Shown: piece by piece, positions 1-64,000 of the stretch
Layout of the letters: each line of letters begins with the position of its first letter
How positions within the stretch are numbered: the stretch's first letter is position 1
Assembly (NCBI GenBank): GCA_963924565.1
Contig: OZ004608.1
Coordinates: forward strand, 5,394,001 to 5,458,000
Length of the DNA stretch: 64,000 nt
Direction of reading: 5' to 3'
Source: Ascidiella aspersa
Taxonomy: Eukaryota
Translations under genes and position numbers: made by a program
The notes under the pieces: model-generated
What the model saw: only the letters and a program-made list of their open reading frames with translations
Databases searched by the model: none
Told to the model about the DNA's origin: nothing

Positions 1-1726
1 AACAGCACTTCAGCAGCAAAATAAACTTCTAGCGACTTGCCGAATCAGCTATTTATCAGGAAGGTAATAAACCTTAACAAAGTGTACAAACATTGACACA
101 AAAGCAAGAAGCTATGTGAATTCATTCTGAATTTTGTTCACATTTTGGTCAAACTATATACCTACTCTCAATGTATTTAGTGTTTATTTACCTATTCTCC
201 ATAGTTTTTAATTCACCTAGGACTCTGCCAACTCCTCCCTAAATCGCCTAAAATATCCATTTTTACTTAAAAATACTTATGCTCAATGCGAATCTTTCCT
301 TGAGGAATCACTACTTAAAGGCAAACAGCAATGTCGACCGCTTTAACCGCTTGACTTTCAGTGAAAACCGCACTGCTGGTTCATATACAACATTAAACAG
401 CCTTCGCCAAAGTGTGCTCGTAAAGCTACCTAGCCAAGGAGCGACGTTTAAGCACAGAGTCAACAAGAAGTTAATACAACATAGCACGAGAAACGATCAC
501 AGCACAGCAATCCAGTGGTCTAGCCTTGTTTGAGGTCTGCTGATCATCACATGAAACCTTGTGTCAATTATATGTGGTCCTGGATTAATGTGCTATTAGT
601 CAGCATAAATGTCTAAAATAAAACGCAAAATATCAGGGCTGTTTTTAACAGCGAAAGCGAAAAACCTGTAAAAGTAATAAGAGGACGTTTGTGACGTAAC
701 AGTGCACGCCAATTGGGCGAGCGTAGTATAACTGTGATACTAGTTAACTTTTTTCAAACGTGACGTTACAAAGTTACGTCATAACTGATGGCGCAAAACT
801 ACGTCAAAAATTGACGTCAAAAAGTCACATCTAAACGTGATGCCATAAAGATGAAGCCTTAAGAACACAACACAGTTCGTTTATTTTGTAAGTTTTAAAT
901 TGGATAGGTGTTACTTTTAGTGCCAAAAGCTACATTATAAATATGTTATCGATTCGCGCAAAGCGAAAAAGGCTTTTATATCGTTTAATTTGCCAACACA
1001 TTCACACCACATAACGGATACAACTGAACGCTTAGCCATATTGTACTGAAAGCAAATAACAGTCATTAACAAAATATCTAAAAGATTTAGGGTTTCCGTA
1101 TCACATACCGTCTGTAGCAAGCAATAATCCTTTTAACTAAACAAGCCAAGTGTAGGCCTATCGTCATTAAGCTGCAAAAATGCGCCTTAAATAGGAAAAA
1201 ACATCGAAAGTCTAGTCTATCAAAGAATCTATCAAAATTGGGGTCGTCAAAGAATATCTCCAAAAATATGTCTATAGGTTCTACCGAAAGGAACCCTAAA
1301 CTTAGCTAACAGTAGCCTAACACAATCAATCTTAGTTAGTAGTCGTATTTCTAAATATTTGGTGGCACAGTTGAACGACAAACTCTACTGCAGTGTCATG
1401 TTCCTACTATATTACATTCTAATTTAGACCTTATTAAGCGCGATTGTGCTGTTGTAATACTAACTCTCGTTAACCATTGCCACCTAATTGCAACAACCTA
1501 TAAAGCAATATAATCTAAACTCTGAAACAGCCTACTTCCCTTTAGTTTCGTTGCATGTTACAGTGTACGGTTTACCTAGCCCAAGCCACTACACAAAGTG
1601 CTAGAAACTAAGCAGACGCGAGACGCGCTCACCGGAACGCTAATCCACAAAAGCACAGTTTCAGCTCGCAGCTCTACCCAGCTCACCAAGCGCTACCCTT
1701 GACCCGACAACTGCCGTCTGTAGGTG

Positions 1727-1736
1727 GGGAATTTCC
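1727..1736. promoter_or_regulatory. NF-kB consensus-like site GGGAATTTCC (copies near 7565, 13431, 37188)
   Basis: Exact match to GGGRNWYYCC. The 7565 and 13431 copies lie ~1 kb upstream of the type-A ATGs. Motif match only. Confidence 0.25.
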
Positions 1737-4700
1737 AGGCGTTTTCGAGCACCAAAGAACACGGCCGCTTTGAAAACGGCCAGCCCACTTCATAGGATTT
1801 ATTTTGAGCCCTTCAACCAGCAAATGTGCAAAAAGAGACCAAGATAAAGCATAAAATACTAGTAGGCTACTTCTGAAGTGAAATATAACCCTCAAAAGGG
1901 TAGAAATTGATTTAAAATTTGATTTCACTTTAGAGTCGATCGGTTTGCTTTTTCAGGCGTATTTTAACACCACAACACCTGGCCGCTTTATAATCCTTAT
2001 TAAGAGCAATTCAACCAACTAGGTATAGAAAGCTACTCAAACTGCGAACAAAATACTAGTAGGTTAACTTTGAAATAAAACATAACCCTCGAAAGGCTAG
2101 AAATTGACCCAAAACTTAATTTCAAGTAAGAGCCGGCCGTTTTGCAGAGTGGCCATTTAGCCTTTAAGAGCGCCAAGGCAATAACACAGGGGAGAAAAGC
2201 GAGCGATGCCAACGCGTGGGCGCCGCAGACCTCGTGCCTTTGCCAGCATAAAATTGCGCCACACGCGAATAGACAAACACGAACCCCTAAAAGCTGCCTT
2301 GGTGATAACTGAACAAACCGTAATCTGTGTTTTGCTGAGCTCGCTAAAATAGGTCGGCCTATACTTCTTTTATGTTTTAAAAGCATGACTATGTGTTGTC
2401 GGCATGGATGTTTTCAGTGATTTTACACAGCTTTAAACTAATGGGCTTGTAGCTATAATGCGTAGTCATAAACAATAATCCCAAATACCTGCAACTATGT
2501 AAAAGCGTGGATTAATATAATAATATGACAAGTTTGGGCCTTATAATATAATATGACAAGTTTAGGCCTTATTTAAAAATGACAGAAATCTATGCAAAGG
2601 TGTCGGTTTACCTTTTTTGTTACACATGTTACTCGTATTAAGGAAAACTGCAATCGCTTTAATTTAAACCGTTACAATTGCTCAATAATACTTCCTGCAA
2701 CTTATAGAGACGCTTACTTCTCAACCAGTGCAAATTGCTGAAGCGAAATGATGAACCAGTGCAAATTGCTGAAGCGAAACTGCTGTCAGCCTTCAACCTC
2801 GCTTAACAATTGGCAATAAAACTCCCTTTGGGCCGCTTTTTGAAACGCAGGCAGTTCTTTTATTACTGCGAGAATGTAAAGTGTTTCTATATCTTAACTA
2901 AAATTAAAGTTATGGCGACACAATTATTTTTACTGATCTTTTCGTAAGAAATCAAAACTTAAGACTTTGGCAAACACAAGCACGAATTTAAATAATTTTA
3001 GCCAAGTATGCGTAAAGTTTCCGCAATTTTCTTAAGTATTCGAAAAATCTTGAGCAGAAAAAATCTCAATAAATCTAATCATACAAAAGTCTGGCATTAC
3101 CCTAAAACTGCCACGTTATAGTTTGGTTCACGACCTATGGGTTGGGAACAAAGATTCCACGCGTTCTGAGTTACTTTATTCTGTCGTTATAATAATCTTT
3201 ATGACTTCCCTTAACAACGCGCATGCATGGTTTTCCAAACAACCTTAGTTTTTTGAAACTTTTGTGCATTAAGTCCTTCTGAAACAGTCGCTTATTATCA
3301 TTGCTGTTTTGAAGCAAAAACCTATAAAAATCGTTAGCCAATACAGCATATCGAAAAATTGGAACTTCAGCGTTTGCTTCTCAAGTAAACTACGGAACAA
3401 AATTCGAAGCATACCAGCTTCGCTTAACTTGACTCATAAAACACTTCCCCTTTTCGTTTTTAAGGCATGACGTCATTGTCACATGGCGGCCACGCATCAC
3501 TGAGCAGAGACATATCTGGTATACACTCAACACACTGCACGAAGCTCTTCAAAAGCAACAGGCCAGCGCTTTCTAAACGACATTTGTGCCATTTCCAAAC
3601 TAAAGGTGGGGAACATTTAGCTGATTTCTCTCCAATTGCCAAAAAAGTCAAAACAAACCTTAAAAGCGAGTTTTAAAAACAGTCGATTTGACCGAATTAA
3701 CCAACTAAACTATAATGTAGTGCAAGGTTGGATTGAAGAGTTCAGTAAAAACGATTGTAAAGGCTACCCATTAAAGTTCTTATGATTGCACTGCCTACCA
3801 TCGAACTTTACATGGCTTTGTTACGGTTGGTGTAGCGTCCTATTTACATTTTAACTCATTTCCTTTATTAAAACTGAATAATAAATACAACTTCTGAGCG
3901 CCTTTTGCAACAAGTATTATGCGGGAAACGATTTTTTATTCAGCTGATATTGCAGGGTTTAATTGTTCATCGCGGGTCTATTTATTTATTTTATTTCCCG
4001 TTTATATTCCATACTATGATCACAAAACCGCTTATATGACCAGAGGTAAAACGGAAATTCTTTTCGCGCTTCGCGCGAATCTCTTCTGTGTTGCTCGTAT
4101 GTTCCACGCGATTTTTTTGGCAACTTGACGGACAAATAACGTCCTCTGCTCAGTGGCACTCTCTCCAACGAAAGTTTAACAAACTTAGCCTAATATTTAA
4201 AATTTATATAAATATTACGTTAAGTTTGTTAAACTTTGTAGCACATCGGTAACTTAAAGTTTTAAAAAAGAAGAAAAAACCTATAGGTAAGTTTTTCGTA
4301 CGAAATTTCAAGGTATTTTAATCTTAAGTTGTGGGTCAACGCGCCCACAACTTAATAAACGCTAATATATCAAGCAATATACATTTTTAGTCGGTGCTCA
4401 ATGCTTCACGTACCATCTAAATCTAAATTAAATTTGCATTTTCAAACAAATATAGTCGCAAATTTTTCGCGCTCCGCGCGACGTTTCGTGACTCTCTTTA
4501 AATCAGACTTAAATTGCACGTTTTCGCACAACTCTAAACGTAATAACAAATTGGTTGATTATTTGTTTTACACCGTCAGAGTATGACGTCATATTGTATG
4601 TATTTTAGATCCTATATTTGACCCGGCCCGCCACAATATTTTAGGTTTCTCATGCGGCCCGCGGCTAAAAATAATTGCCCACCCCTGGTATAAGGCCTCG

Positions 4701-5942
4701 TCAGTACAAAAGCCGAAATTTACAAGGCCGATACAGTCACTATATTAATCCCTAATTTGAATATGATCGCGTTTGGTATTTTACTTTACCTATGCTTGTT
4801 TTGTAGAAATATGCTGTTTTTAAAAAAATGTTACCGCGGCACATTTCTTTTCCATTAAGAGTTTCCCCCAGTTGAATTTAAAACAGTATATAAAACGAAA
4901 CAATTGTTGGCTTTACTATGGTTGTTTAGTTATGTTTCTTGCAATCGGTTCGGTTAGTTTGGTAACCGTTCGTCTTTCTGTTAAAGCAAATTGCACCGTC
5001 ATTGTATTACTGTATGTTCGGACACGAACTCGCTTTCACTTTCTTCAATGTAATGAGCTTCGGTGAAATTTATCTTCGCAGCAGGGCAAGGTCTCTTTGC
5101 AAATTGGAATCAAACTAACAATCGCGGGGTAACCTTTTGTTTTTAGTATGAATTGGTTTTTGATATCGATTCCAATAATTTTCTAGCAAAAAGTATTGCC
5201 ATCTTATTACATGACAAATGACGCCATTTTACATTAGCGTTACCTTATACTTCCTATTTTTCAATTAAGTTTACTTAAAAACGATGGATCGTAAGTCAGG
5301 GTTAACATGGGTATATCGGTTTGTTTTGGGATTTGACTCGACGCTGCCCAAGTATATGACGAGTACTGATATCACCACTCACGATTAGTTTATCTTCACC
5401 TAATAAATCGCAATGAATCGATATAATAATAACTATACATAACTATGATATGACCGCAAACTCATAATTTAACAAGTAAACTTTATTGTTTAAGCAACTA
5501 CAATTGATGCACACTTGAATATATAATGGGACAAAAAACAAACACATATATATCTCATGAAATATTTACTTTTTCTCGGTTCGGTAATTCTACAACACCT
5601 GATTTTGTATACTTATGGTTATACACAGCTAGAGTGAAGGTGGTGAGAAGCTGTAGATGCGAAAACCAATGCAGAAATACTTAAGCACGCAGACGAGGCG
5701 ATAAACATGCAAACGTTAAGTGAACAGTTATCTTTATATTTAAATTTCGTAAAAGCAAGGTAAGTATTTTAAGAAGCACATAACGAACAAATATAAATAA
5801 TCATTTCAGGAGCACGATTACTTATGCAAGATTATTTATTAAACATTTTAGACAAACACAATTAAGCCTCAATACTAAAACAAATTGATAATCGCATGTT
5901 TTTCAATATTGTGTTAAAAGGGATATATTAAAGATCAGCGAA

Positions 5943-6547
5943 TTAAAGTGTTGTATTAAGCGAAGATTTCCACCAAGAGTTTCTCCAACCTTCGGGGCTA
6001 ACGCAACGACTAACCCATCTCACCAAGTCAGGCCCGAAAGTGTTGGCCAAGTAGATGGCAGCTTGGTTCAAATCAATTCTATTCGCCGAAGTAATTAGAC
6101 CGGGAACACCTTCAACAGAAACATATTGTTTCACCTCCACATGCGTCTCAACCTTCCAAGAGCCATTTGGTTGAACACGACCGCAGCACTTTTCCATTCC
6201 TGGGCCCCGAAGTACGAAGGCAATATTCTTCATCATTGTATCGCTGTAGTTAGATCGGAATGCAACTGCTATATTTTCCGTGCCGCAAGCTCCTGTGAAT
6301 ATTCTCTTAAGAGCCCAATCCACGTCATTCCAATAAGACGGGATGGGTTGGCCGTCTGACACCCTCAGCAATCCACAATTTCCAGCCAGAAAGGTACCAC
6401 TGGCATCAGGCCCATAGTTTACGTGCCACATTGTTCCGTTTTTCATTCCGTTCTCCGAGTACAGCGCTTCGTTCCATTTCCATAATGCCCGGGAATATTC
6501 GGAAGCGATAAGCGAAACGACCACCTCTCGAAAGACACTACCGCCAT
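5943..6547 (-). pseudogene. Orphan family type A copy 1, 1-bp frameshift
   Basis: Near-identical to 11808-12413 but reads GCTTCGTTCCATTTCC (~6466-6481) instead of GCTTCGTTTCCATTTCC. The ATG at 6547 is therefore out of frame with the EALYSE... body. Could be a consensus error. Confidence 0.8.
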
Positions 6548-6757
6548 TTTCAAACTAAAAATGCCTGCGCTACAACAAAAAGTTACAAGTTAAATAATAA
6601 ATTTACATTCAGTATGTTTGGTATTGCATTTGCACTCGGCAGATTTTTCAAGGTTAAATGAAAACTAAAATTAAATATTTTAACCTTTTTCAAATAAGGT
6701 TAGAATTGCAATTGCAAAACTCGCGAAAGCTACAAATCTAATTAGAATTACCTTTAA

Positions 6758-6908
6758 TTTATTCAATGAAACATATGCACACACATATGAGTGTTAACAA
6801 CTGAGATCTAGCCCTTCTAAAGCTGCTTTCTGACCAACGATTACGGCTTACATATCTCAGTCGGTAGAGCGACGGTCCCGGCTTGACCGGAGTCGTGAGT
6901 TCGAACCT
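6758..6908 (+). mobile_element. Truncated left arm of a TIR element carrying a tRNA-derived head (A box, B box)
   Basis: 6845-6908 has TCTCAGTCGGTAGAGC (A box), a CGGTC-7nt-GACCG anticodon-like arm and GAGTTCGAACCT (B box), but no 3' acceptor strand. The 5' part matches 29082-29170 and 30828-30915. Confidence 0.75.
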
Positions 6909-9900
6909 AAAATATCTAAAAGATTTAGGGTTTCCGTATCACATACCTTCTGTAGCAAGCAATAATCCCCTTTAACTAACAAGCCAAGTGTAGGCCTATC
7001 GACATTAAGCTGCAAAAATGCGCCTTAAATAGGAAAAAACATCAAAAGTCTAGTCTATCAAAGAATCTATCAAAATTGGGGTCGTCAAAGAATATCTCCA
7101 AAAATATGTCTATAGGTTCTACCGAAAGAAACCTTAAACTTAGCTAACAGTAGCCTAACACAATCAATCTTAGTTAGTAGTCGTATTTCTAAATATTTGG
7201 TGGCACAGTTGAACGACAAACTCTACTGCAGTGTCACGTTCCTACTATATTACATTCTTATTTCGACCTTATAAAGCGCGATTGTGCTGTTGTAATACTA
7301 ACTCTCGTTAACCATTGCCACCTAATTGCAACAACCTATCAAGCAATATAATCTAAACTCTGAAACAGCCTACTTCCCTTTAGTTTCGTTGCATGTCACA
7401 GTGTACGGTTTACTTAGCCCAAGCCACTACACAAAGTGCTAGAAACTAAGCAGACACGAGACGCGCTTACCGGAACGCCAAACCACAAAAGCACAGTTTT
7501 AGCTCGCAGCTCTATCCAGCTCACCAAGCGCTACGCTTGACCCGACAACTGCCGTCTGTAGGTGGGGAATTTCCAGGCGTTTTCGAGCACCAAAGAACGC
7601 GGCCGCTTTGAAAACGGCCAGCCCACTTCATAGGCTTCAGTTTGAGCCCTTCAACCAGCAAATGTGCAAAAAGAGACCAAGATAAAGCATAAAATACTAG
7701 TAGGCTACTTCTGAAGTGAAATATAACCCTCAAAAGGGTAGAAATTGATTTAAAATTTGATTTCACTTTAGAGTCGATCGGTTTGCTTTTTCAGGCGTAT
7801 TTTAACACCACAACACCTGGCCGCTTTATAATCCTTATTAAGAGCAATTCAACCAACTAGGTATAGAAAGCTACTCAAACTGGGAACAAAATACTAGTAG
7901 GTTAACTTTGAAATAAAATATAACCCTCGAAAGGCTAGAAATTGACCCAAAACTTAATTTCAAGTAAGAGCCGGCCGTTTTGCAGAGTGGCCATTTAGCC
8001 TTTAAGAGCGCCAAGGCAATAACACAGGGGAGAAAAGCGAGCGATGCCAACGCGTGGGCGCCGCAGACCTCGTGCCTTTGCCAGCATAAAATTGCGCCAC
8101 ACGCGAATAGACAAACACGAACCCCTAAAAGCTGCCTTGGTGATAACTGAACAAACCGTAATCTACGTTTTGCTGAGCTCGCTAAAATAGGTCGGCCTAT
8201 ACTTCTTTTATGTTTTAAAAGCATGACTATGTGTTGTCGGCATGGATGTTTTCAGTGATTTTACACAGCTTTAAACTAATGGGCTTGTAGCTATAATGCG
8301 TAGTCATAAATAATAATCCCAAATACCTGCAACTATGTAAAAGCTTGGATTAATATAATAATATGACAAGTTTAGGCCTTATAATATAATATGACAAGTT
8401 TAGGCCTTATTTAAAAATGACAGAAATCTATGCAAAGGTGTCGGTTTACCTTTTTTGTTACACATGTTACTCGTATTAAGGAAAACTGCAATCGCTTTAA
8501 TTTAAACCGTTACAATTGCTCAATAATACTTCCTGCAACTTATAGAGACGCTTACTTCTCAACCAGTGCAAATTGCTGAAGCGAAATGATGAACCAGTGC
8601 AAATTGCTGAAGCGAAACTGCTGTCAGCCTTCAACCTCGCTTAACAATTGGCAATAAAACTCCCTTTGGGCCGCTTTTTGAAACGCAGGCAGTTCTTTTA
8701 TTACTGCGAGAATGTAAAGTGTTTCTATATCTTAACTAAAATTAAAGTTATGGCGACACAATTATTTTTACTGATCTTTTCGTAAGAAATCAAAACTTAA
8801 GACTTTGGCAAACACAAGCACGAATTTAAATAATTTTAGCCAAGTATGCGTAAAGTTTCCGCAATTTTCTTAAGTATTCGAAAAATCTTGAGCAGAAAAA
8901 ATCTCAATAAATCTAATCATACAAAAGTCTGGCATTACCCTAAAACTGCCACGTTATAGTTTGGTTCACGACCTATGGGTTGGGAACAAATGATTCCACG
9001 CGTTCTGAGTTACTTTATTCTGTCGTTATAATAATCTTTATGACTTCCCTTAACAACGCGCATGCATGGTTTTCCAAACAACCTTAGTTTTTTGAAACTT
9101 TTGTGCATTAAGTCCTTCTGAAACAGTCGCTTATTATCATTGCTGTTTTGAAGCAAAAACCTATAAAAATCGTTAGCCAATACAGCATATCGAAAAATTG
9201 GAACTTCAGCGTTTGCTTCTCAAGTAAACTACGGAACAAAATTCGAAGCATACCAGCTTCGCTTAACTTGACTCATAAAACACTTCCCCTTTTCGTTTTT
9301 AAGGCATGACGTCAATGTCACATGGCGGCCACGCATCACTGAGCAGAGACATATCTGGTATACACTCAACACACTGCACGAAGCTCTTCAAAAGCAACAG
9401 GCCAGCGCTTTCTAAACGACATTTGTGCCATTTCCAAACTAAAGGTGGGGAACATTTAGCTGATTTATCTCCAATTGCCAAAAAAGTCAAAACAAACCTT
9501 AAAAGCGAGTTTTAAAAACAGTCGATTTGACCGAATTAACCAACTAAACTATAATGTAGTGCAAGGTTGGATTGAAGAGTTCAGTAAAAACGATTGTAAA
9601 GGCTACCCATTAAAGTTCTTATGATTGCACTGCCTACCCTCGAACTCCACATGCCTTTGTTACGGTTGGTGTAGCGTCTTATTTACATTTTAACTCATTT
9701 CCTTTATTAAAACTGAATAATAAATACAACTTCTGAGCGCCTTTTGCAACAAGTATTATGCGGGAAACGATTTTTTATTCAGCTGATATTGCAGGGTTTA
9801 ATTGTTCATCGCGGGTCTATTTATTTATTTTATTTCCCGTTCATATTCCATACTATGATCACAAAACCGCTTATATGACCAGAGGTAAAACGGAAATTCT

Positions 9901-11807
9901 TTTCGCGCTTCGCGCGAATCTCTTCTGTGTTGCTCGTATGTTCCACGCGATTTTTTTGGCAACTTGACGGACAAATAGCGTCCTCTGCTCAGTGGCACTC
10001 TCTCCAACGAAAGTTTAACAAACTTAGCCTAATATTTAAAATTTATATAAATATTACGTTAAGTTTGTTAAACTTTGTAGCACATCGGTAACTTAAAGTT
10101 TTAAAAAAGAAGAAAAAACATATAGGTAAGTTTTTCGTACGAAATTTCAAGGTATTTTAATCTTAAGTTGTGGGTCAACGCGCCCACAACTTAATAAACG
10201 CTAATATATCAAGCAATATACATTTTTAGTCGGTGCTCAATGCTTCACGTACCATCTAAATCTAAATTAAAGTTTGCATTTTCAAACAAATATAGTCGCA
10301 AATTTTTCGCGCTCCGCGCGACGTTTCGTGACTCTCTTTAAATCAGACTTAAATTGCACGTTTTCGCACAACTCTAAACGTAATAACAAATTGGTTGATT
10401 ATTTGTTTTACACCGTCAGAGTATGACGTCATATTGTATGTATTTTAGATCCTATATTTGACCCGGCCCGCCACAATATTTTAGGTTTCTCATGCGGCCC
10501 GCGGCTAAAAATAATTGCCCACCCCTGGTATAAGGCCTCGTCAGTACAAAAGCCGAAATTTACAAGGCCGATACAGTCACTATATTAATCCCTAATTTGA
10601 ATATGATCGCGTTTGGTATTTTACTTTACCTATGCCTGTTTTGTAGAAATATGCTGTTTTTAAAAAAATGTTACCGCGGCACATTTCTTTTCCATTAAGA
10701 GTTTCCCCCAGTTGAATTTAAAACAGTAAATAAAACGAAACAATTGTTGGCTTTACTATGGTTGTTTAGTTATGTTTCTTGCAATCTGTTCGGTTAGTTT
10801 GGTAACCGCTCGTCTTTCTGTTAAAGCAAATTGCACCGTCATTGTATTACTGTATGTTCGGACACGAACTCGCTTTCACTTTCTTCAATGTAATGAGCTT
10901 CGGTGAAATTTATCTTCACAGCAGGGCAAGGTCTCTTTGCAAATTGGAATCAAACTAACAATCGCGGGGTAACCTTTTGTTTTTAGTATGAATTGGTTTT
11001 TGATATCGATTCCCATAATTTTCTAGCAAAAAGTATTGCCATCTTATTACATGACAAATGACGCCATTTTACATTAGCGTTACCTTATACTTCCTATTTT
11101 TCAATTAAGTTTACTTAAAAACGATGGATCGTAAGTCAGGGTTAACATGGGTATATCGGTTTGTTTTGGGATTTGACTCGACGCTGCCCAAGTATATGAC
11201 GAGTACTGATATCACCACTCACGATTAGTTTATCTTCACCTAATAAATCGCAATGAATCGATATAATAATAACTATACATAACTATGATATGACCGCAAA
11301 CTCAGTTTACAGAATGTGAACAATCACGATAATTTAACAAGTAAACTTTATTGTTTAGGCAACTACAATTGATGCACACTTGAATATATAATGCGACAAA
11401 AAACAAACACATATATATCTCATGAAATATTTACTTTTTCTCGGTTCGGTAATTCTACATCACCTGATTTTGTATACTTATGGTTATACACAGCTAGAGT
11501 GAAGGTGGTGAGAAGCTGTAGATGCGAAAACCAATGCAGAAATACTTAAGCACGCAGATGAGGCGATAAACATGCAAACGTTAAGTGAACAGTTATCTTT
11601 ATATTTAAATTTCGTAAAAGCAAGGTAAGTATTTTAAGAAGCACATAACGAACAAATATAAATAATCATTTCAGGAGCACGATTACTTATGCAAGATTAT
11701 TTATTAAACATTTTAGACAAACACAATTAAGCCTCAATACTAAAACAAATTGATAATCGCATGTTTTTCAATATTGTGTTAAAAGGGATATATTAAAGAT
11801 CAGCGAA

Positions 11808-12413
11808 TTAAAGTGTTGTATTAAGCGAAGATTTCCACCAAGAGTTTCTCCAACCTTCGGGGCTAACGCAACGACTAACCCATCTCACCAAGTCAGGCCC
11901 GAAAGTGTTGGCCAAGTAGATGGCAGCTTGGTTCAAATCAATTCTATTCGCCGAAGTAATTAGACCGGGAACACCTTCAACAGAAACATATTGTTTCACC
12001 TCCACATGCGTCTCAACCTTCCAAGAGCCATTTGGTTGAACATAACCGCAGCACTTTTCCATTCCCTGGCCCCGAAGTACGAAGGCAATATTCTTCATCA
12101 TTGTATCGCTGTAGTTAGATCGGAATGCAACTGCTATATTTTCCGTGCCGCAAGCTCCTGTGAATATTCTCTTAAGAGCCCAATCCACGTCATTCCAATA
12201 AGACGGGATGGGTTGGCCGTCTGACACCCTCAGCAATCCACAATTTCCAGCCAGAAAGGTACCACTGGCATCAGGCCCATAGTTTACGTGCCACATTGTT
12301 CCGTTTTTCATTCCGTTCTCCGAGTACAGCGCTTCGTTTCCATTTCCATAATGCCCGGGAATATTCGGAAGCGATAAGCGAAACGACCACCTCTCGAAAG
12401 ACACTACCGCCAT
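11808..12413 (-). CDS. Orphan family type A copy 2, 201 aa (MAVVSFERWSF...WWKSSLNTTL), function unknown
   Basis: Open frame from ATG 12413 (context AAAATGG), homologous to nine paralogs in the window. AATAAA on the minus strand at ~11347-11352. Confidence 0.85.
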   Translation of the reverse strand: MAVVSFERWSFRLSLPNIPGHYGNGNEALYSENGMKNGTMWHVNYGPDASGTFLAGNCGLLRVSDGQPIPSYWNDVDWALKRIFTGACGTENIAVAFRSNYSDTMMKNIAFVLRGQGMEKCCGYVQPNGSWKVETHVEVKQYVSVEGVPGLITSANRIDLNQAAIYLANTFGPDLVRWVSRCVSPEGWRNSWWKSSLNTTL

Positions 12414-12623
12414 TTTCAAACTAAAAATGCCTGCGCTACAACAAAAAGTTACAAGTTAAATAATAAATTTACATTCAGTATGTTTGGTATTGCATTTGCA
12501 CTCGGCAGATTTTTCAAGGTTAAATGAAAACTAAAATTAAATATTTTAACCTTTTTCAAATAAGGTTAGAATTGCAATTGCAAAACTCGCGAAAGCTACA
12601 AATCTAATTAGAATTACCTTTAA

Positions 12624-12774
12624 TTTATTCAATGAAACATATGCACACACATATGAGTGTTAACAACTGAGATCTAGCCCTTCTAAAGCTGCTTTCTGAC
12701 CAACGATTACGGCTTACATATCTCAGTCGGTAGAGCGACGGTCCCGGCTTGACCGGAGTCGTGAGTTCGAACCT
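12624..12774 (+). mobile_element. Second copy of the truncated TIR/tRNA-derived element
   Basis: Matches 6758-6908 and ends at the R2/R3 junction. Confidence 0.75.
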
Positions 12775-15700
12775 AAAATATCTAAAAGATTTAGGGTTTC
12801 CGTATCACATACCTTCTGTAGCAAGCAATAATCCCCTTTAACTAACAAGCCAAGTGTAGGCCTATCGACATTAAGCTGCAAAAATGCGCCTTAAATAGGA
12901 AAAAACATCAAAAGTCTAGTCTATCAAAGAATCTATCAAAATTGGGGTCGTCAAAGAATATCTCCAAAAATATGTCTATAGGTTCTACCGAAAGAAACCT
13001 TAAACTTAGCTAACAGTAGCCTAACACAATCAATCTTAGTTAGTAGTCGTATTTCTAAATATTTGGTGGCACAGTTGAACGACAAACTCTACTGCAGTGT
13101 CACGTTCCTACTATATTACATTCTTATTTCGACCTTATAAAGCGCGATTGTGCTGTTGTAATACTAACTCTCGTTAACCATTGCCACCTAATTGCAACAA
13201 CCTATAAAGCAATATAATCTAAACTCTGAAACAGCCTACTTCCCTTTAGTTTCGTTGCATGTTACAGTGTACGGTTTACCTAGCCCAAGCCACTACACAA
13301 AGTGCTAGAAACTAAGCAGACGCGAGACGCGCTCACCGGAACGCTAATCCACAAAAGCACAGTTTCAGCTCGCAGCTCTACCCAGCTCACCAAGCGCTAC
13401 CCTTGACCCGACAACTGCCGTCTGTAGGTGGGGAATTTCCAGGCGTTTTCGAGCACCAAAGAACACGGCCGCTTTGAAAACGGCCAGCCCACTTCATAGG
13501 ATTTATTTTGAGCCCTTCAACCAGCAAATGTGCAAAAAGAGACCAAGATAAAGCATAAAATACTAGTAGGCTACTTCTGAAGTGAAATATAACCCTCAAA
13601 AGGGTAGAAATTGATTTAAAATTTGATTTCACTTTAGAGTCGATCGGTTTGCTTTTTCAGGCGTATTTTAACACCACAACACCTGGCCGCTTTATAATCC
13701 TTATTAAGAGCAATTCAACCAACTAGGTATAGAAAGCTGCTCAAACTGGGAACAAAATACTAGTAGGTTAACTTTGAAATAAAATATAACCCTCGAAAGG
13801 CTAGAAATTGACCCAAAACTTAATTTCAAGCAAGAGCCGGCCGTTTTGCAGAGTGGCCATTCAGCCAACTTCTGGTTTTAAGAGCGCCAAGACAAACAAA
13901 CAGGGGAGAAAAGCAAGAGAGGCCAACGCGTGGGCGCCGCAGACCTCGTGCCTTTGCCAGCATAAAATTGCGCCACACGAATAGACAAACACGAACCCCT
14001 AAAAGCTGCCTTGATGATATCTGAACAAACCGTAATCTACGTTTTGCTGAGCTTGCTGAAATAGGTCGGCCTATACTTCTTTTATGTTTTAAAAGCATGA
14101 CTATGTGTTGTCGGCATGGGTGTTTTCAGTAATTTTACACAGCTTTAAACTAATGGGCTTGTAGCTATAATGCGTAGTCATAAACAATAATCCCAAATAC
14201 CTGCAACTATGTAAAAGCGTGGATTAATATAATAATATGACAAGTTTAGGCCTTATAATATAATATGACAAGTTTAGGCCTTATTTAAAAATGACAGAAA
14301 TCTATGCAAAGGTGTCGGTTTACCTTTTTTGTTACACATGTTACTCGTATTAAGGAAAACTGTAATCGCTTTAATTTAAACCGTTACAATTGCTCAATAA
14401 TACTTCCTGCAACTTACAGAGACGCTTACTTCTCAACCAGTGCAAATTGCTGAAGCGAAACTGCTGTCAGCCTTCAACCTCGCTTAACAATTGGCAATAA
14501 AACTCCCTTTGGGCCGCTTTTTGAAACGCTGGCAGGTATTTTATTCCTGCGAGAATGTAAAGTGTTTCTATATCTTAACTAAAATTAAAGCTATGGCGAC
14601 ACAATTCTTTTCACTGATCTTTTCGTAAGAAATCAAAACTTAAGACTTTAGCAAACACAAGCACGAATTTAAATAATTTTAGCCAAGTATGCGTAATGTT
14701 TCCGCAATTTTCTTACGTATTCGAAAAATCTCGAGCAGAACAAATCTCAATAAATCTAATCATACAAAAGTCTGGCATTACCCTAAATTGCCACGTTATA
14801 GTTTGGTTCACGACCTATGGGTTGGGAACAAATGATCCCACGCGTTCTGAGTTACTTTGTTCTGTCAAAAAAATCTGCGTTATAATAATCTTTATGACTT
14901 CCCTTAGCAACGCGCATGCATGGTTTTCCAAACAACCTTAGTTTTTTGAAACTTTTGTGCATTAAGTCCTTCTAAAACAGTCGCTTATTATCATTGCTGT
15001 TTTGAAGCAAAAACCTATAAAAATCGTTAGCCAATACAGCATATCGAAAAATTGGAACTTCAGCGTTTGCTTCTCAAGTAAACTACGGAACAAAATTCGA
15101 AGCATACCAGCTTCGCTTAACTTGACTCATAAAACACAACTTCCCCTTTTCGTTTTTAAGGCATGACGTCAATGTCATATGGCGGGCACGCATCACTGAG
15201 TAGCGGCATATCTGGTATACACTCAACACACTGCTACAAAAAGCTCTTCAAGAGCAACAGGCCAGGGCTTTCTAAACGACATTTGTTCCATTTCCAAACT
15301 AAAGGTAGGTGGGGAAAATTAACCTTATTCCTCTCCGATCGCCAAAAAGCCACAACAAACCTTAAAAGCGTGTCAGCAAATAGTCGAATTGGCGATAACC
15401 GAATTAACCAACTAAACTAGCTTATTACTAAATGTAGACTTCAAGGTTAGATTGAAACGTTTAGTTACAACGATTGTAAAGATCCACTGAAGTTATTATT
15501 ATTGCATTCGAACTCTAGATGCGTTTAGTACGTTTGGGGTAGTGTCCCTTTTTCCTTTTTGCTATTTTACTATTAAAACTGAATATTGAATACACTACCA
15601 ACTTCTGAGCGCCTTTTGCGACAAGTTTTTGCAGGAGATGGATTTTTTCAGCTGATAATGTAGGTTTTAACCGTTCATCACGGGTCTATTTATTTATATA

Positions 15701-17270
15701 ATTTTCCGTTCATATCCCATACTATAGTCACAAAACCGCTTATACGACCAGGGCTCTAAATCGGTGATAGCAAGACCGAAATATCTCCTGGGAATATTTT
15801 TGTACAATCGGTTGAAAAATACTGTGAGATTACCACATTTTTGTGTTACTTGAAGATAGAAGCGTTAAGGAGGAAACACATTCTAAAATTTGGTGCACAA
15901 TTTTTTTTAATGAGATTGTAAAACAGCGCGTTGGTAAATATATATGTGTTGTCATTTTGGAATCAAGTTTGGGTCGCAATGTTCTCTACCGTTAATAAAA
16001 CAGCGCCCTTATGTCTCGGGCCTCGCCAGTACAGAAACCGAAAATTTCCAGGCCGATAGCTTCACTTTATCTCTAGTTTTCATATGATCTCGATTGGCAT
16101 TTTACTTTGCCTATGCTTGTTTTGTAGAAATATATTGAAGCTAAACACGTTTTAAGTGTGTTTAAAGAAATGTTACCGCGGCACATTTCCCTTACGAGTT
16201 TCCGCCGATTGAATTTAAAACAGTAAATAAAACGTAATTCTTGTTGGCTTTATTGTTTAGTTATGTTTCTTGCAGTCTGCAAAGTTAGTTTACCAACCGC
16301 TCGTCTTTCTGTTAAAGCAAATTACACCATCATTGTATTACTGTATTCAGACACGAACTCGCTTTTTTTTAAATTGGAATCAAACTAACAATCGCGGGGT
16401 AACCTTTTGTTTTTAGTATGCATTGGTTTTGATATTGATTCCCATAGTTTTTTAGCAAAAAGTATTGCCATCTTATTCCATGACAAATGACGCCATTTTA
16501 CATTAGCGTTACATTATACTTAGTTATTATTTTTCAATTAAGTTTACTTAAAAACGATGGATCGTAAGTCAGGGTTAAAATGGGTAAATCGGTTTGTTTT
16601 GGGATTTGACTCGACGCTGTCCAAGTATATGATGAGTACCGATATTACCACTCAAGATTAATCTATCTCTTCCTAATAAATCGCAATGAATCGATATAAC
16701 AATATCTAGACATGACTATGATATGACCGGAAACTCAGTTTACAGAATGTGAACAATCACGATGATTTAACAAGTAAACTTTATTGTTTAAGCAGCTACA
16801 ATTTATACACACTTGAATGTACAATGCGACAAAAAACAAACACACACATCTCATGAAATATTTACTTTATCTCGGTTCGGTAATTCAACATCACCTGATT
16901 TTGTATACTTAGTAATTCAACATCACCTGATTTTGTATACATAGTGTAGGTGGTGAAAAGCTATAGATGCGAAAACCAATTGCGAAAATACTAAAGCACG
17001 CAGACGAGGCGATAAACATGCAAACGTTAAGTGAACAGTTATCTTTATATTTAAATTTCGTAAAAGCAAGGTTTTCTTTAAGTATTTTAAGAAGCACATA
17101 ACGAACAAATACAAATAACCATTTCAGGAGCACGATTAGGTAAGATTATGTGTTAAACAATAGGCAGAAGAAAGCGATTCGATACAGATAAACATTGTTA
17201 ATCGCATCTGTTTCAATATTGCGTTAAAAGGGAAATATTAAAGATCAGCGAATTAAAGTGTTGTATTAAG

Positions 17271-17855
17271 CTAAGTTTGCTGCCAAGAGTTTCTCCACCC
17301 TCCGGGGTTAACGCAACGGCTAACCCATCTCACCAAGCCAGGCCCAAAAGTTTTGGCCAAGTAGATGGCAGCTTCCTTCAAAGTAATTTCATTCGTCGAA
17401 GTAATTAGACCGTGAACACCTTCACCAGAAACATTATAATGCGTCACCGCGCTATGCGTCTCAATCTTCCAAGAGACATTTGATCCTACATATGTTACGT
17501 CACGACCGCAGAACTGTTCCATTCCCTGGCCCCGAAGAGTGAAGGCAATGCTCTTCGTCATTGTATCGCTGTAATCAGATCGGAATGCAACTTCTTTATT
17601 TTCCGTGTCGCGAGCTTCTGTGAAAATTCGGTTTACAGCCGATTCCGCGTCATTCCAACAAGACGGAATGGGTTGGCCGTCTGACACCCTCAGCAATCCA
17701 CAAGTTCCAGCCAACTGAGTACCACTGGCAGAAAACCTCACGTACCACATTTTTCCATCTAGCATCCCGCATTCCGAGTACAAAGCTTCGTTTCCGTTTT
17801 CGTACTGCGGTCGAATCCTCTCAACAGGAAAGGTGAAATGCCACACTTCCTGCAT
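17271..17855 (-). CDS. Orphan family type Q copy 1, 194 aa (MQEVWHFTFPVE...WRNSWQQT)
   Basis: First in-frame ATG is at 17855; the ORF-track start at 17888 is TTG. The frame is conserved across diverged paralogs, with in-frame indels between types. Confidence 0.88.
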   Translation of the reverse strand: MQEVWHFTFPVERIRPQYENGNEALYSECGMLDGKMWYVRFSASGTQLAGTCGLLRVSDGQPIPSCWNDAESAVNRIFTEARDTENKEVAFRSDYSDTMTKSIAFTLRGQGMEQFCGRDVTYVGSNVSWKIETHSAVTHYNVSGEGVHGLITSTNEITLKEAAIYLAKTFGPGLVRWVSRCVNPGGWRNSWQQT

Positions 17856-18650
17856 TATTATCTTTATCGGAACAGCAGCAATCAACAAATGAAAGGTGTT
17901 TTTTTTTTTTTAACAATTGAAAAAATACCTGCCTGATTAGAATAGTAGAGCGAGTTAAAGGTAAACAAATGCAGCGACACATTTGAGTCAGCCATTTTAG
18001 CTTTTAGCAAACAGGTTATTTTCCAACCGCTAAAATATCCCTGCAATAAGAAATAGAAGATGCTATTCACCTGGACGCGAAAGTAGTTACAATCGATATA
18101 TAAATAGTCACGGGAGTAAGCGTAAAAAAGCGATACGGCCAAATAGCCTATAGGCACTTCCTAGGGCTATTTAACCGGCCAATAAAGTAATTAAATCAAT
18201 TTCGAAATAAGTCGTTGAAATTATTCAAAATTACCTAAATTAAATGTAATACTACCACTTCTCAAACCCAAACCCAACCATAATCGAAATCAATGAATAA
18301 TCACGCATCCGGTCATACAGCAGCCACTTCCTTACGAAATTTTCCTAAACGACAAAACAAACGTAGGAAACGCTTCTTTTTAATCGAAAGGTATAAAGCT
18401 AGATAAAGTTTTCGAGCACGAAACATTTTTTCTAAAATCATGAAAAGCACCATTAGTTTAAATACTTGAAAAACATTTGAAAATCGGTTCCATACGTTCC
18501 CTGTATAATCCCACCATTCGCCTGTGTGAAATAGCTCTTTTCAGCTTTTGCTTTTTTTCAGCTTTTTTGCGCCATATAGTGCAATCTTATCGTAGGTGCG
18601 TGTTGTTGACCTTACAAGTTTGCTTGACCTTAACGCGACGCCAACCCTAG

Positions 18651-18682
18651 CCAATCAGTGGCCTCTGAAAGAGGTCACGTGA
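18651..18682. promoter_or_regulatory. CCAAT box + GTCACGTGA E-box pair upstream of type Q/B genes (also 20634-20665, 45316-45347, 62239-62270; E-box only at ~60122-60130)
   Basis: AGCCAATCAG followed 18 nt after the CCAAT by GTCACGTGA, within a ~700 bp duplicated upstream block. Confidence 0.4.
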
Positions 18683-19794
18683 TTTTACTTGGCTTCACTT
18701 ATTTCAAAATCACCGTTTCTTTTATGCGCCAAATCGCACAAACTGAATTTACTGCTAGAAAAATATGTCGACAAATTACCAATTTATGCAAAAGTTCAGT
18801 GCTGCGGAGTTGCCTTTAAAATTTCCGTTTAAGGATTTTTTTGGAATATCGTCAGCTAAATGGCACTTAGCTGAAACTCCCAACTTAATTATATCGCTTG
18901 ATTTCTGGCATCAGCTGCAGCCCGATATTATAGTCCATACAGCTGGCTCAGCTAGGCTCGGCTCGCAAATTAAAGTATATTTAGTTTTTCCACATAAAAT
19001 GTTAAAATGTCAACTGTTAACAATGTTCATACTGTTCTGGCACCGTGTGAGTTTTGTATGATACAAAAATAACTAAACGAATACAACTGGCGTTACCGGG
19101 TGAAATAGAGTATTTGCGGTGACTTATAAAGGACTTCTAGCGTTGCCTCGGTGATATTAAATAAACATCGGGTTTCTTCTCTCCATAGAAAAGAAGGTAG
19201 TGGAACAAAAACACGCTACAAAGCTACACTAAACAACGAAGGCGTGCCCTGTCGAGCTGTTGAGAGTGTTGGCGAATAGAAATCAATCTGCCGTGACCAA
19301 AAAATGACTCTTCATCACTACCACTTCACCACTATTGCACACTATGCTGTAACATATAACCTATACACGATAGAGCAAAGACGAAGTGAGCTACAGAACA
19401 GGACAAAGAGATTGAGAAGCGCAATAAATCAAAACGCCACTTGGTTTAATGACTCTTTTGGTAAAGTGTCATTTCCACCGTTCGATGTCGCCCTTGATTA
19501 CAATTAATTAACCGCGATCAAATGGCTGAACATTAATCTGGGCATGGCTGAACATTAATCGGTATTTCAAAAGCAAATTTTGCAAACGTTTGTTCAATGT
19601 GAACTGTTAGGCTACTATTAAATTCGTCCTAAGTTAATAGGAATTGATTAACAAATCAAGCCCGGAATCTTTGCATTGGGTACGAAATAGGAAGTGAAAG
19701 AACTACAAACTTAAAAACTCGCGAAATATTGCATCGTTATTCATTTCATAGTGGCCTACTATTCCACGAGAAAATATTTGAGATTAAATAACTT

Positions 19795-20086
19795 CTATAT
19801 AACTTGTTTCTGTTTAATGTCGCCGACCCCTATGAGATTTTTCTTTATAGCTGATTCGGCGTCTCGCCATTCGGACGGAATGGCTTGTCCATCTCTCATC
19901 TTTATAAACTGGCAATTTCCGGCCAGAAGAGTACTGTCATTTTCGACTGGGGAAAAACTTAATGTACCACATCTCGTAGCAAGCCATTCCGTCTGTTTCA
20001 GAGTAAAAAATTTCGTTTCCGAATTCGGAATCAAATTCCCTTTCCTCAATGGAACAGGTAAAGTGCCACACATTTGTGTCAGCCAT
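19795..20086 (-). pseudogene. Orphan family type B copy 1 (N-terminal half only), frameshifted
   Basis: MADTNVWHFTCSIEE...WYIKF is followed by a one-base shift at ~19950-19958 (GGGGAAAAACTT vs GGGGCAAACTT in the other B copies) into SPVENDSTLLAGNCQF...KQKQVI*. It also lacks ~90 bp of the upstream leader. Confidence 0.8.
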
Positions 20087-21851
20087 TTTAGCTTTTAGCA
20101 AACAGGTTATTTTCCAACTGCTAAAAAAAAGCGATACGGCCAAATAGCCTATAGGCACTTCCTAGGGCTATTTACCCGGTCAATAAAGTAATTAAATCAA
20201 TTTCGAAATAAGTCGTTGAAATTATTCAAAATTAAATGTAATACTACCACCTCTCAAACCCAAACCCTAAACCCAACCTTAATCGAAATCAATGAATAAT
20301 CACGCATCCGGTCATACAGCAGCCACTTCCTTACGAAATTTATCCTAAACGACAAAACAAACGTAGAAAACGCTTCTTTTTAATCGAAAGGTATAAAGCT
20401 AGATAAAGCCTCCGAGCACGAAACATTTTTTCTAAAATCCCGAAAAGCACCATTAGTTGAAATACTTGAAAAACATTTGAAAATCGGTTCCATACGTTCG
20501 CTGTATAATCCCACCATTCGCCTGTGTGAAATAGCTCATTTTTTCAGCTTTTTTACGCCATAGTAAATCTTATTGTAGGTGCGTGTTGTTGACCTTACAA
20601 GTTTGCTTGACCTTAACACGAGGCCAACCCTAGCCAATCAGCGGCCTCTGAAAGAGGTCACGTGATTTTAGTTGCTTTCACTTATTTCAAAATCACCGTT
20701 TCTTTTATGCGTCAAAATCGCACACAGCGAATTTACTGTTAGAAAAACATTTGGGCAAATTACCAAATTTTGCAAAACTTCAAAGTAACAGCAATTTTGC
20801 CATAGATTCTGAAAATTAACATGCAACAAAAGCGTAATGTTATAGAGAGCATAACATATTTTTTATAAAGCGAAAAAAGGGCAAAATAGAGCGAAAATGC
20901 CGTTTTAAACGCAATAATTTTTATACGTATGCCTAAACATTACACTGCCTGACAGCGCATGCCATTGCTCTAATGTTTTGCCCACTTCGTGTTTACTTTA
21001 TCGTCAAAGGTTAATTTCTGACTGAGGTAGGAACACGTAGAACTGCTCGAGCATGACGGCGACCGTAGTCACGTGATAACAAACATTGGTAAAACTATAG
21101 TATATTGAAACAGTTTTAATATACTTTAGTAAAACTTTCCGCGTACCGTCTGAATAACCCTTGCGTGTCATTATAGCCAACTCAGCAGATTGGCCTTAAG
21201 CTGTGTAGTAGCATATCGCATTACACCATCTAAGTGTCCATCGGTGAGCTGACTTTTGTTTCTTGTTTCTTCACACTAAGTTATATAATTATGTGAATGC
21301 CAGCTACGAGTAATTGTTAGTTGTCGTAATTTTCCTTATTTTATTTTAAGTTTCCCTGCATGTGGATTTTTGACACATGATTTGTGATTTTAAAAAAGGA
21401 ACTATTTTTCTTTTATAGCCCCATATTAAATTGGTTTACACATTGTCATGTAACATCGCGGTTTTAATACCATGATAACGAAATTAGAACATTGTTCATC
21501 TGTTACAATTATTTGGAGACCACTAGGTATGTGTTAAACTCTGTAATACAAACCATTTATGACCAAATTATTATGAATATGAACATCCGCAACAGACTAC
21601 TTCCACGTATTCCGGCAAAGTTGCACAAAATTGACCACACGTCATTGTATATACTCTATGTGCACCTTTTTATTAAATTTTAATTTGAAATTGTGAGTTG
21701 GGCATTTTGCTTAACTCTGGAACCTGGTTTAGAGTAATAGTTTGGTTATCATTAAATTGTCGTCACAATTTTTCCAAACAGACCGAATAGTTTCTGTTCT
21801 CCACCTTTAAATTGTAGCGAAGTGACACAAATTATACTTTTGTTAAATTAG

Positions 21852-24074
21852 CAACGTCAATGGAGAAAAGACCTAACCGCCAATGTAGACACCATGTTTC
21901 AATGGAGAGGAGTGGATGTACAAACAAAAGGCATCTGGATTTCCAGGAAACCACTTTGGATCACATTGGATGATGGCGTGAAGGTAAGCTTGATTAATTT
22001 ACAAGAAAATCCGATAAGCTTTGACTTGCGTTTCAAATAAAGTGCACCAACTTAACTTTTGCCACTCAAACTCTAATAATATACTTGTGAACAGCACATA
22101 GAAAGCCTTTAGGAATAACACAACAATAACTACTGGGCAACAACATCTAAATCAAAAAAATTATAATACTATAGTTGTCAGCCCAACGATATAATAAAGC
22201 CAAATACACAGTAATATCCACGACAGAATAAAATCTAAATTGTCTGAATATAAACCAGACCAGTCGGAACACGTCTTAAATTCATCGAAATAAGGCGTAA
22301 ATGTCTATAAATAACGCCTGGAACAGTTAGTTTGACCGGCCCGTTTAGTTTTTTTCGAATTTTTTGTCCCTGTTAATGGTGGAAAGTAATGGTAGAAGTT
22401 AGAACTTGGTTTAGTGTTGAAATTATTAGGGGAGTTAGTGATGTACTTAGGGGTGAGGGTTAGGTAAAAGGTTGTATAGGTTTGTTCTGAACATTTAGGT
22501 CTATTCCGACTGATTTAGGACTTATTCAGATAAGACGGTATAACGACTATGAAGATAATACCGGTAGCCCTATTTTAGTCTTATTCCGAACTTTGTTTTA
22601 TTGCGACAATCATGTTGTTCTTATATAGGTCTCATTGTTGGAGTCTCCTTTGCAGTGTTACCACAAGTAAGCCACGTGGGTTTAATGACAGACATTTAGG
22701 CTTGGTTTTAAAATGGAAGATTGGCACAAAGCTTTATTTTTGTTATTTCCAAACCTTTAAATTGCGTTCAAAACCTTGTTCAATTTTCCTGAAAAAGTAA
22801 AAAAATGTTCTCAGCACCTTAATCTTAGAAGCACTCACAGCATAGATATAATGGATAAAAAGCATGGCATAATGCGCCATAATACACAGTTCAATAGATT
22901 AAGGGTACATGTTTTGAAAATATACGTAAAAAGGTATACGTGTTTGCATCGTTCCAATTAAAATTACCATAAACATAGCAGCATAAACTTCGTTTTTTTT
23001 TTGTATACAGATTGCCTTGTTCCTCATGGATTCTGAAGGATTATTTAGCACAACCGCCTCCAGTGAGGAAACATCTTGTCTATTTGCCATAAGTACGCTT
23101 TTTAGCTCGTACCGTATACTTAATGTCGAGCGGCAATTAGCGTCATCCCAACTGCAGGCCTTTCAGGTATGCAGTAGATCAATACTCTTTTTGGAATAAA
23201 ATGATTAAACGTGTGTTGTTTTTCAGGATTTTTCAGACTACCAGCAAGTGTTTGGCGAACGAGAAGGTAAATCTGAGGTCAGGAATATAGGCTCATACGT
23301 TTTTTATAACATGTGTGAAGTGACTAACCTGTAAATCACTGTTAAAGAGGTCCATGCAGTTTTTTAAAGCTCCTCTGAGCTTACCTATTAAAACCTTGTT
23401 TCAAGTATAAGAGGAATCGCTTAAACCTTATGACCATATTTCTAGGGGGTGCTTAGGCAGAGGTAAAAGTAGAATTATCCCCAAAATATTTTCTAAGCGG
23501 AACGCATAAAACATTGCAAAGATAGCGCCACAAAGCTACGTCATTACACAAGCACCCTTAAGAAACGTGGGTTCACAGTTCGATTTCATATAGATTAATA
23601 TTATTTTTGTACATGGCGTTTTAAAAAACAAGCATATTTTTACCAGAATCGGCGAAAAGGCAAAAATTATTTTTCCGAATAGCCGTTCCGGACATTCCCG
23701 CTGCTTTTCACTACTGTGTTTAAGTTATCGAATAAAAAATTAGGCCTTTATTATTTAATCCTTGGGCTTTAGGTAAAATATTATACACAGATCCGTTGTT
23801 CAAAACAACGTGTTTATATTTTCATGTTGCTCTTCACAGCCCTTGCTCATACTACTTCGGGATTGGAATGGCCGTAAAACAGGTTACGGATTCAGGGCAG
23901 GAGGCGATTATATGAATACCAAGTTGGAGTCGAGCGATTTACCGATGGAGAACAGAGCAGCACCTGCGCAGTTCCTGGCAGCATTCAGCAGATACGCGTG
24001 TTACGCTTTACCCGAACCAGGCTCGGAAATTCGACACTCTGACGACCAGATTTCTTCGGATTATACAATGCAAG
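21852..24074 (+). CDS. Atlastin/GBP-family large GTPase, copy 1, partial (exons 21852-21983, 23011-23166, 23227-23277, 23840-24074); 3' part not present before the gap
   Basis: AG/GT-bounded, phase-compatible exons translate to FQWRGVDVQTKGIWISRKPLWITLDDGVK | IALFLMDSEGLF...LFAISTLFSSYRILN...LQAFQ | DFSDYQQVF... | PLLILLRDW...YGFRAGGDYM...CYALPEPG. These match atlastin-type G2, G3 (DxxG) and G4 (RD) regions. No P-loop exon was found. Confidence 0.88.
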
Positions 24075-25414
24075 GTGCGCCCTTTTTGGGATTTTAGCGA
24101 TTTATGTGTGCAGGATAGGCACTTATAGAAAATTGATAAAAAAATATGAGATAGATGGCATTCGCGCAGAAAATACAAACTTCTGCAATCTCAAAAACGT
24201 TTTTATTTCTTTTTAAGCAACACAAAACATACGACGAAGGTAGTGACACCATGTCAATTAAATTTAAAGCGTATATAATGAATTCCATTGATTTGACGGA
24301 TAACTTTTAGCATAACTTCTACAGCTGAACCACAAACCGTTATCAGAATAGTTTAACTACGGCGTTTATTAGATTTCATGCCCGCAAAAGGAACAACGAT
24401 AGTCCATAGCATGTATCAGGCTTTTAAGCGGTAAACTATAACCCGCACAAAACATACAGTATGTCATTAGCAGCGGATATTTTGGACGCGGTTTAAACAA
24501 CGGACAACAAAAAACAACCAAACAAAAACCCACTGATTGGGCTACGTCTGTGTATTCACCTATTCAATTAATTTTAACAAATGGACCTGGGAAACCTAGC
24601 ATGAGAATAAACTTTCGCGCTAACTCCCACGAACAAGCAGACCAGGCCTTTCAAAGGTAAAACGATACCCTATACAAGACTTGGATCACTTATAACCGCG
24701 TTCCTTAGCTTTGGATGCGGGGTCACATCAACCTTTGATTTTAAAGGTCGTGGTAATAAGCTGGATTCCTAGAATTCTTTAAAAAGTCGTTTATATGTAC
24801 CTTCTCTCGTTAAGTTGCCAGTCGATGTTATCGATTCAAAGGTAATTGCCACATTTAGGATGATGTATTAAATAAATTAACCGAACACGCAGTTACTTAC
24901 AGTGCAATTCAATGATTAGATTTAACAAATTAACCTTAAATTAGTATAAAAGCTCTTTTCAACAATGTTTTAATGTTTTACTTGAGCTCGGCGCCCCTAA
25001 CGCTTCACTAAGTTGGCTTTGACAATCACACAGCGCCTTTTTTAACATGAGTAATGGCCGTGTTTGTTGTTTTATCAAACTCGTACAAATCAGGGCTACG
25101 GGTTGAAAATAGTCTGAGTCAGACTCCCAAGTCCGATTAAAAAAAATGAAAGTTCAAACCCGGAGTATAAACATAGTTGAAAAATATTCCATCATATGCT
25201 TTTCCACCTTTGTAATCTTACTCTTTGCTGCAATATCATTTTCGAAATTTGTTGCTGCGCATAAACACGTCAGATTAGGTACTCGAATAGTCTTAGGTAA
25301 CGTTATTCGAGTCCCGAGTCCAACTCCAGCAAACTTAACGGACTTTGTCATGTCTGAAATCCAAATGTCGCTTTTCTGAGCGCTATATTAAATCGTGATT
25401 CCAAGTTGAGAAGA

Positions 25415-25614
25415 NNNNNNNNNNNNNNNNNNNNNNNNNNNNNNNNNNNNNNNNNNNNNNNNNNNNNNNNNNNNNNNNNNNNNNNNNNNNNNNNNNNNNN
25501 NNNNNNNNNNNNNNNNNNNNNNNNNNNNNNNNNNNNNNNNNNNNNNNNNNNNNNNNNNNNNNNNNNNNNNNNNNNNNNNNNNNNNNNNNNNNNNNNNNNN
25601 NNNNNNNNNNNNNN
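25415..25614. other. Assembly gap (200 N)
   Basis: Run of 200 n characters. Confidence 1.
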
Positions 25615-26920
25615 AAAGAACGTTGTCTGTACTTTTTAAATCGGCTGAGTCTCATTGAAATACTTAAAAAAAACTTTCGCTAAATATTATCGATTTCGTA
25701 TAGGGTAATTGGGTTTAAAGTTTATTCTCCGTCTTACTATAACCTAGAGTCTTTATATACATTATAAAGAACACTAAGAACAGTGGTTGAAGTGCAAAAA
25801 AAAAACGTAACTGTGATAAACAACAAAGATCATATAAAGACTAAATTATAGTCCTTCTAAAAGTTTCTAATAATTTAGTTTCGCTATTTACTACTAGCTT
25901 ATATTGTTTTTTATCATTCAGCAAAGTTGAATAATAAATAATTTGGTAGCGGCTTAAAAGCTTGTACTTTTTAAGGGTGTAGATTTAAGTAAAGAAACTA
26001 GTCGTCAAAATTGAAATACAAACTGAGAGAAGCCACACTAACTGAAAGATGATACAAGTTCGTATCGAAACGTCTTAATCAAGATGCTGTCGATCTACTC
26101 GACCTTTTTGGCTTTGAAATTTATTATTAAGCTACATTACAGATCCGTGCATAGTGTACCCAAACTGAGAGAATATATATAACAACACTTCGCCAACCCG
26201 AACCCAAAAGTAAATTTAATGTATGACCTATTTGGAACCCTTAAAACTTGTAGCGTCACCGTCTGCATGGCTGTGACCCCAGTTTTTGAGGTTATGGCGT
26301 GATGTAGCGTTAATAAGTATTTATTTTAGGACACCACAGCTCATACAATATTTATTCTTTATATGTCAAACTATCTTATGCCAGGGTTTTATAACAGTGT
26401 TAATCATTAACTTGTGAGGTGAATGGCTGCTAATGCCTTGAGCTTAACATTTGGTTACCAAGTCATGTAGTTTATTGTAAGGTTTACATTCAACCGAACA
26501 CAAAATAAATGTAAGAACTTGGCTTACCGAAAAAAATGAAATTTAATTTAACGTTTTTGAAAGTAAATTACTTGTGGAGTCAATTACATTACCCAAAGTC
26601 AACTAAGAGATAGATCTAGATTCTAGAAGATTCGTTATTAATAAATTCAATTAAAATAAGAAAATTAATTTAACTATTCAAGACACCTTGTTTTTAGACC
26701 ATTGTTTGGCATCAACTGGGTTCAAAGGAAGGTAAATAGAAATAAGCGACAGTTCATTGTTAAATTCTGTGTTTTGACAGGCCAGGCACATTCGTGTATA
26801 TTCGGGTAATTAAATAATGGTTATGATTTAACAATAAGTTGACGAACGATTCATGCAAAGTTATATTACCTGGAATCAAGCCTATTTATAGGAATACAGC
26901 CATAAAGAAAAAGCACTCAC

Positions 26921-29900
26921 GTGGGCTCGGTGACCTTGGCTTTGCAGTGTCTTCTTGTGGAGCTAAATAGAAACAAATATTTCCCCTTGTAAAAAACATG
27001 TGAGGAAACACTGTAAATTTTCAATAAAAATATAAAAGTCATGAAATTTGCTAAAATTTGCAAACTTTCTATTTTCAGACATTTTGGAAATGACTTATGG
27101 TATCTTTAGTTTAAAAATGAATTTACAATAAATCGATAAAAACACACACGAAAAACAGAGAGTAACTAGATATAGGAGTAGATAGCTGTAGAGAACTAAA
27201 ACGATAACGTCCCACTTTTTTTTTTAAATCTGAATTAATCAGATTGAAACAAATTGATCAGAATTTTAAAATGTTTTATGTTGATTTCACAAAATTGCTT
27301 TACGAATCGAAATTTTCTGTTGATATGCCACCTTGTTGAAAGAAACTCTACATGTGGAAAACATTCATTTAGATCGCAAACCATTACCTAAAAGGTGAAA
27401 TAATTTCGGCACAGATGCCCGCCTAGTTTCACACGAGTACCGATACCAAAAGTGGAATATAAAATATTTCTGTTTAAAGTCTTTAAAAACCTAAAAAATT
27501 TCATTGAAAAAAATTCCCAAGTTTTCAGGGTATTTTTCTCGCAACGATGCGTGCAAATTAATCGCGGTCCAGCGAAAAGGGTCGCCATCGGTCTAATGCA
27601 AAAAAAAATCGGCGCTTAGCTTTCGCGGGATCTCAGGTATTCAGGCTGCGGACCAAACTCTCGGGTTTCAGACGAGTACCGATGCTACCATCTGGCATCG
27701 GGTTTCGGCTCTGATCCGATATTATCGCCTATCGGTCATCCCCAAACTTTTATTTTAGTTTTACCGATTTCTTCCGGTTCATCGGGAACGGGAGGAAGTG
27801 ACGCAGACATGAAGCTTACGGAGAACATTGAGAGGTTGGTCCGTTGGCCTGAAGCTTTTTGTACTCGCCTCAACAACCTGGACAGTTCTCGCTTCTCAAC
27901 CTCCAAATCAGTGCGCCGCCCGTTGCCCGAGTTCTCCAGCTTTTTTGCCACTGGAAGCAAAACATGTTTTCAAATTTACTTTGACTTGTGTTTCGGTTCA
28001 TTTAAGGGCCGTTGAAAGTAAAAAGTTTGTTTTCCAAATGTGTAACGTTAAACTGTTCGCTTTGAGTGGAAAATAATGCGAAAATGACTTATCGATTTTC
28101 ACAGATTTTAAAATTTTTTGACATTGAATACGGAAAAGTGTTATTTTATGTTCGTTGAATTTGACGAAATTTTATTATTAAACAAGTTGAATTGTACATG
28201 TGATACTCTAAAAATGAATTAAACCTTAAAATATTAATTTATTTTTAAATCGAATTTAATTAGTCGTAAGTGACCTAACTTGAAACTTCGAAAAATGACT
28301 TCGTGCGCACCGATTACATTGTGTAACAGACAAAACTATTTTGTTTGCTTCTGGGTTTGAAACAATTTCTCCGATCGCTTTTCAACTAAAAGCCTAAAAT
28401 TCACAACTTCGCTTTTATGGTTGAGGAATGAAGTACATAAAGTAGGATTTCTTTGAAATTCAAGATGTTGACTATCGAACAAAAAATATCATGACCAATG
28501 GTGGGTTATGAATAACACGCATAAGTTTAAAATTCACACGCTTTTCTTTTTGAAATTTCGCTTTTTGGATTGTGTAGTTAAGTACTTTAATTATGTGTTC
28601 TCTTGGAAATTCCAGTAAAGTGTCACCTCTCGATCGGACATTTCTTCTGACCAATGTAGGATTTATAAACACTACGCATAAGTTTAAAATTCACACAATT
28701 TTCTTTTTGAAATTTCGCTTTTATGGTTAAGAAGTAGTGTAAAGTAATTTACGAGATCCCTTCGGAATTCCTAAAGATGTTGAATCTCCAACAGAAATTT
28801 CTGCGGAACAATGTTTAGGTTTATACACAATAAGCGAGTACACCGAAAGCCATCGCAGACTCACCAAATCTGTCGATCAATGATACAAGCAAGGCAGGCT
28901 AGAAAAAATATCTAGCCTGCAGTGAGGTTCGAACTCACGATCTTCGGTCATACCGGGATCGTCGGTCCACCACCTAAGCAACACAGACTCAGAGAGAAGC
29001 GAGTCGAGAAATAACTATACATCAATGCTTGCTACTTCTTTTAGTACAAGCAACTTCATATTTAAATGGATCTGCAGTATCATATCATTCAATAAAAGAT
29101 CCACGCAAATATGTGTTCAACAAATGCTATCTCTTCTGAAGCTGCTTTTTGACCAACGATTACGGCTTCCGTATCATTAGTACACCGAAAGCCATCGCAG
29201 ACTCATCGAATATGTCGAGAAATTATAGTACAAGCAACTTCACAAAAAAAAGTTGTTGAACACATATATGTGTGTATCTTCCATTGAATGAGGATATAGT
29301 ACTAGTGACCAATGCTGGGTTTATAAATGGCACGCATTTACAATTTATCACCTTTGAGGGTGGTCGGTCTGGCTTTCGGGTCCTTGTTCCAGCACTTCTT
29401 CATTAACTCGGTCAGTAGGGTGAAGATCTTTCGGTCAGCCTCGTTGGTCAGGGCCGCCTTGACCTGCTTGACCTTGGCGGAGTCCGGTCGGGTTCCGGCT
29501 AGGATGAGTGTGCGAAGCACGTCTTTTCGGACGGTGGCGCCTTCGTAAACACGACCTCGGGTCACAAGCTCGTACAGAACCATGGCAAGGCTTGGGAAGG
29601 AAAGTTTGGAGTTAAGTGGCTTAAACCGGGGTTATGTCGAGTCGGTTGGAAACAGGGCTGCACAGTCGGTTAAAAAACAACCTAAAAAATCTGACTTCGG
29701 CCAAAAGAATGAACCCAAGTTCGACTCCAGCTAAAAAATTCAACCCAAGTCAAACTCCGGTGAAAAAAAGAACCAAAGTCCGACTTCGGCAAAAAAAGAA
29801 CCCAAATCCGTCTCCGGTCAAAAAAGATGAACCCCAAACCGACTCCAGGCAAAATAATGAACCCGAGTCCGAGTCCCTAGTCCCTAGTTCGACACTGGTC

Positions 29901-32900
29901 AATGTGAGTCCCGTGTCCAATTCCAACTCTACAGCCTGTATTTAACCCGTTTACGCAACTAAAGTAAGGTGGATATTCATTCAGCAATCACTCAAAGGTG
30001 TGCCATATATTTTGATGGTTGGCAAATATTCTGCCAATACCTATCCGTCTTTACGATTTACAGTTTTCGGTCTTATCAGTTTAAAAAATGTTGTTGCACA
30101 TGTGCACGTCGGACAGCATATACACATTGCAGACAATCTTAGCCAATACTTGAACATTTAGACCTTCAAAGATCTTTTGTGTCCATAACCTACATTAACA
30201 ATATATTATATTCAGTAAATAATTCACTATAGGTATTGATATGGACATGTCTATACCTAACCGAGTGTTGCTCATCCAACAGCATTATGTAATCACTCGA
30301 CGTTTCGACGTCCTATACAGAACGTCTTCATTAGGATACTGACATAGATTCCTTATAATGATATGCCAGTATCCTGATGAAGACTTTCTGAATAGGACGT
30401 CGAAACGTCGATTCATTATATATACTGCTGGATGAGCAACACTTGGTTATATATTATGCCTGGCAGCAATAGCTTATTTCATGTCTGTACATTTTACCCA
30501 CCACAGTCTTCAACCAACCGACATACCTGTACATGTCAGCAAGTCGACTAATCTCTTTGCCTTCCAGTACCTCTGGTGCAGCGTAGCGGGCAGTGTGCTG
30601 ACCAGTGGGCGCGATGTCCAGTGAGCTTGAGTCGCACTGGGACGCCCTGACGATGTTGACCGCCCCGAAGTCGGCCAACTTGACGTTCAAGTGTCGGTCG
30701 AGGAGGATGTTTTCGGGCTTGATGTCGCCGTGGAAGAAGAACTTATTGTCCGAAAAGTTGTGAAGGTAGTAAAGAGCCGAGTTGACTTGACCGAACAGGT
30801 CCTGCCTAAAATTGTGCGATGTTTTGATTTATTTAATGAAACATGCACACAAATATGTGTGTTACTAACTGAGATTTAGCGCTTCTGAAGCTGCTCTGTG
30901 ACCAACGATTACAGCTACTGCGTTTATTTATTGTTTGATTAATGCATCCAGAAGTAGATTTTTTAATCTGTTGCTTAAATAACAATAACAATATAAAGCA
31001 AAAAACACTTTTTCGACTGTAAAAAAAGTAATTTCGTAAATGATATGAACAAACGGCCTGCCCAAGAACTTTGGTATCAGAGTTATAAAGTCCCAACCAA
31101 TTTGCAATAAATAAAATCATTTGCAATAAATAAAATTCATTTTTTCAAGTTATTGTGTAACGCGAAATTTGGTCCGGGGCCAAAACTGATCCGGTCGGAT
31201 CAATTTTGGCGTTGGAACAGCCGCTAAAACAGGTCCGGCTAGGCCAAAACTGGTCCGGCCTAATCCTAACCCTAGCCAGACCTGTTTTAGCGGCTATTCC
31301 AACGCCAACATCGATCCGACCGGACCAGTTTTGGCGCTTGATTACGACCAAAATCGATCCGGCCGGACCGATTTTGGCCGGACCAATTTTGGCGTTACAA
31401 TTTCCATAATAAGTCATTTCGATTCAAGTCCTTGGAAACAAAACTAAATGTTAAACTACTAAAATTAGCAAATTCACTCCAATCCTAGCAATTAATCGCA
31501 TAGAAAACAGATAGATCAAGGGAAACAAAAGCAGAGTTGTACAATTAAAGTAAATTATGCACTATTTACCAAAAATGTGTTCGATTAAAACACTAAGAAT
31601 AAAGTAAGTCATTTTCGCAAATGAGTTAAGTCCAAGTCCAGCAATTTGGCCAAACGAATAAATCAAGCCAAGTCATTATGCCCGAAAAGACAAGTCAACT
31701 AATTGCAAGACATTGACTTAGGCGCACTCAAGCCAAGTCATAGTCATTACAACCACTTTTTTATAACTGTAAGCCTACCTTTGGTACACTCTGTATATCA
31801 GATGCTAATTTCCAAACACGTGTCTTACCTGAGTTCCCAGCTCAATTCGTGCTGTGAGCTGATGAGTCCGTCCAGGCTTCCACACTCGACGTATTCCAAC
31901 ACAATGGCCACTTTGTTGCCGTCCCAGTTGGAGAAGCCGTGGATTTTGACGATGTTCGGGTGCTCCATGCGAGCCAGTACCTCCGCCTCTCGTTTCACAC
32001 TGCAAGGAGATGCGGTTTTGTGACGCCAAATTTTCTGACGAGCCATTTCTTGGACTCAAAAGTATGGTTCACAAATTGAAGTGCCGTTTTTAATGCTTTA
32101 GGGTGCTCAGTTGTGTTTGAGTATCTTTAATATGATTTTTGCTCGTTGTTAATCCCCTTGATACAGCTCTTTTTTGCACAGTTAAAGTGCAATAAACTAA
32201 ATGACAATTTCCTAATATATGTAGAGAATTGAATGGGTTGTTCCAGTCCCGTTTATAGTGACATTAACTGTGGACCAGTGGTTCTTAACCGAAGGGGGGC
32301 AACAAATTTTTAGGGGGTGCGAGCTGCACTTTAATATCTAACATTTTTAAATGACTTTATTGGTTACATATTGTGTTAAATCTGCTTTCATGTTGTCCTA
32401 TGCTTTACATCAAAATTACACATGTGTAGGCTATATACGTAACTGAAGAAAAAAAAAGCGAAATAATTTTCGACGTGCTATACAGAACGTCTTTATCAAG
32501 ATACTGACGTTTCGGTGGATGCTGTAAGCCATACATACAATGTTGGTAACCACTGAACCATATCTAAATAGGTATGTACCAGTAGAGGAATTTGTGCACA
32601 TTAGTCAGGTACCTGACCTAACCCGCAATGTCACATTTTTTTTATAACATATACTTTTTATGATTATCTATAGTGGTATGGAGGGATGCTTTTAAGCAGC
32701 GGGAAAGAGCGAGGTTTGCAAGTAACTTGAAGAGCTTTGCAGGTAATTTAAAGCCCATGAAAGGCACTTTAGCACCTGTAAACTTCAAATATTGTCAACT
32801 CGGTCCAGTATTTCAACATAGATGTCATCTTACCGAGTCTGAGTATTTTGGGCGGACTTGTTAAATAGCTACTGTGTGTCCAGTTAGTATTAAAGCGCTG

Positions 32901-34107
32901 CTCCTAAATTCAAGAATCCTTGCGCCATAAGGTCTCAGGAAACACACGCTGTTAATATTTAACTATAAACTGGCTTCGCGAGGCCCAATAAAGAAAAGGT
33001 TCACAGTTTGAGATACTCGACTATACTTTGTGTTGTCAACATTTTCAAGAGTGAATTTGTGTTATTATACTAAAAGATAAAACGGTTATGTATAATAAAA
33101 TTACAGTGCTTTAAACAGGGGTGGATCAGGCTGGGGTGCATGCCCCCAAACTATAAATTTCGCCAACTATTGCCATGTAAATAGTACAGCTTGTTTCATT
33201 TCGATAATTGTGAACAAGTTCGCTCGAGAACAGCGGGTGTTTTACGATCAGTTTACATGACGTCATGTTATGACGTAATTTCATGACATCGTCTTTAAAA
33301 ATCTTCATGGACCTCCCTCCCCAAAAAAAATCCTGGATCTGCCCACGGCTTTAAATCAATCTTCTTTGTAAATGGCCATATTTGTTTAATTCTAAATAGG
33401 GTAATCAGGTGGCACTATAAAAGACAAATTGTATTGTATTCTCAACAAACTTTTGCACAACCGTGCTTTATGAGATCAAAGTAGAAGACCTACTACTGAC
33501 ATTTTTCTAGAAAACCCACCACTTAAAATTTCTACTTTGACATTATGAAGCACGGTTGTGCGAAAGCTAGTCGAGAATTCAATACAATTATAGTCGGTTT
33601 GATAGTGCCACCTGATTACCCTATTTAGCCTTAAATCAGACTTTCATCAAGAGAGTGGAAAATTGACTTACTCGTTGATGTGCTTCTCAATGTTTTCCTT
33701 CGTTCCTGTGATAGTGAAGCATTTCGCCACAACCTCGCCCTTTATCGGGTGGCGGCAAAACCGAACAGATGCGAAACCGCCACAGCCGAGGTAGTCAGTT
33801 TCGTCTGCACTCGTCAAAAGCTCAGTCGCACTTATGTCCTCGAGCTTGTTGGAAAACTTGATCTGTGTAAAGAATAGGATTTTATTCGTACGATGAAATA
33901 AATGTTAAAGCAAAATCAAACTTTCCAATCCCACTGCTCAAATGGGTATAGTGACGTCATAGAGACATCGCGCGGCGTCGTGGCAGGCCCACAGCGTCCG
34001 CGATCGCTTCCTGTATTGCGCAACAAGTGGTGGGTATTGCGCAAGATGCAGAGCCCGTAGGAAGCCAGGTTGGAATAAGGCTGCTGGCTTTCCGGTGTTG
34101 GCGACAT
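26921..34107 (-). CDS. RIPK-like (TKL group) Ser/Thr protein kinase, non-RD type; exons 34107-33922, 33862-33672, 31999-31829, 30805-30527, 29590-29352, 27950-27765, 26962-26921; 3' end not resolved
   Basis: Spliced translation gives LGCGGFASVRFCRHPIKGEVVAK (Gly loop and catalytic Lys), VKREAEVL..HPNIVKIHG, LEYVECGSL, HGDIKPENILLD, KLADFG, YAAPE, ADMYSLAMVLYE and CWNKDPKARPT. All junctions are GT-AG with matching phases. The first exon and start codon are less certain. Confidence 0.93.
28395..28830. repeat. Diverged ~157 bp tandem repeat (about 3 units) in a kinase intron
   Basis: ACGCATAAGTTTAAAATTCACAC..TTTTCTTTTTGAAATTTCGCTTTT at ~28517 and ~28674, with a partial unit at ~28397. Confidence 0.7.
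28835..29298. mobile_element. Composite TIR element(s) with an internal tRNA-derived Pol III unit (minus strand ~28990-28894)
   Basis: Inverted ~45 bp ends at 29082-29123 and 29253-29298. Reverse-strand GCTTAGGTGGTGGA.CG...GTGAGTTCGAACCTC is followed by the hairpin GCAGGCTAGA-TATTTTT-TCTAGCCTGC. AGTACACCGAAAGCCATCGCAGACTCA is duplicated. Confidence 0.7.
29653..29938. mobile_element. MITE with CAGGGCTG/CAGCCTG ends and ~30 bp internal tandem repeats (GACTCCGG)
   Basis: Terminal inverted motif plus 6-7 AAAAA..GAACCCAA.TCCGACTCCGG units. Related CAGGGCT-start sequences occur at 25091 and 48659. Confidence 0.65.
30258..30449. mobile_element. Palindromic element (two ~90 bp inverted arms), each arm with a Penelope-type hammerhead motif
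   Basis: Arms TAACCGAGTGTTGCTCATCC... and ...GGATGAGCAACACTTGGTTA. See the hammerhead feature. Confidence 0.75.
30369..30414 (+). ncRNA. Minimal type I hammerhead ribozyme motif
   Basis: GTATC-CTGATGA-A-GACTTTCT(GAAT)AGGACGTC-GAAA-CG-TC-GATTC: intact core, stem II, palindromic ACGT in place of stem III, and a 3-bp stem I (ATC/GAT). Confidence 0.6.
31156..31399. mobile_element. MITE with TGTAACGC...GCGTTACA TIRs and GGTCCGG subrepeats
   Basis: Clear terminal inverted repeats, repeated CCAAAAnnGGTCCGGCC motifs and a central CCTAATCCTAACCCTA. Confidence 0.85.
32276..32555. mobile_element. hAT-like MITE remnant (CAGTGGTT...AACCACTG) containing a degenerate hammerhead-family fragment
   Basis: 8 bp perfect terminal inverted match with no clear TSD. 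32467-32515 is homologous to the 30258-30449 arms. Confidence 0.55.
33116..33347. mobile_element. hAT-type MITE with 8 bp TSD GCTTTAAA
   Basis: CAGGGGTGGATC...GATCTGCCCACG flanked by GCTTTAAA at 33108-33115 and 33348-33355. Confidence 0.85.
33392..33628. mobile_element. Foldback MITE with ~95 bp inverted arms
   Basis: CTAAATAGGGTAATCAGGTGGCACTAT ... ATAGTGCCACCTGATTACCCTATTTAG, with the inverted match continuing inward to CAAAGTAGAA/TTCTACTTTG. Confidence 0.85.
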
Positions 34108-35469
34108 AAAGAGCCTTGGGTTTGGGTTCGAACCAAATATATTAGGTAACGTTGCGTGAGCGATTTAACGTATTGAAAGCGTTTTTAGTTAAAATAAAGT
34201 ATTCAATTGTTTTCAGCATTGAAATCAAAGATTGTGTCTGAAGATTCTTTATAATCAGAGCTGAGCAAAGTTCTACTGAATTTCACTGTTGTAATGACTG
34301 ATAAAGAGCCTTTATAATGACTGATGAAGTGCACAGTCATTTCAAAATGATTTGTTTATAACACTGCTGAACTTATATGTGGAGGATTTTGCAAAACGTT
34401 GGCTTTTATGCAAATACATCGCCCGATATTAAAAATCGAATGGTTCACATAATGTTTCGAACCATCCTATGAGCTTCGATATGAAAATCCTCTTACAATA
34501 GACAAGCAAGGATGGTATAAAAATATGTTTATATTACTACAACGTGAGCCTACAAATTTCGAAACTAGAGTGTCTAGGCATTCCGAAACCAGCATGTTTA
34601 TGTTCAAGCCAGGAAAAGTCAACATCTCAATCGTGTCTTTGGGTCTTTTCGGTTTGAGGGCAATTTGTAGATTTATGTAAAACATTTAAGAAAATTTCCC
34701 AGTAAAAATCAGGGCCAAAAAATACAAACCTTGGCCGTATCCTCCATATTTGCTTACACTCTGCTTCTAACACCACTTCATATCGCTTAGGTTTCCACAG
34801 TTCAGGCGAAAATTATTAGGCAGAGCATTTCTTTGCATTCCGTTTAGCAAGCGGGAAAACACCTAAAAAGATGTAAAAACTTATAATAAGTAGCTAAAAG
34901 TATACTTATCTTATAAAACAAGTTTATCGCAGTAATTAGAAAGCGCAGCAACAGGATTTTTTTGGGGGGAAGGCCTTAACAAAATTGAGTGATGACATCA
35001 CAAAGTTACGTCAGATCCTTACGTCACAGAGTTACATCTAAATTAACTTTCAAAAGTAGTTACCTTAACAACATCACACAGAAGACTATTTTGTTAAAGT
35101 TTTAGGTTGGATAGGTGTTAACTTTAATACAATAGCTGCATTACAAAGATGCTATTCATTCGCGTAAAGCGAAAAAAACGCCTTTCAACGTTTAATTTGA
35201 ATTTAAGCCGAAAACGATTTTAGCAAAATGGGATAAGACATACTTTTAGCAAAATGGGATAAGACATACTGGAAAACCAAGTGAGAAATTTGCGTTAACG
35301 TAAATAATTAGGCAAAAAGTACAGTTTGTGGTGGAACATAGCCATGTGCATATGCCCCTTGGACTCGCCCCTAGTAATAAGGCATGTTTAACGGCTGCAC
35401 TTCGATTCCTAAAGTGTATTTACGGCCAGTCCCTTTAAGTTGCGCAACTGTGCAAATGCGCTGCACCGC

Positions 35470-38400
35470 AACAGCACTTCAGCAGTAAAATAAACTTCTA
35501 GCGACTTGCCGAATCAGCTATTTATCAGGAAGGTAATAAACCTTAACAAAGTGTACAAACATTGACACAAAAGCAAGAAGCTATGTGAATTCATTCTGAA
35601 TTTTGTTCACATTTTGGTCAAACTATATACCTACTCTCAATGTATTTAGTGTTTATTTACCTATTCTCCATAGTTTTTAATTCACCTAGCCAAACTCATC
35701 CCTAAATCGCCTAAAATATCCATTTTCACTTGAAAATACTTATGCTCAATGCGAATCTTTCCTTGAGGAATCACTACTTAAAGGCAAACAGAAATGTCGA
35801 CCGCTTTAACCGCTTGACTTTCAGTAAAAACCGCACTGCTGGTTTATATACAACATTAAACAGCCTTCGCCAAAGTGTGCTCGTAAAGCTACCTAGCCAA
35901 GGAGCGACGTTTAAGCACAGAGTCAACAAGAAGTTAATACAAAATAGCACGAGAAACGATCACAGCGCAGCAATCCAGTGGTCTAGCCTTGTTTGCGGTC
36001 TGCTGATCATCACATGAAACCTTGTGTCAACTATATGTGGTCCTGGATTAATGTGCTATTAGTCAGCATAAATGTCTAAAATAAAACGCAAAATATCAGG
36101 GCTGTTTTTAAAAGCGAAAGCGAAAAACCTGTAAAAGTAATTAGAGGACGTTTGTGACGTAACAGTGTACGCCAGTTGAGCGAGCGTAGTATAACTGTGA
36201 TTGTAGTTAATTTTTTCAAACGTGACGTCACACAGTTTCGTCATAACTGATGTCACAAAACTACGTCAAAAATTGACGTCAAAAAGTCACGTCTAAACGT
36301 GATGGCATAAAGATGAAGCCTTAAGAACACAAAACAGTTCGTTTATTTTGTAAGTTTTAAATTGGATAGGTGTTACTTTTAATGCCAAAAGCTACATTAT
36401 AAATATGTTATCGATTCGCGCAAAGCGAAAAAAGGCTTTTATATCGTTTAATTTGCCAACACATTCACACCACATAACGGATACAACTGAACGCTTAGAC
36501 ATATTGTACAGAAAGCAAATAACAGATATTAACAAAATATCTAGAAGATTTAGGGTTTCCGTATCACACACCGTCTGTAGCAAGCAATAATCCTTTTAAC
36601 TAAACAAGCCAAGTGTAGGCCTATCGTCATTAAGCTGCAAAATGCGCCTTAAATAGAAAAAACATCAAAAGTCTAGTCTATCAAAGAATCTATCAAAATT
36701 GGGGTCGTCAAAGAATATCTCCAAAAATATGTCTATAGGTTCTACCGAAAGAAACCTTAAACTTAGCTAACAGTAGCCTAACACAATCAATCTTAGTTAG
36801 TAGTCGTATTTCTAAATATTTGGTGGCACAGTTGAACGACAAACTCTACTGCAGTGTCACGTTCCTACTATATTACATTCCTATTTTGACCTTATAAAGC
36901 GCGATTGTGCTGTTGTAATACTAACTCTCGTTAACCATTGCCACCTAATTGCAACAACCTATAAAGCAATATAATCTAAACTCTGAAACAGCCTACTTCC
37001 CTTTAGTTTCGTTGCATGTTACAGTGTACGGTTTACCTAGCCTAAGGCACTACACAAAGTGCTAGAAACTAAGCAGACACGAGACGCGCTTACCGGAACG
37101 CCAAACCACAAAAGCAGAGTTTTAGCTCGCAGCTCTACCCAGCTCACCAAGCGCTACGCTTGACCCGACAACTGCCGTCTGTAGGTGGGGAATTTCCAGG
37201 CGGTTTCGAGCACCAAAGAACACGGCCGCTTTGAAAACGGCCAGCCCACTTCATAGGCTTCAGTTTGAGCCCTTCAACCAGCAAATGTGCAAAAAGAGAC
37301 CAAGATAAAGCATAAAATACTAGTAGGCTACTTCTGAAGTGAAATAGAACCCTCAAAAGGGTAGAAATTGATTTCACTTTAGAGTCGACTAGTTTGCTTT
37401 TTCAGGCGTATTTTAACACCACAACACCTGGCCGCTTTATATTCCTTATTAAGAGCAATTCAACCAACTAGGTATAGAAAGCTACTCAAACTGCGAACAA
37501 AATACTAGTAGGTTAACTTTGAAATAAAATATAACCCTCGAAAGGCTAGAAATTGACCCAAAACTTATTTCAAGCAAGAGCCGGCCGTTTTGGAGAGTGG
37601 CCATTTAGCCTTTAAGAGCGCCAAGGCAAACAAACAGGGGAGAAAAGCAAGAGAGGCCAACGCGTGGGCGCCACAGACCTCGTGCCTTTGCCAGCATAAA
37701 ATTGCGCCACACGAATAGACAAACACGAACCCCTAAAAGCTGCCTTGATGATAACTGAACAAACCGTAATCTACGTTTTGCTGAGCTCGCTAAAATAGGT
37801 CGGCCTATACTTCTTTTATGTTTTAAAAGCATGACTATGTGTTGTCGGCATGGATGTTTTCAGTGATTTTACACAGCTTTAAACTAATTTATTATCTGGC
37901 TTGTAGCTATAATGCGTAGTCATAAATAATAATCCCAAATACCTGCAACTATGTAAAAGCTTGGATTAATATAATAATATGACAAGTTTAGGCCTTATTA
38001 TATAATATGACAAGTTTAGGCCTTATTTAAAAATGACAGAAATCTATGCAAAGGTGTCGGTTTACCGTTTTTGTTACACATGTTACTCGTATTAAGGAAA
38101 ACTGTAATCGCTTTAATTTAAACCGTTACAATTGCTCAATAATACTTCCTGCAACTTATAGAGACGCTTACTTCTCAACCAGTGCAAATTGCTGAAGCGA
38201 AATGATGAACCAGTGCAAATTGCTGAAGCGAAACTGCTGTCAGCCTTCAACCTCGCTTAACAATTGGCAATAAAACTCCCTTTGGGGTGCTTTTAAAAAC
38301 GCAGGCAGGTATTTTATTCCTGCGAGAATGTAAAGTGTTTCTATATCTTAACTAAAATTAAAGTTATGGCGACACAATTATTTTTACTGATCTTTTCGTA

Positions 38401-41370
38401 AGAAATCAAAACTTAAGACTTTGGCAAACACAAGCACGAATTTAAATAATTTTAGCCAAGTATGCGTAAAGTTTCCGCAATTTTAAGTATTCGAAAAATC
38501 TTGAGCAGAAAAAATCTCAATAAATCTAATCATACAAAAGTCTGGCATTACCCTAAAACTGCCACGTTATAGTTTGGTTCACGACCTATGGGTGGGGAAC
38601 AAATGATTCCACGCGTTCTGAGTTACTTTATTCTGTCGTTATAATAATCTTTATGACTTCCCTTAACAACGCGCATGCATGGTTTTCCAAACAACCTTAG
38701 TTTTTTGAAACTTTTGTGCATTAAGTCCTTCTGAAACAGTCGCTTATTATCATTGCTGTTTTGAAGCAAAAACCTATAAAAATCGTTAGCCAATACAGCA
38801 TATCGAAAAATTGGAACTTCAGCGTTTGCTTCTCAAGTAAACTACGGAACAAAATTCGAAGCATACCAGCTTCGCTTAACTTGACTCATAAAACACTTCC
38901 CCTTTTCGTTTTTAAGGCATGACGTCAATGTCACATGGCGGCCACGCATCACTGAGCAGAGACATATCTGGTATACACTCAACACATTGCACGAAGCTCT
39001 TCAAAAGCAACAGGCCAGCGCTTTCTAAACGACATTTGTGCCATTTCCAAACTAAAGGTGGGGAACATTTAGCTGATTTATCTCCAATTGCCAAAAAAGT
39101 CAAAACAAACCTTAAAAGCGAGTTTTAAAAACAGTCGATTTGACCGAATTAACCAACTAAACTATAATGTAGTGCAAGGTTGGATTGAAGAGTTCAGTAA
39201 AAACGATTGTAAAGGCTACCCATTAAAGTTCTTATGATTGCACTGCCTACCCTCGAACTCCACATGCCTTTGTTACGGTTGGTGTAGCGCCTTATTTACA
39301 TTTTAACTCATTTCCTTTATTAAAACTGAATAATAAATACAACTTCTGAGCGCCTTTTGCAACAAGTATTATGCGGGAAACGATTTTTTATTCAGCTGAT
39401 ATTGCAGGGTTTAATTGTTCATCGCGGGTCTATTTATTTATTTTATTTCCCGTTCATATTCCATACTATGATCACAAAACCGCTTATATGACCAGAGGTA
39501 AAACGGAAATTCTTTTCGCGCTTCGCGCGAATCTCTTCTGTGTTGCTCGTATGTTCCACGCGATTTTTTTGGCAACTTGACGGACAAATAGCGTCCTTTG
39601 CTCAGTGGCACTCTCTCCAACGAAAGTTTAACAAACTTAGCCTAATATTTAAAATTTATATAAATATTACGTTAAGTTTGTTAAACTTTGTAGCACATCG
39701 GTAACTTAAAGTTTTAAAAAAGAAGAAAAAACCTATAGGTAAGTTTTTCGTACGAAATTTCAAGGTATTTTAATCTTAAGTTGTGGGTCAACGCGCCCAC
39801 AACTTAATAAACGCTAATATATCAAGCAATATACATTTTTAGTCGGTGCTCAATGCTTCACGTACCATCTAAATCTAAATTAAAGTTTGCATTTTCAAAC
39901 AAATATAGTCGCAAATTTTTCGCGCTCCGCGCGACGTTTCGTGACTCTCTTTAAATCAGACTTAAATTGCACGTTTTCGCACAACTCTAAACGTAATAAC
40001 AAATTGGTTGATTATTTGTTTTACACCGTCAGAGTATGACGTTATATCACCCCTGGTATATAGCCTCGTCAGTACAAAAGCCGAAATTTACAAGGCCGAT
40101 ACAGTCACTATATTAATCCCTAATTTGAATATGATCGCGTTTGGTATTTTACTTTACCTATGCTTGTTTTGTAGAAATATGCTGTTTTTAAAAAAATGTT
40201 ACCGCGGCACATTTCTTTTCCATTAAGAGTTTCCCCCAGTTGAATTTAAAACAGTAAATAAAACGAAACTATTGTTGGCTTTGATAGTTGTTTAGTTATG
40301 TTTTTCTTGCAATCGGTTCGGTTAGTTTGGTAACCGCTCGTCTTTCTGTTAAAGCAAATTGCACCGTCATTGTATTACTGTATGTTCGGACACGAACTCG
40401 CTTTCACTTTCTTCAATATAATGAGCTTCGGTGAAATTTATCTTCGCAGCAATGCAAGGTCTCTTTGCAAATTGGAATCAAACTAACAATCGCGGGGTAA
40501 CCTTTTGTTTTTAGTATGAATTGGTTTTTGATATCGATTCCAATAATTTTCTAGCAAAAAGTATTGCCATCTTATTACATGACAAATGACGCCATTTTAC
40601 ATTAGCGTTACCTTATACTTCCTATTTTTCAATTAAGTTTACTTAAAAACGATGGATCGTAAGTCAGGGTTAAAATGGGTAAATCGGTTTGTTTTGGGAT
40701 TTGACTCGACGCTGCCCAAGTATATGACGAGTACTGATATCACCACTCACGATTAGTTTATCTTCACCTAATAAATCGCAATGAATCGATATAATAATAA
40801 CTATACATAACTATGATATGACCGCAAACTCAGTTTACAGAATGAGAACAATCACGATAATTTAACAAGTAAACTTTATTGTTTAAGCAGCTACAATTTA
40901 TACACACTTGAATGTATAATGCGACAAAAAACAAACACATACATCTCATGAAATATTTACTATATCTCGGTTCGGTAATTCTATATCACTCAAATTTGTT
41001 ACTTGTGGTTATACACAACTATAGTGTAGGTGGTGAAAAGCTGTAGATGCCATAACCAATTGCAAAAATACTAAAGCACGGAGACGAGGCAATAAACATA
41101 TTAACGTTGAATGCGCAGTTATCTTTATATTGAAATTTCGTTGAAGAATGACTTTCGTTAGGTATTTCAAGAATCACATAACGACAAACTATGACTAATT
41201 ATTACAGGAGCACGATTAGGTAAGATTATTTGTTAAACAATAGACAGAAGCAAACGATTCGATACTGATAAACATTGTTAATCGCATATTTTTCAATATT
41301 GCGTTAAAAGCGGATATATCAAAGATCAGCGAATTAAAGTGTTGTATTTTGCTGCACAATGCGAAGATTG
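35470..41370. repeat. Paralogous or allelic copy of window 1-5942
   Basis: AACAGCACTTCAGCAG at 1 and 35470. Colinear with small indels, switching to an E-type 3' trailer near 40980. Confidence 0.95.
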
Positions 41371-41964
41371 CTACCAAGTATACTTCCATCCACCGGGGTT
41401 GACGCAACGGCTAACCCATCTCACCAAGCCAGGCCCGAAAGTTTTTGCCAAGTAAATGGCAGCTTCGTTCAAAGTAATTTCATTCGACGAAGTAATTAAA
41501 CCATGAACACCTTCACCAGAAACATCATATTGTTTCACCTTCACATGCGTCTCAACCTTCCAAGAGCCATTTGATTCCACATAACCGCAGCACTGTTCCA
41601 TTCCTTGGCCCCGAAGAGTGAAGGCGATATTCTTCATCATTATATCGCTGTAACCGGACACGAATTCGCTTTCACTTTTTTCAATCGAGTCAGCTTCGGT
41701 GAAAATTCGGTTTACAGCCCATTTCGCGTCTTTCCAGTAAGAAGGAATGGTCCGGCCGTCTGAGACCTTCAGCAACCCACAAGTTCCAGCCAGCTGATTA
41801 TCATCATAGTCGTCATTTTCGTCGTCGTTGTGAACCGGCCCAAACTCCACGTGCCACATTGTTCCGTCTACCATTCCCTTCTCCGAGTAAAAATCTTCGT
41901 TTCCGTTTTTGTATCGCGGTCGAATCCCCTCAACGGGAAAGGTGAAATGCCACACTTCCTCCAT
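41371..41964 (-). CDS. Orphan family type E copy 1, 197 aa, acidic loop (HNDDENDDYDDN)
   Basis: ATG at 41964, open frame, homology to the paralogs. Confidence 0.88.
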   Translation of the reverse strand: MEEVWHFTFPVEGIRPRYKNGNEDFYSEKGMVDGTMWHVEFGPVHNDDENDDYDDNQLAGTCGLLKVSDGRTIPSYWKDAKWAVNRIFTEADSIEKSESEFVSGYSDIMMKNIAFTLRGQGMEQCCGYVESNGSWKVETHVKVKQYDVSGEGVHGLITSSNEITLNEAAIYLAKTFGPGLVRWVSRCVNPGGWKYTW

Positions 41965-43932
41965 TATTATCTTTATCGGAACAGCAGCAAACAACAAATG
42001 AAAAGTGTTTTTTCACACAATTGAAAAATTCCTGCATGACCAAAAAAGTGGAACGAGTTGAAGCTAACTAAATGCAGCCAGAAAAGACTGAAAATAAGGC
42101 AAAACGATTCTGACTAAGAAAATGCTAAGCTTAAACCAGACATTTGAACCGAGAGGGATTTTAAGAACGGTTTTGAGTTAATTTTTTAAGTCTGAGCTGA
42201 TTTATGCGAGATTTTTGTGAGTCGAACTGGAAATATACGGAACCGTTGTATTAACAAATGGTCTTTCGGCTGTATAGCGTTGTTGAATCGATATACGATG
42301 TCGTATTGCTTATATATATATATGACGTCACGGCTGTGTGTCAACATTTGACGTCGCCTTCCAGCAAAAAATCGATTACGCCTTATAGCGATCCTAATTG
42401 TTGGTAAAAGGAACCTTGTCTTTAGGCAGTGGTAAAGTACGAGAGTGCCACAGTGGCCCGCAGAAAGTTGTTGAATTTGGTTATTCTCAGAATACGCCGG
42501 TTCGCTTACACCCTATATCAGTAGCATTTCAATATTAGCAATTCGAAAAGCCCCCAAAAAATTAGTGTAAGAACTACTATCAGCATGGGGTGAAACGACA
42601 TTTAAAGTCAGCGATTCTTAAACTGCGTGCCGTGAAAGTTTTGTAAGTTTGAAAAATAACTAATGTGTAACAAATAGGAAAATAGACAAGCATGCGGGCC
42701 TAAATGCACACTATCCACTACAAAATTAATGATAATTAGGCTATTGACTTATATACAGTGTGTTAGGGACAGTTGTATCGTGTTTTGCAGGGATTTTGAA
42801 CATTTTAGGGGACCGCAAACCAAAAAGTTTGAGAATAAAATTGCGTGTCTGCAATTTACGCCTACAAAGTCGGACAATTTCTCAATAAATGCATAAATTC
42901 AAACAACCTTCTAATAATCCTTTTTATCCCCGGTTTATTTTTAGATTGCAATTAAATGTCTTTTGATTTTTAGATTGCAATTATATAAGCCATCTCTTAC
43001 GACTAGTAGTTGCAAATTACCAACATAGCTAAAGCTTTTATTTGTTTTACGACGAAACCTTGCTCTCGTAAGAAAGAATGCTTGCGTTGTGCAATAAAAC
43101 AAATATTCATCTCGGGGCAAAGGGTATTTTGTAAGGCGGAGGTTAATATGACAAAAATAACTTCGTATTGACTTGAATAAGAGGTAACTAGTTTGAGCAA
43201 AAAAGGACAGATAAACTATACTAATTTTAACTATTGCAGTAACTATAATATCATTTTACTTTGATTTCAATATCTTTATGAGAAAAAGCGTAGAATCTAA
43301 AGGGGCAGAATTACATTTATTTATTTATTTATAAATTGAATAGCCGCAAACGCTTCACAAAGCTAACAGCTGTAAGTTTATGTCTATGGCTACATGCTAT
43401 GCGAACGCCAGACAACAGACCTTGTGTATATGTGTTGTAGGGTTACTGTTGGGGTAGGGTTTTTTTGCAAATTGGGATGGAACTAACAATCGCGAGGTTA
43501 CCTTTATTAATAGTATGTAGTGGGTTGCGATATTGATACCCAAGTTTTGGGGCAAAATGTACTGAATAAGTAACTTATTCCATGTCAAATGACGTCATTT
43601 ACATTAGCGTTACCTTATATTTAGTTACAATTTTATATTTAGTTTACACGCTACGTCACGCAGACGAGGCGATAAACATGCAAACGTTAAGTGAACAGTT
43701 ATCTTTATATTTAAATTTCGTAAAAGCAAGGTTTTCTTTAAGTATTTTAAGAAGCACATAACGAACAAATACAAATAACCATTTCAGGAGCACGATTAGG
43801 TAAGATTATGTGTTAAACAATAGACAGAAGCAAGCGATTCGATACATAAATAAACATTTTTAATCGCATCTGTTTCAATATTGCGTTAAAGCGGATATAT
43901 CAAAGATCAGCGAATTAAAGTGTTGTATTAAG

Positions 43933-44517
43933 CTAAGATTGCTGCCAAGAGTTTCTCCACCCTCCTGGATTGACGCAACGGCTAACCCATCTCACCAAGC
44001 CAGGCCCAAAAGTTTTGGCCAAGTAGCTGGTAGCTTGGGTCAAACCAATTTCATTCGCCGAAGTAATTAGACCGTGAACAGCTTCACCAGAAACATTATA
44101 ATGCGTCACCGCGCTATGCGTCTCAATCTTCCAAGAGACATTTGATCCTACATATGTTACGTCACGACCGCAGAACTGTTCCATTCCCTGGCCCCGAAGA
44201 GTGAAGGCAATGCTCTTCGTCATTTTATCGCTGTAATCAGATCGGAATGCAACTTCTTTATTTTCCGTGTCGCGAGCTTCTGTGAAAATTCGGTTTACAG
44301 CGGATTCCGCGTCATTCCAACAAGACGGAATGGGTTGGCCGTCTGACACCCTCAGCAATTCACAAGTTCCAGCCAACTGAGTACCACTGGCAGAAAACCT
44401 CACGTACCACATTTTTCCATCTAGCATCCCGCATTCCGAATACAACGCTTCGTTTCCGTTTTCGTACTGCGGTCGAATCCTCACAACAGGAAAGGTGAAA
44501 TGCCACACTTCCTGCAT
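43933..44517 (-). CDS. Orphan family type Q copy 2, 194 aa
   Basis: ATG at 44517; close paralog of 17271-17855. Confidence 0.88.
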   Translation of the reverse strand: MQEVWHFTFPVVRIRPQYENGNEALYSECGMLDGKMWYVRFSASGTQLAGTCELLRVSDGQPIPSCWNDAESAVNRIFTEARDTENKEVAFRSDYSDKMTKSIAFTLRGQGMEQFCGRDVTYVGSNVSWKIETHSAVTHYNVSGEAVHGLITSANEIGLTQATSYLAKTFGPGLVRWVSRCVNPGGWRNSWQQS

Positions 44518-46505
44518 TATTATCTTTATCGGAACAGCAGCAATCAACAAATAAATGTTTTTTTTTTTTTTTAACAATTGAAAAAATGCCTGCCTGATTA
44601 GAATAGTAGAGCGAGTTAAAGGTAAACAAATGCAGCGACACATTTGAGTCAGCCATTTTAGCTTTTAGCAAATAGGTTATTTTCCAACCGCTAAAATATC
44701 CTTGCAATAAGAAATAGAAGATGCTATTCACCTGGACGCGAAAGTAGTTACAATCGATATATAAATAGTCACGGGAGCAAGCGTAAAAAAGCGATACGGC
44801 CAAATAGCCTATAGGCACTTCCTAAGGCTATTTAACCGACCAATAAAGTAATTAAATCAATTTCGAAATAAGTCGTTGAAATTATTCAAAATTACCTAAA
44901 TTAAATGTAATACTACCACCTCTCAAACCCAAACCCTAAACCCAACCTTAATCGAAATCAATGAATAATCACGCATCCGGTCATACAGCCACTTCCTTAC
45001 GAAATTTTACTAAACGACAAAACAAACGTAGAAAACGCTTCTTTTTAATCGAAAGGTATAAAGCTAGATAAAGCCTCCGAGCACGAAACTTTTTTTCTAA
45101 AATCCTAAAAAGCACCATTAGTTTAAATACTTAAAAAACATTTGAAAATCGGTTCCATACGTTCCCTGTATAATCCCACCATTCGCCTGTGTGAAATAGC
45201 GCTTTTCAGCTTTTGCTTTTTTTCAGCTTTTTTGCGCCATATAGTGCAATCTTATCGTAGGTGCGTGTTGTTGACCTTACAAGTTTGCTTGACCTTAACG
45301 CGACGCCAACCCTAGCCAATCAGTGGCCTCTGAAAGAGGTCACGTGATTTAACTTGGCTTCACTTATTTCAAAATCACCGTTTCTTTTATGCGCCAAATC
45401 GCACAAACTGAATTTACTGTTAGAAAAATATGTCGACAAATTACCAATTTATGCAAAAGTTGAGTGCTGCGGAGTTGCCTTTAAAATTTCCGTTTAAGGA
45501 TTTTTTTGGAATATCGTCAGCTAAATGGCACATCTTAGCTGAAACTCCCAACTTAATTATATCGCTTGATTTCTGGCATCAGCTGCAGCCCGATACTATA
45601 GTCCATACAGCTGGCTCAGCTAGGCTCGGCTCGCAAATTAAAGTATATTTAGTTTTTCCACATAAAATGTTAAAATGTCAACTGTTAACAATGTTCACAC
45701 AGTTCTGGCACCGTGTGAGTTTTGTATGATACAAAAATAACTAAACGAATACAACTGGCGTTACCGGGTGAAATAGAGTATTTGCGGTGACTTATAAAGG
45801 ACTTCTAGCGTTGCCTCGGTGATATTAAATAAACACCACTGGGCGTTACAAATGCCTGATATCGGGTTTCTTCTCTCCATAGAAAAGAAGGTAGTGGAAC
45901 AAAAACACGCTACAAAGCTACACTAAACAACGAAGGCGTGCCCTGTCGAGCTGTTGAGAGTGTTGGCGAATAGACATCAATCTGCCGTGACCAAAAAATG
46001 ACTTCATCAGTACCACTTCACCACTATTGCACACTATGCTGTAACATATAACCTATACACGATAGAGCAAAGACGAAGTGAGCTACACAACAGGACAAAG
46101 AGATTGAGAAGCGCAATAAATCAAAACGCCACTTGGTTTAATGACTCTTTTGGTAAAGTGTCATTTCCACCGTTGGATGTCGCCCTTGAGTACAATTAAT
46201 TAACCGCGATCAAATGGCTGAACATTAATCTGGGCATGGCTGAACATTAATCGGTATTTCAAAAGCAAATTTTGCAAACGTTTGTTCAATGTGAACTGTT
46301 AGGCTACTATTAAATTCGTCTTAAGTTAATAGGAATTGATTAACAAATCAAGCCCGGAATCTTTGCATTGGGTACGAAATAGGAAGTGAAAGAACTAAAA
46401 ACTTAAGAACTCGCGAAATATTCCATCGTTATTCACTTCATAGTGGCCTACTATTCCACGAGAAAATATTTGAGATGAAATAACTTCTATATAACTTGTT
46501 TCTGT

Positions 46506-46805
46506 TTAATGTCGCCGACCGACTTGTTGCTGTTTAATGTCGCCGACCCCTATGAGATTTTTCTTTATAGCTGATTCGGCGTCTCGCGATTCGGACGGAA
46601 TGGCTTGTCCATCTCTCATCTTTATAAACTGGCAAGTTCCGGCCAATAGAGTACTGTCATTTGCGACTGGGGCAAACTTAATGTACCACATCTCGTAGCA
46701 GGCCATTCCGTCTTTCTCAGAGTAGAAGATTTCGTTTCCGAATTCGGAATCAAATGCCCTTTCCTCAATGGAACAGGTAAAGTGCCACACATTTGTGTCA
46801 GCCAT
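46506..46805 (-). CDS. Orphan family type B copy 2, 99 aa N-terminal-half protein (or truncated pseudogene)
   Basis: MADTNVWHFTCSIEERAFDSEFGNEIFYSEKDGM...LLAGTCQFIKMRDGQAIPS aligns to the first half of the family. A 28-bp-period duplication (TGTTTAATGTCGCCGACC twice) creates the end. Confidence 0.55.
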   Translation of the reverse strand: MADTNVWHFTCSIEERAFDSEFGNEIFYSEKDGMACYEMWYIKFAPVANDSTLLAGTCQFIKMRDGQAIPSESRDAESAIKKNLIGVGDIKQQQVGRRH

Positions 46806-47416
46806 TTTAGCTTTTAGCAAACAGGTTATTTTCCAACTGCTAAAATATCCCTGTCCTTATTTTATTTTAAGTTTCCCTGCATGTGGATTTTTGACACATG
46901 ATTTGTGATTTTAAAAAAGGAACTATTTTTCTTTTATAGCCCCATATTTTTAAAGCTCCTCTGAGAAAAACCGTGTTTCAAGTATAAGAGGAATCCCTTA
47001 AACCTTATGACCATATTTCTAGGGGGAGCTTAGGCAGAGGTAAAAGTAGAATTATCCCCCAAAAAAATTTCTAAGCGGAACGCATGGAACATTGCAAAGA
47101 TAGCGCACAAAGCTACGTTATTACACAAACACCCTTAAGAAACGTGGGTTCACAGTTCGATTTCATACAGATTAATATTATTTTTGTACATGGCGTTTTG
47201 AAAAATAAACATATTTTTACCAGAATCGGCGAAAAGGCAAAAATTATTTTTCCGAATAGCCGTTCCGGACTGTCCCGCTGCATTTCACTCTTGTGTTTAA
47301 ATTATCGAATCGAAATTTAGGCCTTTATTATTTGATCCTTGGGCTTTAGGTAAAATATTATACACAGATCCCTTGTTCAAAACAACGTGTTTATATTTTC
47401 ATGTTGCTCTTCACAG

Positions 47417-50400
47417 CCCTTGCTCATACTACTTCGGGATTGGAACGGCTGTAAAACAGGTTACGGATTTAGGGCAGGAGGCGAATATATGAAGACCAAG
47501 TTGGAGTCGAGCGATTTACCGATGGAGAACAGAGCCGCAACTGCGCAGTTCCTGGCAGCTTTCAGCAGATACGCGTGTTACGCTTTGCCCGAACCAGGCT
47601 CGGAAATTCGACACTCTGACGACCAGATTTCTTCGGATTATACAATACAAGGTGCGCCTTTTGGGATTTTAGCGATTTATGTGTGCAGGATAGGCACTTA
47701 TAGAAAATTGATAAAAAAATATGAGATAGATGGCATTCGCGCACAAAATACAAACTTCTGCAATCTCAAAAACCTTTTTATTTCTTTTTAAGCAACACAA
47801 AACATACGACGAAGGTAGTGACACCATGTCAATTAAATTTAAAGCGTATATAATGAATTCCATTGATTTGACGGATAACTTTTAGCATAACTTCTATAGC
47901 TGAACCACAAACCGTTATCAGAATAGTTTAACTACGACATTTATTAGATTTCATGCCCACAAAAGGAACAACGATAGTCCATAGTAAGTATCAGGCTTTT
48001 AAGCGGTAAACTATAACCCGCAAAAAACATACAGTATGTCATTAGCAGCGGAAATTTCGGAAGCGCTTTAAACAACGGACCACAAAAAACAACCAAGCAA
48101 AACAACCTGGGTGTGCTACGTCTTGTATTCACCTTTTCAACTAATTTTAACAAATGGAACTAGGAAACCTAACATGAGAATAAACTTTCCCGCTATCTCC
48201 AACGAACAAGCAGACCAGGCTTTTCAACGGTAAAACGATATCCTATAGAAGACTTGAATCACTTATAACCGCTTTCCTTAGCTTTGGATGCGGGGTCACA
48301 TCAACCTTGGATTTTAAAGGTCGTGGTAATAAGCCGGATTCCTAAACTTCTTCAAAAAGTCGTTTATATGTACCTTCTCTCGTTAAGTTGCCAGTCGATG
48401 TTATCGATTCAAAGGTAATTGCCACATTAAGGATGATGTATTAAATAAATTAACCGAACACGAAGTTACTTGCAGTGCAATTCAATGATTAGATTTAACA
48501 AATTAACCTTAAATTAGTATAAAAGCTCTTTTCAACAATGTTTTAATGTTTTACTTGAGCTCGGCGCCCCTAACGCTTCACTAAGTTGGCTTTGATACAG
48601 CGCCTTTTTTAACGTGAGTAATGACCGTGTTTGTTTGTTTTATCAAACTCGTACAAATCAGGGCTACGGGTTGAAAATAGTCTGAGTCAGACTCCCAAGT
48701 CCGATTAAAAAAAATGAAAGTTCAAACCCGGAGTATAAACATAGTTGAAAAATATTCCATCATATGCTTTTCCACCTTTGCAATCTTACTCTTTGCTGCA
48801 ATATCATTTTCGAAATTTGTTGCTGCGCATAAACACGTCAGTTTAGGTACTCGAATAGTCTTAGGTAACGTTATTCGAGTCACGGGTCCAACTCCAGCAA
48901 ACTTAACGGACTTTGTCATGTATGAAATCCAAATGTCGCTTTTCTGAGCGCTATATTAAATCGTGATTCCAAGTTGAGAAGACGAGCTTGTGCCTTTCAC
49001 AAAGTTGCTAGCGAATTAAGCTTAACAAGTATATTTATGTTATGAAATTTTATCGTGCCAATAGTTAACAAAAATAATTGCGTCGGCATTGATTACTAAG
49101 AAATACGAGTTCTTATTCACAATTTCAGGACTCAGCATGGGAATCCTGGAATTCGGGGAGTTATGGCCGCCTCTCCCACGAATAAACAGTCATTGTCTCT
49201 TTACAAATGTCAAACACAACACCCCCGCTTAACGTGGGTTGAAAACTTTCCTCGGTCGTTCGAAGGACACAATGATGTACATAATGCAACCGTGGTCAAC
49301 TAACAGGCGTTCCTCGCCTTTGTGATACACACCTGACAACAACGATAGCTTGGTTTGGATTACATTAGATTGACAAACAACATTGGGTTTAGAGGTCGCT
49401 TTGGTGGGAAAATGCCACAGGGCTAATTCATATATATATCCCCTTACAGGCCTTTTTTTATTTCTTGGTTGGTTTTTATTAGAGTTTCAACGGAAACGGT
49501 TAAACTATAGCCAAAGATCAGAATTAACAGAACTCCAAAATAGAGCTGAAGACTATACCCTTAATGTGCACCATATATTAACACACACCGCAACATTAAA
49601 CGGTTTTAAATCTAAGGAAACACGATCAAGTAAATCATTCACAAATTATAGACATCAAATGACGACAAACATCTTAGAAATACAGTTAATTTACTTTGGC
49701 TAATGTTTAGATGTCGGAGAGAAATTTCTCGAAAAAGTAGAAGAACTTGCTGAAACACTTTCACGTGAAATAACTCCGAAGAAATGCGGTTGGAATGTGT
49801 TGAAGGGAAAAGACCTCATTGGCAAATTTTTGCGCTAAACAACTGAAATCCCCTGATGCGAATGTGAAGAATAGCTTTTTGGAGATAAAGGTATGGCAAA
49901 ACAACATTAATCAAATTGTAAAAGTATAAAAGCTCCTCTTGGATAAACATTTGTTCTTTTTTTGTCATTAACCTGATGGAAACCTACCGGTCTAGGGAGT
50001 CGAAACGTAAGCAAAACAGAATACCAAAATTCAAAACTTGTTTAATGGAATAACAAACACGTATTTATGTGTGTTTTACTTTCAGTTTGGAACGAAGTTT
50101 AATTGTGTAAAAATCATTAACGGAGTAGTGGTCTCTAAATCAAACGTCACCAACCTTATTAATCCTGGTCATCATTTCTTGGGAACCGGAGTCATACCAA
50201 ATGTGCTGTATTTGACAACTCTCCTAAAACTACAAATTGCTTCGTTTTACTCTACATATTACTTCTAATTTGTTGTGTCACTCACGTACGTGAAGACACT
50301 GATTCAGGTGTTAAGTTGCGCTATTATTAAAACAGGATATGTTATGGCCTCATATGGTGCTTATAGGCCGTGGGCACTGTGTTGTTACCTCCGCCACAGC

Positions 50401-51809
50401 AATACACTCTAATATAAAACCTATTAACGTATAGCACAGTTATATTTTATTTTTACAGGGCAAACATGAGTATGAATTGGCACAGCTTTTTACCAAGTGC
50501 ATGAAAGAACTGAACACCACCCTAAAAGAGGTACGTTTGTTAAACATATTATGTGTGACCGTAAAACCTATTTTTGACTTGTTTGAAACATCATTTAGAG
50601 TCCGAACATCTTGACGAGAACACAAAGCACAAAATAAAAGGATTGTGCTCCAGGGAAGCCAAACGAAGGTTTAAAGACGCTTGTAATTCTACGAATCGCC
50701 ACGTACCTGAAAAAACAAGGTTATTTGACCAACTTGTGGAAAACCACATCCTTGAATTCTTCGACAATATGGAGGTGATTCTAGTTAGCAGATAATGAAC
50801 ACAAATGTTTCTTTGTTAGTTATTTTTTCTTTTTTAAGCAGAGTGCCAATCGTCATGGAGGAACAGATACAATTCACAGCTACACAGTCAGATACAACCC
50901 AAATATGCGAGCGGTGCGTTACAAGCTTTTAATGTAATATTTCCCAGACAATATTTGTATATTTGTCCACATTATAACAATAATGCATTTATATCCGAGA
51001 ATATATATTTTTTGGTTAAAAATAGTTAACTAAATAGCGTATATATGCTTATGTACCTTTGTGATAAAATAATCTTTTCTCCGATTTAAAACAAATTGTG
51101 CACATTTCACTATATATAGGGTCTTATATTATTTCTCATTCTCCCTTGATAAATATTGAGTATAGGCTATTATATTTGACGTGATTCAGACTGATAATGC
51201 CACGTGATTTGCCAAAAGATGTGACTAGCGTAATATATTACAGTTGATAAATAAACTACCAGTTAATATCCACTTGTGGTAAACTTGGCAAGCATTAAAA
51301 CTTAGGTAGCAGAAATTGGCCATATTAAGTTAATTTAAATATGTGACAAAAAAACGGTATTAATTAAAGAATTTTCCAAAGATAAAAATATTTCACTTCA
51401 GATCCTGGAAGAAAGGTTTGCCGGGAATCTCTTTGAAATTCACTCGGAGTACAAGCAAGAGATTCTTGGCGACTTTGCAGAAGCAGTCTACTGCAACTTA
51501 GACAGGGAAAACGGAAGGCAGCTGGAGCAAGTTATCGAGCAAAGCTACAAGCGAATATGGGGACCGCGCAACGCGATTCATTCTAGCGTCTACGCTCGTC
51601 CAGCCACAGAGAAGTCAGCCAACACTTCGGTTAGCGGTAGAGAAGTGAGCAGCGCCTACAGAGACTCGGCCCGCTACTTTCTTTTCGCACTGCTGGTGTC
51701 GCTTTTCTTTCTTCTCTTGCGCTCCGGCACAGCCTTGATTGAGGCGACGCTCTACGCCGCCAAGGCAACGTACAGGGCTGCTGCCAGGCGGGCTCGGCGT
51801 TGGTTTTAG
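47417..51809 (+). pseudogene. Atlastin/GBP-family GTPase copy 2: 3' exons (47417-47651, 49711-49890, 50459-50530, ~50599-50774, 50842-50913, 51402-51809); 5' exons deleted, frame defect
   Basis: PLLILLRDW... | DVGEKFLEKVEELAETLSREITPKK...(TAA at 49836; frame restored by removing one T from the run at 49827-49831)...NSFLEIK | GKHEYEL... | ...REAKRRFKDAC...FFDNME | SANRH... | ILEERF...YFLFALLVSLFFLLL...RRARRWF*. The junction at ~46947 deletes the equivalent of ~21428-23363. Confidence 0.8.
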
Positions 51810-52750
51810 GTGTAATTTAATATTTAGGTGTACGTCTTGTTTTGTGTAGCCGAGCGTTTGTTTATCCAGTTGCTGTGCGTTACCAATATTCCCACCTTGC
51901 TTTTAAGATCTTTTGATTGCTTTTTTGCGTGGGCGTGTCAAGGGGGTGTGCGATGCCATGGGAGCGCAATTTCAGTTTTTTCATTGCTTCTAAAGACTGC
52001 GTGATACGACTTCAACCGGTATATATTTTGTTTGTGTTTTTGGAATTTTACGTAGGCGTAACATATAAAGCATATAAATCTCGCCGAAATATCAGGTATT
52101 TGGATTTCCTTAATCTGCGGTATATATTTACTCCGATGTTGTGTGCTATATTAATTTTTCATGGTAGCACAATCGAATCAGCCAGGCTTAAGCATAATAA
52201 CATACTCATAAAAAATATACATAAACCATCCAATAAAAATGAAGTCTATATCCCGATGATCTAACATATATTCTTACCAAAAAACAAGTCAAATTGTAGC
52301 GATTACTTGTTGAAATTTACCGAAAACCGCCATCACGTTAAATCAAGCAGGACTAATCAATAGGGTCGTCATTGGTGTTGATGTCAATCTGTCACTATTC
52401 CACCTTTCTTCGGCAGGTCTCAATAGGTCTTTAAATAAAACGAACAAAATGAGACGTGTTGAGTCAAATTTTGTTTCATAGTTCTTGTTTAATGTTGGCA
52501 ATTGTACGATGTTTGTGTAACGAGCGATGCCGCGACCAGCATCATTTCCAGATGCCCAAGGAAATTTCTAGCTTAACAGGCAAAACGAAGAAACATTCAT
52601 TTTACAAACTTTCAACTGTGCGCATCCCTAACAAAACTAAGAGCGCCATCTTTTGCTGCGATATCATCTCCTCGATATGTTGTGGAAGTTTGCGTTTAAT
52701 CCTAAAAATATTTTTGATCAGGTGAACCGCCCTCTGTTAACACCCTAACC

Positions 52751-53172
52751 CAGTGTTGAAATAAATCAATGATTTGACTTCAGTGCACTAAAGTCGTCGT
52801 CTTCAAATGACTTAACTTGACCTACGTCTATTGACCAAGATGAGTTGACTTGACTTAAGTATTTCGAATATATGACTTGACGTACACTAGAGTCATTCTG
52901 TTAAAAAAACTTGAGTTTAAATTAAGTGTTTCAATAAAATAGTTCCCAATATAACTTGTTGCTTTACCTCAACCGTTGCAAGAAACAATTTTGCTGACTG
53001 TGTATTGCGGTTTTGTTATTTTTAGTTGAGGTATTGCCCGTAAGTCGGACGAGTTGGATTTGCTTTTATAATGGCTTGACTTCCTGTTATAATGGCTTGG
53101 CATCCAATGACTTGCACTGGGATAAAGCTTGTCTCGGACTTATGTCATTTCAAAATGACTTATTTACAACTG
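52751..53172. mobile_element. hAT-type MITE (GACTTGACTT-rich) with 8 bp TSD CCCTAACC
   Basis: CAGTGTTGAAATAA...TTATTTACAACTG flanked by CCCTAACC at 52743-52750 and 53173-53180. Relatives at ~31405-31757 and ~54445-54899. Confidence 0.8.
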
Positions 53173-54078
53173 CCCTAACCTGAAAACGCCGTTTCGCATA
53201 CATGCCACAGTGGCTGCCGCTTTGAAAATACGGTTAAATGACGCTTCATACCGCTACCTGTTGGTGTTCGTCGTAGGCCTACATAACAACTGCGATCGGA
53301 TGTGGATTTTTGGACAGGTCAAGATATCCACACTGTTCGAATTTTAAGTGTATAAAGTGAAAGGTAAATGTTCTTATAAAAATTAAAGACCGCAAGTTTC
53401 TAAGTTTTATCCTACTGTGTTGCATCTTAATTTACAGTTGTGGACTGTGTAAGGTTGTTTTACACGACTCAAGGTTGTTTTACCATGCATAGTACAACGG
53501 TAATTAACCTATAGAGAACCAGAAAAAAGTGAACAATATTCAAGAAAATCATTTTCGTTGGGCATTAATGCTTTATTCAAATCCATTCTATCTGATAATA
53601 TAAAAACACCATATGTTGTGTTTTTCGTAGGAGGGATGGATATAACCGAAAAGGGTAAGATTTTAGGCAGACGCGTTATTTACCTAAGAAAGAATGACAC
53701 AGTGAAGCGGCGGACCGTATCCGTGACAAAGCACTTTTGTTACATCACAATCCAGCTGAAACATATCACCTTTCAGCTCAATAAAAAGAGCATTTTTTCC
53801 TCTAAATTTTCCCCCTAGAGTCCCAGTGTTAAAATATTATTGACGAAACTGTCGCCTTGGCAATGCGTCAGTATTGAGTTTGGGCTACAAAAGTGGGTAT
53901 AGTATAAAAGTTTCAAAAATAGGTTCGATTTTGTTTAACGTAAGTCACATAATAAGTTAACAGGATTTTGTAGGGGTACCGCTTTAACATGGTCTTAAAT
54001 AAGTATTGTACATATGTGGGTTTATATTTTGTTATTTGTTTATGAGACATTGTGAAGTAATTTGTGAAAAACAAACTA

Positions 54079-54281
54079 GGGCGCTGGTCAAGAATCTTAA
54101 AAATACGAAAATTTTTTTGGTTAGTGTGGTTAGCGTTTGAGTTTAGATAGGTTAAGTAGTATTATTAAATAATGATATTTGACCAACCTTCACCCAAACA
54201 CTAACCGATGCCCTAACTCAAATATTGTGCGTTGCTTCAATAATTGTTTCAAAACTGTGGTAGGATTCTAGACCAGCGCCC
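54079..54281. mobile_element. MITE with TIR GGGCGCTGGTC.AGAATC and flanking direct repeat AAACTA
   Basis: GGGCGCTGGTCAAGAATC ... GATTCTAGACCAGCGCCC, with AAACTA on both sides. Confidence 0.8.
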
Positions 54282-56291
54282 AAACTAGAATAGACAGGAT
54301 TTAAAATTTTGGCCTATAGTTATCAGTGGCGAAAACCCGTTATTTTCATATATAAGAGATAATGTATTATTGCGAGAAAACCTAAAAGTAAAAAATGGTT
54401 AAAACGATCTAATGCTCATATAAATTTAATTTAAAATTGTAGACAAGTGTTGTAATCACTTGAGCAAGTGCACTTAATTCATTGTTTTCAAATCACTTGA
54501 CTTGACTTGAGTCTTTTAGACGAGCGACTTGACTTGAACCTAAGCCACTGTGTTTTAAATTGGGTTAAAATTTAAAGTTTACAATAAAATTGATTTTCTA
54601 ATCTCAAATGTTGTACGTAAACAATTTGCTTGCTATATGTTATGCTTTTCAGTTCTTTAATTAAGATATTTCTCATGAAGGCCAGTTTAAAATGTTTATT
54701 AATTTCATGTTTTATTTTAAATTCAATTGCTTGACTTGAAGTTGGCTTGTTCTAACAAAGACTTTTCTGGGAATGTAGTTGGACAATTAATAAGGTGGAC
54801 TGGGGTTTGACTTGTTTGCAAACGGTTGGACTTGAACTTAATTGTTTTTTCAATCGACTTGACCGGGACATTTCATAACCACGTGTTTACAACACCACTA
54901 TAGATAGACTTCGATTAAGTAACTGTTTTTTTGCTTCGTTATATTAGGGAAATAGAAAAGTACACTAGAATTACCTCCAGTAGCCCAAGTAGCAGAAAAT
55001 GGAAAGACTACACAGCACAGCCGAAAAACATGTTTTGGCCTTTTTGGGTTGCAATTTTGCAATTTTAGCTTTGCGTCACTCGATATGCGTTCACGCGTTT
55101 CCGGCAAGAATGTCAGCAACAACAACGCTGCACAGTGTGTTGTTTAGTTTCGTTGGAGGAACATAAGCTATATGACGTTTCATTTCTAAGTTAAATGTGT
55201 AAGACAGCACAAGACAGACAGAGATAACTTTACTTTAAAAAAAAAAAATGTTAAATGAAATGAAGTCTTATAACTCCATTCAGTGCTAAAAGGTTTTATT
55301 TTTAACTAAAGCCTTCTCTTCTCTTTTTCTTTTGAAAAGTAGATTGCTTGAATATACACCAATAATTCAATTGGGCCTTCATGGACCCCTTAAAACTAGT
55401 TCACGTACCCCCAAAGGGTCAACGGACCCAAGTTTACGAACTCCTGGGCTAAAACCATTTTACAAAATAAGCTTAGACAATTACTACTGAACAAAGATAT
55501 CACATATTAGCGAAATTTTAAATTAGGAAAAATTCCAGTTTTGGAGAGGGTCTATACCCACTGGATTCGTCTCTTTATCGCACATTTCTATTTATAGCTT
55601 GCAGATTTAGTTTGGGGCAATTCTGTTCGATTTTTCATTTGTTTGCAGTAGAGTAACTTGGTTAAGAGCTGAATAATCCCCCAAAGGCTAATCATATTAT
55701 TTTTCCTGGTGTGATTTATTATGCACATTTTGCCACAATCCTGCTTGCAATGTTTCGTTTTTAGAAACGTCAGATTGTGTCTACCAGAAGATGATAGTAT
55801 ACAACTTGACGTGATACAAATTATACATACTTGAATATATAATGCGATAAAAAACAAACACGTATATCTCATGAATTATTTGCATTATCTCGGTTCGGTA
55901 ATTCAACATCACCTGATTTTGTATACTTGTGGTTATACACAGCTATAGTGTAGGTGGTGAAAAGCTATAGATGCGAAAACCAATTGCGAACATAGAAAAG
56001 CACGCAGACGAGGCGATAAACATATAAACGTTGAATGCGCATTTATCTTTATATTGAAATTTCGTTGAAAATGATTTTCGTTAGGTATTTCAAGAATCAC
56101 ATAACGACAAACTATGACTAATTATTACAGGAGCACGATTAGGTAAATTATTTGTTAAACAATAGACAGAAGCAAACGATTCGATACTGATAAACATTGT
56201 TAATCGCATATTTTTCAATATTGCGTTAAAGCGGATATATCAAAGATCAGCGAATTAAAGTGTTGTATTTTGCTGCACAATGCGAAGATTG

Positions 56292-56885
56292 CTACCAAGT
56301 ATACTTCCATCCACCGGGGTTGACGCAACGACTAACCCATCTCACCAAGCCAGGCCCGAAAGTTTTTGCCAAGTAAATGGCAGCTTCGTTCAAAGTAATT
56401 TTATTCGTTGAAGTAATTAAACCATGAACACCTTCACCAGAAACATCATATTGTTTCACCTTCACATGCGTCTCAACCTTCCAAGAGCCATTTGATTCCA
56501 CATAACCGCAGCACTGTTCCATTCCTTGGCCCCGAAGAGTGAAGGCGATATTCTTCATCATTATATCGCTGTATTCGGACACGAATTCGCTTTCACTTTT
56601 TTCAATCGATTCAGCTCCGGTGATAGTTCGCTTCACAGCCCATTTCGCGTCTTTCCAGTAAGAAGGAATGGCCTGGCTGTCTGAGACCTTCAGCAATCCA
56701 CAAGTTCCAGCCAGCTGATTATCATCATAATCGTCATTTTCGTCGTCGTTGTGAACCGGCCCAAACTCCACGTGCCACATTGTTCCGTCCACCATTCCCT
56801 TCTCCGAGTACAAAGCTTCGTTTCCGTTTTCGTACTGCGGTCGAATCCTCTCAACGGGAAAGGTGAAATGCCACACTTCCTCCAT
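56292..56885 (-). CDS. Orphan family type E copy 2, 197 aa
   Basis: ATG at 56885; paralog of 41371-41964 with a Q-like N-terminus. Confidence 0.88.
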   Translation of the reverse strand: MEEVWHFTFPVERIRPQYENGNEALYSEKGMVDGTMWHVEFGPVHNDDENDDYDDNQLAGTCGLLKVSDSQAIPSYWKDAKWAVKRTITGAESIEKSESEFVSEYSDIMMKNIAFTLRGQGMEQCCGYVESNGSWKVETHVKVKQYDVSGEGVHGLITSTNKITLNEAAIYLAKTFGPGLVRWVSRCVNPGGWKYTW

Positions 56886-57336
56886 TATTATCTTTATCGG
56901 AACAGCAGCAATCAACCAATAAAGGTTTTTTTTCAACAATTGAAAAATTCCTGCATGACCAAAAATGTGGAGCGAGTTAAAGCCAACTAAATGCAGCCAG
57001 AAAAGACTTAAAATAACTCAAGAAAAACGATTCTGACTATAAGAAAATGCCAAGCTTAAACCAGGGATTCGAACCGTCGATCAGGATTTTTAAGAACGGT
57101 TTTGAGCTAATTTGTTAAGTCTGAGCTGATTTATGCGAGATTTTTGTGAGTCGAACTGGATACGGAACCGTTGTATTAACAAATGGTCTTTCGGCTGTAT
57201 AGCGTTGTTAAATTGATATACGATGTCGTATTGCTTATATACATATATGACGTCATGGCTGTGTGTCAACATTTGACGTCGCCTTCCAGCAAAAAATCGA
57301 TTACGCCTTATAGCGATCCTAATTAAACCTATAGAT

Positions 57337-58401
57337 CAGGGGTTCCCAACCTGTGGTACGCGAAGGGTTTTCAGGTGGTACGCGAGTAGCTTCCTTTTTT
57401 CACAAAAACCTGAATTCACAATTTGTATTTTGTTTATCTGCTTTTGTTTGCAAAAATATCTCCCTATTCATTGTTACGTAACCATCCCTTTTGTTTCGTA
57501 TCGTAGCGATCTTCAAAACACAGGTCGAATTGTCAACAAGTCAAGAAGCACAGTTGTTTTGAAAAGCTGTAGGCTACAACGCTGTGGGACAGTGGGCGTC
57601 AATTATGTCAAATGATTGTTCTTGATAGATGAACTACTGTTTTATAGCTTAATCTACAAAATGCTAGTTGTAAGATAAAAATATGCTTGGGTCGAATTAG
57701 TTGTTCTGCAAGAAGTGGTACGTGTGGCCCAGATTGGAAACTTTGGATATTGCGCGGGGGAGATGTTTTGCAGCTGAAAAAATGCGCGGCTGAAAATAAA
57801 ATTTCGACTTGAACTTGCGCGGCTGAAAATAAACCATCAGGTTACCGAAAGTTGTAAATTGCGAATTTATATTAAACTTACAGGTTTACAGCGTTAATAG
57901 AATACTTGAATCACTGCGCAATTTTTGGTTGGTGTGCGGGCGCAGGTAAATATTTAAAAAGCTGGATAGTGTAGCATTTAATATGCAATATTACTCGATA
58001 TTGCCTAATTTGACGTCACTATGCACGTGACCGTTGTCCACTAATGCGTGACCAAAACGCCGAACTGTGCGGTTTTAGCGTTTCGCAGAGGATTCTATAT
58101 GATGCAATATATTATATGCGTCTTATAGACTAGCGTTAAAAAAATGTTATGCAACTTCAGTATACGGCCCGCCAATTTTTTTTGTGCTTTTTAAGTTTCA
58201 TACAGAAGTTTGCGCGGCTGAAGTTTTGCGCGTTTGCTCGAGTCAGATTTGCGCAGCTGAACACATTTTCTATAAAATGCGCGGCTGTGACCGCGGCTGA
58301 AAGTGCTACTGCGATAAATCCCCCGCGCAGGCCAAACTTTCCAACCTGGCAGTACAGATCGTCCAAGTGGTACGCGATCGTAAAAAGGTTGGGAACCCAT
58401 G
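57337..58401. mobile_element. hAT-like MITE (CAGGGGTTCCCAACCT...AGGTTGGGAACCCATG) with a nested second TIR element (~57722-58355)
   Basis: 16 bp outer TIR with GTGGTACGCG subrepeats. Inner TIR CCAGATTGGAAACTTTGG..TGCGCGGGG / CCCCGCGCA..CCAAACTTTCCAACCTGG with GCGCGGCTGA repeats. Confidence 0.85.
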
Positions 58402-59310
58402 CCATATCTACTCCAATTGTTACTTTAGAAGCGCTTACGAATTCTGCAGCCTTTCGTGTGTAAGTTGTTGAGTCAATTAATAATTTCGCGGTTTATGAAA
58501 CACTTGGTTTTGGCCCGCGACTGGAAAATAGTTGCCGACCCCTGGTATAAGTTATGGTTAAAATCGGTATATCAGTTTGTTTTAGGGTTTGACTCGTGCT
58601 ACCCAAGTATTGGACGAAAACCGATATTGCCACTCTTTAATAATCTCGGGCATCCATATTCCTCTTACAATTCCACACCCTTACGCAAGAGGCTCAAGTT
58701 GAATTTATCTGTTTATTAGGCTTCCTAATAAATCACAATGAATCGATATAATTATAACTATCCATGACTATAATATGACCGGGAACTTAGTTTACAGAAT
58801 GTGAACAATCACGACGATTTAACAAGTAAATTTTATTGTTTAAACAGCTATAATTCATACACACTTGAATATATAATGCGACAAAAAACAAACACATACA
58901 TCATATGAAATATTTACTTTATCTCGGTTCGGTAATTCAACATCACCTGATTTTGTATACTTGTGGTTATAAACAGCTATATAGTGTAGGTGGTGAAAAG
59001 CTATAGATGCGAAAACCAATTGCGAAAATACTAAAGCACGCAGACGAGGCGATAAACATGCAAACGTTAAGTGAACAGTTATCTTTATATTTAAATTTCG
59101 TAAAAGCAAGGTTTTCTTTAAGTATTTTAAGAAGCACATAACGAACAAATACAAATAACCATTTCAGGAGCACGATTAGGTAAGATTATGTGTTAAACAA
59201 TAGACAGAAGCAAACGATTCGATACTGATATACATTGTTAATCGCATGTGTTTCAATATTGCGTTAAAAGGGATATATTAAAGATCAGCGAATTAAAGTG
59301 TTGTATTAGG

Positions 59311-59895
59311 CTAAGCTTGCTGCCAAGAGTTTCTCCACCCTCCTGGATTGACGCAACGGCTAACCCATCTCACCAAGCCAGGCCCAAAAGTTTTGGCCAA
59401 GTAGCTGGCAGCTTGGGTCAAACCAATTTTATTCGCCGAAGTAATTAGACCGTGAACACCTTCACCAGAAACATTATAATGCGTCACCGCGCTATGCGTC
59501 TCAATCTTCCAAGAGACATTTGATCCTACATATGTTTCGTCACGACCGCAGAACTGTTCCATTCCTGGGCCCCGAAGTGTGAAGGCAATGTTCTCCATCA
59601 TTGTATCGCTGTAATCAGAACGGAATGCAACTATTCTATTTTCCGTGTCGCGAGCTTCTGTGAAAATTCGGTTTACAGCCGATTCCGCGTCATTCCAACA
59701 AGACGGAATGGGTTGGCCGTCTGACACCTTCAGCAATTCACAAGTTCCAGCCAACTGAGTACCACTGGCAGAAAACCTCACGTACCACATTTTTCCATCT
59801 AGCATCCCGCATTCCGAGTACAACGCTTCGTTTCCGTTTACGTACTGCTGTCGAATCCTCTCAACAGGAAAGGTGAAAGGCCACACTTCCTGCAT
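59311..59895 (-). CDS. Orphan family type Q copy 3, 194 aa
   Basis: ATG at 59895, open frame. Confidence 0.88.
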   Translation of the reverse strand: MQEVWPFTFPVERIRQQYVNGNEALYSECGMLDGKMWYVRFSASGTQLAGTCELLKVSDGQPIPSCWNDAESAVNRIFTEARDTENRIVAFRSDYSDTMMENIAFTLRGPGMEQFCGRDETYVGSNVSWKIETHSAVTHYNVSGEGVHGLITSANKIGLTQAASYLAKTFGPGLVRWVSRCVNPGGWRNSWQQA

Positions 59896-61290
59896 TATTA
59901 TCTTTATCGGAACAGCAGCAATCAACAAATAAATGGTGTTTTTTTAAACAATTGAAAAACTACCTGCCTGATTAGAATAGTAGAGCGAGTTAAAGGTAAA
60001 CAAATGCAGCGACACATTTGAGTCAGCCATTTTAGCTTTTAGCAAACAGGTTATTTTCCAACCGCTAGAATATCCCTGCAATAAAAAAAATAGAAGATGC
60101 TATTCACGGCCTCTGAAAGAGGTCACGTGATTTTACTTGGCTTCACTTATTTCAAAATCACCGTTTCTTTTATGCGCCAAATCGCACAAACTGAATTTAC
60201 TGTTAGAAAAATATGTCGACAAATTACCAATTTATGCAAAAGTTCAGTGCTGCGGAGTTGCCTTTAAAATTTCCGTTTAAGGATTTTTTTGGAATATCGT
60301 CAGTTAAATGGCACATCTTAGCTGAAACTCCCAACTTAATTATATCGCTTGATTTCTGGCATCAGCTGCAGCCCGATATTATAGTCTATACAGCTGTCTC
60401 AGCTAGGCTCGGCTCGCAAATTAAAGTATATTTAGTTTTTCCACATAAAATGTTAAAATGTCAACTATTAACAATGTTCATACTGTTCTGGCACCGTGTG
60501 AGTTTTGTATGATACAAAAATAACTAAACGAATACAACTGGCGTTACCGGGTGAAATAGAGTTTTTGCGGTGACTTATAAAGGACTTCTAGCGTTGCCTC
60601 GGTGATATTAAATAAACACCACTGGGCGTTACAAATGCCTGACATCGGGTTTCTTCTCTCCATAGAAAAGAAGGTAGTGGAACAAAAACACGCTACAAAG
60701 CTACACTAAACAACGAAGGCGTGCCCTGTTGAGCTGTTGAGAGAGTTGGCGAATAGAAATCAATCGGCCGTGACCAAAAAATGACTCTTCATCAGTACCA
60801 CTTCACCACTATTGCACACTATGCTGTAACATATAACCTATACACGATAGAGCAAAGACGAAGTGAGCTACACAACAGGACAAAGAGATTGAGAAGCGCA
60901 ATAAATCAAAACGCCACTTAGTTTAATGACTCTTTTGGTAAAGTGTCATTTCCACCGTTCGATGTCGCCCTTGAGTACAATTAATTAACCGCGATCAAAT
61001 GGCTGAACATTAATCTGGGCATGGCTGAACATTAATCGGTATTTCAAAAGCAAATTTTGCAAACGTTTGTTCAATGTGAACTGTTAGTCTACTATTAAAT
61101 TCGTCCTAAGTTAATAGGAATTTATTAACAAATCAAGCCCGGAATCTTTGCATTGGGTACGAAATAGGAAGTGAAAGAACTACAAACTTAAAAACTCGAG
61201 AAATATTGCATCGTTATTCACTTCATACTGGCCTACTATTCCAAGAGAAAATATTTGAGATTAAATAACTTCTATATAACTTGTTTCTGT

Positions 61291-61590
61291 TTAATGTCGC
61301 CGACCGACTTGTTGCTGTTTAATGTCGCCGACCCCTATGAGATTTTTCTTTATAGCCGATTCGGCGTCTCGCCATTCGGACGGAATGGCTTGTCCATCTC
61401 TCATCTTTATAAACTGGCAATTTCCGGCCAGAAGATTACTGTTATTTTCGACTGGGGCAAACTTAATGTACCACATCTCGTAGCAAGCCATTCCGTCTGT
61501 TTCAGAGTAAAAAATTTCGTTTCCGAATTCGGAATCAAATGCCCTTTCCTCAATGGAACAGGTAAAGTGCCACACATTTGTGTCAGCCAT
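61291..61590 (-). CDS. Orphan family type B copy 3, 99 aa N-terminal-half protein (or truncated pseudogene)
   Basis: ATG at 61590 (AAAATGG); same structure as 46506-46805. Confidence 0.55.
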   Translation of the reverse strand: MADTNVWHFTCSIEERAFDSEFGNEIFYSETDGMACYEMWYIKFAPVENNSNLLAGNCQFIKMRDGQAIPSEWRDAESAIKKNLIGVGDIKQQQVGRRH

Positions 61591-63349
61591 TTTAGCTTTT
61601 AGCAAACAGGTTATTTTCCAACCGCTAAAATATCCCTGCAATAAGAAAGAGAAGATGCTATTCACCTGGACGCGAAAGTAGTTACAATCGATATATAAAT
61701 AGTCACGGGAGCAAGCGTAAAAAAGCGATACGGCCAAATAGCCTATAGGCACTTCCTAGGGCTATTTACCCGGTCAATAAAGTAATTAAATCAATTTCGA
61801 AATAAGTCGTTGAAATTATTCAAAATTACAATGTAATACTACCACCTCTCAAACCCAAACCCTAAACCCAACCTTAATCGAAATCAATGAATAATCACGC
61901 ATCCGGTCATACAGCCACTTCCTTACGAAATTTTCCTAAACGACAAAACAAACGTAGGAAACGCTTCTTTTTAATCGAAAGGTATAAAGCTAGATAAAGT
62001 CTCCGAGCACGAAACATTTTTTCTAAAATCCCGAAAAGCACCATTAGTTTAAATACTTGAAAAACATTGGAAAATCGGTTCCATACGTTCCCTGTATAAT
62101 CCCACCATTCGCCTGTGTGAAATAGCTCTTTTCAGCTTTTGCTTTTTTTCAGCTTTTTTGCGCCGTAGTAAATCTTATCGTAGGTGCGTGTTGTTGACCT
62201 TACAAGTTTGCTTGACCTTAGCGCGACGCCAACCCTAGCCAATCAGCGGCCTCTGAAAGAGGTCACGTGATTTTACTTGGCTTCACTTATTTCAAAATCA
62301 CCGTTTCTTTTATGCGTCAAAATCGCACACAGCGAATTTACTGTTAGAAAGACATTTGGGCAAATTACCAAATTTTGCAAAACTTCAAAGTAACAGCAAT
62401 TTTTGCCATAGATTCTTTTTTTACGTATGCCTAAACATTACACTGCCTGACAGCGCATGCCTTTGCTCTAATGTTTTGCCCACTTCGTGTTTACTTTATC
62501 GTCGAAGGTTAATTTCTGACTGAGGTAGGAACACGTAGAACTGCTCGAGCATGACGGCGACCGTAGTCACGTGATAACAAACATTGGTAAAACTATAGTA
62601 TATTAAAACAGTTTTAATATACTTTAGTAAAACATTCTGCGTACCGCCTGAATAACCCTTGCGTGTCATTATAGCCAACTCAGCAGATTGGCCTTAAGCT
62701 GTGTAGTAGCATATCGCATTACACCATCTAAGTGTCCATCGGTGAGCTGACTTTTGTTTCTTGTTTCTTCACACTAAGTTATATAATTATGTGAATGCCA
62801 GCTACGAGTAATTGTTAGTTGTCGTAATTTTCCTTATTTTATTTTAAGTTTCCCTGCATGTGGATTTTTGACACATGATTTGTGATTTTAAAAAAGGAAC
62901 TATTTTTCTTTTATAGCCCCATATTAAATTGGTTTACACATTGTCATGTAACATCGCGGTTTTAATACCATGATAACGAAATTAGAACATTGTTCATCTG
63001 TTACAATTATTTGGAGACCACTAGGTATGTGTTAAACTCTGTAATACAAACCATTTATGACCAAATTATTATGAATATGAACATCCGCAACAGACTACTT
63101 CCACGTATTCCGGCAAAGTTGCACAAAATTGACCACACGTCATTGTATATACTCTATGTGCACCTTTTTATTAAATTTTAATTTGAAATTGTGAGTTGGG
63201 CATTTTGCTTAACTCTGGAACCTGGTTTAGAGTAATAGTTTGGTTATCATTAAATTGTCGTCACAATTTTTCCAAACAGACCGAATAGTTTCTGTTCTCC
63301 ACCTTTAAATTGTAGCGAAGTGACACAAATTATACTTTTGTTAAATTAG

Positions 63350-63481
63350 CAACGTCAATGGAGAAAAGACCTAACCGCCAATGTAGACACCATGTTTCAA
63401 TGGAGAGGAGTGGATGTACAAACAAAAGGCATCTGGATTTCCAGGAAACCACTTTGGATCACATTGGATGATGGCGTGAAG
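63350..63481 (+). CDS. Atlastin/GBP-family GTPase copy 3, G2 exon (gene continues beyond the window)
   Basis: Matches exon 21852-21983; flanks are colinear with 20130-22505. Confidence 0.85.
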
Positions 63482-64000
63482 GTAAGCTTGATTAATTTAC
63501 AAGAAAATCCGATAAGCTTTGACTTGCGTTTCAAATAAAGTGCACCAACTTAACTTTTGCCACTCAAACTCTAATAATATACTTGTGAACAGCACATAGA
63601 AAGCCTTTAGGAATAACACAACAATAACTACTGGGCAACAACATCTAAATCAAAAAAATTATAATACTATAGTAGTCAGCCCAACGATATAATAAAGCCA
63701 AATACACAGTAATATCCACGACAGAATAAAATCTAAATTGTCTGAATATAAACCAGACCAGTCGGAACACGTCTTTTCATCGAAATAAGGCGTAAATGTC
63801 TATAAATAACGCCTGGAACAGTTAGTTTGACCGGCCCGTTTAGTTTTTTTCGAATTTTTTGTCCCTGTTAATGGTGGAAAGTAATGGTAGAAGTTAGAAC
63901 TTGGTTTAGTGTTGAAATTATTAGGGGAGTTAGTGATGTACTTAGGGGTGAGGGTTAGGTAAAAGGTTGTATAGGTTTGTTCTGAACATTTAGGTCTATT

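What the first reader, a model, noticed from the sequence alone, without database searches (positions are those of the whole stretch)
5943..61590. Ten-member expanded orphan protein family (~200 aa) in four diverged types
Seen: ten same-strand paralogs share the blocks W.F..., GNE..YSE.GM, MW.V.F, LAG.C.LL.V.DG..IPS.W.D, IAF.LRG.GME..CG, W.VETH, GLITS.N.I.L..A..YLA.TFGP.LVRWVSRCV.P.GW. Loops between blocks vary by in-frame indels (PDAS vs SAS vs PVHNDDENDDYDDN; CGYV vs CGRDVTYV), which argues for real coding selection. There is no signal peptide or TM segment from the true ATGs and no intron in the CDS. I do not recognise the family. Inference: a lineage-specific cytosolic family under birth-and-death evolution, a pattern typical of defence or recognition genes.
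Basis: partly seen in the sequence, partly recalled or inferred. Interest (0 to 1): 0.85.

Follow-up and report, generated by a model that had tools for sequence, protein, structure and literature searches.

The report
Expanded sea-squirt gene family, kinase-linked domain
The window holds part of a real 25-gene tandem family encoding a small, confidently folded but undescribed protein domain. In another sea squirt the same domain forms the tail of a RIP-type signalling kinase, which hints at a role in immune or cell-death signalling, but nothing yet shows what it does.

Summary
The family is real. There are ten minus-strand loci in four types, but only six are intact: A2, three B and two C. 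A1 has a 1-nt deletion. The three D copies are N-terminal halves that share one truncation. The N gap (25415-25614) lies outside every copy.

Genome-wide there are 46 matches. All but one lie in a single ~210-kb cluster, and 23 ORFs are intact. The scan met this family before on adjacent DNA (s1-788745, 70 kb beyond this window).

The family is not a strict orphan. A profile search found 25 remote relatives, nearly all unnamed stand-alone ~200-aa ORFs. One is a Phallusia mammillata "RIPK1-like" protein in which the whole domain follows the kinase domain (hhalign 99.4%). A RIPK-like kinase gene also sits inside this cluster.

AlphaFold models are confident (pLDDT 85 and 95) and show two alpha/beta lobes. 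There is no Pfam hit and no significant PDB match. The C-terminal lobe repeatedly ranks Rep/origin-binding-domain folds first (Z 7.5, below the tool's noise mark) and lacks their catalytic motifs.

Evolution is by unit duplication, segment exchange and pseudogenisation. dN/dS is about 0.45 between types and about 1 between young copies.

Best reading: a new kinase-associated module. Its function is inferred only, and no expression data could be obtained.

The parts
5943..6553 (-). A-type copy A1. It is 99% identical to A2 but has a 1-nt deletion at about 6473/6474 that shifts the frame after codon ~28. It is a probable pseudogene, or an assembly indel.
11808..12413 (-). A-type copy A2, intact, 201 aa from the ATG (MAVVSFERW...)
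17271..17855 (-). B-type copy, intact, 194 aa. This is the protein that was modelled (pLDDT 84.6).
19801..20086 (-). D-type N-terminal half, truncated at about codon 100 and with a 1-nt insertion; a dead fragment
25415..25614 (.). Assembly gap (N). It lies outside every family copy, between D_20k and the kinase exons.
29338..33817 (-). Context: a multi-exon RIPK-like protein kinase gene inside the cluster. Exon ORFs lie near 33668-33817, 31825-32046, 30454-30848 and 29338-29583. The exons were searched one by one and were not joined.
41371..41964 (-). C-type copy, intact, 197 aa, acidic loop PVHNDDENDDYDDN, pI 4.9
43933..44517 (-). B-type copy, intact, 194 aa
46506..46805 (-). D-type N-terminal half (99 codons then a stop), with the same truncation junction as the other D copies
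56292..56885 (-). C-type copy, intact, 197 aa
59311..59895 (-). B-type copy, intact, 194 aa
61291..61590 (-). D-type N-terminal half (99 codons then a stop), same truncation junction
7033..11300 (.). A 4.3-kb cluster-specific spacer lying 3' of the gene. Further copies are at 1195-5460, 12899-15751 (92% identical, partial) and 36656-40828. The copies are 92-100% identical although the adjoining genes are of types A, A, B and C.

Best explanation
SHOWN. These are real protein-coding genes with an intronless CDS. They encode a ~195-aa soluble protein that consists entirely of one undescribed domain with two alpha/beta lobes. The window holds the left part of a ~210-kb cluster that contains all but one of the genome's 46 matches. 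The array grows by duplication of multi-kb units: a 5.85-kb A unit and a ~15-kb C-B-D unit. Copies exchange segments with each other. Copies die by frameshift or truncation. Selection is purifying over long distances and weak or absent between young copies.

INFERRED. In the ascidian Phallusia mammillata the same domain forms the whole C-terminal module of a RIPK1-like kinase, and here a RIPK-like kinase gene lies inside the cluster with a kinase-Kelch gene at its edge. The stand-alone proteins therefore most likely act in RIP-type kinase signalling (innate immunity, cell death or self/non-self recognition). They would be free sensor, adaptor or regulator versions of the kinase's tail, much as death-domain-only or CARD-only proteins relate to RIPK1 and RIPK2. 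The diversified loops and exchanged segments would supply different specificities.
For: Ten loci in the window. 46 genome matches, 45 of them in C2:5.40-5.60 Mb. 23 intact ORFs.

All indels among intact copies are in frame. dN/dS between types is 0.43-0.47 at dS 0.3-0.5, and 0.44 at dS above 1. The conserved blocks have omega near 0.3.

25 remote relatives at E<=1e-3 among 1.84 billion representatives, best 8.6e-19. Paralogs share contigs in other assemblies.

P0019 (CAB3265597.1, Phallusia mammillata, 'RIPK1-like') has Pkinase at 32-300. Residues 364-547 match the full domain profile at 99.4%, E 5.9e-22.

Kinase exons lie in the window at 29.3-33.8 kb on the same strand. A second kinase match lies 5 kb before the window.

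The AF2 models are confident: pLDDT 84.6 / pTM 0.83 and pLDDT 94.9 / pTM 0.89.

Mosaic identity profiles are clear, for example C_41k against L019: 91-97% over the first two thirds and 62-71% over the last third.

The CDS diverges 1.6-2 times faster than the flanking spacer in three recently duplicated unit pairs, p = 0.066, 0.02 and 0.011.
Against: The kinase link rests on one fusion protein from one species. A region search found no second fusion. No copy in this genome is demonstrably fused to a kinase.

This genome has at least 79 RIPK-like kinase matches, so adjacency alone is weak. About 0.05 would be expected in 210 kb if they were spread evenly, but they are clustered.

Young duplicates have dN/dS of 0.5-1.6, which also fits relaxed constraint.

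The homodimer prediction gave no answer. I found no site-level proof of positive selection, and gene conversion confounds such tests.
Confidence: 0.42

Rival explanations
1. The family is a ligand-binding or regulatory small protein family of two ferredoxin-like lobes, in the manner of tandem ACT domains. It would have no special tie to RIP kinases and would have expanded for metabolite, toxin or metal handling. The Phallusia fusion would be a one-off domain shuffle.
For: The best Foldseek PDB rows for both models are tandem-ACT or regulatory-domain proteins: 2nyi, the IlvA regulatory domain, SerB2 ACT and BT0572, with E from 2e-3 to 1e-2. The two lobes align weakly to each other (hhalign P 0.04), as expected for a duplicated alpha/beta unit. 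Only one kinase fusion is known.
Against: TM-scores are about 0.2 and no row reaches E 1e-3. No member matches the Pfam ACT family even at E 10. The fusion covers the whole domain and is statistically solid.
Confidence: 0.22
2. The C-terminal lobe is a catalytically dead descendant of the HUH Rep endonuclease / viral origin-binding-domain fold, and the proteins bind nucleic acid. Fused to a RIP-type kinase, the domain would act as a nucleic-acid sensor. It might originally have been captured from a virus or plasmid.
For: Two independent models from proteins only 25% identical both rank RepB OBD first: Z 7.5 with rmsd 3.1 over 89 residues, and Z 7.5 with rmsd 5.1 over 93 residues. Nanovirus M-Rep follows at Z 6.9 and 7.2. 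About 15 of the top 50 rows are circovirus, smacovirus, vientovirus, geminivirus or parvovirus Reps, SIRV ORF119, or the SV40, E1 and LANA DNA-binding domains. BFVD also returns CRESS Reps with local probabilities of 0.7-0.9. The order of secondary-structure elements in the C-lobe (b-a-b-b-b-a-b-a) matches what I recall for Rep domains. The invariant 'FTL' lies on the first strand, where Rep motif I sits. Both of these last two points rest on my own knowledge.
Against: Every Z is below 8, the level the tool says is typical for models with no true match. There is no HUH motif. The Tyr at the motif-III-like position is not conserved and is Arg in the A, B, C and full-length D (L023) genes; the window's own D copies end before this position. 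No member matches a Pfam or PHROG Rep family. No PDB sequence matches. B and C proteins are acidic, pI 4.9-6.1, which is unusual for DNA binders.
Confidence: 0.15
3. The array is a decaying or functionless array of recently duplicated ORFs. The ORFs stay open only because the copies are young.
For: Young pairs have dN/dS of 0.5-1.6. About half of the 46 loci are fragments. There is no expression evidence.
Against: ORFs stay open and indels stay in frame at dS 0.3-1.5, with dN/dS of 0.43-0.47 between types. The domain is conserved down to 22-30% identity in other genomes, with invariant core residues. AF2 confidence is very high.
Confidence: 0.1
4. The ORFs belong to a transposable element.
For: There are many copies with near-identical flanks.
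Against: All copies but one lie in a single 210-kb cluster. The 4.3-kb flank occurs only in this cluster, and only a 640-bp insert inside it is dispersed. No transposase, integrase or RT domain is present.
Confidence: 0.02

Closest known systems
C-terminal non-kinase modules of RIP kinases (death domain of RIPK1, CARD of RIPK2, RHIM) and their domain-only adaptor proteins (my own knowledge of the family)
   Same: In Phallusia P0019 the domain sits directly C-terminal to a RIPK-type kinase domain. It also exists as free-standing single-domain proteins. In this genome it is genomically interleaved with RIPK-like kinases.
   Different: The fold is a two-lobed alpha/beta sandwich, not a helical death fold or an amyloid motif. 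There is no sequence similarity. No homotypic or kinase binding has been shown (one search gave no answer).
HUH Rep endonuclease / viral origin-binding domain fold (RepB of pMV158, nanovirus and circovirus Rep, SV40 T-antigen OBD, papillomavirus E1 DBD)
   Same: These are the top structural matches for the C-terminal lobe in two independent models (Z up to 7.5). The order of secondary-structure elements is the same.
   Different: The scores are below the tool's noise mark. There is no HUH metal-binding motif, no conserved catalytic Tyr and no profile match to Rep families. An extra ~95-aa N-terminal lobe is present, there is no helicase, and the proteins are acidic.
Tandem ACT / ferredoxin-like regulatory proteins (e.g. 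PDB 2nyi, IlvA regulatory domain, SerB2 ACT pair)
   Same: Two alpha/beta lobes of about 90 aa in a protein of about 180 aa. These are the best Foldseek rows for both models.
   Different: E is only 2e-3 to 1e-2 and TM about 0.2. There is no Pfam ACT hit.
Tandemly expanded, fast-changing invertebrate immune or allorecognition gene clusters (e.g. sea-urchin Sp185/333, genes of the Botryllus fuhc region; my own knowledge)
   Same: A single large cluster, unit duplication, mosaic genes produced by segment exchange, many pseudogenes, and coding sequence changing faster than the spacers.
   Different: Those families are secreted or membrane proteins, or have documented polymorphism and expression. 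Here there is no signal peptide and there are no population or expression data.

Membership tests
HUH Rep endonuclease / origin-binding-domain superfamily | Rep-type alpha/beta fold (five-stranded sheet, b-a-b-b-b-a-b-a order) | tested here: inconclusive
   The C-lobe of both models ranks Rep/OBD chains first (Z 7.5, 7.2-7.4), but this is below the tool's Z 8 caution level.
HUH Rep endonuclease / origin-binding-domain superfamily | HUH metal-binding motif on the central strand | tested here: not met
   No His-hydrophobic-His/Gln motif is conserved in alignments A3 and A10. P0003 has no His in the central strands.
HUH Rep endonuclease / origin-binding-domain superfamily | Conserved catalytic Tyr (motif III) | tested here: not met
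   The position is Y in some remote members, R in the A, B, C and full-length D (L023) genes, and H, F or L elsewhere. The window's own D copies end at about codon 100, before this position.
HUH Rep endonuclease / origin-binding-domain superfamily | Sequence-profile match to Rep families | tested here: not met
   No Rep family among the Pfam hits of 24 members at E<=10. No consistent PHROG hit. No PDB sequence match.
RIP-kinase-associated C-terminal module (proposed here, not a curated family) | The domain occurs in one polypeptide with a RIPK-type kinase domain | tested here: met
   P0019 has Pkinase at 32-300 and the full domain at 364-547, hhalign 99.4%, E 5.9e-22. This is one protein from one species.
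RIP-kinase-associated C-terminal module (proposed here, not a curated family) | Physical or functional interaction of the free domain with a RIPK-like kinase | not testable with these tools
   Only genomic neighbourhood is available. The window's kinase is a multi-exon gene and was not joined for folding.
ACT domain (tandem) | Profile match to ACT plus the b-a-b-b-a-b fold in each lobe | tested here: not met
   No Pfam ACT hit. The Foldseek rows are not significant. The C-lobe has an extra strand.
Transposable-element ORF | Dispersed genomic copies and TE enzyme domains | tested here: not met
   45 of 46 matches lie in one cluster. The flank is cluster-specific. No TE domains are present.
Expressed protein-coding gene | Transcripts that cover the ORF | not testable with these tools
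The exact proteins are not in the collection.

The most novel reading that the evidence does not exclude
The family defines a previously unrecognised signalling domain of ascidian RIP-type kinases. Its C-terminal lobe would be an inactivated Rep/origin-binding-domain fold. The free, diversifying, segment-shuffling copies would act as a germline repertoire of sensors or decoys, possibly for nucleic acids or pathogen factors, feeding into the very large RIPK-like kinase expansion of this genome. That would be a chordate innate-immune or allorecognition module with no vertebrate counterpart.
Probability: 0.15. Interest if true: 0.85.

Novelty: new variant of a known kind. Interest (0 to 1): 0.55.

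Why it matters
Tunicates are the closest living relatives of vertebrates, and this genome carries an unusually large set of RIP-type kinases. No library searched here (Pfam, PDB sequences and structures, PHROGs, PADLOC) describes this domain. It folds with high predicted confidence, is fused to such a kinase in one ascidian, and has expanded into a shuffling 25-gene array in another. It would therefore be a concrete and testable entry point into how invertebrate chordates wire kinase-based immune or recognition pathways. Even if the kinase link fails, the family is a clean case of a new alpha/beta domain and of an array whose coding parts change faster than its spacers.

Tried and rejected
- Pfam on the four types and on 24 family members gave nothing consistent.
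- PHROGs and PADLOC gave nothing consistent.
- The word-index protein search with the B protein gave 0 hits. With alignment A3 it returned only 8 unnamed ENA proteins. With the P0019 tail region it returned only P0019 itself.
- The ESM Atlas gave no usable hit for either query.
- The PDB sequence profile search returned one chance row at E 0.94.
- Foldseek against PDB (twice) and BFVD gave no row at E<=1e-3.
- The GTDB genome contigs pattern scan with the remote subfamily found no bacterial or archaeal relative. The first attempt failed because the alignment was too diverse.
- The metagenome scan with P0001 returned one ORF-poor, eukaryote-like 6-kb contig with no informative neighbours.
- Complex prediction on a B-protein homodimer gave 'no answer' (score 0.00, controls not run). 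This is neither for nor against binding.
- hhalign of the N-lobe against the C-lobe gave P 0.04, suggestive of an internal duplication but not established.
- The TE hypothesis is rejected on the genomic distribution.
- The literature search on RIP kinases in ascidians found nothing relevant.
- Rfam on the window gave no hit.

The exons of the window's kinase gene were searched one by one by reference. I built no joined (spliced) protein model.
Full report
**Observation.** The window is eukaryotic in character: 32-42% GC and very few long ORFs. tblastn with one representative of each type finds exactly ten family loci, all on the minus strand.

Six copies are intact:
- A2 at 11808-12413
- B at 17271-17855, 43933-44517 and 59311-59895
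- C at 41371-41964 and 56292-56885

A1 is identical to A2 over the aligned 5' stretch and 98.9% identical at the protein level over the rest, but it has a 1-nt deletion near 6473/6474 that shifts the frame.

The three D copies contain only the first ~100 codons. They end at the same 31-nt tandem-duplication junction, so they are copies of one truncated ancestor. D_20k has an extra 1-nt insertion. A full-length D gene exists elsewhere in the cluster (L023:1489-2064).

The assembly gap at 25415-25614 lies more than 5 kb from any family match. Nothing in the finding depends on continuity or reading frame across it. A copy hidden in the gap cannot be excluded.

**Extent.** The window is G000:C2:5394001-5458000 in a 308-Mb, 75-contig assembly. 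Earlier notes of this scan call it sea-squirt-like, and the only named homolog I found is from the ascidian Phallusia.

The family profile finds 46 matches. 45 lie in C2:5.40-5.60 Mb, forming a minus-strand sub-array followed by a mainly plus-strand sub-array. One divergent singleton lies on C4. Of 25 full-length matches, 23 have an intact ORF with a proper start. L010 and A1 are damaged at the 5' end.

The scan met this family before. Finding s1-788745, 70 kb beyond this window, describes the other part of the same cluster, and its follow-up also left the function unknown.

**Gene anatomy.** The CDS is one exon. The proteins have no hydrophobic stretch compatible with a signal peptide or TM helix, and their pI ranges from 4.9 (C) to 7.6 (A).

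In D, L024 and the C4 singleton, which are only 30-40% identical as proteins, a polypyrimidine tract with TTGCAG and TTTTAG acceptor-like sites and a 34-35-nt leader ending in GCTAAAATG is conserved upstream of the start. The leader differs in length by one base between the types, so it is not coding. I infer a 5'-UTR intron or spliced-leader trans-splicing.

B genes still carry a degenerate copy of that D-like leader and start about 130-190 nt upstream of their own ATG. AATAAA or ATTAAA signals lie about 425-490 nt past the stop in five of the six intact copies (572 nt in C_56k), and two copies have an additional earlier signal.

**How the array evolves.** There are two repeat units: a 5.85-kb unit (A, A, then B) and a ~15-kb C-B-D unit.

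A 4.3-kb spacer 3' of the gene is 92-100% identical in four units, although the adjoining genes are of types A, A, B and C, which are only 72-88% identical in the CDS and unalignable upstream. Near-identity starts about 490 bp past the stop, close to the poly(A) signal. The spacer occurs only in this cluster. Only a 640-bp insert inside it is dispersed genome-wide. This rules out a transposon explanation.

Identity profiles along the CDS are mosaic:
- C_41k against L019: 91-97% over the first two thirds, 62-71% over the last third.
- B against C: 91% at the 5' end, 72% in the middle, 92% at the 3' end.

In three recently duplicated unit pairs the CDS has 1.6-2 times more mismatches than the flanking spacer (p 0.066, 0.02, 0.011; these comparisons are not independent). 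Both observations fit segment exchange between diverged paralogs, diversifying selection, or both.

Pairwise dN/dS is 0.43-0.47 between types at dS 0.3-0.5, and 0.44-0.72 at dS 0.8-1.5. Between young copies it is 0.3-1.6. A parsimony count gives an overall omega of 0.63, with about 0.3 in the conserved blocks and 1.0-1.3 in the inter-lobe linker.

So constraint is real over the long term and weak or diversifying in the short term. I could not show positive selection at particular sites.

**Relatives.** Pfam, the word-index search and the ESM Atlas gave nothing. A profile of ten diverse copies searched against 1.84 billion representatives found 25 proteins at E<=1e-3, the best at 8.6e-19.

Almost all are unnamed stand-alone ORFs of 150-225 aa. 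They lie on long ENA contigs, several per contig. One JGI contig that carries such a gene is ORF-poor, 40% GC, and also has acceptor-like sites just upstream of the ATG. That is eukaryote-like. A pattern scan of one genome per bacterial and archaeal species found no relative.

One hit (P0004) is a repetitive artefact.

The one named hit is P0019 (CAB3265597.1 / A0A6F9DQ76), 'receptor-interacting serine/threonine-protein kinase 1-like' of Phallusia mammillata. It has a protein kinase domain at 32-300, and residues 364-547 align to the whole family profile at 99.4% probability, E 5.9e-22.

In this window a multi-exon RIPK-like kinase gene lies on the same strand at 29.3-33.8 kb, inside the cluster. 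I searched its exons separately and did not join them. Another kinase match lies 5 kb before the window.

The genome has at least 79 RIPK-like kinase matches. Neighbourhood alone is therefore weak evidence, and the fusion is the stronger argument.

**Fold.** AF2 on the B protein with ten family sequences gave pLDDT 84.6 and pTM 0.83. AF2 on the remote relative P0003 with 36 sequences gave pLDDT 94.9 and pTM 0.89.

Both models show two alpha/beta lobes, roughly residues 1-90 and 95-195. Foldseek found no PDB or BFVD match at E<=1e-3. Its best rows are tandem-ACT-like regulatory proteins with TM about 0.2.

The Foldseek-independent search ranked Rep/origin-binding-domain chains first for the C-lobe of both models: RepB OBD at Z 7.5 and nanovirus M-Rep at Z 6.9-7.2. 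Many circovirus, parvovirus, geminivirus, SV40, E1 and LANA domains followed. The tool itself warns that Z below 8 is typical of models with no true match.

The family lacks an HUH motif and a conserved Tyr, and no Rep profile matches it. I therefore treat 'inactivated Rep/OBD-like lobe' as a reproducible lead, not a finding.

The two lobes align weakly with each other (P 0.04). A homodimer prediction gave no answer.

**Interpretation.** What is shown is a real, coding, tandemly expanding and segment-exchanging family that encodes an undescribed domain of high fold confidence, and that this domain is the C-terminal module of a RIP-type kinase in another ascidian.

What is inferred is that the free copies work in RIP-type kinase signalling as sensor, adaptor or regulator modules, in immunity, cell death or self/non-self recognition.

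'Orphan' is too strong. 'Defence or recognition' is still a hypothesis, now with one independent hint.

The main weakness is the complete lack of expression data.

Noticed in passing
window 29338-33817 (-): A multi-exon RIPK-like protein kinase gene inside the family cluster. No Kelch or other C-terminal domain exon was recognised between it and the D copy at 20 kb. The N gap at 25415-25614 may interrupt its 3' part.
   Followed up: partly
G000 genome-wide, e.g. C3:32.6-37.9 Mb and C2:2.4-2.8 Mb: There are at least 79 matches to a RIPK-type kinase domain, many in tandem arrays. This is a very large kinase expansion.
   Followed up: no
window 9886-10527, 4048-4689, 39509-40150: A ~640-bp dispersed repeat lies inside the cluster-specific spacer and is absent from the B unit. 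At least 35 copies occur on all large contigs at 92-95% identity. It has an internal ~67-nt inverted segment and is probably a non-autonomous transposon.
   Followed up: partly
window 17900-18100, 44560-44760, 59930-60130 (-): Each B gene carries, 130-190 nt upstream of its own ATG, a degenerate copy of the D-type acceptor, leader and start (ATGGCTGAC..., reading MADSNVSLHLF...). It is either a relic of a partial 5' duplication or a potential uORF.
   Followed up: partly
window 11320 vs 40850 (boundary of the spacer): Near-identity (98-100%) between the A and C units starts about 490 bp past the stop codon, close to the poly(A) signal. The diverged island therefore coincides with the transcription unit.
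   Followed up: partly
window 23810-24097 (+) and 47387-47791 (+): A repeated ORF of 95-134 aa (MFIFSCCSSQPLLILLRDWNG...) with no Pfam hit; a repeated element of unknown nature.
   Followed up: no
window 2033-2386 and 7871-8224 (-): A 117-aa ORF inside the conserved spacer with no Pfam hit; probably a chance ORF.
   Followed up: partly
L031 (G000:C4:1322790-1323371, +): The only family member outside the cluster. It is intact, about 30% identical to the cluster genes, and has the same conserved leader. It may be the ancestral single-copy gene.
   Followed up: partly

What the first reader, a model, noticed from the sequence alone, without database searches (positions are those of the whole stretch)
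17271..64000. Candidate innate-immune cassette: orphan genes head-to-head with a GBP/atlastin-like GTPase, next to a non-RD RIPK-like kinase
Seen: the order [full-length orphan(s), B-type half gene on minus; GTPase on plus] occurs three times (17271-24074, 41371-51809, 56292-64000), with a period of ~15 kb on the right contig. The kinase lies just before the first right-hand module. Established: GBP-family GTPases and RIP kinases act in animal cell-autonomous immunity and cell death. Inference: the three gene types form a co-amplified, polymorphic defence locus in which the variable orphan proteins could be sensors, adaptors or decoys. Co-duplication alone does not prove functional linkage.
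Basis: partly seen in the sequence, partly recalled or inferred. Interest (0 to 1): 0.8.

Follow-up and report, generated by a model that had tools for sequence, protein, structure and literature searches.

The report
Sea-squirt orphan gene cluster, dead GTPases
The thrice-repeated block is real, but its GTPase copies are broken leftovers; the substance is an undescribed, fast-evolving, transcribed family of small sea-squirt proteins whose domain is fused to the same type of signalling kinase in another sea squirt.

Summary
The order [orphan(s), half gene on minus; GTPase on plus] occurs three times in the window and a fourth time just beyond it, through segmental duplication at 93-100% DNA identity.

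The GTPase copies are not working genes. All four lack the P-loop exon that the parent atlastin/GBP-like cluster 0.9 Mb away has, and three carry a further lesion of their own. No RNA read fell on the one copy examined. The gap at 25415-25614 cuts two different genes tail to tail, so sequence is missing there and continuity is not shown.

The "orphans" are real genes:
- There are 25 open copies of about 195 codons, 24 of them in one 205-kb cluster.
- dN/dS runs from 0.3 to 1.7.
- Sense-strand RNA reads come from at least three paralogs.
- They are not strict orphans: a profile search found 25 distant relatives. The two named ones are from ascidians.
- One relative (Phallusia) carries the domain at the C-terminus of a non-RD (HGD) RIPK/IRAK-like kinase of the same family as the window's kinase.

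This supports an orphan-kinase link at family level, not an orphan-GTPase link. An immune role is untested and the fold gives no function.

Earlier notes of this scan had already described the neighbouring kinase-Kelch gene and the parent GTPase cluster.

The parts
5946..6446 (-). Orphan-family copy A3a. Its N-terminal ~25 residues are replaced, so it is probably damaged (whole ORF 5943-6524).
   Evidence: 99% identical to A3b over 6122-6389
11811..12413 (-). Orphan-family copy A3b: open, 201 codons, divergent N-terminus.
   Evidence: RNA loose end of run X5 matches 12254 and 6389 exactly.
17274..17855 (-). Orphan-family copy A1 of the left module, 194 codons. This is the protein that was modelled.
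19795..20086 (-). B-type N-terminal half gene, left module: truncated after ~residue 96 and frameshifted.
   Evidence: The full-length B type exists at C2:5603815-5604375 (L032).
21852..24094 (+). Left GBP/atlastin-like GTPase fragment. ORF extents of exons: switch I 21852-22037, G3 22987-23196, RD 23777-24094. No P-loop exon. Homology to the parent gene begins at 21333.
   Evidence: G3 exon hits PF02263 at 28.6 bits, E 1e-6
25415..25614 (.). Assembly gap. It cuts the left GTPase copy and the kinase copy, each inside an intron, tail to tail.
29341..33904 (-). Kinase domain in four open exons (ORF extents 33671-33904, 31828-32055, 30457-30828, 29341-29631). G-loop, VAxK Lys, HGDIKPEN, DFG and APE are all present. 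The Kelch exons of its upstream paralog are not in the assembled window.
41374..41964 (-). Orphan-family copy A2 of the middle module, 197 codons, with an acidic loop insertion.
43936..44517 (-). Orphan-family copy A1 of the middle module, 194 codons.
   Evidence: RNA reads of run X5 lie partly on it.
46506..46805 (-). B-type N-terminal half gene, middle module: open for ~96 family residues, then 4 foreign codons and a stop.
   Evidence: breakpoint at 46520 against L032. No RNA reads.
47354..51806 (+). Middle GTPase fragment: RD exon 47354-47662 through the last exon 51339-51806, which has a hydrophobic C-terminal anchor. It lacks the P-loop, switch-I and G3 exons; the duplicated segment starts at 46967.
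   Evidence: No RNA reads over the part laid, to 49899.
56295..56885 (-). Orphan-family copy A2 of the right module.
59314..59895 (-). Orphan-family copy A1 of the right module.
61291..61590 (-). B-type N-terminal half gene, right module.
62416..64000 (+). Start of the right GTPase fragment (switch-I exon 63350-63535). It continues beyond the window, where ~1 kb holding most of the G3 and RD exons is deleted.

Best explanation
The window holds the left end of a ~205-kb tandem cluster (C2:5.400-5.604 Mb) of a fast-evolving gene family so far seen only in ascidians. Each gene is a single ~195-codon reading frame. The protein has no signal peptide and no membrane segment, and is predicted to fold into two alpha/beta sub-domains.

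The cluster grew by segmental duplication. At one point a 5'-truncated copy of an atlastin/GBP-like GTPase gene from a cluster 0.9 Mb away (exon 2 onwards, without the P-loop exon) landed beside a B-type family member. It was then copied four times together with its neighbours and has been decaying since. It is a passenger, not a partner.

The kinase beside the cluster looks intact and catalytically competent. It is a non-RD (HGD) kinase of the TKL group and belongs to a large expanded family. Its near-identical upstream twin ends in a Kelch propeller. In the ascidian Phallusia mammillata a kinase of the same family ends instead in a domain homologous to the orphan proteins.

The most likely working model, which is inferred and not shown, is that the orphan fold is a partner- or ligand-binding module of these kinases, and that the free, variable copies act on such kinases in trans as sensors, adaptors or decoys.

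Shown here: the gene family, its open frames, sense transcription, the duplication history, the GTPase lesions, the kinase motifs and the Phallusia domain fusion.

Inferred: a physical or functional link between the free orphans and the kinases, and any role in defence.
For: Family and cluster:
- 25 open full-length copies plus ~12 fragments: 24 of the full-length copies in C2:5.400-5.604 Mb and 1 on C4.
- The copies align with 24 invariant columns down to 30% identity.
- Frames stay open at dS above 1, with dN/dS 0.32-1.67.

Transcription:
- 23 reads of RNA run X5 lie on the orphan ORF only, with all first mates on the + strand. That fits minus-strand RNA if the library is of the usual stranded kind (not verified).
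- Their loose ends match three other paralogs exactly.

Relatives:
- A profile search of 1.84 billion representatives gave 25 hits, best E 9e-20.
- The named ones are from Phallusia and Clavelina, in two ascidian orders.
- Several relatives share one contig, so the family is clustered elsewhere too.

Fusion:
- P0018 has Pkinase at 32-302 and the orphan domain at 374-544. hhalign gives probability 96.6%, E 6e-10, over 161 columns.
- Its kinase has HGDIKPEN and is 42% identical to window exon K3.

GTPase passengers:
- The P-loop exon (GEARTGKS) is present in the parent copies L012 and L014. It was found nowhere in C2:5.39-5.61 Mb.
- Three copies carry their own further lesion, and the left copy is cut by the gap.
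- The parent is 92-95% identical and the fragments are 95-100% identical to each other.

Kinase:
- Four open exons, 98-100% identical to the upstream copy, whose downstream exons hit Kelch families.

Structure:
- Model pLDDT 81.5, pTM 0.81.
Against: - The kinase link is only at family level. About 80 paralogous kinase exons exist in this genome, and several are closer to the Phallusia kinase (44-49% identity) than the window's two copies are (40-41%). Adjacency of one kinase pair to the cluster could therefore be chance.
- The fusion rests on a single deposited protein model. A search with its C-terminal part found no second fused protein, and the model could join two neighbouring genes.
- Most orphans (5.53-5.60 Mb, and the C4 copy) have no kinase nearby.
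- In one unidentified eukaryote from JGI metagenomes, no kinase or GBP exon was found in the up to 10 kb of flank held on the fetched contigs.
- The GTPase fragments keep open exons with pN/pS of 0.17-0.68. This rests on only 3-12 changes of each kind, so residual function cannot be ruled out.
- RNA evidence comes from about 6% of one run of unknown tissue.
- The fold search gave nothing above background, so no mechanism can be read from the structure.
Confidence: 0.5

Rival explanations
1. One reading: orphans, GTPase and kinase form one functional, co-regulated innate-immune cassette in which all three gene types work together.
For: The order is repeated four times. GBP-type GTPases and TKL kinases act in cell-autonomous immunity in other animals (established knowledge). 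The remaining GTPase exons are mostly open, with pN/pS below 1 on few changes.
Against: No GTPase copy has a P-loop exon, and three have further independent lesions. There were no RNA reads on the middle copy. Most orphans lack GTPase and kinase neighbours, and the parent GTPase cluster has no orphans.
Confidence: 0.07
2. The orphans are a lineage-specific, fast-evolving family whose function has nothing to do with the kinase. On this reading the neighbourhood is accidental, and the Phallusia protein is a gene-model join or an isolated domain shuffle.
For: About 80 kinase paralogs make chance adjacency plausible, and the window's kinase is not the closest to the Phallusia one. Only one fused protein was found. 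Most family members, here and on the metagenome contigs, have no kinase nearby.
Against: In P0018 the domain follows the kinase in frame, from its first strand and without a start codon of its own. The kinase pair sits directly at the edge of the only large cluster, and was duplicated with it.
Confidence: 0.33
3. The C-terminal half of the orphan protein derives from a captured HUH-type replication-initiator (Rep / origin-binding) domain that has lost catalysis.
For: About 15 of the 50 best structural matches to residues 95-194 are Rep or origin-binding domains. The best is RepB at Z 7.7, rmsd 3.3, 91 residues aligned. A conserved FTL(R) strand and, in distant relatives, a YC motif recall Rep motifs I and III; this is my own reading of alignment A2 against memory.
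Against: Z 7.7 is the tool's stated background level for models without a match. No sequence match to any solved structure was found, and there was no Pfam hit. Foldseek against viral models gave nothing below E 0.01. The would-be HUH histidine varies (Y/R/F/H) across the family.
Confidence: 0.05
4. The orphan ORFs are not functional genes. They would be chance or decaying frames carried by a repeat.
For: There is no Pfam family and no word-search hit. Several copies are truncated or damaged (5943-6524, the B halves, L024). Some pairs have dN/dS of about 1 or more.
Against: 25 frames of ~195 codons stay open at dS up to 1.5 or more. Conserved columns extend to relatives in other ascidian orders. 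There are sense-strand RNA reads and a confident fold prediction.
Confidence: 0.05

Closest known systems
Atlastin / guanylate-binding protein (GBP) family of dynamin-like large GTPases (Pfam PF02263)
   Same: The left copy's G3 exon hits PF02263 above the cut-off. It has DxxG (MDSEG), an RD motif (LLRDW) and a hydrophobic C-terminal anchor, and it is 92-95% identical to intact-looking parent genes that carry GEARTGKS.
   Different: The window copies have no P-loop exon, and three of the four cluster copies have further deletions or a frameshift. They are gene fragments, not members in working order.
RIP kinases / IRAK-Pelle kinases (TKL group); non-RD kinases of innate immune signalling
   Same: The window's kinase has a complete catalytic core with HGD in place of HRD. 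For its Phallusia relative, the closest solved structures include RIPK2, IRAK4, TAK1, RIPK1 and IRAK1.
   Different: There is no RHIM, death domain or CARD. The upstream twin ends in Kelch repeats and the Phallusia relative ends in the orphan domain. A survey found no RIPK1 homolog (kinase + RHIM + death domain) in tunicates (PMC12119088). Plant receptor-like kinases score equally well.
Uncharacterised ascidian proteins: Phallusia mammillata CAB3265597.1 (C-terminal domain) and Clavelina lepadiformis CAK8687945.1
   Same: They are homologous over the whole ~190-residue domain, with the shared motifs NGN..LYS, VAFTLRG, V.GLL and W..YC. Most are standalone and clustered, as here.
   Different: They are only 24-30% identical to the window's proteins. 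The Phallusia one is fused to a kinase, whereas no fused copy was found in this genome.
Sensor or decoy domains that occur both free and fused to immune signalling proteins (for example integrated decoys of plant NLRs). This is a working analogy from general knowledge.
   Same: One domain occurs both as free, variable, tandemly amplified genes and as the terminal domain of a signalling kinase.
   Different: No ligand, partner, induction or pathogen link is known. The analogy was not tested.

Membership tests
GBP/atlastin large GTPases (PF02263) | G1 P-loop GxxxxGK[ST] exon | tested here: not met
   Present in the parent copies L012 and L014 (GEARTGKS). Absent from the window, L011 and L013, with no hit in C2:5.39-5.61 Mb. 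A motif scan found only chance GK[ST] strings.
GBP/atlastin large GTPases (PF02263) | G3 DxxG and family-level profile match | tested here: met
   Left copy 22987-23196: PF02263 at 28.6 bits (cut-off 21.1), E 1e-6; MDSEG. Missing in the middle copy, deleted in the right copy, frameshifted in L013.
GBP/atlastin large GTPases (PF02263) | G4 RD motif region | tested here: met
   LLILLRDW in the left and middle copies. It aligns to atlastin residues 201-267 and to other paralogs. There is no Pfam hit for this exon alone.
GBP/atlastin large GTPases (PF02263) | Complete, uninterrupted coding sequence | tested here: not met
   Every copy in the orphan cluster is 5'-truncated, and three carry a further lesion.
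RIP kinase family | Kinase domain closest to RIPKs rather than to other TKL kinases | tested here: inconclusive
   Exon K3 scores best with Snf1/AMPK (E 1.5e-11); RIPK3 scores 1e-8. For the Phallusia relative, RIPK2, IRAK4, TAK1, RIPK1 and plant RLKs tie at E ~1e-17 to 1e-18. Exons were searched singly; no joined model was used.
RIP kinase family | RHIM, death domain, CARD or ankyrin C-terminal module | tested here: not met
   No such Pfam hit on window ORFs downstream of the kinase. The upstream twin carries Kelch repeats, and the Phallusia relative carries the orphan domain. The 3' part of the window's copy is lost at the gap.
Non-RD kinases | Arg of the HRD catalytic-loop motif replaced while the catalytic Asp, Lys, DFG and APE are kept | tested here: met
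   HGDIKPEN, ADFG, AAPE, VVAKC and the LGCGGFASV G-loop, read directly from the exon translations. The Phallusia relative also has HGD.
New ascidian 'orphan' domain family (no name) | ~190-residue domain with the motifs NGN..(L)YS, (V/I)AFTLRG, V.GL(L/I) and W..(Y/R)C....W | tested here: met
   Alignments A1 and A2. Profile hits at E 9e-20 to 8.5e-4 over the full length.
HUH Rep endonuclease / origin-binding domain | Conserved HUH metal-binding motif and catalytic Tyr; detectable homology | tested here: not met
   The candidate His varies across the family. No sequence match to solved structures or to Pfam. Fold Z 7.7 is at background level. BFVD gave nothing significant.

The most novel reading that the evidence does not exclude
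The ~190-residue orphan fold is a previously undescribed recognition module of ascidian non-RD RIPK/IRAK-like kinases. It exists fused to the kinase (Phallusia) and as an amplified, rapidly diversifying set of free proteins (here). The free proteins would plug into, or compete for, the kinases. This would be a chordate counterpart of free and integrated sensor/decoy domains in a lineage that lacks canonical RIPK1.
Probability: 0.2. Interest if true: 0.75.

Novelty: new variant of a known kind. Interest (0 to 1): 0.48.

Why it matters
Tunicates are the closest living relatives of vertebrates, but they lack interferon-type defence and, by one survey, canonical RIPK1 (PMC12119088). This genome has very large expansions of atlastin/GBP-like GTPases and TKL kinases. 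An undescribed domain that occurs both free (25 copies, fast-evolving, transcribed) and fused to such a kinase gives a concrete, testable handle on what these expanded kinases sense or recruit.

The result also warns against reading function from repeated gene order. Here the most "immune-looking" partner, the GTPase, is a decaying fragment carried along by duplication.

Tried and rejected
- Pfam scans of the orphans, of other conserved ORFs in the repeat units, and of most GTPase exons gave no hits.
- The word-based protein search and the ESM Atlas found nothing for an orphan.
- Foldseek against the PDB and BFVD, and VIA-align against 48,161 chains, gave only background-level matches for the whole model and for the N-terminal half alone: N half Z up to 5.0, C half Z 7.7.
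- A profile of the family matched no solved structure.
- An internal duplication of the two halves was tested and rejected: hhalign probability 0.35%.
- A 5' intron joining the upstream 'MADSN' start to the main ORF of A1 copies was considered. The candidate splice sites do not keep the frame, so it was dropped.
- A search for a second kinase-orphan fusion found only the Phallusia protein itself.
With one protein it returned six eukaryotic contigs with no kinase or GBP exon beside the gene.
- Two literature searches found no description of the family or of the cluster.
- pN/pS on GTPase exons had too few changes to decide between decay and constraint.
- Spliced gene models (kinase, GTPase) were searched exon by exon only. 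The joined sequences were never made or searched.

Full report
**Setting.** The window is C2:5394001-5458000 of a 308.6-Mb assembly. It has 38% G+C and a CpG observed/expected ratio near 1. The nearest named relatives of its genes are from ascidians, and earlier notes of this scan also treat the genome as a sea squirt. All multi-exon genes were analysed exon by exon.

**Observation.** Self-comparison shows kilobase-long direct repeats at 81-99% identity.
- Seven ORFs of about 195-200 codons of one family lie on the minus strand: 5943-6524, 11808-12419, 17271-17888, 41371-41997, 43933-44643, 56292-56939 and 59311-59928.
- Three shorter 'B-type' ORFs lie at 19795-20086, 46506-46805 and 61291-61590.
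- On the plus strand, after each B half, come exons of a GBP/atlastin-like GTPase.
- The block therefore recurs three times in the window, the last two about 15 kb apart. A fourth block lies at C2:5.466-5.494 Mb.
- The repetition is segmental duplication, not chance.

**The gap.**
- The left flank of 25415-25614 corresponds to position 48982 of the middle GTPase copy, inside an intron.
- The right flank corresponds to an intron of the kinase-Kelch gene that lies just upstream of the window.
- In the intact paralogs, about 2.8 kb of GTPase and about 3.9 kb of Kelch-coding gene follow these points.
- No Kelch exon is present anywhere in the window.
- So two convergent genes are both cut at the gap. 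Sequence is missing there or the join is wrong, and nothing can be said about continuity. I did not try to fill it.

**The GTPase copies.** The genome holds a very large GBP/atlastin expansion: 125 exon-level PF02263 hits, none of them in the window at E <= 0.001. The window's subfamily occurs in two places. One is the orphan cluster (four copies). The other is a cluster at C2:6.30-6.40 Mb, up to 93% identical in protein and 92-95% in DNA for its nearest copy (L014).
- The parent copies have a P-loop exon (…GEARTGKSFLLN…, PF02263 positions 2-43). This exon has no counterpart anywhere in C2:5.39-5.61 Mb.
- Homology between the left copy and the parent starts at 21333, inside the parent's first intron after that exon.
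- Left copy: it has the switch-I (with a one-codon deletion), G3 (PF02263, 28.6 bits) and RD exons, then the gap.
- Middle copy: it begins at 46967 and so lacks the switch-I and G3 exons.
- Right copy: it has a ~1-kb deletion removing most of the G3 and RD exons.
- Fourth copy (L013): it has a frameshift in the G3 exon.
- The fragments are 95-100% identical to one another, closer than to the parent. This fits one capture of a truncated copy followed by amplification with the neighbours.
- pN/pS of the surviving exons is 0.17-0.68 on only 3-12 changes of each kind, which decides nothing.
- No RNA read lay on the middle copy over the part laid, to 49899, or on the B half, in about 6% of one RNA run.

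**The orphans.** The genome has 25 full-length open copies: 24 in C2:5.400-5.604 Mb and one of 31% identity on C4. It also has about a dozen fragments.
- The B halves are 3'-truncated copies of a full-length B-type gene that survives at C2:5603815-5604375. The left one is also frameshifted.
- The 21 aligned proteins share 24 invariant columns.
- Pairwise dN/dS is 0.32-1.67 with dS up to 1.86. The family is fast-evolving, but its frames are kept open.
- RNA run X5 gave 23 reads, all on the orphan ORF and all with the first mate on the + strand. That fits minus-strand RNA if the library is of the usual stranded kind (not verified).
- Most of those reads fit only partly. Their loose ends match other paralogs exactly: the A3 type at window 6389 and 12254, L019/L020, and the 3' flank of L017. 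So at least three family members are transcribed.
- Runs X1, X2 and X4 are genomic and cover the whole stretch. They carry two organism labels.

**Relatives.** Pfam, the word search and the Atlas found nothing. A profile of the family searched against 1.84 billion representatives found 25 proteins (E 9e-20 to 8.5e-4). Most are 170-225 residues long and match over their full length.
- The only named relatives are from Phallusia mammillata and Clavelina lepadiformis, which belong to different ascidian orders.
- Several relatives share a contig, so tandem clustering is general.
- The joint alignment shows common motifs.
- The family is therefore not species-specific, although it is undescribed.

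**The fusion.** The Phallusia protein (550 residues, named 'RIPK1-like' by its source) has a kinase domain at 32-302 and the orphan-family domain at 374-544. hhalign gives probability 96.6%, E 6e-10, over 161 columns.
- Its kinase has HGDIKPEN, like the window's kinase, and is 42% identical to exon K3.
- The link is at family level only. Other paralogs in this genome are closer to it (44-49% against 40-41%).
- No second fused protein was found.

**The kinase.** Four open exons give a complete catalytic core with HGD, DFG and APE. They are 98-100% identical to the upstream twin, whose following exons hit Kelch families.
- Solved-structure searches do not single out RIPKs.
- A published survey found no RIPK1 homolog (kinase + RHIM + death domain) in tunicates (PMC12119088).

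**Fold.** The AlphaFold2 model has pLDDT 81.5 and pTM 0.81, and shows two alpha/beta halves. The N-terminal half modelled alone has pLDDT 88.6.
- No search gave a match above background.
- The C-terminal half's best matches are Rep/origin-binding domains at Z 7.7. I rate that as a weak lead.
- The two halves are not detectably homologous to each other.

**Verdict.** The repeated order is real but is explained by duplication. The GTPase is a dead passenger. The orphans are a real, undescribed ascidian family. A functional tie to the HGD kinases is plausible because of the Phallusia fusion and the adjacency, but it is unproven, and an immune role is conjecture.

One tool (look-up of encoding contigs) was closed, so synteny in other ascidians could not be read.

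Noticed in passing
window 1-17000 and 35470-41000: A ~5.85-kb unit is repeated in tandem (three units on the left, one on the right) at 96-100% identity. Each unit ends in an orphan gene. The other ORFs in the unit (e.g. 2033-2386, 1683-1928) have no Pfam match.
   Followed up: partly
window 23411-23506 and 47000-47080 (+): A short intronic ORF reads …SRG(C/S)LGRGKSRII…. In the middle copy this fits GxxxxGKS. It lies after the G3 exon in the left copy and has no hydrophobic strand before it, so I took it for chance. It was not checked in the parent genes.
   Followed up: no
window 41374-41964 and 56295-56885 (residues ~44-56): A2-type orphans carry a 10-residue acidic insertion (VHNDDENDDYDDN) in the loop between predicted strands 3 and 4. 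Loop length varies between subtypes and between species.
   Followed up: partly
window 18765-19061, 45430-45729, 60213-60512 (+): A 98-99-codon ATG ORF (MSTNYQFMQK…) is kept open in all three modules between the A1 and B genes. It has no Pfam hit, and the conservation may only reflect the recent duplication.
   Followed up: partly
window 20918-23035 and 24032-25414 vs 62416-64000 + L011:1-1919: The left and right GTPase fragments are 99-100% identical, although the other module pairs differ by 3-6%. This points to very recent duplication, gene conversion or an assembly issue. They differ by the ~1-kb deletion.
   Followed up: partly
window 29634-29945: A Lys/Pro-rich low-complexity repeat (plus-strand reading NPSSTPAKKFNPSQTPVKK…) lies in the intron between kinase exons K3 and K4, upstream of K4.
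   Followed up: no
C2:5530697-5604560 (L018-L033): The second half of the orphan cluster is on the opposite strand. It holds about 16 full-length copies and many fragments in ~8-10-kb periods, without GTPase or kinase exons. The copies look mosaic: N- and C-terminal halves have different nearest relatives.
   Followed up: partly
C4:1322805-1323371 (L034): A single diverged family member (31% identity) lies alone on another chromosome-scale contig. It may mark the ancestral locus.
   Followed up: no
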